Source: Epiperipatus broadwayi (Eukaryota > Animalia > Onychophora). Taken from it: 64,000 bases of DNA. The notes below the pieces were generated by a model that made no database searches, was not told the origin of the DNA, and saw nothing but the letters and a program-made list of their open reading frames with translations. Location of the stretch: NCBI GenBank assembly GCA_028023455.1, contig JAQFVV010000008.1:14074001-14138000 (forward strand), given 5' to 3'. Shown one piece after another: positions 1-64,000 of this stretch. The first letter of the stretch is position 1; each line of letters starts with the position of its first letter. Both the position numbers and the translations under genes were made by a program.

Positions 1-449
1 TTCTCCATATTGGTATTGAATAATTTATGTCAAGTAAAGTTCGCACATTCAATATACCTATATTTAAAAAAAATGTTATTACTATTGCTACCATTAAATT
101 GAGTAATCTGCCAAGTGTTACAATCTACCTAGACTGGGTTAGACATGTCACTTTCATGGTAAACAGAGAATCCTACCTGAACATAAATCTTTGTCAGTCA
201 CCCTGACACTGATATTCAATATCAAACTGACTTATTAGTCATTGTATTGCCTTTAGGAAAGATCATGAATAAGGATTGTCAACTTACTAAGCATTTTCCC
301 ATTATTGCTTTCTTAGTTTCAAGGGCTTGAGCTAAAAAAAAAAAAAAAAAGGAAAAGGGAATTGGAGTTAGAAAGGACAAAAATATTGTTGCACAAACAC
401 ACAATCCTGTTATTACAGGTATTATTAAGATGTCAATTGGCATAAAGGC

Positions 450-864
450 TTTTGATCATGAAACCTTAAAATAATTTAAATGACTAACCCCATGAAGCTG
501 GAGCTCTTGAGCACTCTTGATTTGTTATTCATAATTGGCCTTCACATCTAAAGGCTATTCCACTATTCACCACCTGGTAGTTTGAGTATAGCATCCTATC
601 AGTTTCATTTTAAATGGTTCAGATTGTCTATTTGTAATAACACTTTATTCCATTGAATAGAAGCTATAATATTTGAATATATTCTTGTAAACAGGCAACT
701 AATTTCAAATAATGCCATATTTCTGTTCGATTAAGTCACTTGCTTTCAGTAAATCAATAAAAGCTATATTTAAATCATTCTCGTGTTCCTGAATCTTATT
801 GTATTTGCCTGCAAATATAACCATATCTATAGTGTTTCTTTATAATCTAAAACTACATTGAATC
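450..864 (-). mobile_element. RTE-clade (BovB-like) LINE, reverse-transcriptase part, degenerate; left half of a copy split by the Gypsy insertion
   Basis: Minus-strand translation reads QCSFRL*RNTIDMVIFA...LNIAFIDLLKA...SVITNRQSEPF, matching RTE RT motifs QCGFR.GRSTIDMIF / AFIDL.KAFD. Contains stops and frameshifts; the left boundary is approximate. Confidence 0.7.
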
Positions 865-3800
865 TGCTGTTTATAATAATCATGTTTATAATATTTATTA
901 AACAAATATAAAATGTGTATTTGCATTATATACAATGTTATACCTTTGCTTGATATTGTCAGCTTGATACAGCATTTAGTTGTCATACAACTATTAATAT
1001 AAGGGAATTCAAGTATCCTTCTAGGTGTATCTATCACTTTCTTCTATATTCTGATAACTTGTTTTGTGAATAGGTAAGAAAATACTTCCAGCTTTTTCTA
1101 TCAAAGCTTACATTTTTGTGCCTAAATTAGGTTCTAGCAGCTTCAAGTTTTAACATGAACTTTCCTCATTGCTCTAACCATATTATGGACAACCTTCATA
1201 CAGTAGTTCATATCTGACAGTAAGTTGTTGTCTCCCTTACCTTCAACTGGACTGACTATTTCCATAATTGAAGTAATCAGATTCTCTGAGCATCATCACC
1301 TATTGGCCTGTTATGTGTTATCTGTACATATGTCTATTGGTTTGTGGTGATGAATGCTCAATCTGATATAAGATCAAATCTGAACTAGTCCATTAGTTAA
1401 AAATAAGTTGAGATATAACATTTCCTCTTTCTGATAAAATTAGCTTTGGAGAATGTCATTCAGATGCTTCTACAGGTTTGTGACATCATCAGTAGGTTCA
1501 GTCTTCATTTGTAGGTGGTAACTGAATTTTGTAGATTCATTCACTGCTGACTTCACTGTTGGATAGTGACATAGAGTTTAATTGTAGACAGTTTCTGTGC
1601 TGTTGTTTTGTTGGCTATCTGCTGTTTGAACAACCACAGTTTGTAATCCTTTTAATTTGATTACAACTTCTGTTTGTAATCCTTTTAATTTGATTACAAC
1701 TTCTGGAACCCACTATACATGCTACATAGAACTTGGATGCCTTTCTGTACTTGATTATTTTTATTTTCAATTTTTTAAAATAGAAATAGACCTGAGAACT
1801 GATAGAATAATTCTTAGATCCCTATTGAATAATAGTTCAGCTGGCAGTTTTTTAGCCATGCTAAAAGCATTCGGCCAATACAGGTGATCCAACTCCCTGT
1901 GTTAGTCTTTTTTAGCATTTTTTTTTATTCTATTAGCCTAGCTATTGCTCTCGGTATGGAATGGTGGGCTGAAAACTTGTTTACTACTATTATTGATACA
2001 AAATTGAATACAATTGAGGTAAAAGTTATGCCATTGTCTGCAACTGTAGTTTTAGGCAGAGTGCAGGTAGTGAATAGCCTCCTAATTGTTTTGATAGTTG
2101 CTATGGACAGGAGTGATGATTCTTCCAGCTCTGAATGAATGACTATTAGTAAGAGTTTGCTCTTTCATGAACCTGCATGGTCAACATGAAATTCTGGTCC
2201 TGGTACTTTCAGGATCAGGCTACTGGGCTATTTTGTAATTTGCTGACATGTTTTGGCTCATCTGATGGATCTTAGACTCAATGTCAGAATCCAATGTAGT
2301 CCATCAGACATAATATCTAGCTAACATCTTCAATCTGACAATCCTTGGATGTTCATTGTGTAACATTTTAAGGCACTTGGGATTAGCCAGCTGGCGGAAT
2401 CATCTCTTGATTTCCAGATAACACAGTTATTTTCAATCGAAAGCTTTAATCTTCATATCCAGTAGTCTAAATGCAGTTCATAAAGTTTTTTATTTGGCCA
2501 TTCTTGTTGGATCCATTTCTGTAGTCTTTGGAGTGCAGGATTGCTAATGATGCATCATCCAACTGATTTGCTGTTAACTGGTGCATTTAATTCTAAGTTA
2601 ATCATATTAGTCGATCAGCTTTTCAAATTTACATACTTTCAGCCTCTGCAGGCATTTGTCTTAAGGCATCTGCATGGAGAATTACTTTTTTGTCTATGCA
2701 TTCAGTTTAAAATCATATCCTGATAAAAAATTGAACCACTTCAGTATTTGTGGTTAGGCATGCTGAGAAATCCCTTTATCAGATGTGAAAATTTCCAATA
2801 AAGATTTATGATCGGTTTGTATTATGAATGATCAACCATATAGTCATGAAATTTTTTAATGTTGATTTTTTTTTTTTAAGAGCTGAGTTATTAATGTGAA
2901 TGCAATAGGTGGGTGTTTTCCATTATTTCTAAGACAACAGAGCATCTGTTCCCACTGGTGAATCATTGTAAGTTAGTACCAGAACTTTCAGGATTAAAAT
3001 ATGCTAATACTATTGAGTCTGATACCAGATCTTTTAGTTTTTTTGAAGACTATCCTGCTTATTGTTCTATTTCTAGACTGCATTCTTGTCCAGAAAGCTG
3101 TAATAATAATTGATGAGGCCCAAAAAAGATGAGTTTTTTTTTTTGTTAACAGAAGTCTCTGTCTCATTAATTGCCATGAACTTTTTTGTGACAGATGAAT
3201 ACTACCGGATTTATCCTATATCTGAGAAATTCCAAGATCTTAGACTTCAAAAATGCATTTGTTTTATTTTAATGATTGAGGTCTTGAATTTATCTCGGAA
3301 TTTCTTACTGGAAATCTAGTGTTATTTTGGAGTTCTAGCCATTGATAAAAACCGTCAAAACAAAGATGTGCAGCAAATATTCCAGCAAGCAAATTGGTCG
3401 ACAACTTTCTGGAATATTGATGGGAAAACTGTGCCAGAGCAATTGATCAAAAAGCAACTAGTTCATTTTGAGTAAACTTTTATGAGTGATTGACAATATC
3501 CTTACAATCTATTCATCAACTGGTAGCTGCAAATATGCATGGTTCGGATCAATTTTTTTTTTACAAACTCTTACATCTTTACATCTGACACTGTTGACAA
3601 GATTTGCTTAATTAATGTTAGTTTATAAGGTCAGCACATTGATAATCACCACAGATGCAAACATCACTATTATCTTTCTTTATTGATGGAGATAATTAGG
3701 GTATCCCATTCTGAAACAGTTATGAGCTCCAAGATCTCTGCAACCTTCCATCTCTTAAGCTCAGCTTTTTCTCTTGTTCTTAAGGCCAGTGGCAGTGGTC

Positions 3801-5827
3801 TACAATAACAACTTATCAGTTTTATATTTTTATTTAATGGCAAATAGATTATGTGTCATCAGTATAGACCTAGTACTTTATCACAAACTTGGAGGATAGT
3901 CACTTGTTGTTTGCATTTGTGACCTGATATATTTTGACCACCATATATCCTAAGTGATCAAGCCAGTCAAAGCATAATCAATTGCTATATTTACCTGACA
4001 ACACAATCAAAGATACATACATAATTTTATAAGACATAGTCACTTTTACTCTTATTTGGCGCCAGAGTGATATTTAATTGCCTTGATAGTCGGTGATTGT
4101 TGTGCTGCTAGGTTGCAGCTGATGTTTATTTTTTATTAATGATAGCCCACAATTTTTTTTGACACAATAGACACTGAAGACCTGATATCCAGTTTCATTA
4201 TTACTGGAATATCATTAATAATTTTGCATTTGAAAACAGCCTCTCACATTGTTTATGCAGGCATTTAGTTTATTTGATTTTAAATTGAGTTTCTGACTTT
4301 TTGAAATGGACTTTTCCATTCTTTTCTGAAAACCTTGTTTTTCTTTTTAAAACAATCACCTTCTATGTGAGTGACACTTGCAATATCTACATACTGCATA
4401 CCCAATGTGGACATTTGGTGTGTGCATTTTGCTTTGTCACATCTATAACAAAGTTTTGCAATATTATCAAAATCAGGTCATATAAGCTTATGATTGGGAA
4501 AATCTTTAAACAATTTAACTTTCCAATCCACAGTTTTAATGGGATGGGATGGGGGTACTTTTATTTAATAAAATGTTCTGACTTGCTTTGGACTCATATA
4601 GTCACCTGAGAAATAGCTGAATCAAATGTGATATTAGGGTCTATTAACAGCTTGACCTAAGTTGTGATCTTTTATTCCACAAATGAAATGATCTCTCATG
4701 GCTTTATTGACGAAGTATTTAAAGCTATAGCTAAGGGCTAGTTTTATCTCTTGCTTTTTTACCCTCCTTGTATTCAGAGATTGAAGTTGTATCTGCATTG
4801 TCATTAAGGATTTTCACAGAAAAAGTTTGACAGTAAAGATAATGCTATATCGAAATTAAGATCAACCTGTAGTATGGTGACAACCTGTACTTGTAATACA
4901 TTGTAGATCTGAGCTTCAAATATAGACACAAGTATGGCAAATTTTAATTTAGGCTTTTTAATTTGATTAGCTATAGAAAAGCACTTGATCCATGTAAAAT
5001 GATCAGTTTTTAGGATAGATTGAATTAGACTTCTAATGAGCCAATTTTAGCCATTTTGATTTCTTTTTCTGACATGAGAGAAAAAAATTTCAATTCTTGT
5101 TTAATAATTAATGGGTAACCACTCATGTTTGATTTTTAAATTTTTTTATTGACACACTAATAATGTTAGCTACAAATATCCTGTCATGACTGCTGTAACA
5201 GTTGCATTTATGCATGAATTAACTCGCAAAATATGTTTATATAATATTTATTAATATAAACAAATATAAAATGCATATTTACAGTATATACAATGTTATA
5301 CCTTCGCCTAATATTGTTAGTTTGAATCGGAATTTATTTGCCATGGAATTTTTGTATAAAAGACTAAATATCCTTCTGGGTTTGCTTACAACTTCCAGCT
5401 GTTCCATGGCCACTTGCCTTGTGAACAGGTATGATAACACTTTTGGTTGTTCTGTCACATCTGGCTTCATGTTTGAATTGGGTTCTAGAAATTTCCAGTT
5501 CTAGTGTGAACTTGCCTCACTGTTTCAACCATATTGTAGACAATGATCAAACTGCAGCTTACGTTTGACAGTAAATTGTTGTTTCCCATTACCTTCAACT
5601 GGATTGACTATAGCCAGATCCCTTTCTGTAATGGAAACAATCAGATTCTCTAAGCATTATCACCTACTGGCCTGTTAATGTTATTGGCTATGTTTTATTT
5701 ATATGCATATCTATTGGTCTGTAGCAATGAATGCTCGTCTGATTGAGTCTCCCATCATTGATTCATTCCATCAATTTTGATGTTTTTTTCTAGTGCTCTA
5801 AATGGGTTAGTAAGTTGAGATGTAACA
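865..5827 (-). mobile_element. Degenerate Ty3/Gypsy (Mag-like) LTR retrotransposon with both LTRs and 5-bp TSD
   Basis: TG..CA termini; TSD GAATC at 860-864 and 5828-5832; diverged LTRs 865-1420 and 5191-5827; PPT AGAAAGAGGAAA (1421-1432, minus). Minus-strand remnants: gag MAKIGSLE (ATG 5054), double zinc knuckle ~4350-4460, protease KLDIRSSVSIVS ~4170, RT IDPNHAYLQLPVDE / PSIFQKVVDQ ~3400-3550, integrase LHNEHPRIVRLKMLARYYV*W and LPKTTVADNGITFTS ~2030-2370. Confidence 0.88.
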
Positions 5828-7300
5828 GAATCATTCATTTATGACTGAAAACAATCTGTTCAAAATTTTGAAAATATCTTTGTTATAATGGATAATAACA
5901 TTCTATAATAATTATTGCGATCTTGCATATTTATTTTTAAAAATTAGATCAATAGAAGCAACATTAAATTCAGCAATACAACTTCACAAATCAATATATT
6001 TTTAAAAAAATTCCAATATTTCTAAACATTTTCATCATCTTCAGATATTTAAACAAATTTTTAAAATGACTTATATCTGTTTGACTCACTAACTTAGATA
6101 TCTTTGTCCACTTCAAAATGAATAATAAAATTATTTATATTAAAAGTTATCTCATTTGTATCATTCAAAATACTACTTTCATCTCAAAATATAATTATTG
6201 ATATTGGATTTAATAGGATTGTGATATTGTTTCTCAGGTCCATGTGTTATTTTCAATATATCTAAACAAATCTAGAGTAATTACAGTCAGTGAATTTGTA
6301 TATTGTCTTTGCAGTTTTAATCCATCAATCAGTTTTTATGTCTTTTTATCAGTCTTTGAACTTCTGTCTTCAAATCTTTATATTATGAAACTCCACATTT
6401 AATGAATTGTTCTACCAAGTAGAAAATACATTTTCTTTTAACCAAATCACTAATAATAAGATCATTATCAAAAAATTTAATTGTGATTTTTTTTTTACGG
6501 AATCGAAGAATAGATTTATTTTTATGCATAACACATAAGATAATTACATGCTTTATAATAATATGACAATTCTGAAAAGCCAAATTAGCAATTTTAATGT
6601 TCAACAGCTATTGCATATATTTTTAAAGAGTCAATTTTCCTGTGAAAATGTTTGCAATAAGACCTATATTTTTAATGTATCTATTATTTTAATCTTAGTG
6701 AATACCAATCTACGATCCATCCACCTGCACTTAGAAGTGCTAACAGAATATTTCTGTTCTGTAATTTAACTGTAATGTAATCTTTAAAAATACTAATTTT
6801 GCAAGTATAAATTTATCCAAATTCCTATATAGTGATATTTCTACTAAACAAGGTATTTGTGATGATCACTCTGTGTATTTGCAAAAATTCATAACATACC
6901 AAAGTCATTGAGGAAAAAAATGTTAATGATATTACTGCAATAATGCTATCCAAAAAGAAATAAAAACATTCCCTGAATTCTCTGGATCTAATGTTGGATG
7001 TTGGCACAAATAAAATAGTGATATGATTGTGTAAGGCAAGTTTTAATATCATTAGTCTTTCTTTGATAGAATGAGGAATTCCAAGAACTTCATGCATTTT
7101 TTTTCACATCTAATGTAAAAAAATAATATAATATTTATATAACTACCATTGTCCAACTGCTGTATCATTAATATTGATAATAATACTTCTATCACTTCAA
7201 TGAGTAATCCATTTACTTCCACATATTGCATGAAATAGGTCTTTTATAGATTACATTTTCTAGATCCTTTCTTTGGTAAACAGAGGAATCCTTAAATAGG
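5828..7300 (-). mobile_element. RTE-clade LINE, endonuclease plus linker/RT start; right half of the copy split by the Gypsy element
   Basis: ORF 6825-7097 GIPHSIKERLMILKLALHNHITILFVPT...FYFFLDSII resembles RTE APE endonuclease (GINDRLMT.RL...ISAYAPT...FY..LDS). Next to the TSD the minus strand reads NNYYRMLLSIITKIFSK / ILNRL, collinear with QCSFR on the other side. Confidence 0.7.
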
Positions 7301-8974
7301 ATTATCTAAAATATATTTTTGCCAGCTGGAACTCTTGTTTCAAATCCAATTTCAACCAACTCATTAATCATTACTTTGCCTCCAGTAAAGATCACTACTA
7401 AGGACTTCCAGCCTACTAATTCTATTTGTTCTCATATTTTTCGTTGTTATCTTGACAGAAATTATAATAATATAATTGAAATTTATTTCTATCTAATATT
7501 GAAGAATAAATTTTTTGAAAATGTGTTGGTATTTTTATTCTGAGCGATTGTGTTTGATTATTATCAGATTATTAAGAAATAAACTATTAAAGGTTTTCAA
7601 TGAAATAAATATTTTTAAATGAGCAATATTATAATTTTATATATTTTTAATAATACTTTTACATCAGAATATGACCCCTTGCACAGTATTTTTCAGGAAC
7701 AAACTTTTCATCATAAAAGGCAGCATTGGAATATAATAAAAACAGAATTTGCTTCTGAAAATGTATTCGTTATTTCTAACAATTACTATTTATTTCATTA
7801 AACATTGCAAATCCTTTATGAAAGTGTTCATAAATCTTTTCAAACAAATATTTTTTTTATATTCTAATGTTTCTACAATTATATTTCATTTATTTAACAT
7901 ACTTCTATTTATGTATTTCTTTAAATAAATATTTTTATATTGTTTTACAAAAGCAGTTCTCCACTTTACTGCCATTTAGTGAAAGCTTGAGTAATCTGTG
8001 ATTAATATTTGCATATAAAATTTGAATTCCAGACCTGATGACAAAGGCAGAAATTGATTAGAGGATGGAAGTTCAAATATTAAGAATAAGGGTTTTATAT
8101 GCATCTAGTAATCATTGATTATTCAAGCTTACATTAGGTATCAATAAAGTAGAAACTGCTTTTGTCTTATAATGTTTAAGCTGGATATTTAGTGATTTGT
8201 TATGATTTTTTTAAAAATAATAAATGTTTTCACAAGTATATTTTATTATTTGTAACAAAATTTTTTAAATATTTGAAAATATTCTTTTATATATAAAAGT
8301 ATGTATATATTACTAATACTTGATACAAGAAAAATTATTCCAGGGTGTAAGCTAAAAAATGAACTGTAAGTAAAGTTTTGTTTTATTTGTCTACAATTTT
8401 TTTTCATTGTGTCACACTGTAAAATCTTTGATTTCAAGAATATGCTTTAAAATAGAAATTTTATCTTTAGCGGTCCCCTTAAATATAACATTAGCAGGTT
8501 TTGCACATTACTATCAAAATTTTATTCCACTTTTTTTTTGCAGATTTATAGAAAAAATCAACCTTCGATGTAAGTAACCATCTAAATTGTTGCAGTGGTT
8601 TCAGTTAATACAATAAGATTTAATTGAAATATCTAATTATCTGAAGACAATAGTTGTAAAATGGTTGTTTTGAAAATTTTTAGCAATATTGACATCATGT
8701 ATTTTTAGATTTGGAAATAAGCATTTATTAGTTCAGAGGTACAAATAATACATCATACTGCTATAAATTATTTTCATTTTTCTTGCTGTGGTTTTTTAAT
8801 AAGTTGTGCATTTGAGAAGCATTGAGTGTATTTTATATCACACTTGATATTTTTTGACTATTTGTTACCATATCTCCTAGGTAATCTGATGTATGTAAAT
8901 TTCTTGGTGTGTATATCTAGATATTCTGATGTATGTTAATTTTTTGGTGTGTGTATCAAACACATATCACCTGT

Positions 8975-10607
8975 TACAATTATTATTATCATCATCATCA
9001 TCATCTTTCAAAAGGACTTTATTGAATATAACAAGAAAAAGGTTACATTTATAACTATTTTACCACATGCAGATGAATTGAAGTTAGTATAAATAAGTTG
9101 AAAATTGTAATGGGGGGGGGGGAACAAAGACAAAGAATATGCATGTGGTTTACAAATTTGAGTTTACATTTTTTTCTTTAAAATGTACACATCCAATTAG
9201 TTTTGTGCACTCATAAGGATCTTAGTTCTGTTTTTTATTAGTCTTTTTTTTTCATCTATAATTTTGAACGCTGTTGTAATATAGACCAAGTGGCTGTGTA
9301 CATCTTTTGGGATACAATTTTTTCATCCCTTAAGCGGAGCTGTTCCATTTTGTTCCAGAATGTGTTTGGATGTCTTCTTGGATTATTGTTGTACATGAAG
9401 AAGCATCTTGTACACCATAGTGAAAATAATATAAAAGTACTTGCTCGAATATGTGGGTAGATACCCTTAACAAATGATTGTAAAAGTGTTTAATGTCAAA
9501 ATTTCTTTGTTTGTACAATGATGGTATGGATGAACGAATATTATCAAATACAGGGCAGGTAAAAAGAAAATGTTCTTGTGTCTCAGTTTCTCTATGACAT
9601 AACCAGCATATGTCTTCTGTATTTATGTAATGCCTTCTATATCTACAAAAGTGTAATGTTGGCAATGCTTCAAGATTTAGTTTGAGTAGAAAATCATAAT
9701 ATTTAGATTCTAATGACCAGAATTTAAATTTTCAGGTTAGTTGTCTATTGTTAATGTTTAAAATTGGTCTTTTAGGAGAGCAAATTATCTGGTATATATC
9801 CCAATATTTAAATTTATCTTGAGGTGGTGAAAAAATAATGTTTGGAATGTTAAGAATTAGTATAAGCAAGGTTTTCCAATATCCATTGTTTGGTGGTGGT
9901 TTATCTGTTGGAGTAATCTTGAAGACAACTTTTATGTATGGAAATAAATAAGCACATGCAGAAATGAGATTTAATGTCTTTTGAATGTTAAAAATATGTA
10001 TTGAATGTAGTCCTAAACCATTTTGTATTAGAGGAGCTTGAATATGTTTTAGTGAAACTGAAACAATCTTTTTTCCCCACAGCAATTTTCTACATAATGA
10101 GTTTATTTTACTAGTAAAAGATTTAGTGTATAGTATTATTGGAGAATAGTATGTGATTCGAGTCATAATTAATAGATTAAACAGGGATACTTTTGAATAC
10201 AACGAAGGTAAGATTTTGAAAGTGAATCAATTATATTTTCTATTTTATTTTTAATTTTGTCTTGTATTTGTCGACGCATTTCTAGGTTGCTTAAATAGAA
10301 GGAGAGTCCCACAAAAGAGCTGGATTTTCTGGGTTTTCCTTTAAAATGTTATGTGTGAAATTGTCCTGTATATATTGACTACGCAGAAGATTTATCCATG
10401 TTAAACTCCAGCTTGTATTTATTAGTGTATGAATTAAGAATTATTCAATAGAGTTGGGATCTGTTTTTTAGAAGTTAAAAAAATTGAGACATCATCCATG
10501 TAGGCAATACGGGAGATGTTTGCTTTCAGACCAGGTATGTATATGCCTGATAATTCTTTTTTTTATTATATTCAGTAAGGGATTGATATAGAAAGTAAAA
10601 AAAGAGC
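8975..10607 (-). mobile_element. 5'-truncated L1/Tx1-like LINE (RT C-terminal half, CCHC zf-RVT, 3' UTR, AATAAA and (GAT)n/(AAT)n tail)
   Basis: Minus strand: FFTFYINPLL, IAYMDDVSIF (~10490-10510), NGLGL (ORF 9732-10202), CWLCHRETETQEHFLFTCP (ORF 9330-9665); polyA signal followed by a trinucleotide tail near 8980-9005. Confidence 0.85.
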
Positions 10608-10900
10608 TGCTCCTCCTCCTCTTCTTCTTCTCCTCCTTCTCCTCATCCTCCTTCTCCTCCTCTTCCTTCTTCTCCTCCTCCTTCTTCTCCTCCTCCTCCT
10701 TCTCCTCCTCCTTCTTCCTCCTCCTCCTTCTTCTCCTCCTCCTCCTCCTTCTTCTCCTTTTCCTCCTTCTTCTCCTCCTCCCTCCTTCTTCTCCTTCTCC
10801 TCCTCCTCCTCTTCTTCTTCTCCTCCTCCTCCTTCTCTTTCTCCTCCTCCTCCTTCTTCTCATTATTATTATTATTACTATTATTATTATTATTATTACT
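10608..10900. repeat. Compound microsatellite: ~250-bp (CCT/CTT)n polypyrimidine tract followed by (ATT)n
   Basis: Directly visible; it generates the spurious poly-R/E ORF 10492-10923. Confidence 0.97.
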
Positions 10901-11777
10901 ATAGACATTTGTTCACCCACCAATCCTTAGACAGATAATTTTTTTAACAGTTCATTTACTTTTTTCCCCCTTATAAATAGTGACCAATAAAAAAACTTCT
11001 TTTTTTTTTACTTGTAAATAATATTCAGTAAATTTTTATTTGAGGGATTAATAATTTGCTGCATTATCTGGACAAATTATGGATTACATTTTGCGAAATG
11101 CAGTTTTGTTAGCATACAAATTGAACTACTTTTAAATCTAGAGTATCTCTGTATAGATGCAGTTTTCACAATGAGAGAATCCAAAAAAGATGAAATCATG
11201 CTTAAAAACTGTTTTGGTAATATTCTAATGCTATTTGTTGTTTTTAAGTGGACAGTTTCAGAATGGGCTAGAATAATATTTTAAAGGGCAATAGTAAAAT
11301 AATATCTTGTTTAAAACCCATTAAATTCTACGACACCATCTTCAATTTTAAAAAAAATTACAAGAAATATAATTTTTGATATATTTTCTATTTTATTACA
11401 ATAAATATAAGTATGTACACATTGTTAAAAAGAGCAAACATGAAAGAATGTAATAAAGCTGATAAAATAGTCATTACCTAAAAATAATAATTAAAAAATA
11501 AGATTTTTAACACTTTTAAACATGTTTATTTTTACATTGGTTCACAAATTCTAAATTTTGAAAGTTATATGTTAAAATTACAATTTCATAGAGAGCTTCA
11601 TCACATTTACATTTGTGATAAAATGCTGAAAAAAAAGATATATAATATGTCTTACCCGAAGTAATTTTTCAGTGAAAAAATTACAAAAACAATGTGATTG
11701 GTAACTTCCATTTTTACTAGCTGACCCAGATCATGTTTGGTTTTTAGTGGGGGAAAAATAACAGTAATAGTTTACAA

Positions 11778-12074
11778 GGTATTATGCAGAGAGAACTTTA
11801 GTAAATTGTTATGTATTAGATTATTATATATTAATTATTATATTAGTGAAAAATGGGGTATGACCTAAAATGTGTATTCTTTTCAAATAGAGTGTACTCA
11901 AATAAATATCAAACAGTAAGAACAGCTTATGAAATATTATGCAAAAGAACTTTAGAAATTGTAATATATTTAAAAATATAATTAATTATTATATTATTGG
12001 GAAAGGGGGGGGGCACCTAAAATATGTATTCTTTTCAATTAAATAAAGTGTACTCAAAAAATAAATATCAAACA
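11778..12074. repeat. Diverged ~150-bp tandem duplication
   Basis: attatgca..agaactttag...cctaaaat.tgtattcttttca...agtgtactca...aaatatcaaaca occurs at ~11780-11915 and ~11935-12074. Confidence 0.75.
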
Positions 12075-14439
12075 AAAATTTCTCTAAGATAAAATGAATA
12101 AAAACTAAGTAAAATCAATAAACGTCAAAATAAACAAATTTATTATAAGCACTAATTATATGTGTGTGTGGGAGATGAGGTATGAAGTAGATGGCTGAGG
12201 CTGGGTGTGTATGTTTTTATATCATTGAAATGTATTATCTAAAATTATATAGCATATTTATTCTTTTCTATATATATTTAAATATATATAAAAAAGTAAT
12301 AAAAAATTAAGTAATAAAAGTAATTGAATACTCACTGACTCCTGGCTAGTTAGCATCCATTTCAAATTTGAATTTCCTAAGGCATTAGCTATGATATCCA
12401 TGGTTGTCCTTCCAGATAAAAAATTATTCCAAGCCTTTTTTTTTTTGACATTATAGCTTCCAAATCCTTTTTTTTTACATTGCAGCTTCTAAATTTAGCT
12501 TGAAAAGGAGCTAGCAAAAGGGCTTACAAATATACGTTGCCACTTTCATATCCATATCAAGCGATAAGGGAATGCAATTCAGCCGTAAAAAAGATTTTCC
12601 ATTAAAAAAAGTCTAAAAAAAAATGAAAAAAAAATTGAAAATTATATTTTAGAAAAGAAATCCAAATTTCATTGTAGGAAAAAAAAATCTCATTTGAAAC
12701 GTAATAAAATGGCGGATTGAATAGCCTGAGACCCGTAAGTGTATGATTTACCAATTCCATGCAAACTCAGTTGAAAGTCTACATTTTTGAACAGGGGCTC
12801 TCAGGGGCACTTCGGACTCAAATGGATAGAAAAAAATTATATTATTTCTTTGTGAAATATAATTAATATTATTTCTGATATATTAATTCTTCTATATTTC
12901 TATAGACATATGTAGATTAGAAAGAATTATATATATTGCTAAAATTTAATTAAAATAAATTTCTGATTACTGTGCATCTGTATGTAATTTGTAGATTATT
13001 TTTGAAGAATAACATTTATCTAATGATAATTATAGGGTATTTGAATCCACACTTTCAAACTTCCATTCAGCTATCCATTCTATTGCATATAACCAATATC
13101 CATGACTACACATGTAAAAAAGAGAAATAATCTCCAATATACATATTTACGCTGAACCAGCACTCATCAGTTGGTCTGAGTTCAAATCCTCTATAATTAC
13201 ATCTAAACTTCAAGAATACAAATTATACTTGCAATTAGTAAAATTCAGTTTCTCTTTAATAAATGATTTTTTAATGTGATTATTCTTGATAATATGATAA
13301 CATAGTTGCAACAAATTATGTAATTCATAGCTTACAGATTATAAATCAAGAATACCTTTATTCTAATGCCACTTGTAGTAAGCTTGAATAATCAGTGAAT
13401 ATTAGATGGCAATATATTAAATTCCAGATTGGTTTCTAGCTTTCATATTTATAAGTGTGGTTCAGGATTCAAAAGTGAAAGTAATACAATTATATGTTTA
13501 GCAGCCATCTTTAACTTCATTTTTCTATTCAAACTAAAAACGTGGGATTTAAAATACCCTAAAAGTTTTGAATCCAGACTGATCTGCTTATTAAAAAAAT
13601 ACCTTCAGCATTTTGAATTAAAGGATTTTAATTTGAATACTAAAATGAGGTTAAAGGTGGTTGCTAATTGCATAACTGCATTACTTCTAGTCTTCAATCC
13701 CAAATATCATTGATAAAGTTAAAAATTCAGAAGCCATTTTGGGAATGCATTATTATTTGGTAATTACTTTATCTATTAGTCTGTTGCTTAGTGGCAGTAC
13801 TTAATTTAATAATAAAAACCTTGAAATCTGAATATCTGCATTGTAAGAAGTTTGTAAATTGAATAGATGATGATAATGGAAATATTATGGTAATAAATGT
13901 TATGTAAAAACCAATACTTTGTATAAAATTATAATTAAATTTACAGTTATTAACTGTAGCATACATTAGTCAATTCTCTCTACAATGGATTTCACTATCT
14001 TTTTCTGTCTCAACTTGGTAATGTACCATTTAAACATTTGTTTATATATTGACTGTAGAAATGTTACATCATGATTTTTAATCATTCCTTCACCTATTCT
14101 TTTCTTTGCTTATTCAATGTAGAATGAATTTATCTAGATACTATTCAAATTTTACACAGACAAATAGTAAACCTCAGCATCATTTGATAATTATTCTTAG
14201 AACTTTATTTTATTCCTAAAAGTTGTTTCTTAAATAAAAATAAAACCTTCATACAAACAAATTCAGTAGTGATTTGAAGCAAAATTCTTACATTTTAGTA
14301 CTTTTTTTCCTAGTGAAATGGTGATTATTATATGAAAGTGCACATTTTGAAAAGGTAGAAATGCAAGTGATAATTTGTTAATTATTAATAAGTTAAAGAT
14401 TTTAGGTTATAATAAATATATTGTTTTTTTTTTTATTAG

Positions 14440-14920
14440 ATGACTCCTGATAAAGAAAATTCTAATCTAAATACAGTAAAAAATGGCGAACATTTCATTA
14501 TTGAAAGTGATCAAATTGATGTCAAAATTGCAGGTGGAATTATTAATAGCGTAGATGATATAAATTCATCTCTTACAGATTCTAGCAACTATGAAGAATG
14601 TGACTCTGACAGTTCCACTGCATCTCAAAGTGATGATGAGTTTCAAAATGATCCATCTGATATGATTTCATTATGTCCTGAATTACAAATTTTACAAGAA
14701 AATAGAGAATTGTTGATTGAGATTTTAGTAAGCAATAAACTACTAGAAAATCGTTCATATTATGATGAAATTATAGATAAAATTATATCAAATAATTTGG
14801 AATATTCATCCAAAGCATACAATTTAAATTTTGAAACTACTCATAATTATTGGTTTGATAAAATTATAAGTATGTTAAAATCTATAAATTTAAATGATTT
14901 TGCAGCTAAACTTGTAAAAG
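14440..14920 (+). CDS. RIG-I-like receptor (RLR) exon A: acidic/Ser-rich N-terminus plus CARD-like death-fold domain
   Basis: Polypyrimidine tract and TTATTAG acceptor directly before ATG 14440; open frame of 160 codons +1 nt; donor AAG|GTAAGT at 14921. The C-terminal ~85 aa (LQILQENRELLIEIL...LL...IIDKII...A...YWFDKIISML..INL.DFAAKL) show a CARD-like helical pattern (pattern recognition, no HMM run). Confidence 0.78.
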
Positions 14921-15229
14921 GTAAGTTTTATTTCAAAATTTTCTTACAACTTTTTTTGTGTGTTTATATATGTATAATTATTTATTGTCCTATAGGGAAT
15001 GTCACTAAAACAAATGAAATAATATCTTATTTGCTTATGGGATAAAACTTCCTGACTTCACATTTTCAAACTCATAAAATTTCTAGTTAGCTATATAACT
15101 TTTTTTAATAAAATACAGGAAATTGTATTCTGTAATTTGGTTACAACTCATATGATAAAGTTAAAAATAGGATATATTAAATGGTATTCAAAGAAGAAAA
15201 AAGTTCAGTGATGACATATCCTGCATTAC

Positions 15230-17937
15230 ATAACCTAAGAGGTCTGCAGTGATCCATAGGAGCAATGGGAAGGGCCCGGGGTTTGGTATCTTGGAGTTAG
15301 GTGACTAAGCTTGCATGACTCAAAATGTACAAAGATGACATCAAAGTATTGTCCATGCAAAAATCACAGCATTACATAGGTAAATCAGACCCTGTATAGT
15401 ATCTAGGGTCTAAGATATAGGCTTGAGGATGGGGCAATTAATAGTCAATCCTGAATGGATGCACTTAAACCAGTTTCTAATTGTTTGTAGTATAGGCGGT
15501 TTCTATCTAGATATAAAAGGGACTAGCCTTAGGGAGGCATAACAATCAACTTTCATGTGGCTTCAAAGATGTAGGGGGGGATTCTGGTCTCCCTAATTTT
15601 TTTCTATATATAAATCAAGCAGACAATCCAGAACATGATTAAAGGTGAGTCAACAATGGGTGAACCATAGCGAAAATAATATGAATGTTGATGACGTATT
15701 TCTGGGATGGATTCATGTAGTATGTTGTCAATAAGTGTTGATAACGTAGCCATTTTGTCTTTTAGCATCAAGGCTATAAGGTCTCTGTAGGATTGAAATG
15801 AAAGGCAGTGGCAGAGGAGATGTAATGAAGTTTCTTCCTCTCTGAGGCATAGGGGGGAGCAAGTGGAATCAATGCTTGAGAAACCTTGGCAGTGTACTAG
15901 GAAATGTTTAGTAGGCAAGGTATTAATGTTAATTTTAAACAGGACGTCAAAGAATTTAGGCTCAAGGAACCATCACTTAAATTTCTTGATTAGAAGATAG
16001 ATGGTTGTTGAGCCAAAGAAGGGTTGATCCTGTGGAAACATCAGAGTGTAGGTTATAATAATTTTTGTAGAGGATGGCTTATTAGGAATAGCAGTGAACT
16101 TTGAGATATGGGATATGAGGGTTGCCAGCCAACTAGTGCTAATAGGGGGAAGGCTTATCTGTGGGAGATATATCTTTAAAGAGTGAGGAGTTATACTGCA
16201 AGAACAGTCTGTAGATGCTGTTGTAGGAGCATTGAAATATAAAGGTACCTATGGAGTGTAGGGACAACCCATAGAACTTTTTGTGTTTCTGTAGGCCTTT
16301 CAAGCCAATAGTTGTACTTTTCTCCCCTCTAATCAGATTGGTGCACAGTTTATGTACTTTCTTGATGAAGGCTTTAGTGAAGTTAATCACTGGGGTGAAG
16401 TAGGATATTTTAGGGAATATTAGTATATTGATGAGGGAGGATTTAGCGAACATGGACATATATACTTTGGAAAGAGAGGGTATAATTTTGTATGTAGATT
16501 GCAGTAGCTTATTTGTACAGATTTCCTCATGGCCATAGTGGATTCAAATATAGGGAAGCCAAAAACTTCTATGGCTTTGCTGTAAATGGCCAGGAATCTT
16601 TTTACCAGAAGATAATTGTCAGGCAGATGACTTGGCCATATTAAATTGGAGGCCGGATTGATTTTGATCGGAAAAACTCCTCAAGCACTGATAGAAGCCT
16701 GGGAATTAGCTTTTTCAGTGGAAGAAAAATAGCTAAGTCATCTATGTAGGTAATGGTGGATTAATGTATTTAATGCTGGGATATGGATGCAGGAAGAGAT
16801 CTCTAAATTTGAAGGAGCAGTGGATTGAGGTGGGTGATGAAGAACAGGGCACTGAAAGGGGAGCCCTGTGGGATGGATGATGTGATGGAGAAGGGGTTCT
16901 TAATGATATTAATGATTCCAGAGGAAAGGTCATGCCTACCAAGCAGGGTTAAAAGGGTGTTGATTATGATAGAATCAAAGGCAGTGGAGATGTCAAGCTG
17001 AACTACTACCGGCTTCGATTGCCTGGAGAATCTGATATGATCAATAATCATTTTAAAAGAGATTGATGGCATCTGCAGTTGAATTGCCCCTTTTTGCAAA
17101 TTGTTATTGCGAAATATGGGGGGGGGTAATTTTGATTTGAAATTTTGTCCTTGATTGTTGACTCAGTGACCTTGACCATCAGAAGGGGTCATTAAGATGG
17201 ACTGCAAATTCTCCAGCGGGGATGGAATTATATTGCGCTTGAGGTATTAATGGCGCCATTGCTATGGGATAAAACCCACTGATGTCTCAGACATTGGAAG
17301 AAAATATAATTAATTAAGTTGTATATGATTGGTATAGAGAATTTGGACAAATGTAACAGGAGGAATCTAGGAATTGCATGAAGCCCCGAATGGATGCTTT
17401 CAGGCATCGAAGTTAACTTGACCAGAATATCTACCTCAGTAATGCCAAGATCTATAGTTGATGAATCCATTGTTGAGTCTTGGCAAGATTCAGGTGTGGG
17501 AGCAGAGAACTTTTTCCTGAAGTATGTAAAAATCTTGAGAAGCATGTTTGATCCTGAATAAAGCTTATCTCCCACAGTAATAGACAATGGAGTGGATTTC
17601 TTGTCTCTATGGCCCAGGGCCCACCTAATGTAGCCCCTGGACCAATTGTGGGATGACTCAAGTAGATTTTTGATTTTTTGGTAGTGGGATACTTTACCAA
17701 AATCAACTGTTTGCTCTTATATTAGGGTTTCAGATTAATGATTGATTCTATAGGGACTGTATTAAGGGGAAGATTTTTTAGGGTGTTATTTAATGATTCG
17801 AATTCCATTAGGAGTGATGACAGGCCTTTATTCCGTGAGGTATAGTTTGAGATGAGGAACATGAAAATTTGAATGAAGGAAAACAAGGCATCCACTAGTG
17901 GCAGCGAAAGGATTTGAATCTTGTGGAAATATATATA
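15230..17937 (-). mobile_element. L1/Tx1-like LINE, 3' part (linker, RT, zf-RVT, 3' UTR); same family as 8975-10607
   Basis: ORF 16803-17099 VVVQLDISTAFDSI...IPQGSPFSALFF; YIDDLA at ~16735-16750; ORF 16139-16459 parallels ORF 9732-10202; C..LCLREEETSLHLLCHC in ORF 15604-15918. Confidence 0.85.
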
Positions 17938-19031
17938 TGTTGTATCCTCACCATTGAGTTGATATAATAATAAGAAAAATGGGACTAGCTCAGATAAAGA
18001 GATTATGCTCAGCTAAAATACGTATAATTTTAATATAATCAATAATAAAGATATCCTATGATAATGTCTACTATTTAACTCTAACTGATTAATAAATAAT
18101 AAATGGTTCGATTTATGAAAAAATAAATAAATTAAAATATTAATAAATCATGAGACAATTAAGTGAAGGTCAAGTAGTAAAGAATTATATTGAGCCAATA
18201 TCCCACAGGATACAATCTCAATGGTATAAGAATACTATCTCCCCCCCCCCCACTATTTCAAATAATAATAAATTCATAGCATTCTTAAGATTTTAAAGTA
18301 ATAACAATCAATTTAGTATAATGTTAATAAATAAATTCTAATCTCTTTATTAAAACAATACAATTATAATTATCTCAGGTTCTTTAAAACAACTCTAATC
18401 AGTTTATAATCTCCTGTAGTTAAGTATGATAAGGGACTTTGTATCATCCTCAACTACACCTAACTAATAATAATAATAATCTTCGATAAATAATTATTAA
18501 TCTTATCCACTGTTCAATATTATGATGACTAACAACAATAATAATAAGTAATATAATTCATTTATTTCTCATGTGGAATCTTAAATAGAATATGTGGTAT
18601 AATTTGATACAATCTGAAAATATGTGGTAACAAACAACATTAAAATTCTATGCAATAAATTGTGCAATTAATTATGACCATAATAATAATATTAATGCAA
18701 AAAGAAATTTTTTAAGTATATTATATTTTGAATCATTGTGATTTCTTAAGTAAATAATTATATCTAGTACTACGCAAATATTATGTTTATTTTGGTATCT
18801 GTCAATCATGTATTTGTGATGGTGAATAAATCAACATAACACAAAGTTTTATAAAACCAAGTTTAACAAATTTTATTATCCTATACATTTAAAATAAAAT
18901 AAAATAATTTAATATATCCAGCCCACAGTTCTTCTTTTCAAAATAGTTCCTATATATCTAATATAAAAATAAAACAAACTAACTCTTTTTTAAAACTTGA
19001 TTTTTTATGACTATAATCATGAAAAATATAT

Positions 19032-19068
19032 CCAATGTTTCGACTATTTTTTATAGTCTTTTTCAAGG
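19032..19068 (-). ncRNA. Minimal type I hammerhead ribozyme, U3-A8 core variant (inverted PLE repeat)
   Basis: Minus strand GCC UUGAAAA A GACUAU AAAAA AUAGUC GAAA CAUU GG: perfect 6-bp stem II, GAAA intact, one change in the AACGUU stem III palindrome, stem I only 2 bp. Confidence 0.6.
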
Positions 19069-19527
19069 CACACTAAAATAAAATATATATATAATAAATA
19101 TCACATATTCCAAAAAAAAAAAATAATAAAGAAATTAATTAAAAATTACAAAATATATTCATAACCAAAATTTTCTTTTTTTTACCTTATCTCACTCCCC
19201 TTTCCTATTTTAATCACAACTTAAACACAACTAATTTCTTTTTAAAAATCTATATATATCATATAAAAACTTTTAATTAAAAACCTATTATTATTTTTTA
19301 TCTTTTTCTATTAACATCCTATTTAATTCTGTTTTTATTTCATTTGTTTGAGAATGAGGTTGATATTATTAGGAATGAATGTTTTATGAATGATTATCCT
19401 AGGGGTGTAGTTGAACATTTGTTTTCTAATAAAAATATAAATAAAATAAGGAATAGAATGGGATTAGATAGGAATAGGAATAGAGAAAAGATTATTTATG
19501 TTGGTTTTAATATATCTAAAGATTTAT

Positions 19528-21453
19528 GGTACTTGTGTATAATTCAACCGATGACGTTTTTTACTTACCGAATTCCCTTCCGGTAGACATCGACATTTTT
19601 TGCATGACAACGTTGTCATGGTAACCAAGTGACTGGCATGATTAATCCATCAGAGAGTCAATTTTTTTTTTTTTGCACCCGCGACATTTAAAATTCGTAG
19701 AGAGGTTTGGGAAATTTTTTGATTTTTCTGTCTATTGTGATTTTGCTATCCACGGCATCACAGTTACTTTTTTGAGCTGTTAATTCGGGTAAAGTGTTTT
19801 ATTTATCTGTTTATTTTAAATTTACAAAATTTTTTTGTTAATATTTCTACAATTATCAAACTTCTTATTTTATGAAATAATTTTTCTCCGGTAAAGTGTT
19901 TTTTATTTATCTGTTTATTTTAAATTTACAAAAAGTTTTTGTTAATATTTCTACAATTCTGAAACTTACATTGAATTACGTTTAATGTGTAAATAATTTA
20001 TTCTCCGGTAAAGTGTTTCTTATTTATCTGTTTATTTTAAATTTACAAAAATTTTTAGTTAATATTTCTACAATTCTGAAACTTACGTTTAATGTGTAAA
20101 TAATTTTCAATAATTTTTTAAAACAAATTTGGAATATACATTACCAAATGCATGTGATAACAAGGACGCCATTAATGCCAGATTCACATTAATTCAGATA
20201 AAGTGTTTTATTTATTTTAAATTTACAAAAACTTTTTGTTAATATTTCTACATTACGTTTTTAATGTGTAAATAATTTGAAATAATTTTTTAAATCAATT
20301 TTGCAATATGCAGTACGTTTTAAAAATTACCAAATGCATGTAAAAGTGCGGCGTTTTCTGGACGCCATTAATACCAGATTTGCATTAGATCGCGTCTTTT
20401 TTATTTAGGTGTTTATTTAAAATTTACAAAAAGTTTTTGTTAATATTTCTACAATTCTCAAACTTATTTACAAAAAATATTTGTTAATATTTTTACAATT
20501 CTCAAACTTATTTACAAAAAATATTTGTTAATATTTCTACAATTCTCAAACGTTTAATGTGTAAATAATTTTCAATAATTTTTTAAAACAAATTTGGAAT
20601 ATACATTACCAAATGCATGTGATAACAAGGACACCATTAATGCCAAATTCGCATTAATTCGGATAAAGTGTTTTATTTGTTTATTTTAAATTTACAAAAA
20701 CTTTTTGTTAATATTTCTACATTACGTTTTTAATGTGTAAATAATTTGAAATAATTTTTTAAATCAATTTTGCAATATGCAGTACGTTTTTAAAATTACC
20801 AAATGCATGTAAAAGTGCAGCGTTTTCTGGACGCCATTAATACCAGATTTGCATTAGATCGCATCTTTTTTATTTAGGCATTTATTTAAAATTTACAAAA
20901 AGTTTTTGTTAATATTTCTACAATTCTCAAACTTATTTACAAAAAATATTTGTTAATATTTCTACAATTCTCAAACTTACATTGAATTACGTTTTAATTT
21001 TATTTTTAATTTCTGAATTATATCATACAGCTATGAGAGTAATACAATGTCTGATATACGTGTACGCCAGACCTGCGGTCCGACAAAAACATCCAGAGGC
21101 CCCCCCCGCCAATTCCAGCGCTACGCGCTGCTGTATTTTAAAATTGAGAATAATATTTTGACGCATGCATGTACATTTTTTTTTTAGTATTTGCCTGACC
21201 TGCGTCAGATATTTTTTATTTTTGAATATTTTTTAGCATGTGACCTGGATAATTCAACCAATGACATATTACCCTGAAGGCATATCACTCTAATCTTGTG
21301 ATTTTTAACGTACCGTGTTCACGTGATCTGCGGACACATTTTAGCGATTACATGTGTCCGCAGATCACTTGGAGACGTTATCTTAAAAATCGCAAGATTA
21401 GAGTGATATGCCTTCAGGGTAATACGTCATCGGTTGAATTATACACAAGTACC
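19528..21453. mobile_element. Non-autonomous DNA transposon (Merlin-like by TIR) with internal satellite and terminal foldback
   Basis: Perfect 30-bp TIR GGTACTTGTGTATAATTCAACCGATGACGT (19528-19557 / 21424-21453), starting with Merlin-type GGNRM. About seven copies of a 70-130-bp AT-rich motif, plus a ~464-bp higher-order duplication. TSD cannot be assessed because the right flank is garbled. Confidence 0.75.
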
Positions 21454-21529
21454 TTTTTTTTTGGGGAGGGGGTTGTTTTTTTTAGGAAGGATGTTTTTTT
21501 GAATGATTTTCCTAGGGGGTGGTGGAAAA

Positions 21530-21560
<31 letters not shown>

Positions 21561-22264
21561 AAGGAAAAAAAAGAAATTAAAAAGGAAAAGGGAAAAGATT
21601 ATTTATGTTGGTTTTAATATATCTAAAGATTTATTTATTAAAGTTAAGAAATTAGTTAAAATGATTAATAGGAAATATAATGTTTCAATTTGTCCATTTT
21701 ATAAAAAGAAAGCAAATTTAAATTTTTTAATTAATAATAATGGGGATCATAATAGGTTAGACATTGTGAATTCAGTTTATTTGATAAAATGTTTGAATTG
21801 TTTTAGAAAGAATGTAGAAATGACATATATTGGGACTAGTAAAAATAAATTAAAAACTAGATTAAAACAGCATTTAGGTGATAAAAATTCTGCTATTTAC
21901 ATTCATAAGAATAAATTTAAGCATGGGGATTTTGAAATAAAACCTTTGGAATGTATTAAGTCATATAATGAAAGGATAATAAAAGAGGGTGTATACATAG
22001 ATGAAATAAAACCAGAATTAAATAGGATGTTAATAGAAAAAGATAAAAGAAAATAATAGGTTTTTAATTAAAAGTTTTTATATGATATATTTAGATTTTT
22101 AAAAAGAAATTAGTTGTGTTTAAGTTGTGATTGTAATAGGAAAGGGGAGTGAGATAAGGTAAAAAAAAGAAAATTTTGGTTATGAATATATTTTGTAATT
22201 TTTAATTAATTTTTTTTTTTTGGAATATGTGATATTTATTGTATATATATTTTATTTTAGTGTG

Positions 22265-22301
22265 CCTTGAAAAAGACTATAAAAAATAGTCAAAACGTTG
22301 G
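22265..22301 (+). ncRNA. Minimal type I hammerhead ribozyme, U3-A8 variant, G12A-mutated copy (PLE 3' repeat)
   Basis: CC UUGAAAA A GACUAU AAAAA AUAGUC AAAA CGUU GG: stem II perfect and AACGUU palindrome intact, but GAAA has become AAAA. Confidence 0.55.
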
Positions 22302-25300
22302 ATATATTTTTCATGATTATAGTCATAAAAAATCAAGTTTTAAAAAGGAGTTAGTTTGTTTTATTTCTATATTTAAAATAAACTATATACACTATTTACA
22401 ATTATCCTTCATAAACTCTTAACAAATATAAAGCTAATGAAAATAATATTAAGTTACATACTTCCACATTATAAAAAAAATACAATAAATCAACAAGTAA
22501 ATAAGCCTTACTCCGACTTATGTACTATTTATGGCACATTTATTTAAAATTAATAATACTACTCTTATAGCTTAATAAAATATCTATTAATTAAACATAG
22601 CTAGACCATATGGTTTTCATAAGTGTACACAAAAAATATAAAAATATGAAATGCCTAAATAACACTCATCTTTAAAATATGTTCAAATATTCTTACAATA
22701 AATAAATTAAACTTATCTCCTATAATAGTGTTAGTGTTATTTTAAATATTTTTCTTCTGTTCATTCGATAAGTAAAATTGACTTTAATAAAATAATAATA
22801 TTGGTATTCTTCTAAATATTTTTGCTTGATATTACTCTAAATAAAAATCCTTATATGTGTGTTTCATGTATGTTTAAAATATAAAATATTATTCACAAAA
22901 TAGAAACATTCATTCTAATTTGTGTTGTTCCTTTTGGATGTTTTATTTTTTAAAAATATGCATTAACACGTAAAATCAAAATATCAAAATTATTCAAAAA
23001 TCTCGTGAATAGTTATCATCTTTTTTTTTTAAAAAAATAGTTTAATAAAATATGAAAAATATCTATGATTCTTTATTATCCACTGTTAGCATTTATGTTC
23101 AATTTCATTTGTATTTAACCTTAATGTAAACCAAAACACAAAAAACCTATCTCATCTCCTTTCAAAATAACAATACTACAATCCAAAATTATTCATTATT
23201 TTCTTTCATAAAATCCAATGCTATATGATGTAATAAGTGTTGAAATTAAGATAGCAATACGATGCATAGAACCTGAAGAAATAACTAGAGTAAAGACTCA
23301 ATAATATAAAATATATTGAATAATCTGCATGGAAACAGGGTGACCGAAGAGGTATGACTTTTCTGTCTAATACCCTCAAATATAATAATAATGTCCAGGC
23401 TATTTATTCAGCACTCACTCAAACATTTTAAAATACAAAATATCAAGAAAAACACTGTCCACGGAAAATATATACAAGACACAGGGCTATGTTATCTGTA
23501 CTTGCAGAAATTATTACGATAACAATATAGGTTACTTTCCTATTTTCTCCATAGATCCTACATATGAGCATCCAAAGATTTCTTTACATACTCCCAAAGT
23601 CATTATCGATTAAAACTTCACAATAGATTTAACAACCTACATCGCAAAAATAGCTAGCATTACTCCAAATAACAAACAAAATTCGCATATGATTTTAACA
23701 ATCTAAAATTACTTCAAGAAAAGGTTTTTATTCACTTTAAAAATAAAACCTCAGTAATAAAAAATACAAATGATTTTGTTTTAAAATATTAAAATCAATA
23801 TTCAAAATATTTCCAAAAGTGTAGGGTTCATTCATTAAAGAATCATATAAAAATTATGAGCATCAATAAATTATATTATGTTGGTAATATAAAAGAAAAA
23901 ATGTATGCGTATTTTTCTAAAAATCATGGCTTATACTTCAGAACAATAATGCACACATACATGTTCATACGTTCATATGACAAAGTAATATCATAAAAAT
24001 ATTTCAAGCCTTTCTAGAAAATAACAAATATACATTATATAAAATTAATAAATTTTATAAAGTTTACCTAGTGGCCCTACATTTGTTAGTCACTATGATA
24101 GACATCTTCTGGTCGAATATTTGACATAAGAAAACATTAATTAATAATAACAGTCATTCAGCATTACTATCATACCTTAAACATGTTTATGAAAACTTTA
24201 CAAAATATTAAAATATTTAAATATTTTGTTAGAATAAACAAAAATATTTAAAGTGTAATCTTTCCTACCCTAACCCTAAAATCTTAATACTACAGTTAGT
24301 ATATGTAAAAAATGATAATAAAACTAAATTTACAAAACTCCAACTCTTTCTTCTCTTCATAAAGTTCAATTTTAAAAAGTTTTTTTCTTCCAGTATTTTT
24401 ATAAAAGTTCCCTGGAATGTTGTTGCTAAGTGACCACTACCATCTTAAAGTTTTAAAACACACAGAGCTCTTTTTTCCTCCTCGGCGTGCGGTTGTTCAC
24501 AAACAGAAAAATTAATAATTTTGACTTTTTAAATCCAAAAATATTTGAAAATTAGCTATTCATCCTGTTATGAAAGTCTTTTAAAAATACAGTCCTGTCT
24601 GTAGCTTTCTCAGGATGACAGCTAATAATGTGATATCACTTGAAAAATATTTTATAAGGAATCTTTATAGTTTTTCCCGTTCACTTGGATCCTATCAGCT
24701 ATAGATGCATCAGTGTTAGTGATATAAATTTAACACGTATATGTACGGAAAATAAGCATTTTTATATTCCATTCAAAAACATTATTTTATAGTAATAAAA
24801 ATTGTAAGTCATTTATAATGGTATATTTTTCAGTCAGGATAATATTTATTCTTTTAATTATCCATTTATTTCTTTTTCTGACAAACAGTTTTATATTATG
24901 CCAGTAATTTATGGTATTTTTTAACAACAATTTGTCTTAATAATTATATCCGTAATATTGTCGATTTTTATTTTAATCTTTTTTTTTCCTAGTGAGATTC
25001 ATACTAACTTTCAAGTCAATATTTTAAAAGATTCACTGCAACTTATTTCAGAAAAAAAAAAAAAACTACACAGTACTAATGTAAGCATAAATGATATCTT
25101 TTCCTTATATTTTCAATATTAAATTCATTTCTCAATTTTTAATTTTTCAGATAATTCTTTGCATCCAAATAAAGACTTTAAGATTTTTAAAATATAATGC
25201 ATAGACATGCCAGTTCTTTGAAAATATTTCTACACAACCCTCTTGCAAATATTCAAAGTATCAAAAATAAATAATGTTATAAATTCTTCCATAATACATT

Positions 25301-26201
25301 TAAAACTATACTTTCCTTTATCAGCTGTATTTTTGTAGTTAATTCTTTTAAACACATTATCTCTGGTATTAAATCCATAGTTTTACCGTGAAGTTGGCTT
25401 AAGCTTCAATAAAAATAACTAGTAGAGAATTTATCAATTTAAGGATGCGTTATTACTTTGACTTAATAAATTGTTAATCCTTCAAAACTTTTTTTAAAAA
25501 TAATATTAAGAATTAGACTAAGTAATATTCCAATAGTGATATGATAATAATATTGATAATAAGTTAACAAGTTAATAATTCATCTACTTTTATACCAGAT
25601 ATAACTTACAATCTGATTGGTTATTTAACTTCAACTTATGGTCTAATTTATATACTTGTCAAGTTTAGATTATTAAAATTTAGAAATAAAATTTATGACT
25701 CATACCAAAATATTAAATATTATTACAAAATTTAATTTTAAAATAATTTTATACTTTCACTTAAATTAAACACTTTAAAATAACATTTTTTAAATTGTAC
25801 TTTATCAATTTATCCAATATCTTAATTTTAATGTATCTATTTTTAAAATTTTACTTTACTAACTACTCTTATTTTAAAGCTATCTAATTAAATAATTTTC
25901 CTAACATTTATTTTTATGATACAAAAATGTTTCAATTTTTTAAAACAATTCTGAAGTAATTTTGAAACATTCTTTTGCCAGCACAAAGTATGTGTATTTG
26001 CTGGTCACATGACTTTAAAAAACAGGCAATATGTAGCAATTTTTTATAATTATTGTTGGAAAACAGAATTATCTTAAACATTTTATTACAAAATATTATA
26101 TTATATATAAAAAATATATAATAATACAATTTGGAATAGTAAATTTTGAAATTACTTAAGCAGTAACAAATTAAACACATTTGTCTTCACAAAATATTAT
26201 A

Positions 26202-27167
26202 CACCTGGGTCTCGTTTTACGCGATAGATAGGTTCCTCAGAAAACACGCGCAACGAAATCGTGCAAAAATAGACGTAACTTACCTTGAAAAGGGTGAGAT
26301 ACGGACTGTGATTTTTCAAAACTCGCGTAAAAGCAAAGCACCAACGTAAAATTTACTTTAAAATTCGTGCAAAAAAAAAATAAGGAAATAAAATATGACT
26401 AATAAAAAATTTCAAATTTGAAAAAAATTGATACAAGACAAACTTTTTTTAACTATAATATTTAATTTTATTCAAAACAATATATTTTTATGCATAATTT
26501 ACAGTAATTTATATTTTTTTATACACGTTTTAATTATTATCGCTATTTGCTGGTAAAAGGGTTCGTTTGCAAACTGATAAAAAAATCAGATTCTTCACAA
26601 GATGAAATACAACTAGCGCCAACGTCACTCTCATGTTGTGTTAATTAATGGTTTTCTGGTGACAACGTAATTAGTAATTAATCTAACAACTAAAAATTAA
26701 ATTCTTATTTTTGTCTTTAATTTTCAATTTTAATTGTGCCCACTGCTATTACTCATCTTTTAAAAATAAACTTGCGGACACTAAATGATTAATAATTGAT
26801 TAAACGTTCTTTTTTAAAAAGCAAAAACAGAATGTGATTTAAAATGCAAAATTAACACGCACAATGTTTGAACAAATTTACATTATAATCTTGTAAAATT
26901 TAATGTGTGTATACATAAAATGTGGAAATCATGATTTTAATTTCATTATTGCATAAAATCTTACTATTATAAAGCACTGAAAATATTGAAATTACTAAGT
27001 TGAAAGTCGAATTTCAATAATGTGATATTACTTTCAATATAACGTGAATGTGTGAAATTTATTATTTAAAGTAATAGCGCAATATCGGTGTTCGACTTCC
27101 GGTGAAACACGAATCGCGTAACTTCAAAATCGTGTTAAATAAGTCCGCATAAAAAGAGACCCAGGTG
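26202..27167. mobile_element. Tc1/mariner pogo/Tigger-like non-autonomous element
   Basis: TIR CACCTGGGTCTC (12 bp perfect, ~22 bp with two mismatches); TA TSD at 26200-26201 and 27168-27169; locally CpG-rich. Confidence 0.85.
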
Positions 27168-27445
27168 TACTTTTAATTTATAATATAAATATTAAATCTA
27201 ATTTTTATTTATAATACATTAGCTTATTTAATTTTGAACTATTATTTCAAAACTAACTTTTAGCACTTTATTTAATATGACTTTTACTATATTATTTCAC
27301 TATGGCCAGTTTTCCCAATCGTACAAAAATCATATTTAGCTTTACTTAGTTCTACAGCATTTATACTATTTTAAGTTTTCCCTTAATTTAAAATTTTTCA
27401 AAAATTGATTTAGTAAACCTATTTGGACCTAGTAAAAAGAGTACA

Positions 27446-29170
27446 ATATATATACCTCAGAGAGGATAACTTCCGGCAATGAGGACTTGAGAAGAATCTG
27501 GTGGTTGTAATCAGCCTAGGAATAGTGCATGAGTTAAGGTTTAGAGATAGTTTAAGGGATAAGACCAAGTGATCTGAGAAGACAATAGGTTGGAGTGAGG
27601 GGGATCAATTAGGAAATGTAGATCAGGTATATAATAGATGAGGTCTATCAGAGAGGCATGCTTCCTCATAAAAAAGGAAAAGGCATTCGGCAGGAAGAAA
27701 CCTTCCCCACTCATGAATCTCATGTTAAGGCAATGAATATATTTCGCAGTAAATTCCTGGTAGGAGGTATTAAAATCTCCGAGGGAAATAGTAGAGTAAG
27801 GGTTAGAGGCAAGCATGATATTGATCTGTTTAATTATCTACTGAATGAGCAATTCATTATGGTAGATATATATATATATTATGTTCAAAATAAAGGCCTT
27901 GTGGAATAGGGTTGCGATAATTGTATGTGGATTTATATAGTTGATTTTGAGGATTCAAATAGGTTATTATTGGAAATTAAGATTGCTACGCCAGCTGCAG
28001 ATGAAGGAGACACTGAGTGACAGAAGTAGCCAAGATTTCCAAGGAAGTTCAGGATTTTGGTACTTGAAAATTTGATTCATCTTGGTCCCAGAGAGACAAA
28101 CTATATGGGGAAGTATTGCTTGAACCATTTAGTCAATGCATCTACTCTATTCAGGGAATTGAGACCCCGGATATCCATTCCCGATACTTTGAGCATCATG
28201 TGGTGTTAATTTAATTGGAGAGACAAATTATTTTCATTCAACAGTAGGTGGAAGTTTTAAGGATGAAGGAATGAACCTTTAGTGGATATGTATTTGCAGA
28301 CTCAGCAATCTCTGGTCCTGCTAAGAGAACAGTTACTTGCTTTCCCTCTTGATGCACGGGATCACAGGCCATCCATGGAAGATACTCCAGCACATGCTAC
28401 ATGAGAATATATAGGCTAGCCACAGGTCTTCTCTTTTGATGAACACAAGCCATCAACAGATAACAGTGTTTCATTTATTACTTTAGAGTCCATTGATAGC
28501 TGTGACTTGTTATCATTGGTAGGATCAAGGGATTGAAACAGCTTACCAGGATCCTTATTGGACAAGTCACAATTGTTTCCTTGGCTATTAGTCTTGGGAA
28601 TGGGCTTACATTTTTTTCCTGGTTGCCAGGAGACAGGGGATCCAGTGTCTGAAGAGCTAACACTGTAGCTGTTTACTTTATTGGGGAAAATTTTGCCTTG
28701 GTTGATTTGGGGCATTTAAGAGGCAGTTGAGGTGCCTCCACTGAGCCGAATGATTCATTAAGTGCACTCATTGAGTGAGTAGGAGATAGCAAAGGGTTAG
28801 GCATAACTTCATTGACAAAAGCCAATTGAGGGTAGGCGATATTCTTCACCACTTCAGATGCTGCAAGATCAGACTTAGTAATGTATATATCTGTGGCCGG
28901 CACCATCAAAACAGTGTTATAATGATGCATTCTGTTTTTAATCCTTTTACAATTGTGACAGATTCTGGCTGGGCAGTCTCTCACCAAGTGGCTCCTCTGA
29001 TGGCAGAAGAAACATTGTGGAGGAATACCATGGAAATTGATGATAAGAGGAGAAGTCTCCACGTAATAGAGAATAGGAATGTCAGCGGGGTTTGATTCTT
29101 TATTCAGAGTGAGTTCAAAGGAAGCAGTGTTAGTGTATACTGGAAGATCTGCCCCCTTAATCATTTGGTA
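27446..29170 (-). mobile_element. L1/Tx1-like LINE, 5' part (ORF1 with CCHC knuckle, APE endonuclease); probably the same copy as 15230-17937
   Basis: ORF 28673-29164 contains CFFCHQRSHLVRDC; ORF 27541-27816 contains ISLGDFN and ASLIDLIY, with SDH frameshifted at ~27575. Collinear with the 3' part at 17937. Confidence 0.8.
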
Positions 29171-30628
29171 CCTAAAATTTGAGACTTTGCCATAGGGCCT
29201 AAGTAAGTTAGTTATAACTTCTTGTTGAATATTACTATCTTAACAATCATTATTGCTGAAATGTTTGAGCTGTGAAATCCTAGTTTTACTTCTCAAAATA
29301 ATGTTTAAATTTCATAAAGCATACTGCATTCAGCATCTTAATGGTTAGTACAAACATAAAATTTATTTTAATATCTTTTTATCACTATAATTTTTGAAAT
29401 TGTCATGACAATGAGATCGTAATTTATATAATAGCTATATATTCATTTTATCTCCTGAGAAATCATTGAGTACATCTAAATAGAAACTACCATCTTCATC
29501 AATCATTCTTTGCTATTGTTAATGTCACGGCTACTTCTTAATTTAATTGGCATATTATATACCAATTTATTTTCCAAAGCAATTAACATTGCCTTTATTA
29601 ATAAATGGTGTTACTCATCATAATGATTAAAAATATATTTACAGAGCCATTCAAGAATTATTTTGGCCTATGTCTTTACAGAACTTCAGTTTATTAATAA
29701 ACTGAGTATCTTAACAAAGGATATAATGTTTAGTAGTGAATTAGCAGGATCACTACTCTAATTTTTAATTAAATGTATGCATTTTAATAGTTTGAATTTT
29801 TTTTAAGCAGTTTTTGTTATTTTGTAACCATTAAAATATTTTCTCAGCTTATCACTTATATTTTTATATTAACATGTAAATCAACCTGAGAAATCTTCAC
29901 AAACACTTCATTTTATACCAAGCATATTAAATCAGTTATTTTAAAGAAAATTCATATAACTATAAAAAATAGAGTCATTTTTTGTACTGACAAATTTTAA
30001 TTAAAGTTTTGGCATTGATCATATTTTAGCCAGTTAAAAGTAGTTTGGATATGTGGAATGTAAAACTAACCCTAAATTGATTTTTTCAAGCATATCAAAT
30101 TTCATTTTAAAAAAAATGTCATGAGTACAATTTACATATTTGCTGATTTTTCTTTTGCAATTTTTAATTAACATAAAAAAAAAATGCAATGTCATTAATC
30201 CATTCTTCAACTCAGACTAATATGGAGAAATGGGGGTGGTAATGGAATGCATTATTAGTGGTGAATTTACTGACATGCTAAATTAACTGATTTCTGTTGT
30301 GCAATTTTGAATTGAGAATCATTTAAATGATTGGCTACATCTGTGAGAAATACAAGATCCTTAATTATCTTAATATTCAGTTCAGGGATAAGTTCCTCTT
30401 TTCTGAACCTTTACTTAATATTAAACTACTCATTGAAGTAGCCGCAGATCTGTATTCTCGGATTAGAATTCTAAAAAGTCTTTAAATCAGAAATGTTTAA
30501 ATTCACAAAATTTTATAAAATGCGTGCTTGAAATGATAACTAATGTTTTTATATTTATCATTGGAAATGGTGATGGGCATATTGATTTCAAGTTTTATCA
30601 ACTTGGCACATAAAATTTCTTTGAGGAT

Positions 30629-33442
30629 CATCATCATCAACCATTATCAATCCACTGCAAGATGAAGGTCTCTCCCAGTTCAATCCATCTTTTCCAATCT
30701 TTAATTTCTCTTCTCCACATCACTCCTGCACACTTTCTTATTTCATCCATCCATCTAACATGTGGTCTCTTTCTGGGTCTTTTATAATCTCTTGGAACCC
30801 AGTTTAAGATTTCAATTGTCCATCTATTATCATCTCTTCTAGCAATACATCCAGCCCAACTCCACTTCAATCTTTTAATTTTTTCAATGAGATCAGTAAC
30901 ACCTGTTTGTTTTCTTACCCATATATTGCATTTTCAATCTCTTCTTGTTACTCCCAACATGCATCTCTCCATACTTCTTTGAGTGATCTGAAGTCTCTGT
31001 ATTGCTCTTCTATTAAGTGTCCAAGTCTCAGATCCATAAGTAAGAACTGGTATTTGTTAAAAACCTTCCTTTTCAAACACATAGGGATACTTCCTTTTAG
31101 TATCAAGTTATTTCTATCAAAAGCACTCCAACCAAGTTTAATTCTATGATTAATTTCATTCATTATGTTTCCATCTGTATTAATATATTTCTACCAAAAG
31201 CACTACAACCAAGTTTAATTCTATGATTAATTTCATCCATTATGTTTCCATCTGTATTAATAATCTGACCAAGGTATTTGTAACTGTTAACTTCTTCTAA
31301 CTCGTCATAATCAATTTTTATTTTCATATTTTGAGAAAATCGATTAAACATTACTTTAGTCTTTTTAACATTTATCTTTAGTCCTACTTTCATCTGATAA
31401 CTCCTGCAACATTTCCTGCAGCTCTAAAGCATTATTTGCAAAAACAACTACATCATCTGCAAAATCTAAATGACTTAAATAATCTCCATTTACTTTCACT
31501 CCTTTAGCTTCCCATTTTAATCCATAAAATACTTCTTGTAGCACTGCTGTAAAATGTTTTGGAGATATGGAGTCACCCTGTCTTACATCCTTTCTTAATG
31601 TTGACTTTCCCAGTATCATTATGTAATCTAATTGTTGCTGTTGCATTTTTATAAATATTTTTTAAAATATGACAATATTCTGGATCTATACCTTGATGAT
31701 CCAATGCTTTAATCACTGAAGAAATGTTTGTAGAATCAAATGCCTTTTCATAATCTACAAATCCAAAACATAATGGCATCTCATATTCATTTGTCCTTTC
31801 TATAACTTCTCTTAATACCTGGATATGATCTACTGTACTAAAACCACATTTAAATCCAGCTTGTTCTCTTGGATGGTGGAAATCCAATGTTCTTTGTAGA
31901 TGAGTTGTAATTATCTTGGTAAAATTTTTATATAAAACTGATAAAAGGCTGATAGGTTCTGTAATTTCTAATATCTTCTTTAACCCCTTTCTTAAATATT
32001 AATATTAATACTGCATTCTTCCAATCATCTGGTACATCTTTATCATTTAGACATTGGTATATAACTTTGCTAAAAAGTTTCTATTTCTTCACCTGCTTCT
32101 TTTAATATATCAATTATAATTCCATCATTATCTGGAGCCTTTCCTTTCTTCATATATTTCATTGCATGTCTCACTTCTTCATTTAAAATTCTGGGCAATT
32201 TAGAAGATGTAACAGATATAGGAGGTACTTGTTCTTTATTACTATATAATTCTTGATAAAAGTCTTCTACCCATTTCATGATGTCATTTCTTTTTTTAGT
32301 AATAATTCCATCTTTTTTTCTTATTGCAGATATAAATTTCCTATCAATACCAAAATGTTATTTTACATTCTTGAGTCTTTTATTTTCTTCTACAGCTTTC
32401 CTTGCTAGTTCACAGTTATACTCTCTTATATCATTTTCAATTCTTTTCCACACCATTTTACAAAATTCAAGATATTCAATCCTTTTTAATGCATCATTTT
32501 TGTATACCTTCATATTCATTCTTTTCTTCATAAATTCTCTAGTCTCAGTTGGTCAATTGTTGCTTTTTTCTACCAGCTATCTTTGTTGCAGTTTTTAAAA
32601 ATGTATCAATTATTTTCATATTAATTTCATTCAAATATCAATCATGTTCAAAATCTACTAGTACTTGAAACCGATTTGTAAGTTCTAATTTAAATTCATT
32701 AGAATGTTTCTGAAGATTAGGAATATCAACTGTAAATATTATTTTTCTTAATAATTTTTGTCTCTCTAGTTTTGCATTAACACGTATCTTACACCTTACT
32801 AATCGATGATCACTTCCTGTGTTAAATTTATTAAGAACATTACAATCTTGAAATATGTATTTTCTGTTAGTCAAAATATAATTCAATTCTACTGTACCTT
32901 CATTTGGATGCTTCCATGTCCATTTCCTTTTAACATTTTTTTTCAAAAAAAGAATTCATAATATAAAGTTTTTCTTTTTCTGCAAACTCCACAAGTCTAT
33001 CTCCTCTCTCATTTCTATTACCATAACCAAAATTACCTACAGCACTTTCATCTTTCATTTGTTTACCAATTCTAGCATTAAAGTCTCCTGTAACATTTTT
33101 AAAATGTTGTTTACTCTGATCAAATGCCTTTTGTATATCCATATAAAAATCTTCTACTACTACTTCATCACTATGAGAACTTGTTGTGGCATAAACCTAA
33201 TTATCTGCATTTGGTATCTGCTATTAAGTTGTATAACTAATCTTGCCACTCTGTCCAATACATCATCAATCTCCATAATGTTGTTCTTCCACTTTTTATT
33301 TATAATGAATCCTACTCCACTTGTAATTTCAATATTTGTGCCTTTGTAATAGAATACATGTTCACTTTTAATTCATCTCTTCACCTTTTCTTCTAACTTC
33401 ATTCGAAATGGTGATGGGCATCTTCACCTTTCCTTCTAACTT
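30629..33442 (-). mobile_element. RTE-clade LINE (endonuclease + RT), slightly 5'-truncated, with (TGA)n tail and ~70-bp TSD
   Basis: TGDFNARIG, SDHRLV, ELTNRFQVL, KAPDNDGI, QAGFKCGFSTVDHI, FVDYEKAFD, VRQGDSISPK, LDFADDVV, YKYLGQII, FILQWIDNG* then GATGATGAT. Direct repeats at 30559-30628 and 33443-33511; internal ~77-bp duplication near 31130-31260. Confidence 0.95.
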
Positions 33443-35306
33443 CATTGGAAATGGGATGGGCATATTGATTTCAAGTTTTATCAACTTGGCACATAAAATT
33501 TTTTTGAGGATAATAGCAGTGAAATAAGGCAAAATTGTTGGAGATGGATTAATTAAGAAATCAAAAGACTAATCATTTAAAAAGTATGATAAACTGCCTT
33601 CAGTCCTGCATATATATACAAATATTCTTTAAGGTTTTTCACAGTTGTCACAATTCATTTATAATTAATGAAAACAGAAAGTAAATATTTTAAAATTTAA
33701 ATTAATTTTTAATAATTAATAGTATGAGAAATTACTCCTTTCTATCTGAATTGTTAGTAATATAATAATGTGTGTGCAGATATGGGTATACATGTATATA
33801 TAGTCGATTATAAAGAGATATTTTATTAAAATTACTACTGCATACCTGAATAAACTATCCTTTACTGAGTACACTAAAAAATTTACATATTGTAAGCCTG
33901 CATTGAACTTTTATTAAACATATGCAAAACTATTTAGATTTATGCAGGTAGTACTGATATATAAACTGCAGATCATCTAATTATCTGTGTGTTCGTGCAA
34001 GATGTTCTGATAAGATAACACAGAACTGAACTGTTGCAGTAAAACTATTTACACATACACCATTGGAAGATAATTCTACAAGTAGAAATTTTCTTCTCTG
34101 AGAAAATTAACACTTTAATTTTCATATGTTTATATATATTTTATCTTCTTATGAATAAATTCTTGTTAAGTTTTATTTGTGTTAAATGTGTTTTTTGTTT
34201 CATTAGTGATGAATTATGGCTAGTATTGTAAATAATATTTCTGGGAAGTACATCAGATTATCTGCAGTTGTTAAGAGACCTCCAACAGTGCTGCAGTTGG
34301 CAGAAAATCTTGTGGAAACTAATAGATTGGCACAGTTATCAATTAGTAAAGAAGTATTCAAGCATTGAATCTGATGTAATGGCAGTAAAGAATAATGGTG
34401 TATGTGATAATTCGTTGTTAGCAATGTAGTGGAATGGTACCTTTAGATGAAACTCATAGAGGTATATGCTGATGAATAGTATAGAGTAAATATAGCAAAG
34501 CTTAGGTGGCTGGCAAGTGGAAAATCAGCCCTGTGAATTGAAACCTTCTGAAGAAGTACCATATCTAGAATTACAAGAAGAGTGCATATTTTCAACCTGC
34601 AATATTGAAATGGGTGCATGCTTGAGATTTGGAAATAGGAGCCAAGTATCATGTGAGAAATATCAACATTATGACATGGCTTTATGAACATTCACTAAAG
34701 TGTATAACTTTGCGCTACGTTCAACATGCTTTTCGATCAAGTGCTATGTTGAATAACCACCAATAAGTTAAGAAAATTTCTGGGTGCTAAAACTGTCATA
34801 ATTGAGAAATGTATAGCCCATGAAATAATTATAGAAGACACTGTGGAATTTTAATATTTTAACGACATGCCCAAATTTCTAATGGTAGTAAAACAGACTG
34901 CAAACTTGAAATCCAATGAAGACCTGTGTGTATTACTGCTATGATGAAAAGAGTCATATGAAGAAAAGCTGTAGGTTTAAACATAAAAAATATCATACAT
35001 ATGCATAACTGGGTGATTTCTCACATGTCTGTTGCTCACAAGACAAGAATAGTAATATGCATTTATGTATGGACTCCAAATTGTTGGATGGCAGTGTTAA
35101 GAAAACTGACATAAAGAAAGTAAATGATGTCAACAATAATCACATTATTCTGGATATACATATATATGAACAAAAAATTAATATGGAGATTTATAATATT
35201 GCAGGGTTGACCCTAGTTTTACAGCAGGATTGGAAAAAAGTAGTTTGAAAGTGTAAAAGGAGGGTTACACTAATATAAATTGTAATAGAATAGAAATATG
35301 CAAGAA

Positions 35307-37280
35307 AGTTGTATTTATTTATTGGACTATTTTTATCATCTACTATAAGTACTGAAAGTCTTTAGAAAAATTTAACTTTATTTAAATACTGTATTTCAAA
35401 TACATTCAACTGTTAGTAATAGCACACAAGTTAGGATTTGCACAACATTTTGAGAGGTATTATTCTCCTTTCTTCTTCTAGTGTTGCTGGCTTGACCAGT
35501 GCAATACTAGCATGAGAATTGAACCTGGACCTTTAGATTCTTGAATATTGAAATTTTAAGATAACACTCTAACAAACTGAGTCATCCTGCCAAAGGCAAC
35601 AGTCAGTAGAAATTTCATATGCTTATCTATGAGATTCCACTTGATTTTTCCAATTTTTCTTAAGAGCAAATTGATTAGTGGCTTCCATACATTATGTATA
35701 ATCACACTATGTTGACTTGTTTTGCTGTTCACCATGGTCATGGGAGCAGCTTCTTTAGATTTTCTTCTTTTTATCTTCTCCAATATTTTTGTATTTTCCT
35801 AATTAAACATATGTTAATTGGTACATACATGGTCTGCTATCTTAGACACATCTGTTTTCTCTCTTCTAATTATCAGTTTGTGTTTTTTCAAGTGCTTTTC
35901 AATGGGATAATTGGTCTCACCAATATATATGTTCTTCCACATTCACATGGTATTTCATATCCACCTAAAGTTTGTCTTCTCTTTGTAGATGATACATTTG
36001 TTGTATGGACACATGGTGAAACACTCCTACAAACTTCTTGGAAACACATCAACAACATAACACCTTCAATTAAATTCATAATGGAATCAAAGCAAGAACA
36101 AAAATTGGTATTTTTAGGTGCTTGTGATAAGACTCATTCATGGAAAAATCAAAACTACAGTTTACAGAAAACCCACACATACAGGAAAATACTTAGCCTA
36201 TGCATCCAATCACACCAGAAACACTAAACATGGATTTATACTATGACTATGGAACAAAGCAAAAGAAGTTTGTTCAGAAACCAGTGATTTGAAAAAAGAA
36301 AAGATCTATATAGAACAAACCCTTATGAAAAAGTTATCCATCAGCTGTGATCAAGAAAAACTTAAATAGGCAATAAAAAGAACCATCAAAAGCGAAAACA
36401 TGGAGAGTTAAGGGTCATGTGAAAGTCTGAGTTCAAATCCCTTATATATTACACTATATATGTGCAGGTGAGTGTAAGCCTGTACAGTGTATTAAATTAA
36501 AAATAGAAGACAAATTGAAGAAAATCTGCAAGCAGTATAACATCAGAACGATTTTCCAGAGCCATGCCACATTATGAGAAATTTTAACATCTACAAAGTC
36601 TAAACTTGAAATGCTGAAAAGAAAAACTACATCTCTGAAATACCATGTGACTGTGGAAGAACATATATTGGTGAGACCAGTTATTCCATTGAAAAGTGCT
36701 TGCAAGAACACAAAGTGACGATTACAAAAGAAAACAGATGTGACTAAGGTAGCAGACTATGTATGTATCAATGAACATATGTTCAATTGGGAAAATGCAA
36801 AGGTATTGGATAGAAAAGAAAAGGTATAATGAATAAAATTTAAAGAAGGTGTTCACATGACAATGGCGAACAATCCCATAAATCAACCTAGGGTGACTAT
36901 ACATAATGTATAGAAACCACTAATCAACTTTGTTCTTAAGAAAAAGTGGAGAAATCAGGAGGAATTTTATACATAGATGTATGAAATTTCTACTGATTGT
37001 TGCCTTAGGCAGGATAGCCCAGATGGTTAGAGAGTTACCTTAAAATTCAATATTCAAGAATCTAAGGGTCCAGATTTATTTCCCATGCTAGTAATGGCCG
37101 TAGTCAGGCCAGCAACACCTGAAGAAGAGGGAAGACTAATATCTCTCGAAATGGTGTGCATATAGTAATCTGTATGAGATTACTAACAGTTGAATGTATT
37201 GGAATATTTAAATAAAGTTAAATTTTTCTAAAGACATTCAGTACTTAGATGATGAAAATAATTTCATATAAATACAACTA
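35307..37280 (+). mobile_element. Penelope-like element (RT C-terminus + GIY-YIG + 3' terminal repeat) with a 5' inverted copy
   Basis: FVDDTFVVWTHGE...PSIKFIME...FLG (PLE RT); EIPCDCGRTYIGETSY...LQEH (GIY-YIG). ~35307-35980 is an inverted copy of ~36570-37280. Sits between the Gypsy protease and RT regions. Confidence 0.88.
37116..37159 (+). ncRNA. Degenerate minimal type I hammerhead ribozyme in the PLE terminal repeat (inverted copy at 35440-35484, minus)
   Basis: CAC CUGAAGA A GAGGGA agacuaaua UCUCUC GAAA UGGU GUG: core and 6-bp stem II intact; stem III decayed from an inferred AACGUU. Confidence 0.55.
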
Positions 37281-40050
37281 AAATACCATCAATACAAATA
37301 TGCAGGAAAAGAGAGCTACCTCTTTATATCATGAAGCATGAGCTGGTTTAAACCATTGGGAATTTGGATTGATAGTAAATAAAGCACACCCAATTGCTAT
37401 AGATCATATAGGTCCCATTTACATTAAGCTCAAAAGTAGAACCAGTTCACAAGCTGGTTAAAAGAGGTATATTAACTTTGATAAAAAGGCTGTCTTGGCC
37501 CTCTCTAGTTATGGTTATTTTAAAGTCAGATGGGACTATCCACCAATGTTAAGATTACTGAGTAATGCTCAATAATTACATTAATAAGAAAGTTTATTGG
37601 GCACCTAATGTGCAAGAGATAATAGAGTTGTTGCAGAAAGCAAAATTTTTCTGCTAACATTGACTTGAAATCCATGTTGCACTCATCTATAGTTACTTAA
37701 GTGCAATAAATTTTTTTATAGAATCACAATTGCACCAAATCTATTTCAGGCTAAAATGGATAATTTATTTCAGGATGTGGAAGATGTTATTCCTTATCTT
37801 AATGATATTTTATTATTTGCTGAAACGAAGTGAAGGATCAGCATGCATATTTAATGTCTGCAAGAAATTGGATAAAACTAGTGTGAGATTAAATGTTGTT
37901 AAATATATTTGATCCACCATTAAAAATTAAATTTCTATTACATGTAATTAATGATAAAGGAAAGCATTCTAATCCAGAAAAGGTGAGAATAGTAAAAAAA
38001 TGCTGCAAAATCAATTTTCATGTATAATTTCTTTTCGGGAATTTTCTGAAAAGTGCATATTACTACATTGTATCATCTATTAAGAAAGAGATAGTGGAAA
38101 TGAAATGCAGAGCTCAAAAGTGCTTTCAACAGGGCCATGGTTCTGTTGACTGTGATCAGATACTTGTCCATTATTGTAAGGATTAAGAACTCATTGTTAC
38201 AATTGATGTCTCTGAATAAGGATTAGAGATGATAATATTATATCTCTGTTATGGAGGTGAATCTCTATAATAACTTCTGCTTCAAAGAACATTGAGTGCT
38301 GTAAAAAGGAACTACAGTCAGCTTGATAAAAATACTTTGGCAATAATATATGCTGTGAAAGAATTCCAGCAGTACGTTTATGGATGTGAGTTTAAAATTT
38401 TACAGATCGCCATGTGTTCATAGGTGTACTTGGAAATATGAAGAAAACTCGTGAACATGCTAGTCAAAGAATGGTCTACTGTTTAACATAATAGCGATAT
38501 ATGATTTCAAGATGTAAAAAAAATAGCCATTAGGTTGCACTATCAAGATTACCAGATACATGTGAATTGAAGAATAAAATTATAGAGGTCAATTATGTAA
38601 TCTCATGAAAAACAATATGTGAAACAGCACAGTAGTAGCTAAATGGACTAAAAGAGATGTTGGCTAGCAAACTTTAGAGAAATGGATTAAACATGGTTGG
38701 CCTAACAAGTGCCCTATATGGCAAAATCTATTTTGAAAAGCATGTGAGAGCCTGCCTATGTGTAATAATTATGTCCTAATGACTGAACATATACTTAAAC
38801 CAACTGAAGACAGAAAACAAGTACTAGTTTTACTTCATAAAGGGCACCTGGGAATACTGAGAATGAAAGAGTTAGCATGGTAATGCATATGGAGGCTTTT
38901 ATATGTGTCCAGGAGTTGAGCAGACATTTAAACATTGCAGAAACTGCCAATTCATCACTAAGTTGCTGCCAAGAAAACTTTTCTTGGTTTAAAACCCCCT
39001 AACTATGACAGAGACTATTTGAATTATGCTGGTCCATTCAATGATTGCATTTTCTGGTAGCTATAGATTTATATTCTAATAAGTATAAAATTGTTAAAAG
39101 CACAAATGTGGATAATACCATTAAAGCTTTGAAAGAAATATTTTTGTACCTTGGATATCCCCAAACTATATTGTCCAATAATAGAGCTGGTTTAGTGTCT
39201 ACATTATCCCAAAACTTTTTGGTTACTAAGAGGATGCATCATATATTCACACTGCCTAGTCAATTTGCCTAGCTGAAAAAGCAGTGCAGCACTTTAAGCC
39301 CACCTTAAATAATAGTTCATATAAAGATATTAGTGAAGCTTTAACTGATGCAATGTTTTATTAGCATTTCACTGCCTGTATATTTGCTAAAAGGACACCA
39401 AATGAATTGCTAATGTTTTGGAAGTCTCTAACACAGTTCAGTAGTAGTACCTACTAAGAATAAATCAAAACATATTTGGATAAAATTGGTGACACTATAT
39501 CGATATACGATATTCTTGGGGGACGGGGGGTGGGGTTCCTAGAATGAATTCTAAAAGTTATTCAAAGAAAATTAAGAATAGTTCGGATGTCTAATGGAAA
39601 TGAATGAGAAGACATACTAATCATTTGAGAGTGTCAAACCAAGTTATTAGAGATGATAAACATCAGTACACATCCTTTCTATGTTTAATGAAGAGATTAC
39701 ATTAATAAAAAAGGACAGTGCAGACACAGCACAAGAGTCACCAGGCATATAGTTATCAAGTGAGAAACAGTTAAAATTGATTGAGCTGAAATGAATAATT
39801 AATTTAGTGAGCCAGAAATTTTACCAATGGGAACGCCTGCTTCAAATACAGCCTCAATAAGAAGATATAGAAAGGAGTCACATAAAGAAGAAAGGTCTAT
39901 ACTTCTGCAGACCCCAAAGATTACAGAATTACATTTGTGACTAAATGATAATTTTCTAGTATGAGAGGAGGAGTTTGAACTGTTTGTGATAATATAAATG
40001 TAAATATGTGAGGATATGAATATACATGTATATATAGCAGATTATAAAAT

Positions 40051-40178
40051 GCTCTGCATAGTTTGAGTAGTTAGTAGTGCAATCTAACTTTGGATTGGGA
40101 AGTCTCAGGATCGATTCTGGAGCTGAATCTTCTTATGACCTCCTGAGCAATAAAACCATAAGTTTTTTTTTTTTTAAC
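40051..40178 (+). mobile_element. tRNA-derived SINE-like insertion in the Gypsy 3' LTR
   Basis: Absent from the 5' LTR; A-box-like TAGTTTGAGTAG; B-box-like GGATCGATTCT; T13 tail; flanking TAAAAT repeat (40045-40050 / 40179-40184). Confidence 0.5.
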
Positions 40179-42035
40179 TAAAATAAAATTTTATTTATCA
40201 AAATTACCACTGTACAACACCTGAATAAATTATCTCTGAGTAAACTCTAAAAAATTTGCAAATTGTAAGCCTGCATTGAACTTTATAAAATGTATGCTAA
40301 ATTATTTAGATTTATATAGAAGTAGGACTGATATATAAACTGCAGATACTCTAGTAAAATATATGTGCATACAAAATGTTCTGCTAAGATAACAGAAAGG
40401 AATTGTTGCAAAGCTTGTGTGGATAAAACTATTACACACAATGCCAATGGAAGATAATTCTATAAATTGGATATTTTTTTCTCTGAGAAGATAACACTTT
40501 AGTTTTCATCTGTTTATATGTACTTAGGAGTGACTAAACTCTTATTAAGTTTTATTTGTGCTAAATGGTTTTTTTTGGTTTGATTATTGATGCGACCCAG
40601 CTGTTATTGTAAAAAATACTCTGTGGGAATGCAGCAATATCAAATCTTGATTGAGAGAAAGTATGGGTGTAATAAATGAAAAAGAATGAAACATACATAA
40701 CTTTAATAAAAGTTATGCTATCACAAGCATATGTTTCAAAAAATCAGTGAAAAGCCTGGGTTGTCCATGATAGTTAATGAATTCACACATATATTCATAT
40801 AATAGCCGTTAACAATTTTCCTGAGGATATTATAGTTAATGGAAAGAAATTGAAAAGATTGATCATTTGCTATCACTTATAACTAATAAATGGGAGAAAT
40901 AGAATTGAAATTACTTGGTGTGCATTTTTAGGTTTAAAACTATATAGTACTTACTGTTAAAAAAAAATTAGTGGATTGTTTGTTCTATTTTATGATATAA
41001 AATATGGATTAAAAATAATGAAGCACATTTTTAAAGTGGCACAGATAAGTGTTGAGACCCTTATGTGAATAATCTGAAATAATAGGGAAATAAATAAATA
41101 TATTTAAACATAAAATAAAAATGGTCTGGACACAAAACACAAAGAGAAATGACATTCATTTGAATATAATTATTCTTAACTAATTATAAAGATAAGAATG
41201 TCTGGAAGGATCTATAAAATGAGATTTAATAGAAATTTAGAAAAAAAGAGTTTTGCGACCAATCCTTGTGGAGAATTATTCATTGGAAAGAAAACTTAGT
41301 CCTGTCCATGGCTGTAAATGGTGATAATAGTTATATATATATATTATTATTATGAAGTCGATTTTGATTAAAAGAAATAATAAGATTAAGAATTACCTCT
41401 TTTTATTCCAGTTGCAATCAATCAATTTCTCTGTGTTTAATGATATTTAAATTTTTATATCAATTTATATTATTTTATCAGTACGTATTTGTAGATAATT
41501 GTTGTTTCACAATTTCCCCAATAAATTCTTTTAATATTCATTTTTAAAGGTAAAAAATATTTTTCTTTAATATAAATATATATATATACATTTTGATGTT
41601 AAATACTCTATATTAATTTTTGTTGATGTATAACTACTACTTGAATCAGTTTCAACACAATCTGCTTATGTGCTAGATCTTATATGTTTCTCAAACAGCA
41701 TACTGTCACATTGCTTCTTTTAAACATTAATTATAGACAAAAGTAAAGTGTAAATAATTCTCAAGTTGCTTTTTGACATGAACTATCTTCAGTAATTTTT
41801 AGAAGTTCTTACTTTTTAATGTTCATTGAAAATTGAACCAGAAACTTTTGTTTACCATTCATTATGCTACTGTCCTATTGAACTAATATTAATTTTAAGA
41901 TTTGCTTATTAATATCAAAATATTCTGAAATTATGTAATTAGCTTTAGAAAATTGAGTGATTATACTATTTTAAATTTTTATATTAATAGAAGATATAGG
42001 ATTTTATTTTGATATGTATTTCTTTTATGTTGCAG

Positions 42036-42173
42036 ATGTTAAAAGAAGAAAACGTCCCATCAACATAAAATATTCACAAATGCCCCGTCCCATCAATATA
42101 AAATATTCACATGTGAACATTACACAAGGGTCCAATAATAATGTCATTACTGGAAACTTTGATAAATGCACAG
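42036..42173 (+). CDS. RLR exon B: 138-bp phase 1-1 exon with an 11-aa tandem duplication and RHIM/amyloid-like motif
   Basis: Acceptor TTGCAG at 42030-42035; donor CAG|GTAAAG at 42174; in frame with exons A and C. Encodes DVKRRKRPINIKYSQMPRPINIKYSHVNITQGSNNNVITGNFDKCT. Confidence 0.68.
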
Positions 42174-42639
42174 GTAAAGTAAAAACTGTAATTAAACATT
42201 ATTTTGTAGAAAAAAATTTTTTCCTTTATTTCAGAATTTAGTGATCATTTAATTTTTTTTTTATTATCATGTTGATGTTTTCAGATAAAATATTTTTATG
42301 TATATAGATATGTCTTTGAATTAGTTGGCCATAGCTAGCTTATCTAATCACTCACAATTGCTTGAAAATGTTATATTCTTACATGGAATAAAAACAAGGA
42401 TGGAAATACACTAAGACTATCATTTTTTGGCACTTGGTAACTTTTATAAATAATTTCTTCTGGTTCACTATTTCTTTTAGGTACTGTTGTAGAGGACTTT
42501 GTCTCATAGTGGACTATTTAAAATCTAAACAAAGGCAAAACTCTCCATACAGTAGTGCCACCCTGTGCCAACCAGAGTAATCAATGGATGCCAGAAGGCT
42601 TGTGCATAAAATCCCTATCCAGTGCCTACTCATTCAATA

Positions 42640-42679
42640 TCCTGACTAGTTTCTGGCTTGTGGCCATCATCAGTGAGGA
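42640..42679 (-). ncRNA. Type I hammerhead ribozyme, unit 1 (stem I damaged)
   Basis: UCCUCA CUGAUGA UGGC CACAA GCCA GAAA CUA GUC AGGAUA: core intact; a short deletion after the cleavage site disrupts proximal stem I. Confidence 0.7.
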
Positions 42680-43073
42680 GCCTTGGATCTAAGAGCACTG
42701 CACCTAGATCTTAGGATCTAATGCAATCCTCCAGCAGCCATCTTTTAACTCTACTTTACTACAAAACTATGAGAATGAAATTGAAAACACTATAATATTT
42801 TCCATCTAAGCTCAATAGCTTATATAGTCATATGGGTCTGAACTCAATTCAGCACCCATACATTTTGGTGTCTTTGGCTCTTAAACAACCATAGCCACCA
42901 CTATCCTATTAGGCAGGATTGGTGTTAAACCACTAAACATCACAGGATTACCATCTCATACTAGCACATAATTGTTGTAAACAAAGGCAAAACTCTCCAT
43001 ACAGTAGTGCCAACCAGAGTAATCAATGGATGCCAGAAGGCTTGTGCATAAAATCCCTATCCAGTGCCTACTC

Positions 43074-43132
43074 ATCCAATATCCCCAGACTAGTTTCTGG
43101 CATGTGGCCATCATCAGTGAGGAGCCTTGGAT
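43074..43132 (-). ncRNA. Type I hammerhead ribozyme, unit 2 (intact)
   Basis: AUCCAA GGC UCCUCA CUGAUGA UGGC CACAU GCCA GAAA CUA GUC UGGGGA UA UUGGAU: stem I is 6 bp + internal loop + 6 bp; stem II is 4 bp; stem III is the palindrome ACUAGU; GUC cleavage triplet at 43088-43090. Confidence 0.88.
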
Positions 43133-43654
43133 CTGAGAGCACCTAGATCTTAGGATCTAATGCAACCCTCCAGCAGCCACCTTTTAACTCTACTTTACTA
43201 CAAAACTATGAGGATGAAATTGAAAACACAATAATATTTTCAATCTAAGCTCAATAGCTTATATAATCATATGGGTCTGAACTCAATTCAGCACCCATAC
43301 ATTTTGGTGTCTTTGGCTCTTAAATAACCATAGCCACCACTATCCTATTAGGCAGGATTGGGGTTAAACCACTAAACATCACATGATCACCATCTCATAC
43401 TAGCACATAATTGTTGTAAACAAAGGCAAAACTCTCCATACAGTAGTGCCACCCTGTGCCAACCAGAGTAATCAATGGATGCCAGAAGGCTTGTGCATTT
43501 CAGACCCATATGACTATATAAGCTATTGAGCTTAGATTGAAAATATTATTGTGTTTTCAATTTCATTCTCATAGTTTAGTAGTAAAGTAGAGTTAAAAGG
43601 TGGCTGCTGGAGGGTTGCATTAGATCCTAAGATCTAGGTTCAGTGCTCTCAGAA

Positions 43655-43709
43655 CCAAGGCTCCTCACTGATGATGACCACAAGCCAGAAACTAGTCTGG
43701 GGATATTGG
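43655..43709 (+). ncRNA. Type I hammerhead ribozyme, inverted unit (sense to the host gene; one stem II mismatch)
   Basis: CCAA GGC UCCUCA CUGAUGA UGAC CACAA GCCA GAAA CUA GUC UGGGGA UA UUGG. Confidence 0.8.
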
Positions 43710-46080
43710 ATGAGTAGGCACTGGATAGGGATTTTATGCACAAGCTTTCTGGCATCCATTGATTACTCTGGTTGGCACGGGGTGGCACTACTGTATGGAG
43801 AGTTTTGCCTTTGTTTACAACAATTATGTGCTAGTATGAGATGGTGATCATGTGATATTTAAAATCTAATTCGTCTTTTATTTTACTTACATATTATTAT
43901 AGAAATATATTGGAATTACATATCATTTACAATGCAGATGAGATTCTAAACATTGTACTATATCTGCTGAAAGAGATATAACTGGATATGTAGGCTAAAA
44001 ATTAAACACACACTATTAGCATAATGTTAGATAGGGAAGTATTTCTTAAAGATAACACCTTGCCTTATTCATAAGAATAATGTAAATTTATAAGTAAATA
44101 AATAGCAGTTATTTATAATAGCAAACTAATTATATAAATTTCTTGGGATTAATGAATGAAAGATAACTTATAATAGATGTGATTGTAACATATGCAATTG
44201 AAAAAAAGAAGGTGGACAGAATATCTCTTTGAATGGCCATTCATGATAATATAATAAAGATGTTTCTAGGTTCAAGTCATACATTTTTTAATGTTCCTAA
44301 TTCTTGATTAAGAACTACTAATGCTCTTCTTTCACTAATAAATAAAATCAAATTCATTTATTGGTATGAATGTTGAAATATGTCTTAATGATCTGTTGTC
44401 ATTTATTTCTGCTTGCCATATATTTAAAATTGTTATACAGAATTAATGGTCATTATATCATTTTGCCCAGGTGTCTGCAAATAGAAATATATAAATTATG
44501 ATTCTAAATGTCTTCCAGTTAAATATGTGATAATGGTATGCACGAAATACATTTGGAATATAAACTTAAATCCTGCTTTGCTATTTGAACCATGAGCATG
44601 TGGAAAGCATTTTTATATTGCAAGCACATATTAAAATAAGTAATCAGGCTTAAATCTCCTTTCAAACACAAGTTTTTTTTTATTAGACAATAAATTAAAT
44701 TTTTCAAGTTAAAAAAATATGAGGATTAACATTTACATATTGAGATTATGATAGTCAACAAACTATTAACAATAATAATAATGGTCTGAGAAAAATTATT
44801 TACTTTTTTTCTTAATTGTAATGTGTTAAATAAAGAACTTATAGCTTATGCATACATATGACTTATTGGTTTAAGAAGCTATTATTTTAGTCGATATTTA
44901 AAACTTGTATATACATGCATATACTCTAATATCTAATTCTTATATACACAATCTCTTTTTTCCTAGGAGGAAAAAATATAAAATCATCAATAATAATATT
45001 TGTTTCTATACACTCATTATTATCATTGTAATAATGCAAAATTAATCATAATTACAATTCTAATTATAGTATTATTTTATACTTAAAAAAATAAAAGAAA
45101 ATCACATTTTGTTAATATTGAAATGTAATAGTAGTCTTCATATCATTCCTCAAAAAGTTTGTGTTTTCTTAAAATATCCATTGGACTCCAAGAATTCTAT
45201 TATAGGCAGCTTGGAAATTTTTATTTTAAAACATTCATATTTTTATTCCTATATTAAAGTTAAAGCATTATTTGAATATTCAGTTGAAGTTTCTTTGGTT
45301 TTTTTTTATTACAGATCTGGTATATTATTTATTTTAAATATGAGATATTGGCATATTTTTCTTTTAAAATATAAGCCAGCACTATGTTGCATATATTTTA
45401 TTGGCATTTCTTTCCTATAAAAAATTATAATGGAGTTTATTATCTAACTATGCATTTACATATACATTGCTGTAAGTGTATTCTATTTTCTCAATGATGT
45501 GATAATTTTTTTCTTACAAGTGATTTGATTTCTTTGGGTTATCCATAAGGTCCATCAATAAAATAATATAATTTGACAAATTAAAATAATACAACCTAAT
45601 AAAAATGTTGCTTTAGAATTTTACATTTTTTAAAAGTAATTTTTATATAAATTTTCTCAGATGAAAAATATTGACCAAAAACAATTTCTCTTTTTTCAGC
45701 CAATTAGATATGAATGAATGCATTAAAAATTAATTTCTTAATACATTTTAACATGATTAAAAAATGTTTGTTATAATTAAAAAAATGAAACCAAGATATA
45801 TTTTTAAAATTTTTTCATTATTTTAATAAAGATCATTATTTTATTTTATAAAATATTAAAATAAATGACTCAATATATATGCATGTATTCATACTCTTCT
45901 ATCTTTCATCTGTAAACATACCTAAAAGCTATCTAAACTATTAATGATAAAGTTTGTAAATCTGTGCTGTAGATTAAGAAACCAGTGAAAATGATTATAT
46001 TTGTTTAGTTATCTATTAACTACTTATTATAAGTGTTATAATGAATATGAATTCAATATGTGTGTTCACAAAAATATTTC

Positions 46081-46759
46081 GGTAATACATCTTCTGTTCA
46101 TCCACACTGCGCAATGGCGCTGTTTCTACACTAAAGCACAGAAATATGCTGTTTACAAGGCCGCTCATAGATCTTACGGCCTGTAAACTGTTCAAACACT
46201 AAGATGTTGAAGTGCACCCTTACCCCAACATCTCTAGCATGTTGAACATTATTAGTGACAAGTATGTGACACTCTCTATAGACATTACTCTTGACTATTG
46301 TACAGCGAGTCGGGATCAGCTTACAGTGAAGTGTATTAGAGCTGAGTTGGAAATGTGTCAAAACGTCGTAAGGAATATGATGACAGGTCTTACAGAGGTC
46401 TGTTGAGAAAGCCTTGTTTTTCAACAAAAAAAAAGTTTCTTCAAAAACAATAAAAAAGACTTGGGAAAAAAAAAGTTTCTTTAAAAAAAGACCAGAAAAA
46501 AGAAATATTTGTTTTTAAAAAAAAACACACACAGAATATTTTAAAAAGCCAAAAAAAAAACCCCCCCATTTTTTTATTTTTAAGAGATATACATAAAACC
46601 AGTTAAAAAAATAAAACAACAACAAAAAAAAATCAAGCAAATCCAAAAATTAAAAACATAAATCAACAAAATAAAAACAGCCCAGTAACATTATATCTAT
46701 TTGTTTTTCACTAGCAACAGCGCCATTGAGTGGTATGGATAATTAGACGATGTATTACC
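46081..46759. mobile_element. Merlin (IS1016-like) non-autonomous DNA transposon
   Basis: ~50-bp imperfect TIR starting GGTAATACATC (GGNRM) and perfect 8-bp TSD AATATTTC (46073-46080 / 46760-46767). Possible transposase N-terminal remnant WKC...QRSVEKALFF; 46425-46680 is garbled. Confidence 0.88.
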
Positions 46760-49034
46760 AATATTTCTCTATACATTTTTCCAACTTCATTTTTTTTATA
46801 AATTTGTATATAAATCTTGACATGGACAGATTCAAATATATATACAATAAAATCTAATTAATGCTAAGTTAGGCATTTCATAATGAGACTGATATTAATC
46901 TTTGAATACACCTAGTGTAGCTTAAATTCAGTCAACTTATTGGAAAATGAACTTTCTTTGCTTCACATTATATTCTTGACACATTAATGACTTTACATAT
47001 ACTTAATATTCATTTTTCGAGTATATTGTTAGAATGCTAATTCATTCTGCTTTTTGAATGTGCAATAAATCACACCTTTTGATTATTTCTCATGCAAATT
47101 ACTTTCATTTTTTTTCAGTTTAAAATAATGTTCTGTTTCCCTTTCATTTTCCAAAACAATATATACGAGTCTTATTTTTTGCCCTGTTATATATATAAAT
47201 AAAATCCAAGTCACATGCCACATGACCTATATATATATGCTGTGTAAATGTAGAGCCCAAATTTGCCCTGATTCTCATTTATGTATTAAAAAGACATTCT
47301 TTTCTGAAAATATTTAATGACTTATGCAATATTTGAATGGGATAATTATTGGTAGGCTATCTTAATATTATTAAGTATATAATTTAGATTTAAGAAAGTT
47401 TGTAACCAATTCTAAGGCTGTTTTGGCATATTTGTTTGATTGATGTGTTTAGTGTAAGTATATTACTTATTAATATTGTTTGCCTTTATAAGTTATTAAA
47501 TTTTTTGATGCATTTTTATATAAAAAGAAATTTATATGCAGTTTTATAAAGCTCATTATATATATAATTGTTTTTGTGGTGTAAATTTTTTGAGGTTATT
47601 TTTGTTTAAAAATTCTTTAAGATCTTCTTACATGTGTTTTTTCAAACCAAATGAATTACAATTAATATAACTATTGTATTTAATAGTTTGATTAGTATTT
47701 TATAGTCTATTTACCTTCAATGTATTTTTAGTCCCATAATTTCACTTTGTTAACACAATTGCTAATAGACCACTGAAGATTGATTTCACATTTATTCACA
47801 TATCTTTCATAAATTAGGATTAGTGTCTTCTATAACAGTCAACACTTTGCTTTCATTGTATGATAATATAATGCTGCTTATGATTGCACTGATTTCCAGC
47901 CACATTGTCCTATATATATATATATATGGGTAATGCAAGTTTTTATTTTTTGTACGTTTTTTGTATTAACAGTTGATAAAGATTGTCAGTGAAACAATTG
48001 AAAATAGTTCTGGTAAAGAATATATTATTTAATTTTGAATACTGTGTTAAATATATTTGTTTGAATTATTATTATATGATTTAAAAATACAGACATTTAA
48101 TGGTTATAGTTATTTATATATATATTGTACACTTTTATTTTGATACACCCCATCATAAAGTAAATTGGAAATAATTTTTATGGTGTATAATTCTAAATTT
48201 TATAAAGCAAAAATAATTATTTATTAAACTAAGAAAAAATAAAAATCATTTTAGTTGTTGAAGGGTTTGAACTTGGCATTAGTTTATTTGAAGTAGCATA
48301 AATTATATAAATCTTGGTTAAAGTATTTAATTTAGAAGTATATAAGAGATAAAACATAACTTAATAATATTTGTTAATAATTGTTTGATAATATTTAAAA
48401 TTGTAGGGAAGTTTAAATCTAATATTATAAATGAAAATATATGTGATAGATAATCATGTCTGTGCCATCTGATATTATAAAGTAATGGCTATTTCTGGTG
48501 ATATTTATATTACTAATTTTGTGATGAAAAGTTTATAAAATTAATTTAGGATCTAGTCTGTATAAAAAAATAAAATTAAAATAATATGAATTGGTTTAAA
48601 GTAAATTGAATTTTTTTTTTATTAAATTTATTAAAAGTAATGTTTTTTAGTGATAGATATTTTAAATAGATAATATTTATTTTTAAAAGATAGTTAAACT
48701 AAATGTAACTAATTAAATATTCAGAACCAGGAGAGTAGAAGAATTAACCAATAAGAAAGCATAATTTAGAATATTTTTTTGAAAAAAAAAAACAAGGAGA
48801 TGATGTTTTGAAAAAAAAATCGAGGGAAAATAATATAGAAGAAAAAAAAATATTACAAATCGGATGAAAAATAATTTCATTCTTCTCTAAAATTTTGTTT
48901 TAAACTATTTTAAATATCCTTATAACGTCTTTACTTTGTTACATTCCTTTATATATTCATATATATTACTTATTATAAATCTCCACATATACACTTCAAT
49001 CAAAATTTTTTTATATAATTCCTTTAATTTCCTA

Positions 49035-52000
49035 ACAATTTTGACTGTCCTGAAGTCTTCATCAAAGCTACAGCATTTAAACATATTCTATATACTGTAC
49101 TAGTTGAAAATGTATGTCCATCCAACAAGACTTAGATTCTGAACAAAAGTACCCCATATCCAATCATGCCCAAGATACAAACGTCAGGAGTAATCATGAA
49201 TTCTAACCTATTTGCCCATTCCCCAAATCTATAACACTATGGACAACACCTGCGGTGATACAATGTAAATTCTTTATTTCTGGGCCCGACTTGAAGTTTT
49301 ATTATTTACTGGTTATTATCATCTGACATTATATATGCTTGTGTTGAGATACAATGTATGTCTACAAATAAAATCGATTCTCTATGTATAACTCACTTCA
49401 TTCAGATTCGAATCTAAATTCATCAAATTCTGTGCTTTAAGCCAAGTTTAATATTCATTAAGTGAATGATGAAAACTTAATGAATCATGAAAGTGTAATC
49501 ATAACTCAAATAATTCTAAAAAAAACTTTTCTATTGGAAGTATAATTTAAAGTTCATAAGATTCAAACTACTGATTAACAAAAGTATAATATTGATAGTG
49601 AGGGGGTAGCATAAATTTAACTATATATATATTTCTTTGATATTTAATATTTATTGTTTTAATCAAAAGGCTTATTCAAAGAACATAATAATTAAAAATA
49701 CTTGGATTACTAATGAGGCATTAAATTTTATTCAGATTTTAAAGCTGTTATACATATACCAGAATATTTTGTTGTACTCTCATCCTCTTTTACTAAAGCA
49801 CTCCATTAAGCATAAAATATATATTGATGTTGGTTGCTTCTAATGATTCAATCTGATAAATTTTTCAAATAGTTAATATGTTTTACTTGTCTTCTGTAAG
49901 ACGTTTGAACTACTCTTAACTGTTTTGATATAATTCTAATTATCATTCTGACAAACCATTTTCTTTTCAAAACATCATGTATCCAAACATCATCACCAGT
50001 TTTGAAATTTTCTTTGTCCAAATAGCTTTGCTTTGATACTTTCTTAATAGGCATTAACACTGACAACTGTGTTTGGAATTTTTGATCCATTAACACTTAA
50101 GCCAGTATCCTCTTAGTAGATGTGCAAGAGAAAAAATTCTTGTAATATAAAGCTTTGCTAATGTCTTTGTATGAAGTTTTATTTAATGTAATTTTTAATT
50201 GCTGGACAGCTTTTTCAGCTAGAGCTAAGCCATTAGATAATATAGAGAGTATTAATATATGATGTATCCCCTTAATATCCAAAAAGTCTTTGAATAGCAT
50301 ATACACAAAAACAGCTCCATTATTAGAAAGTATAATTTTGGGGTATCCTTGGTATGAAAATATTTCATTCAAAGCTTTAACAGTATTGTCTGTGTTTGTG
50401 CATTTGACAATTTTATATTCTTTTCATACAGGGTATGAATCAATAGCTATCAGAAAAATGTAAACATTAAATGGACCAGTGTGGTCTATGTGGAATCTAT
50501 CCATGGTTGGGTTATTTTAATCCAAGGCTCTAGTTTTTTTGGCAGCAACTTAGCAGTAGATTGATAGTCACTTATCATTTAACTATCTGCTCAATCTCAT
50601 GGTTCATGTTTGATCCCATACATAATACCACACCAAGTCCATCCTCACTATTCCTAGCTGTCTTCATTGTAATAAGGCTAACACTTGTTTTGTGTTTCAG
50701 TGGGTATAAGTACAAGGTCCATCATGAGAATACAGTAATTACATATCAACTGCCTCTCACATGCATTCCAAATGGATTTTGACTGATAATTTAATCATTT
50801 ACTAGGCCAACCATGTTTAATCCAATTTTTGTAAAGTTTGATAGTCAGCATCTTTGTTAGTCCATAGTTACCTCCACAATCTTACTCACTGTTTTTGCAC
50901 ATAGCTGATAGTCTCAATTGTGTGTCCATATGGCCAATTCCTTTACTGGATTTATCTATTAGCTCAAAATCATATGCTTCTAATATATTGATCCAGTGAA
51001 TCATTCTATGGTTAGTATGTTCCAGAATTGTCTTTCCACTTCCAATTTCCATTAATGGATGGTGTTCAGTATACATTTTAAACTTGCATCCATAAATGTA
51101 CTGGTGGAATTATCTCCAAAGCTTTCTTTTCAAGTTGACTAATTTTGTTCTGCAGCAATCAAGGTTCTGGAGTTGTAAACTATAGAGCATTCACCTCCAT
51201 GACAGCAATGTAATATTTCCAGCCATGTGTCATAGTCCAAGTTTCAGTTGTAACAATGACTTCCTGTTACAATAATAGATAAATATTTGGGTGGAAGCTA
51301 ATAGATCCTTTGCTTTGTTGGCAGTAATTTGATGTTCGGCATTCTATTTTCTAACATTATCCATTTTTTAAAGCTGCTATAATGGTGTGCACATATGCAA
51401 TCTTTCTTTCAAAAAACTCAAAGAAATTAAGTAGGTTTAGAAATGCCTGCAAATCTTAGACATTCTTTGGTTTTGCAGCATTTTTAACTGTTTTCATCTT
51501 TCCTTTAGCATTAACTATATGTCCTAGAAACTTGATTTTAATAGTGGACTAAATATATTTTGGAACATTTAATTTCACACCAATTTTATCCAGCGTTGCA
51601 TAGACTTCAAGTACACATTTTTCTACCTTGTTTTTTTTTCACAGCTATTAAAATGTCATCAACGTAAGAAATAGCCCCTTTTATACTTTAAAACAAACTA
51701 TCCATTTTTATCTGAAGCAGATTTGATGCATAGACTAATATATTGCATTTGAAGAACTTTAGGTGAGTACATATAGTTAATAGTTGAGCTGTTCCATTAC
51801 TGATGGGAATTGGATAAAATACGGATTTTAGTTTGATTTTAGCAAAAAAATTTACTTTCTGCAACAATGCTATTGTATCCTGCACACTTAATACTAGTTA
51901 AGCTTCATTGTTTATGTAATTATTGAGCAGTACACAATAATCTGTGCATTCCATAAGGATTTAATATAATCACATTTGGAGTGGCCTTCAGTAAGAATTA

Positions 52001-53310
52001 ACCAGCTCATGGATTGCCTTGTTTCTACCTTTGTCTAAATACAAATGGAATTCTACATTGACTGCCATGTTTTAACGGTTGGTATTAAATTAAATAGCTA
52101 TGGGTGTCTAAAACTCTGACTTCAAACTTTGGTTGTACTTTTTTAACTATATCAATCCAAATTCCTAATGATCTGAATCAATTTCTTTCTGGAATAGGAA
52201 TCAGATTATGCTTCATGATATGCAGTAGTATTTTCATTTTAGACTTTGACTTGATAGATATCATTACTTTTCCACATATTTCTTTACTGCTGCCTTTCGG
52301 GTCAGTGGTTACCATCCCAGTTATCCATTCCCATTGAGATCAGAGACAACCCCATGCTGATATCAATTTCAATATTAAATTTTTGTTTATAAATATGTAC
52401 ATCTAGCAATATATGATTGTTGTCCATTTCCTTTATTTTTTAATGATGCATTATTTTCATGATTTGGAATCCACACATAAAATTTTACTGTCCTTTACAT
52501 GACAGATGCATGATAAGTGTATAGTTTTTCCACATGCATGACATCTTCCAAATTTAAATTTAGCTCTTCTTCAAATGACTCTTTTGTTCACAACAGCAAT
52601 GCCTTCATTGGATTTCAACAATTTGTAGTTTGAACTTTTGTCCTATATCTATTATTGATAATTTTAATGCATTTTTAAAATGTTCAAACTTCACAGCATT
52701 TTTCATGACTTGGACTATGCATTTCTCAACTGCCTGTTTATCAATGTTGAGTATCCCAGAGTTCTTAAGCTGAGTCATAGTCATGTTGCTTCTCATGTGG
52801 GTCTTGAGTACTATTTCTAAATCTGAAATGTAATACCAATATTGATGACACAGGTTGAAAATATGCTATAAATTTCTCTTTATTCCAGATACACTACTTT
52901 GGCTTCATTTCACAGAGACCATTCACCACTTACAATATCACCTTACTCACCAGCCACATAAGCATTGTTATCTTTAGTTTTTCATTATCTGTTATTTATC
53001 AATATATACTCTGTGTTTGGCATAAAGACTACACCAACTTGCTGCATTGTTGGCATCAAATTTACTTACGATATTATTCTTTAATACCATTATGCATAAT
53101 AGTTTGGATACTTCATAAACTGAAGTACTTACTAACTGCACTAAAATAATATTGCTTCTGCAGTAATTTTCTGTAATCTTCAGGCCTCTTGTCAACTGCA
53201 GCAATTTGCTGTATAGTCTGGGGATATCTCATAATGCTCTTTATTTATATCAAAAGTAACAGTTTTGACTGTCCTGCAGTCATCATCAGAGCTACAATAT
53301 TCAAATATAT
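49035..53310 (-). mobile_element. Degenerate Ty3/Gypsy (Mag-like) element, same family as 33747-40633, opposite orientation
   Basis: Integrase ORF 50097-50372 parallels ORF 39045-39272; RH/RT remnants 50900-52000; protease NNHILLDVHIY..NIEIDIS ~52350-52420; the gag 5' region matches 34260-34500. A ~45-bp LTR remnant is shared at 49041-49083 and 53266-53305; PPT-like CATCCTCTTTT at ~49781. Confidence 0.8.
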
Positions 53311-53553
53311 AATTATGTAATTAATACATCTATGCATAAATTCATATACATAATTAAATACTCAAAATAAAAATAAAATATACATTTTAACCTGACCATT
53401 ATAAATAATCATTTTCCATTTTATTACTTTACTCTTAAATAATTCTATCAATATTTATTTTATATCACTTTATTTTATTTAATTTTTAAATTTATTATTT
53501 ATTATAATTTTAAACTTTAACATTTATTTTACTATTTAATATATATATATATA

Positions 53554-54384
53554 TATTATTGTCATTTTACTTACATTATAAATCAACTTCTAACCTTTCC
53601 TTATTTTTATTAAATATTTTATAATTATCAATTAACTTTTCCCACATTACAAATTACTTTTTTACATTACTAAAATTACCTACCTCTTTACAATCCTATT
53701 TCTAAAAACCCAGCTGACAAGATTTTCAAAATTTGTACACTTGTTTAACGCCTCCCTCTATTGTCATTTTCATCAACTTTATTCTTTTAATCTTTTTCAA
53801 TAATTGCTTATAAAATTATTGTCTTTATTCCAAATTTCTATTAAGATTTTGGTTTTATGTTTTTAATCAATATTGCCTTTTTAATTTTCCAATCCGTTCT
53901 ATTATTTGTATAATTAATCATTTTTATGCTATCTCTCAAACCTATGACCTGTTTCTAATGAATGCAAATAAACAGGTCATAGGTTTGAGAAAGATAGTAT
54001 AAAAATGATTAATTATACAAATAGTAGAAGGGATAGGAAAATTAAAGAGACAATATTGATTAGGAATATAAAACAAAATCTTAATAGGGATTTTGGGGTA
54101 AAGACAATAATTTTATAAGCAATTATTATTAATAATAGTTTGAATTTGAAAACGGTTAAAAAAATAAAATTGAGGAAAATGACAATAGAGGGAGGTGTTT
54201 AACAAGTGTACAAATTTTGAAAATTTTGTCAGTTGAGCTTTTAGAAATAGGATTGTAAAGAGATAGGTAATTTTAGTAATGTAAAAAAGTAATTTGTAAT
54301 GTGGGAAAAGTTAATTGATAATTATAAAATATTTAATAATAATATTAGAAGTTGATTTATAATATAAGTAAAATGACAATAATA
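53554..54384. mobile_element. Head-to-head inverted pair of a Penelope-like 3' end (~400-bp arms, 15-nt spacer)
   Basis: 53554-53954 is the reverse complement of 53970-54384. The right arm reads TGHRFEKDSIKMI...RKIKETILI...NLNRDFG, the GIY-YIG C-terminus. Confidence 0.8.
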
Positions 54385-54389
54385 TGTAT

Positions 54390-54596
54390 TAGTAATAATT
54401 TGCCATTAAGCTAATGCACATGTGCTTTGTGGATTTTTAACTATAAATGAATAAGTACTCTCACTTCCAAACACAAGATAAAGTCATTCTATCTTTTCAC
54501 AAAGACTTTATCTTTTGTTTGGAAGTGAGAGTATTCATTTATAGTTAAAAAATCCACAAACCACATGTGCATTAGCTTAATGGATAATTATTACTA
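54390..54596. repeat. ~205-bp imperfect hairpin (MITE-like foldback)
   Basis: tagtaataatt..ccattaagctaatgcacatgtg..tgtggattttt..ctcacttccaaa..aagataaagtc is mirrored by gactttatctt..tttggaagtgag..atccaca..cacatgtgcattagcttaatgg..aattattacta. Confidence 0.85.
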
Positions 54597-55473
54597 TTAC
54601 AGTTTATAAAAACATAGCTCTATATAAAATAAATATCTCATTTAAATAATATGTATTAACTTTTTGAGCTCTGTGAGTGGATGACATGTTTTCTTTCTTT
54701 ACTGACATAAAAAGTATAAGCATGATGTCAACCAAGATATGAGCATTTGATAGCTCAATGACATAGCTTTCAGAAAATGTTTACCTCAAAAAAATCGTTT
54801 GAAATTTGGATTTTTGGCAGCAGTTTTAATCAACCACAGTATTTAATTTTTTTTCTTTTTTGATAACTTTTGTAATTACCATGAAGCGATAAAAGAAAAA
54901 AAATGGTTTACCGAATGCAAGTCAATATTTGCCATATGTTATTCACAAACAAGGCCTACAATAGAGCTTCAATGTAATTACTCATAAGTATAAAATTTTA
55001 ATTTTCTTAATAATATTTAATTTATTTATTTTTTAATTTTTTGAAAAAAATATCTTTTTTAGTAATTTTAGTTTGTAATTAGTATGTGTTAGTTTGTAGT
55101 TATATATTTATTTATGCTCATATAGAATTCATATCTATCATAACTTTCTAAAGTCCTATCTACACTAATCCACTTATTTTCTAAAGTATAATGATTTTCA
55201 AAAAGTATAATAATTTATTATTTATAATTATGTTTATATAATGTTTGTGTTTACAAGTAATGAGTTATAAAACTAATAATCAAATGTATACAAAGATCAC
55301 ATATGCAGGCATATAATCAAATTTTGATTCTTGTTTATGTTTTTGTTTATTCTTGTTCATGCTTTGGAGTCACTCTGGTTTTGCTATATGTTTCATAACA
55401 TTATTTTCAAGTCTATAGCTAACAAATGGACTATGTGCAAATAAATTATATCTATGTGATACAATAAATATAA

Positions 55474-55647
55474 CAAAAGACCCCTGGTATTTATTTATTA
55501 TAGTTATAAACTTTAACATTTATTCTACTACTCATTGGGTCTAAACCGCCAGTATTTTAAAAAATTCAGTATGGCGGTTTAGACCCAATGAGTAGTAGAA
55601 TAAATGTTAAAGTTTATAACTATAATAAATAAATACCAGGTCTTTTG
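55474..55647. repeat. Near-perfect hairpin, ~75-bp arms with a ~20-nt loop
   Basis: cctggtatttatttattatag...ggtctaaaccgcca is mirrored exactly by tggcggtttagacc...aataaataccagg. Confidence 0.95.
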
Positions 55648-55775
55648 TCTTTTCTATAATTGATAAGAATAGTCATGAATCATAAATATATAGATTATAT
55701 ATAATTAAAATAGTTTTGAACTTTTTTTAATGTTATGTTGATATGTACATATAACATAAATATTTAATATTTTAG

Positions 55776-55977
55776 TAATGGGTTCAAGTGGTGAAGAAAA
55801 GATGGTACTAAAAAATTCACACTCTCACAATAACAAAGAACCATCAAGTGGTGATCGGAATTCTAATTTGCCAGAATATTCTGCTAAAGAAACTGATAGT
55901 GAACAAACCAGTAGTTCAAAAAGTTTTGCTGATTTTTTTAATAATAGTGAAATTGGTGGAATTCAAGTAACAGAAAA
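55776..55977 (+). CDS. RLR exon C: low-complexity Ser/Glu/Lys/Asn linker
   Basis: TTTTAG acceptor at 55770-55775; phase 1 in; donor AAA|GTAAGT at 55978; phase 2 out, matching exon D. Confidence 0.72.
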
Positions 55978-57958
55978 GTAAGTTTATATTTTCAAATTAT
56001 TATTGATTTATATTATTATACTTTATAATTTTATAGGATAATGTTCTGTTTATAATTTTTATTTATTGTTCTATGAAAATTGTTATAAATAAGTGATAAA
56101 GTTTTTAAATTTTAAAGGAAACATTTATTTATTTGATATGATTGATAGTAATGGGCTTTCATACTAAAATATTTATGATTTATTTACAAAAACTAAATAA
56201 AATATTATTCGAAATATGATTAAAAATAGACATTTTATTAAGGGCTTAATTGATACTTAGCTCTCTGACTGATGATATGATAGATATTGGCATATCTTTT
56301 TTATTTACTTCTTCCACGAATAATTGAAATAGTCTTGTTTTCATTTCATGATTGTATAATCATTATAATAATTGTTTTCTATAAATTTTATTTTTCATTG
56401 TTTGTTTATCACATATATAATTATGTAAAAATATATATATCTTCTTGCTTTTATTTTTTATTCTAATGTGCTTTTTATTTGCTTCATGTGTGTTGAATAC
56501 TTAAAAAATAGCTTTAGTCTTCAGCAATTGAGAGAAATTGGCACTTCATTTTTGTGTAATTAACATAATATCACTATAAGAGAAATATAAACAATTTGGT
56601 GGATATATTTTTTTAAGAAGCAATTCACACGTGACGATTATCATTTTGTATTGTTAAAGTAGTCATATTTTTGAGGCATGAAATTATTTAAAGGAATGTG
56701 TTGTATACATGAATAAATATATTCTTTCATTAAAAAACTTTTTGATAATGATCATATAATTAATAACAATTAAAAGTGAACTGACCCCTGCTTGGCAGGA
56801 AAATACAATAATTATGGATCTTCATAAGCAATAGAAAGATTTAAAGAGAAATTATTAATAGTAATAAAAACTTAAAAATGATTGATGGACGAAAACTTAA
56901 ACAGATATAATTATTTTTTCTGATCATATTTATTTTAGATTATATATATAATGAAAAGCATGTAGATCTGAAAAAAATAACAAATATAATATTCTATTAA
57001 ATCAATTTATATGATGATAATAATAATAATAATAATAGTAATTTAAGGCTTGAACATTTAAGCACCAGAAGTAAGATAACTGACTGCTATTCATGCCACT
57101 TTAGCTCCAGTTTGTTACTCTATTATTATACTAAATCACATAAAGTAATTATATATTAATCATTTTTTGTGAGTATATACTAGAATTTAGATATTGATAA
57201 TGTAGCCATTCTATCAAATTGGATATATAATGAAATATTCAAATTGATTGGATTAAAATATCTTTGTAATTTTGGAAACAGAAGTTCTGATAGAATTCTT
57301 GCTTTCCAAATTATTGGAATCGTTTTACGAATATATGGGTTCTTGAAAATCTTTTATCTGTTCTTAAAGATGCTTCTATTGTTTCAATTTATAAAATAAA
57401 AAAGAAAAGATTCAATCATTACTATGAAATATCATAGTTTTCATTATGGGAAAAATATTTTTAAGGATCTCTTTAGTTAGGGTTCTCTTCATTTGTAGAT
57501 GATTAGTTACCATAGCTTCCACACTGCTGTACAAAATCAGAAAGCACTATAAATATAGCTTTTATTGTCAAATAAATGCAGGAAAGGTGTCAAAAACAAA
57601 GGTACAATTTTTATTTGTTTTTGTTGATTTGATCAATGCATTTGTTTGTTGAGAAAGTTAGGTTTATAGCAACTTTTGAAAGTGTTTTGTGATATTGATT
57701 GAAATTGGCTAGTTGTTTACCAAATTTTATTTATATTACAACACAGTATTTACTTAATGGAATGAGAGGAAACATTACTGCTAGTAGAAAATCTATGGCA
57801 TTTGAAGTCATGTTATTTTTTTTTTTGAAATTTTGTCATTCCCAATTTATGAATTAATGCTAATGAATGAATGATAAATGAGTAACAATTTAGATATATA
57901 TTTTTATAAAATTAATTTTAAGTCTTTATTTTTCTTTTCATATTTTTTTTTTTTACAG

Positions 57959-58824
57959 TTTGATTTTAAGACCATATCAGAAAGAATTAGTCAATAAGGC
58001 ATTAACTGTTAAAAATTGTATCATTTGTGCCCCAACTAATTCTGGAAAAACTATAGTTGCCACATACCTTATAAAGATTCATTTATTACAAGCATCTGGT
58101 CAAAAAGTTGGCTTTGTAGTACCTAAGCGAATATTAATTAACCAGCAAGCTATACTTTTAAGTACATATTTAGGTATTTGGAAAATTAGAAAACGAGCTG
58201 GATCTGGTGCTAAATTAGCATCAAGACAAAAGCCATTAGATAGTTTGATCAAAGAAAGTGATGTCATTATAATGACTGCTGATATTTTAAAAAATGGCTT
58301 AATTAAAAAAACTGCAAAATTTTCAGATTTTACTTTATTAGTATTTGATGAATGTCATCATTGCATGGATGGCCATTCATATAATGAAATTATGGCAATG
58401 TATTTAGAAGAAAAAACAAATAATCCTACAGGAGAAAGACCTTCTATTATTGGCTTGACAGCTAGTCCTGCATCAAAAGGTAAAACAGAAGATGCAGTAA
58501 TAAGAAATAAAATATTTCTTCTCTGTGCTAATCTTGATGCGCAGGCTTTGGTAACTGTCATTAATAATGAGGAATCATTGAATGAATCCACTTCTGATGC
58601 ACATCGAGAATACAAGTCTAGAGAACAAAGACCTAATAATCCCTTTGTTAAAGAAATTTTTAAATTAATGGCTGAAATAGAAAAAAATTGCAATTTTACA
58701 TCTACTATAGAAAGAAGGTTGCCACAATATCTTTCACAGATCTCTGAAATAATAAGTAAAGCAAAAGAAGAAGAAGATCGTAAAAAAGTTCATTGTCTTG
58801 AAATGCTAAAAGTTTATCATGAAG
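57959..58824 (+). CDS. RLR exon D: DExD/H helicase Hel1 domain and start of Hel2i (RIG-I/MDA5-like)
   Basis: Long polypyrimidine tract and TACAG acceptor; LRPYQKEL (Q motif), APTNSGKT (Walker A), FVVPKRILINQQ (Ia), TADILKN (Ib), VFDECHH (II), IGLTASP (III), and LCANLDA typical of RIG-I/MDA5; donor AAG|GTAAGT at 58825. Confidence 0.95.
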
Positions 58825-59007
58825 GTAAGTCATTAAAATTATTGTAATCTCTAAATATTATTTTTTTAAAAATAATCTGTTTTGATCATAAAAGGGTAAT
58901 AATAAATTGAAATGAACAATCTATTGTTCATTTCAATAAAAAAAAAAAAATTTTTTTGTTCATACAATTTTTTTTAAAGTATTCATTTTATTAATAAACT
59001 AAGTTTG

Positions 59008-59176
59008 CTAAACATCACATGATCACCATTTTCTTGCTTACCACAAGCTGTTAAAATAGTAATAAACTCTCCATACAGCAATGCCATCCAGTGCAAACCA
59101 TAGTAATTAATGGATGCAAGAAGGTTTATGCATAAAATCCCTATTTAGTACCTACTCATTCAATAGTTTCTAGCAT
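59008..59176. mobile_element. Older diverged fragment of the retrozyme-like unit, truncated inside the hammerhead
   Basis: ctaaacatcacatgatcaccat...aactctccatacag...tggatgc.agaagg...gcataaaatccctat...cctactcattcaa-tagtttct.gc matches the 42529-43855 unit. Confidence 0.75.
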
Positions 59177-59407
59177 ATTGACTTTGTAGTACCAAAGCAA
59201 ATTTTAATTAACTAGCAAGCTACGATTTTAAATACAAATTTGGAATTTGGAAAATTAGAAAATGAACTGAATCTGGTACTGATATAGTATCAAGACAAAA
59301 TCATTGGATAGCTTGATTCTAGAAGGTGATATTATTACAATGACTGCTGATATTTTAAAAAATGTCTTAATTAAAAAAACTAAAATTTTCAGACTTTACT
59401 GATGAAT
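59177..59407 (+). pseudogene. Decayed partial copy of helicase exon D (58107-58351)
   Basis: gactttgtagtacc...tggaaaattagaaaa...tcaagacaaaa...tgactgctgatattttaaaaaatg...ttttcaga.tttact..gatgaat matches exon D with indels and stops. Confidence 0.9.
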
Positions 59408-61866
59408 AACTTCACATGATTCGAAACTAATCACATTAAGAATTTGAAATAGCAGCATCATCTAAAAATATCACTATATAACAATTGCCCTTGCATAAAA
59501 GCATGATTTCAGTATAACATGCAAGTATCAATTTCTGATGCATCATTTATTACCAAACTAGTGCTAGATAAAGAAAAATATAGCAGTCAATATCCAATTA
59601 TACTATGATAAAATTATACATTTTATAAAATATTGTTCAGTGATTTTCAAACTAATTAAAATTCAGATGAAATATATTGCACTAGAAGAACATGATGGAA
59701 TTTGGGTTCAAACTCTTCAGTTTTCATCTTATTAGAAATAACGAGCAATATCTTTAATGTAAAAAAAAAGAAAGACAGAAAATTTCAAAATGTATTTTTT
59801 TTTTATTATATTTAATTTATTGTTTACTTGGCTATATATTAAAGTAAAGTTATCCAGATTTATTAAACTTAGTGAGAGAGAAAAGTTAAGTTATAACATT
59901 TTTCTCTCTAAAAGATAAAAAAGTAGTTTCTAATTAATTTTTTTTTCTTGTATGTTTAAACTTATCTCTTTTGTGAGCAGATAAGCTTATTTGTATAAAA
60001 AATTACTCTGTTATTTCTTTTGTAAATTAAAAATCATATTAGTTAAAAATTAAAGAGATAAGAAAAAAAAACAAATTGAAAATAAAACTTTTGTTAGTTT
60101 GTCTGCATGGGTCTGTCATATAATGAAAAGATTTTGGCCTATAAAAAATGACTTTATTTTATTGGTCTCTCTCTTTGCCTGCAGTTGATCTAGAGAGAAG
60201 GAATCCTAACTCATATGAAAAAGAATATAATAATTTGTTACCATAAGTGGCTGTTTAAAATCATTGTTCATAATCACAAGTGGAATATTCTAATAGAGAA
60301 ATGGAAAATAATAATGTCTATAGATGAATGGCCATTTTGAATGAATAAATCTCACAGGTGCTAACTTCACTAATTGCCAGAGGTGACTGGCCTGTATCTC
60401 ACAATGTCTTTTCTTGCTAAAAGTTTTATTAAATTGTTTATGGTAGAGGAGAGGGAGAGAGGAGGATGAACTACCTGTTAAAAAAAAAAAAGGGAACTCT
60501 CATAACCAATGCTTTCCAATTGACCAGACCTACAGATAACTAACTTATTATGATTCCACATATGTGTATGCTAAGTAACCCGAAAGAAGAAGTTTATCAA
60601 GCAAGAAAATGAACAGTCCTTGAACGTAATCGATCACCAGCTATTAAACCAAAGAAGCATTAATCATGACATTTAGAAAAATAAACTTAAAATATATGTG
60701 CACACATACCAGAAAATCCAGAGATAGTACGGACTTACTAACTTTAATGAGCTCTAAAATCAAAGGTGAGAGAATGATATTTTATTTATTGGTATTTGTT
60801 TTTTTTTTGTTATTTCTTCATGCCCATGAAAGCATTAATTATCTGTGTATTATTTTTTGAGGTTATTTTTCATTTATATCTTTTTGCACATACATTTTTT
60901 ATTTTAATATTCTCATATCTGTAAAAGAAAATGTGCTTTATCTCTAGAAGATGGGGGGAGGGGAGAACTTTTAAAAATACTACTGACTTCTAAAAGTTAT
61001 AGAGATATTTAAACATGCTTTTGTAAAATTTTTTTAGTATTATTAAATTATTAATGTCTATCTACTTATTCCTGGCAGCATTCCAAAGTAATTATAAACT
61101 CCTAAAGTATATGCTTGTGTGATTTTTAAAAAATGATTATCAAAATAGTGATTAACAGCTAGCGATGATGGGAAATACTGGTCTAAGGGGAAATAATAGT
61201 ACTCATAGAGGGGTTATTTTATTATGCGATATGAAATGCTAGAGAATGTAAAATAGCTGGCACTCATTAATTATAAATATTTTATCATCACTTGAGCCAT
61301 TGGCTAACTGCCACCAGAATTAGAGTGAAAATCTGGTAGAACTCCTATTGAAATATTGTGGTAAAAGTGAAAATATGTATGGTACATTTGATCATACAAC
61401 TAGGATATTATATATGGATATGAGTTTTGCCTTGTTTATATGGATATGGAAAGAGTAAGAGCATATAAGATTATCTGACTGGTACAATATGTTATAAGAA
61501 TAATTTTTTTCCTGATCAAGGAGTAGCTTTATATTTTAATGCAATCCTTTCTTTAGTAAATTTACAAATAATATTTAATTAAAATAAATCATAATGTTTA
61601 TTTTCTTATGACTTCTAGATGTAAAATTAGACAAATCTATTTTCCAAATGTGTCAGTGCATTCTAAAGTAATCTCTATCTTCATAAAGTATCATTATAAA
61701 ATATTTCATTTGCACTTCTCTCGGCCAGAGATCCACAGACTAAAAATTTAAAATGAATTTTAAATTGTTTTAAATTGAGTAAATTCCAATAATTGAGATT
61801 ATTTTGATATATTTACTTTCATCTAAATTGCTATGAAATATTTTTTTTACCTTTCAAAATTTAACC

Positions 61867-63601
61867 TGTTATATCCGCACTTACAACTGTGCCAATGTTA
61901 TATCTGCAAGTCATACTGTGCGGTCAGCCAATAACATTATACAATTCCCACGCTGTTCTTTTCCAACGAGTGCTCTCCAACAAATCGATCTGCAACAAAG
62001 CTCTCCAACGAATTGGTCTGCAATGAATGCTCTCCAACGAATTGGTCTGCCACGAAGCTCTCCAACGAATTGGTCTGCAATCTCTCCGCTGAATTGGTCT
62101 GTAACGAATGCTCTCCAAAGAATTGGTCTGCCACGAAGCTCTCCAAACGAATTGGTCTGCAACGAAGCTCTTCAACGAATTGGTCTGCAACGAATGCTCT
62201 CAATATCTCTGCTGCGGTCTCTTTCAGCTACACCCGTGAACTACATTTCCACTGGGCATTGATCATTAACCGCCAGCACTGACGCGAGATATCTCTACTT
62301 AAACACTGCTTACTCAGTACTGCTTGACTGCTCTCTACTGCTCTCTGAGTTACACTGCTTGATGTTACCCAGTCTTCTTATCGCTCTCTGACAACTGCAA
62401 TGATCAATCAATGCACTGACCAATAAGGTAACGTCTCTTATCTAGAAACATTTGTAATTAGCAAATATTTTTAGGAATTGTCGATCGCCATTATGTCAAT
62501 GCACTAATTAAATTCCTCAGCTATCGGAGCGTGATCTAAAAATAGTCTTACGAATAAATTCTAGTTTTTTCTGGAGTGCACAAACATGTCTGCTATTTTA
62601 CAAAACACTCCACACCTCCCTCCACTCCAGAAAAACCCTTGTTGCTATTCCTACTTTCCAGTAATTTCACTAAGAAATGTACGATTTAACTCTGCTGCCG
62701 AAACTTTTTCGCCAGTAACCTTCAATGGTGACTGCGCAAGCGTTTTATTTCCAAACTTTTCACTTCCATTGTTAACATTACTAATTGGGATTGACATTTT
62801 CACCCGGTTTTTCCATCTACGGCTAAACTTGTAGTTCAACGTATTCGCTACTCCCAGGTTCCAAATGCGACTGCGCCAATGTTATATCCGCACTTACAAC
62901 TGTACCAATGTTATATCTGCAAGTCATACTGTGTGGTCAGCCAATAACGTTATACAATTCCCACGCTGTTCTTTTCCAATGAGTGCTCTCCAACGAATCG
63001 GTCTGCAACAAAGCTCTCCAACGAATTGGTCTGCAATGAATGCTCTCCAACGAATTGGTCTGCAACGAAGCTCTCCAACAAATTGGTCTGCAATCTCGCC
63101 GCTGAATTGGTCTGCAACAAATGCTCTCCAACGAATTGCCACGAGGTCTGCAATGAAGCTCTCCAATGAATTGGTCTGCAACGAAGTTCTCCAACAAATG
63201 CTCTCAATATCTCCGCTGCGGTCTCTTTCAGCTACACCCGTGAACTACATTTCCACTGGGCGCTGATCATTAACCGCCAGCACTGACGCGAGATATCTCT
63301 ACTTAAATACTGCTTACTCAGTACTGCTCTACTGCTCTCTATGTTACACTGCTTGATGTTACCCAGTCTTCTTATTGCTCACTGACAACTGCAATGATCG
63401 ATCAATGCACTGACCAATAAGGTAACGTCTCTTATCTAGAAACATTTGTAATTAGCAAATATTTCTAGGAATTGTCGATCGCCATTACGTCAATGCACTA
63501 ATTAAATTCCTCAGCTATCAGAGCGCGATCTAAAAACAGCCTTACGAATAAATTCTAGTTTTTTCTGGAGTGCACAAACATGTCTGCTATTTTACAAAAC
63601 A
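61867..63601 (-). mobile_element. Young non-autonomous LTR retrotransposon (TRIM-like): LTRs 61867-62607 and 62880-63601, 272-bp internal region
   Basis: Both LTRs have TG..CA ends and are highly similar; PBS TGGCGCAGTCG (62868-62878, minus) lies 1 nt after the 5' LTR; purine-rich PPT GGAGTGGAGGGAGGTGTGGAG (62608-62628, minus) abuts the 3' LTR. CpG-rich; no matching TSD seen. Confidence 0.88.
61965..62190. repeat. 27-30-bp minisatellite inside both LTRs (second array ~62985-63200)
   Basis: About seven copies per LTR of ctctccaacgaattggtctgcaacga(a/atg); source of the overlapping repetitive ORFs. Confidence 0.92.
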
Positions 63602-64000
63602 CTACAAACCTTTTAAAGAATATGTCAATCATATGAATACATTTGCATGCAGTTCTATTTAGTTGAATAATGGTATCTAAACAATAACTCTTTAGCTGCT
63701 GGTAACATCAGATTTTCTCCAACAATATGAAGTTTAAATCAGTTTAGCAGTTATAGAACATCTTATATTAACAGAAGTTGTTCAGAATTGTTTTTTTTTT
63801 TTAACCAAGTTAATTTTATTTTAAATATTCAAGAGATTTGTTCATTAAATATTCATACTTTGATTGAATATGTCTTTTAAGAAAATATTTTATATATGTT
63901 TTGAATAATTCTTTAGAACAAATTACACACTAAAATTGAAATTATTTATTTTCACATCTATTTTAAGTAAAGCTAAATTACAAATAACAAATTATTTATT

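Follow-up and report, generated by a model that had tools for sequence, protein, structure and literature searches.

Within a 64,000-nucleotide window of the Epiperipatus broadwayi genome, the whole stretch of DNA that was analysed, four candidate exons raise the question of which type of RIG-I-like receptor (RLR) they belong to, and of what precedes its helicase. The N-termini of invertebrate RLRs are diverse, and include single-CARD (‘C type’), Death, DED, IG, SAM, CASc, and domain-less forms (PMC8998645). An earlier note on this DNA described a receptor of unusual design, in which an acidic region, one CARD-like fold, and a RHIM-like motif are placed ahead of a RIG-I-like helicase. The features involved are as follows.

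13216..13985, strand unassigned: non-coding stretch upstream of exon A, either transcribed or conserved
14440..14920, + strand: exon A, 481 nt, starting with an ATG
42036..42173, + strand: exon B, 138 nt, candidate symmetric cassette (phase 1-1) with acceptor cag and donor gtaaag
55776..55977, + strand: exon C, 202 nt, with acceptor ag at 55774-55775 and donor gtaagt at 55978
57959..58824, + strand: exon D, 866 nt, RLR Hel1 and the start of Hel2i
59178..59400, + strand: pseudo-exon, a decayed partial copy of exon D in the intron that follows it

A helicase exon and its gene model

Judged by its sequence, exon D is certainly the helicase exon of an RLR. The Hel1 ATPase core that it encodes is intact and is followed by the beginning of Hel2i. 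Its ATPase motifs, Q (RPYQ), I (PTNSGKT), II (DECH), and III (TAS), are all preserved, and the asparagine of motif I is found in 12 of 142 relatives. Pfam matches were to DEAD (8.7e-22), ResIII (6e-18), and RIG-I_C (2.7e-4), the last at 21.3 bits against a cut-off of 23.2 with only the first ~70 residues of Hel2i in the window. Among structures in the PDB, the best matches are MDA5 (3.5e-37, in an alignment that spans all 288 residues of the exon and extends into Hel2i), RIG-I (1.1e-34), and LGP2 (2.4e-33). DRH (1.8e-25), Dicer (1.3e-15), and FANCM (6.3e-10) are more distant, and a helicase of the Dicer or FANCM type was ruled out by these far weaker scores. In phylogenetic analysis, exon D falls within a clade of hemichordate, amphioxus, and brachiopod RLRs with support of 0.97 (IFIH1/DHX58-like proteins Saccoglossus XP_002737903.1, Glandiceps XP_077993196.1, Branchiostoma XP_019624542.1, and Lingula XP_013415815.1). 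Both the PDB scores and the tree therefore bear out the RIG-I-like helicase of the earlier note. The branch leading to exon D is very long (1.53), and the best identity among 1.8 billion representative proteins is 37-45%, with no relative above 45%.

A tblastn search with ~160 relatives found no exon for the remainder of Hel2i, Hel2, or the CTD in 58825-64000, and exons for Hel2, the pincer, and the zinc-binding RIG-I_C-RD would lie beyond the window. Across the whole window, tblastn with all RLR relatives gave no further RLR exon, upstream or downstream. The pseudo-exon is 85% identical to positions 58108-58334 of exon D over 227 nt, and its frame is broken.

All four exons are flanked by AG acceptors and GT donors at the borders listed above. 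Three of the donors (A, C, and D) are GTAAGT, and that of exon B is GTAAAG, a weaker site. Joined together (481 + 138 + 202 + 866 = 1687 nt), they give one open frame of 562 codons and one base, and the claim that they splice in frame without adjustment holds for borders, places, and arithmetic. The phases from A to C and from C to D agree as well. Such agreement carries little weight, because each junction fits by chance in ~1 of 3 cases (~1 in 9 for two junctions between unrelated exons). Furthermore, exon B is symmetric, and the reading frame is therefore silent on whether it is included.

Exon C encodes a Ser/Glu/Gly-rich linker. Its codon usage resembles that of exons A and D and ranks 4th of 336 stop-free stretches, behind A, D, and a low-complexity repeat, and the donor at 55978 is the only one that preserves the helicase frame of exon D. 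An ATG at 55778, two bases into the exon, could act as an alternative start. No coding-like + strand stretch was found in the window besides the listed exons.

For exon A, the evidence extends to RNA, from three small contig-only runs of one study of related organisms, with mapping that covered 11200-15500. The fit of the contigs to the genome ends precisely at 14440 and 14920, and beyond these points their sequence is unlike that of the genome. For example, bases 233-454 of a 558-nt X3 contig fit 14440-14661 and 232 further bases lie upstream, a 229-nt X3 contig fits 14750-14920 and is then unlike for 50 nt, and positions 14438-14616 are matched at 99% by an X1 contig. No depth was recorded on either side of the exon (13936-14367 and 14944-15087), and its pieces in the contigs carry no indels at ~10% divergence. 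The genome has a 201-codon stop-free stretch here, within DNA of 28% GC. Exon A is a real exon, both spliced and expressed, and its borders are exactly 14440 and 14920. The transcript does not begin with exon A, because the relative's contig extends those 232 bases upstream. The earlier caution that exons may have been missed was well placed: at least one lies upstream of exon A, and those for the remainder of Hel2i, Hel2, and the CTD would lie beyond the window. The stretch at 13216..13985 has a depth similar to that of exon A in all three runs, and an X2 contig fits 13771-13985 at 92.5% without gaps; there is no ORF in it, and it may belong either to a neighbouring gene, as its 3′ UTR, or to the RLR gene itself, as a 5′ exon.

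With moderate confidence, we read the window as the 5′ part of one large, transposon-filled RLR gene of the invertebrate MDA5/LGP2-like kind. Its introns would span 2 to 41 kb, the longest being the 41 kb of transposon-rich DNA between exons A and C. For the transposons, a word search with one ORF found nothing, and Atlas yielded only a hint of Ctenophora/Cnidaria for a Penelope-like ORF. Splicing would proceed from A to C, perhaps by way of B in some transcripts, and from C to D. The N-terminal region ahead of the helicase would then comprise ~228-274 residues, compared with a median of 295 aa in 114 relatives.

The N-terminal region and a candidate CARD

The acidic region proposed earlier is found in the first 75 residues of exon A, which are strongly acidic (18 D/E against 3 K/R), Ser/Asn-rich, and probably disordered. 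For residues ~76-160, five or six helices are predicted; together they would make up a helical module whose C-terminal end bears a weak CARD-like motif. When compared by hhalign with a profile of 123 RLR CARD sequences, residues 136-157 align with helices 5-6 at a probability of 23%, over 22 columns and with a score of 18.9 that was reached by none of 60 shuffles. Our own HMM built from the 123 RLR CARDs gave exon A 4.2 bits, a score that was equalled by 17 of 500 shuffles and falls inside the noise of the window's six-frame pieces; among those pieces the HMM found no CARD-like one, only noise.

Other searches of this region gave negative results. In Pfam, exon A did not match CARD, CARD_2, Death, or DED at E<=10, and none of exons A-C matched CARD or CARD_2. 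No relative of exon A was found by phmmer against the PDB, Atlas features gave no usable match, a word search among proteins of 88-280 aa returned nothing, and blastp against the N-termini of 150 RLR relatives gave nothing below E 0.1. AlphaFold models of the whole exon and of residues 70-160, made from the single sequence without a homologue alignment, had pLDDT values of 39 and 54 and contained five helices in ~80 residues. Foldseek against the PDB and a wide VIA-align search with these models returned generic helical bundles and not death folds, a result that does not count against a death fold because the models are too poor.

The CARD-like fold of the earlier note thus finds no backing in Pfam, the PDB, Atlas, or a confident AlphaFold model, and what it retains is one weak 22-column hhalign match. 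The helical module, ~85 residues in length and fast-evolving, may be a CARD that has diverged greatly. Where RIG-I and MDA5 have tandem CARDs, the present gene has one weak candidate at most. Nor would a single CARD be unusual, as had been suggested, since the nearest relatives (hemichordate, amphioxus, and brachiopod) mostly have one detectable CARD and variable N-termini have already been published.

Exon B and the RHIM core

RHIMs are defined by a core tetrad, I/V-Q-I/V/L/C-G, within ~18 beta-prone residues. They are found in RIPK1, RIPK3, ZBP1, and TRIF, and cryptic RHIMs are present in Drosophila. A regular-expression search for this core ([IV]Q[IVLC]G) found it in none of exons A, B, C, and D; the strings that come closest to it are V-I-T-G (exon B) and I-Q-V-T (exon C). 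What the locus shares with RHIM proteins is limited to an Asn/Gly/Ile/Val-rich stretch near the end of exon B and the I-Q-V-T of exon C, whereas the defining tetrad is missing and neither profiles nor the PDB gave a match. Exon B has no Pfam family and no PDB phmmer match at E<=10, though RHIM fibril chains are present in the PDB. In Rfam, nothing was found in the whole window at gathering thresholds, or in 42300-44000 at E<=1.

Exon B encodes a basic, Asn-rich segment in which 33 nt are duplicated in tandem without loss of frame (42053-42078 and 42086-42111). Its codon usage is unlike that of exons A, C, and D and appears non-coding-like, with a log-odds of -11.9 compared with +16.0 for exon C. 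Once transposons are set aside, no other symmetric candidate between A and C reaches 90 nt under criteria that were loosened afterwards to admit exon B; the earlier, stricter criteria left it out. Inclusion of exon B in the mRNA is doubtful. The RHIM-like motif placed in this exon is therefore not supported, being without the core tetrad or any Pfam or PDB match and carried by an exon with non-coding-like codon usage, and nothing here points to RHIM or amyloid signalling.

These observations bear on a model of one RLR that has a single CARD and, in exon B, an amyloid motif of RHIM type, and that relies on death-fold as well as RHIM assemblies for signalling. In its favour are the in-frame fit and usable splice sites of exon B, its status as sole symmetric candidate under the post hoc criteria, the composition of its end, and a string at the end of exon C that is three quarters of a RHIM core. 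The tetrad itself is in no exon, however, the databases are silent, exon B has the weakest donor of the four as well as deviant codon usage, and translations of AT-rich DNA often yield short N/G/I/V-rich strings. We regard this model as very improbable. Equally slight is the chance that the module in exon A is a new, lineage-restricted, non-CARD signalling domain grafted onto an RLR (an expressed paralogue with 87% identity exists in the same species), with exon B as an alternatively included, prion-like or amyloid switch of assembly mode. If true, an amyloid-type motif would here be coupled to an RLR for the first time.

Alternative gene structures and relationship to known RLRs

Different models can be proposed for how the exons relate to one another. 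The chief alternative to a single gene, unlikely in our view, is that two genes are present: exon A would belong to an unrelated upstream gene, and the RLR would start at the ATG at 55778, with ~66 residues before the helicase and no signalling domain, as in LGP2. The position of this ATG only two bases after the start of exon C fits such an arrangement, as do the transposon-rich 41 kb between A and C, the lack of detectable likeness between exon A and the RLR N-termini of 150 relatives, and the absence of a detectable CARD in 42 of 114 relatives. Furthermore, among the contigs mapped over 11200-15500, none was seen to join exon A to B, C, or D. Against it, the donor phase of exon A suits the acceptor of exon C (a 1 in 3 event by chance), the joined N-terminus has a length typical of the family, exon A weakly matches CARD helices 5-6 in the profile built only from RLR CARDs, and the first gene would have no other coding-like + strand exon between A and C.

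It is less probable still that exon D derives from a dying or rearranged RLR copy that has lost its downstream exons and has unrelated exons upstream. The 5.2 kb after exon D hold no helicase or CTD exon, a decayed partial duplicate lies 350 nt downstream, and the long branch and the low best identity are both consistent with such a remnant. However, an open frame of 288 codons is unexpected in a dead gene, in DNA where ~8% of random codons are stops; the ATPase motifs have all been retained, both splice sites of exon D are strong, and an intron of more than 5 kb after it is unremarkable among the introns of this locus.

If the locus is a single RLR gene, its N-terminal region would consist of an acidic disordered leader, the helical module of ~85 residues, and a Ser/Glu-rich linker that leads into the helicase. 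By analogy with solved RLRs, the helicase and a C-terminal domain encoded beyond the window would bind viral double-stranded RNA, and ATP-dependent assembly on the RNA would cluster the N-terminal modules and so recruit an adaptor.

The RLRs of the sister clade, with which exon D groups through its Hel1/Hel2i sequence, have one N-terminal module, a long linker, and a helicase, and N-termini of 248-409 aa compared with the 228-274 aa predicted here. Their CARD scores 24-65 bits and occupies residues ~22-110, in contrast to 4 bits and residues ~76-160 for the module in exon A, which, unlike theirs, is preceded by a 75-residue acidic leader. Vertebrate MDA5 (IFIH1) is the best solved-structure match over the whole of exon D and shares its DECH box and Q motif, with an identity of only ~31-37%; it has two clear tandem CARDs, whereas the present gene has one at most, and that one is hard to recognise. 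LGP2 (DHX58) is also similar in its helicase, and its layout would be matched if translation starts in exon C. It has no CARDs and no N-terminal extension, whereas exons A and C, if joined, would here contribute 228 residues.

In this respect, the RLR described here appears to be an ordinary further member of a family already known for its variable N-termini, and the evidence agrees with the published grafting of N-terminal domains in invertebrate RLRs. It adds a very divergent receptor, with a Hel1 at most 45% identical to any of 1.8 billion representative proteins, from the AT-rich genome of a poorly sampled animal, and provides another case in which the signalling end of an RLR evolves fast and its helicase core remains constant. 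Should the module in exon A turn out to be a novel domain that recruits an adaptor, it would inform our view of how antiviral signalling was organised before MAVS-type CARD filaments.

Helicase exon and receptor family

The earlier note on this stretch proposed a 562-codon RIG-I-like receptor (RLR) model made of four exons, rebuilt here from the sequence and each searched separately:

14440-14920 (+): exon A; acceptor ...tttattag, ATG at its first base, donor gtaagt
42036-42173 (+): exon B; acceptor ttgcag, donor gtaaag
55776-55977 (+): exon C; acceptor ttttag, donor gtaagt
57959-58824 (+): exon D; acceptor tttacag, donor gtaagt

The helicase exon, D, covers Hel1 and runs into Hel2i, and its identity is secure. 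Pfam recognizes DEAD (8.7e-22) and ResIII (6e-18) domains, with RIG-I_C, the RLR insertion-domain family, scoring just below the Pfam cut-off. Motifs Q (RPYQ), I (PTNSGKT), II (DECH), and III (TAS) are found, and the Asn of motif I is shared with 12 of 142 relatives. Against all PDB chains, the ranking is MDA5 (3.5e-37, in an alignment spanning all 288 residues), RIG-I (1.1e-34), LGP2 (2.4e-33), the nematode Dicer-related helicase (1.8e-25), Dicer (1.3e-15), and FANCM (6.3e-10). An exhaustive search of 1.84 billion representatives yielded 3389 relatives with a top identity of ∼45%, and a word search found none closer. A FastTree analysis of 152 Hel1 segments puts exon D, with a long branch (1.53), in an 11-member clade (support 0.97) that includes RLRs of Saccoglossus, Ptychodera, Glandiceps, Branchiostoma, and Lingula. 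The PDB ranking and the tree therefore place it among the RLRs, as had been proposed, and not with Dicer or FANCM. The intron directly after exon D contains a decayed 85% copy of 58108-58334, at 59178-59400 with its frame broken, which is a local partial duplication or a pseudo-exon.

Transcript evidence and exon structure

Transcript data for the locus consist of contigs from three small sequencing runs of a single study on related organisms (X1, X2, and X3), compared over 11200-15500. In X3, bases 233-454 of a 558-nt contig match 14440-14661, while the preceding 232 bases match nowhere in the compared region; a 229-nt contig matches 14750-14920 and continues into 50 unlike bases. In X1, four unlike bases are followed by 14438-14616 at 99% identity. 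Contig depth is zero in every run over 13936-14367 and 14944-15087, and reaches 9-39 across exon A in X1. The alignments end exactly at the predicted acceptor and donor, without entering the conserved gtaagt, and so point to spliced RNA; exon A is real and spliced, with its borders at 14440 and 14920 correctly placed. Its pieces show no indels at ∼10% divergence; several adjacent non-coding or transposon pieces show 2-7 gaps.

The 232 unlike bases show that an earlier exon precedes exon A, which is thus not the first of the transcript, and bear out the caution that exons could have been missed. This upstream part may be 5′ UTR or further coding sequence. The ATG at 14440 stays a reasonable start, since no coding-like stretch was found upstream on the + strand within the window. 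X1 also has a second contig over 14759-14883 with 87% identity and higher depth; together with the 99% contig at the 5′ end of exon A, it suggests that another locus in the genome expresses a paralogue of this module. Upstream of exon A, contigs from all three runs cover the following:

13216-13985: non-coding stretch at about the depth of exon A, 92.5% identical without gaps across 215 nt, with AATAAA near 13812; it may be the 3′ UTR of a neighbouring gene or belong to the RLR gene as a 5′ exon
13108-13148 and 11344-12351: short repeat elements, either highly expressed or high-copy, with a depth of hundreds to thousands and numerous loose ends

The arithmetic of the in-frame model is right: exon lengths of 481, 138, 202, and 866 sum to 1687 nt, or 562 codons and one base, and the phases agree (phase 1 at the end of A, 1-1 for B, 1-2 for C, and one base taken by D). 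This agreement is evidence of limited weight, because a chance fit has a probability of 1/3 at each junction. The length of exon B is divisible by three, so A and C are in frame with or without it. The frame of exon D is kept solely by the gtaagt donor at 55978, as an alternative donor at 55967 leads to a stop. We infer the link from A to D.

With a codon log-odds score trained on exons A and D against non-coding frames of the window, exon C scores +16.0, fourth among 336 stop-free stretches after D, A, and a low-complexity repeat, and is probably real. Exon B scores -11.9, carries an in-frame 33-nt tandem duplication, and is not a repeat copy in the window. A stricter cassette filter (donor GT[AG]AG) left it out. 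Under criteria then loosened to admit it (acceptor at least 70% pyrimidines, donor GTRA, at least 90 nt, divisible by three, open in the phase needed), it is the sole non-transposon candidate between A and C. Exon B is doubtful, and we consider it a possible cassette exon with odds below even. An ATG lies two bases into exon C, so a CARD-less RLR could start there.

Genomic setting

The window is AT-rich (GC 22-39% in 2-kb bins). Among its 28 ORFs of at least 90 aa, just two, 14440-15045 (+) and 57960-58847 (+), are neither transposon-like nor low-complexity. Transposon remains are abundant and fill the introns, and include a Penelope-like GIY-YIG ORF, three non-LTR reverse-transcriptase remnants, and LTR/pol or integrase pieces. 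The repeats are:

21298-22056 (+), 9330-10202 (-), 15604-17706 (-), 30637-33142 (-), 35694-39272 (+), 49848-51076 (-): transposon remains
42526-43861: array of ∼440-nt units, direct and inverted, 95-100% alike, with a further piece at ∼59040-59140; no Rfam match to the array even at E ≤ 1
61900-63270: tandem repeats without stops in several frames of each strand, with ORFs of 80-133 aa containing repeated peptide units; probably a satellite and not a gene
10492-10935: low-complexity purine/pyrimidine tract that translates, depending on the frame, into runs of Arg/Lys/Glu or Pro/Ser, and which the codon-usage scan scores falsely high

No other RLR exon turned up within the window in a tblastn search with all relatives, so the remaining Hel2i, Hel2, and CTD exons must lie beyond 64000.

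The N-terminal module among known receptors

Residues 1-75 of exon A are acidic (18 D/E versus 3 K/R), rich in Ser, Thr, and Asn, and almost without structure in AlphaFold. Residues ∼76-160 have five to six predicted helices, at a pLDDT of just 39-54. Exon A has no match in Pfam, even at E ≤ 10, in the PDB, or in the Atlas. Against our own profile of 123 CARDs taken from the N-termini of RLR relatives it scores 4.2 bits, which is equalled by 17 of 500 shuffles and falls in the noise of the 1326 six-frame pieces of the window. With hhalign, the same 123-CARD alignment gives one match over 22 columns (residues 136-157, W-F...I...L...F-A, paired to CARD helices 5-6), with a probability of 23% and a score of 18.9 versus a top value of 13.4 among 60 shuffles; a first run with eight CARDs matched the identical segment. 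Fold searches with the low-confidence model returned generic helical bundles, uninformative for or against a death fold. The proposed "CARD-like fold" is therefore a weak label, and the chances that the module is a death fold are about evenly balanced.

The suggested RHIM-like motif is unsupported, because the [IV]Q[IVLC]G tetrad is absent from every exon (exon B comes closest with V-I-T-G and exon C with I-Q-V-T), exons B and C have no Pfam or PDB match at E ≤ 10, and exon B is itself in doubt. A literature search for a link between RLRs and RHIMs found none.

A single CARD, which had been considered unusual, is what most of the closest relatives show. Of 114 relatives whose N-terminus is 80 aa or longer, 45 have two CARDs by our profile, 24 have one, 3 have three, and 42 show none. 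In the sister clade of hemichordate, amphioxus, and brachiopod RLRs, the N-terminus, where measured, holds one CARD in most members, at residues ∼22-110 (our profile and Pfam), with 150-300 residues between it and the helicase. Lophotrochozoan RLRs have eleven N-terminal types, including single CARD, Death, DED, IG, SAM, and CASc, a variety ascribed to domain grafting and exonization (PMC8998645). The window carries the 5′ portion of a highly divergent invertebrate RLR gene, and from these comparisons a single or unrecognizable N-terminal module is a known state of the family.
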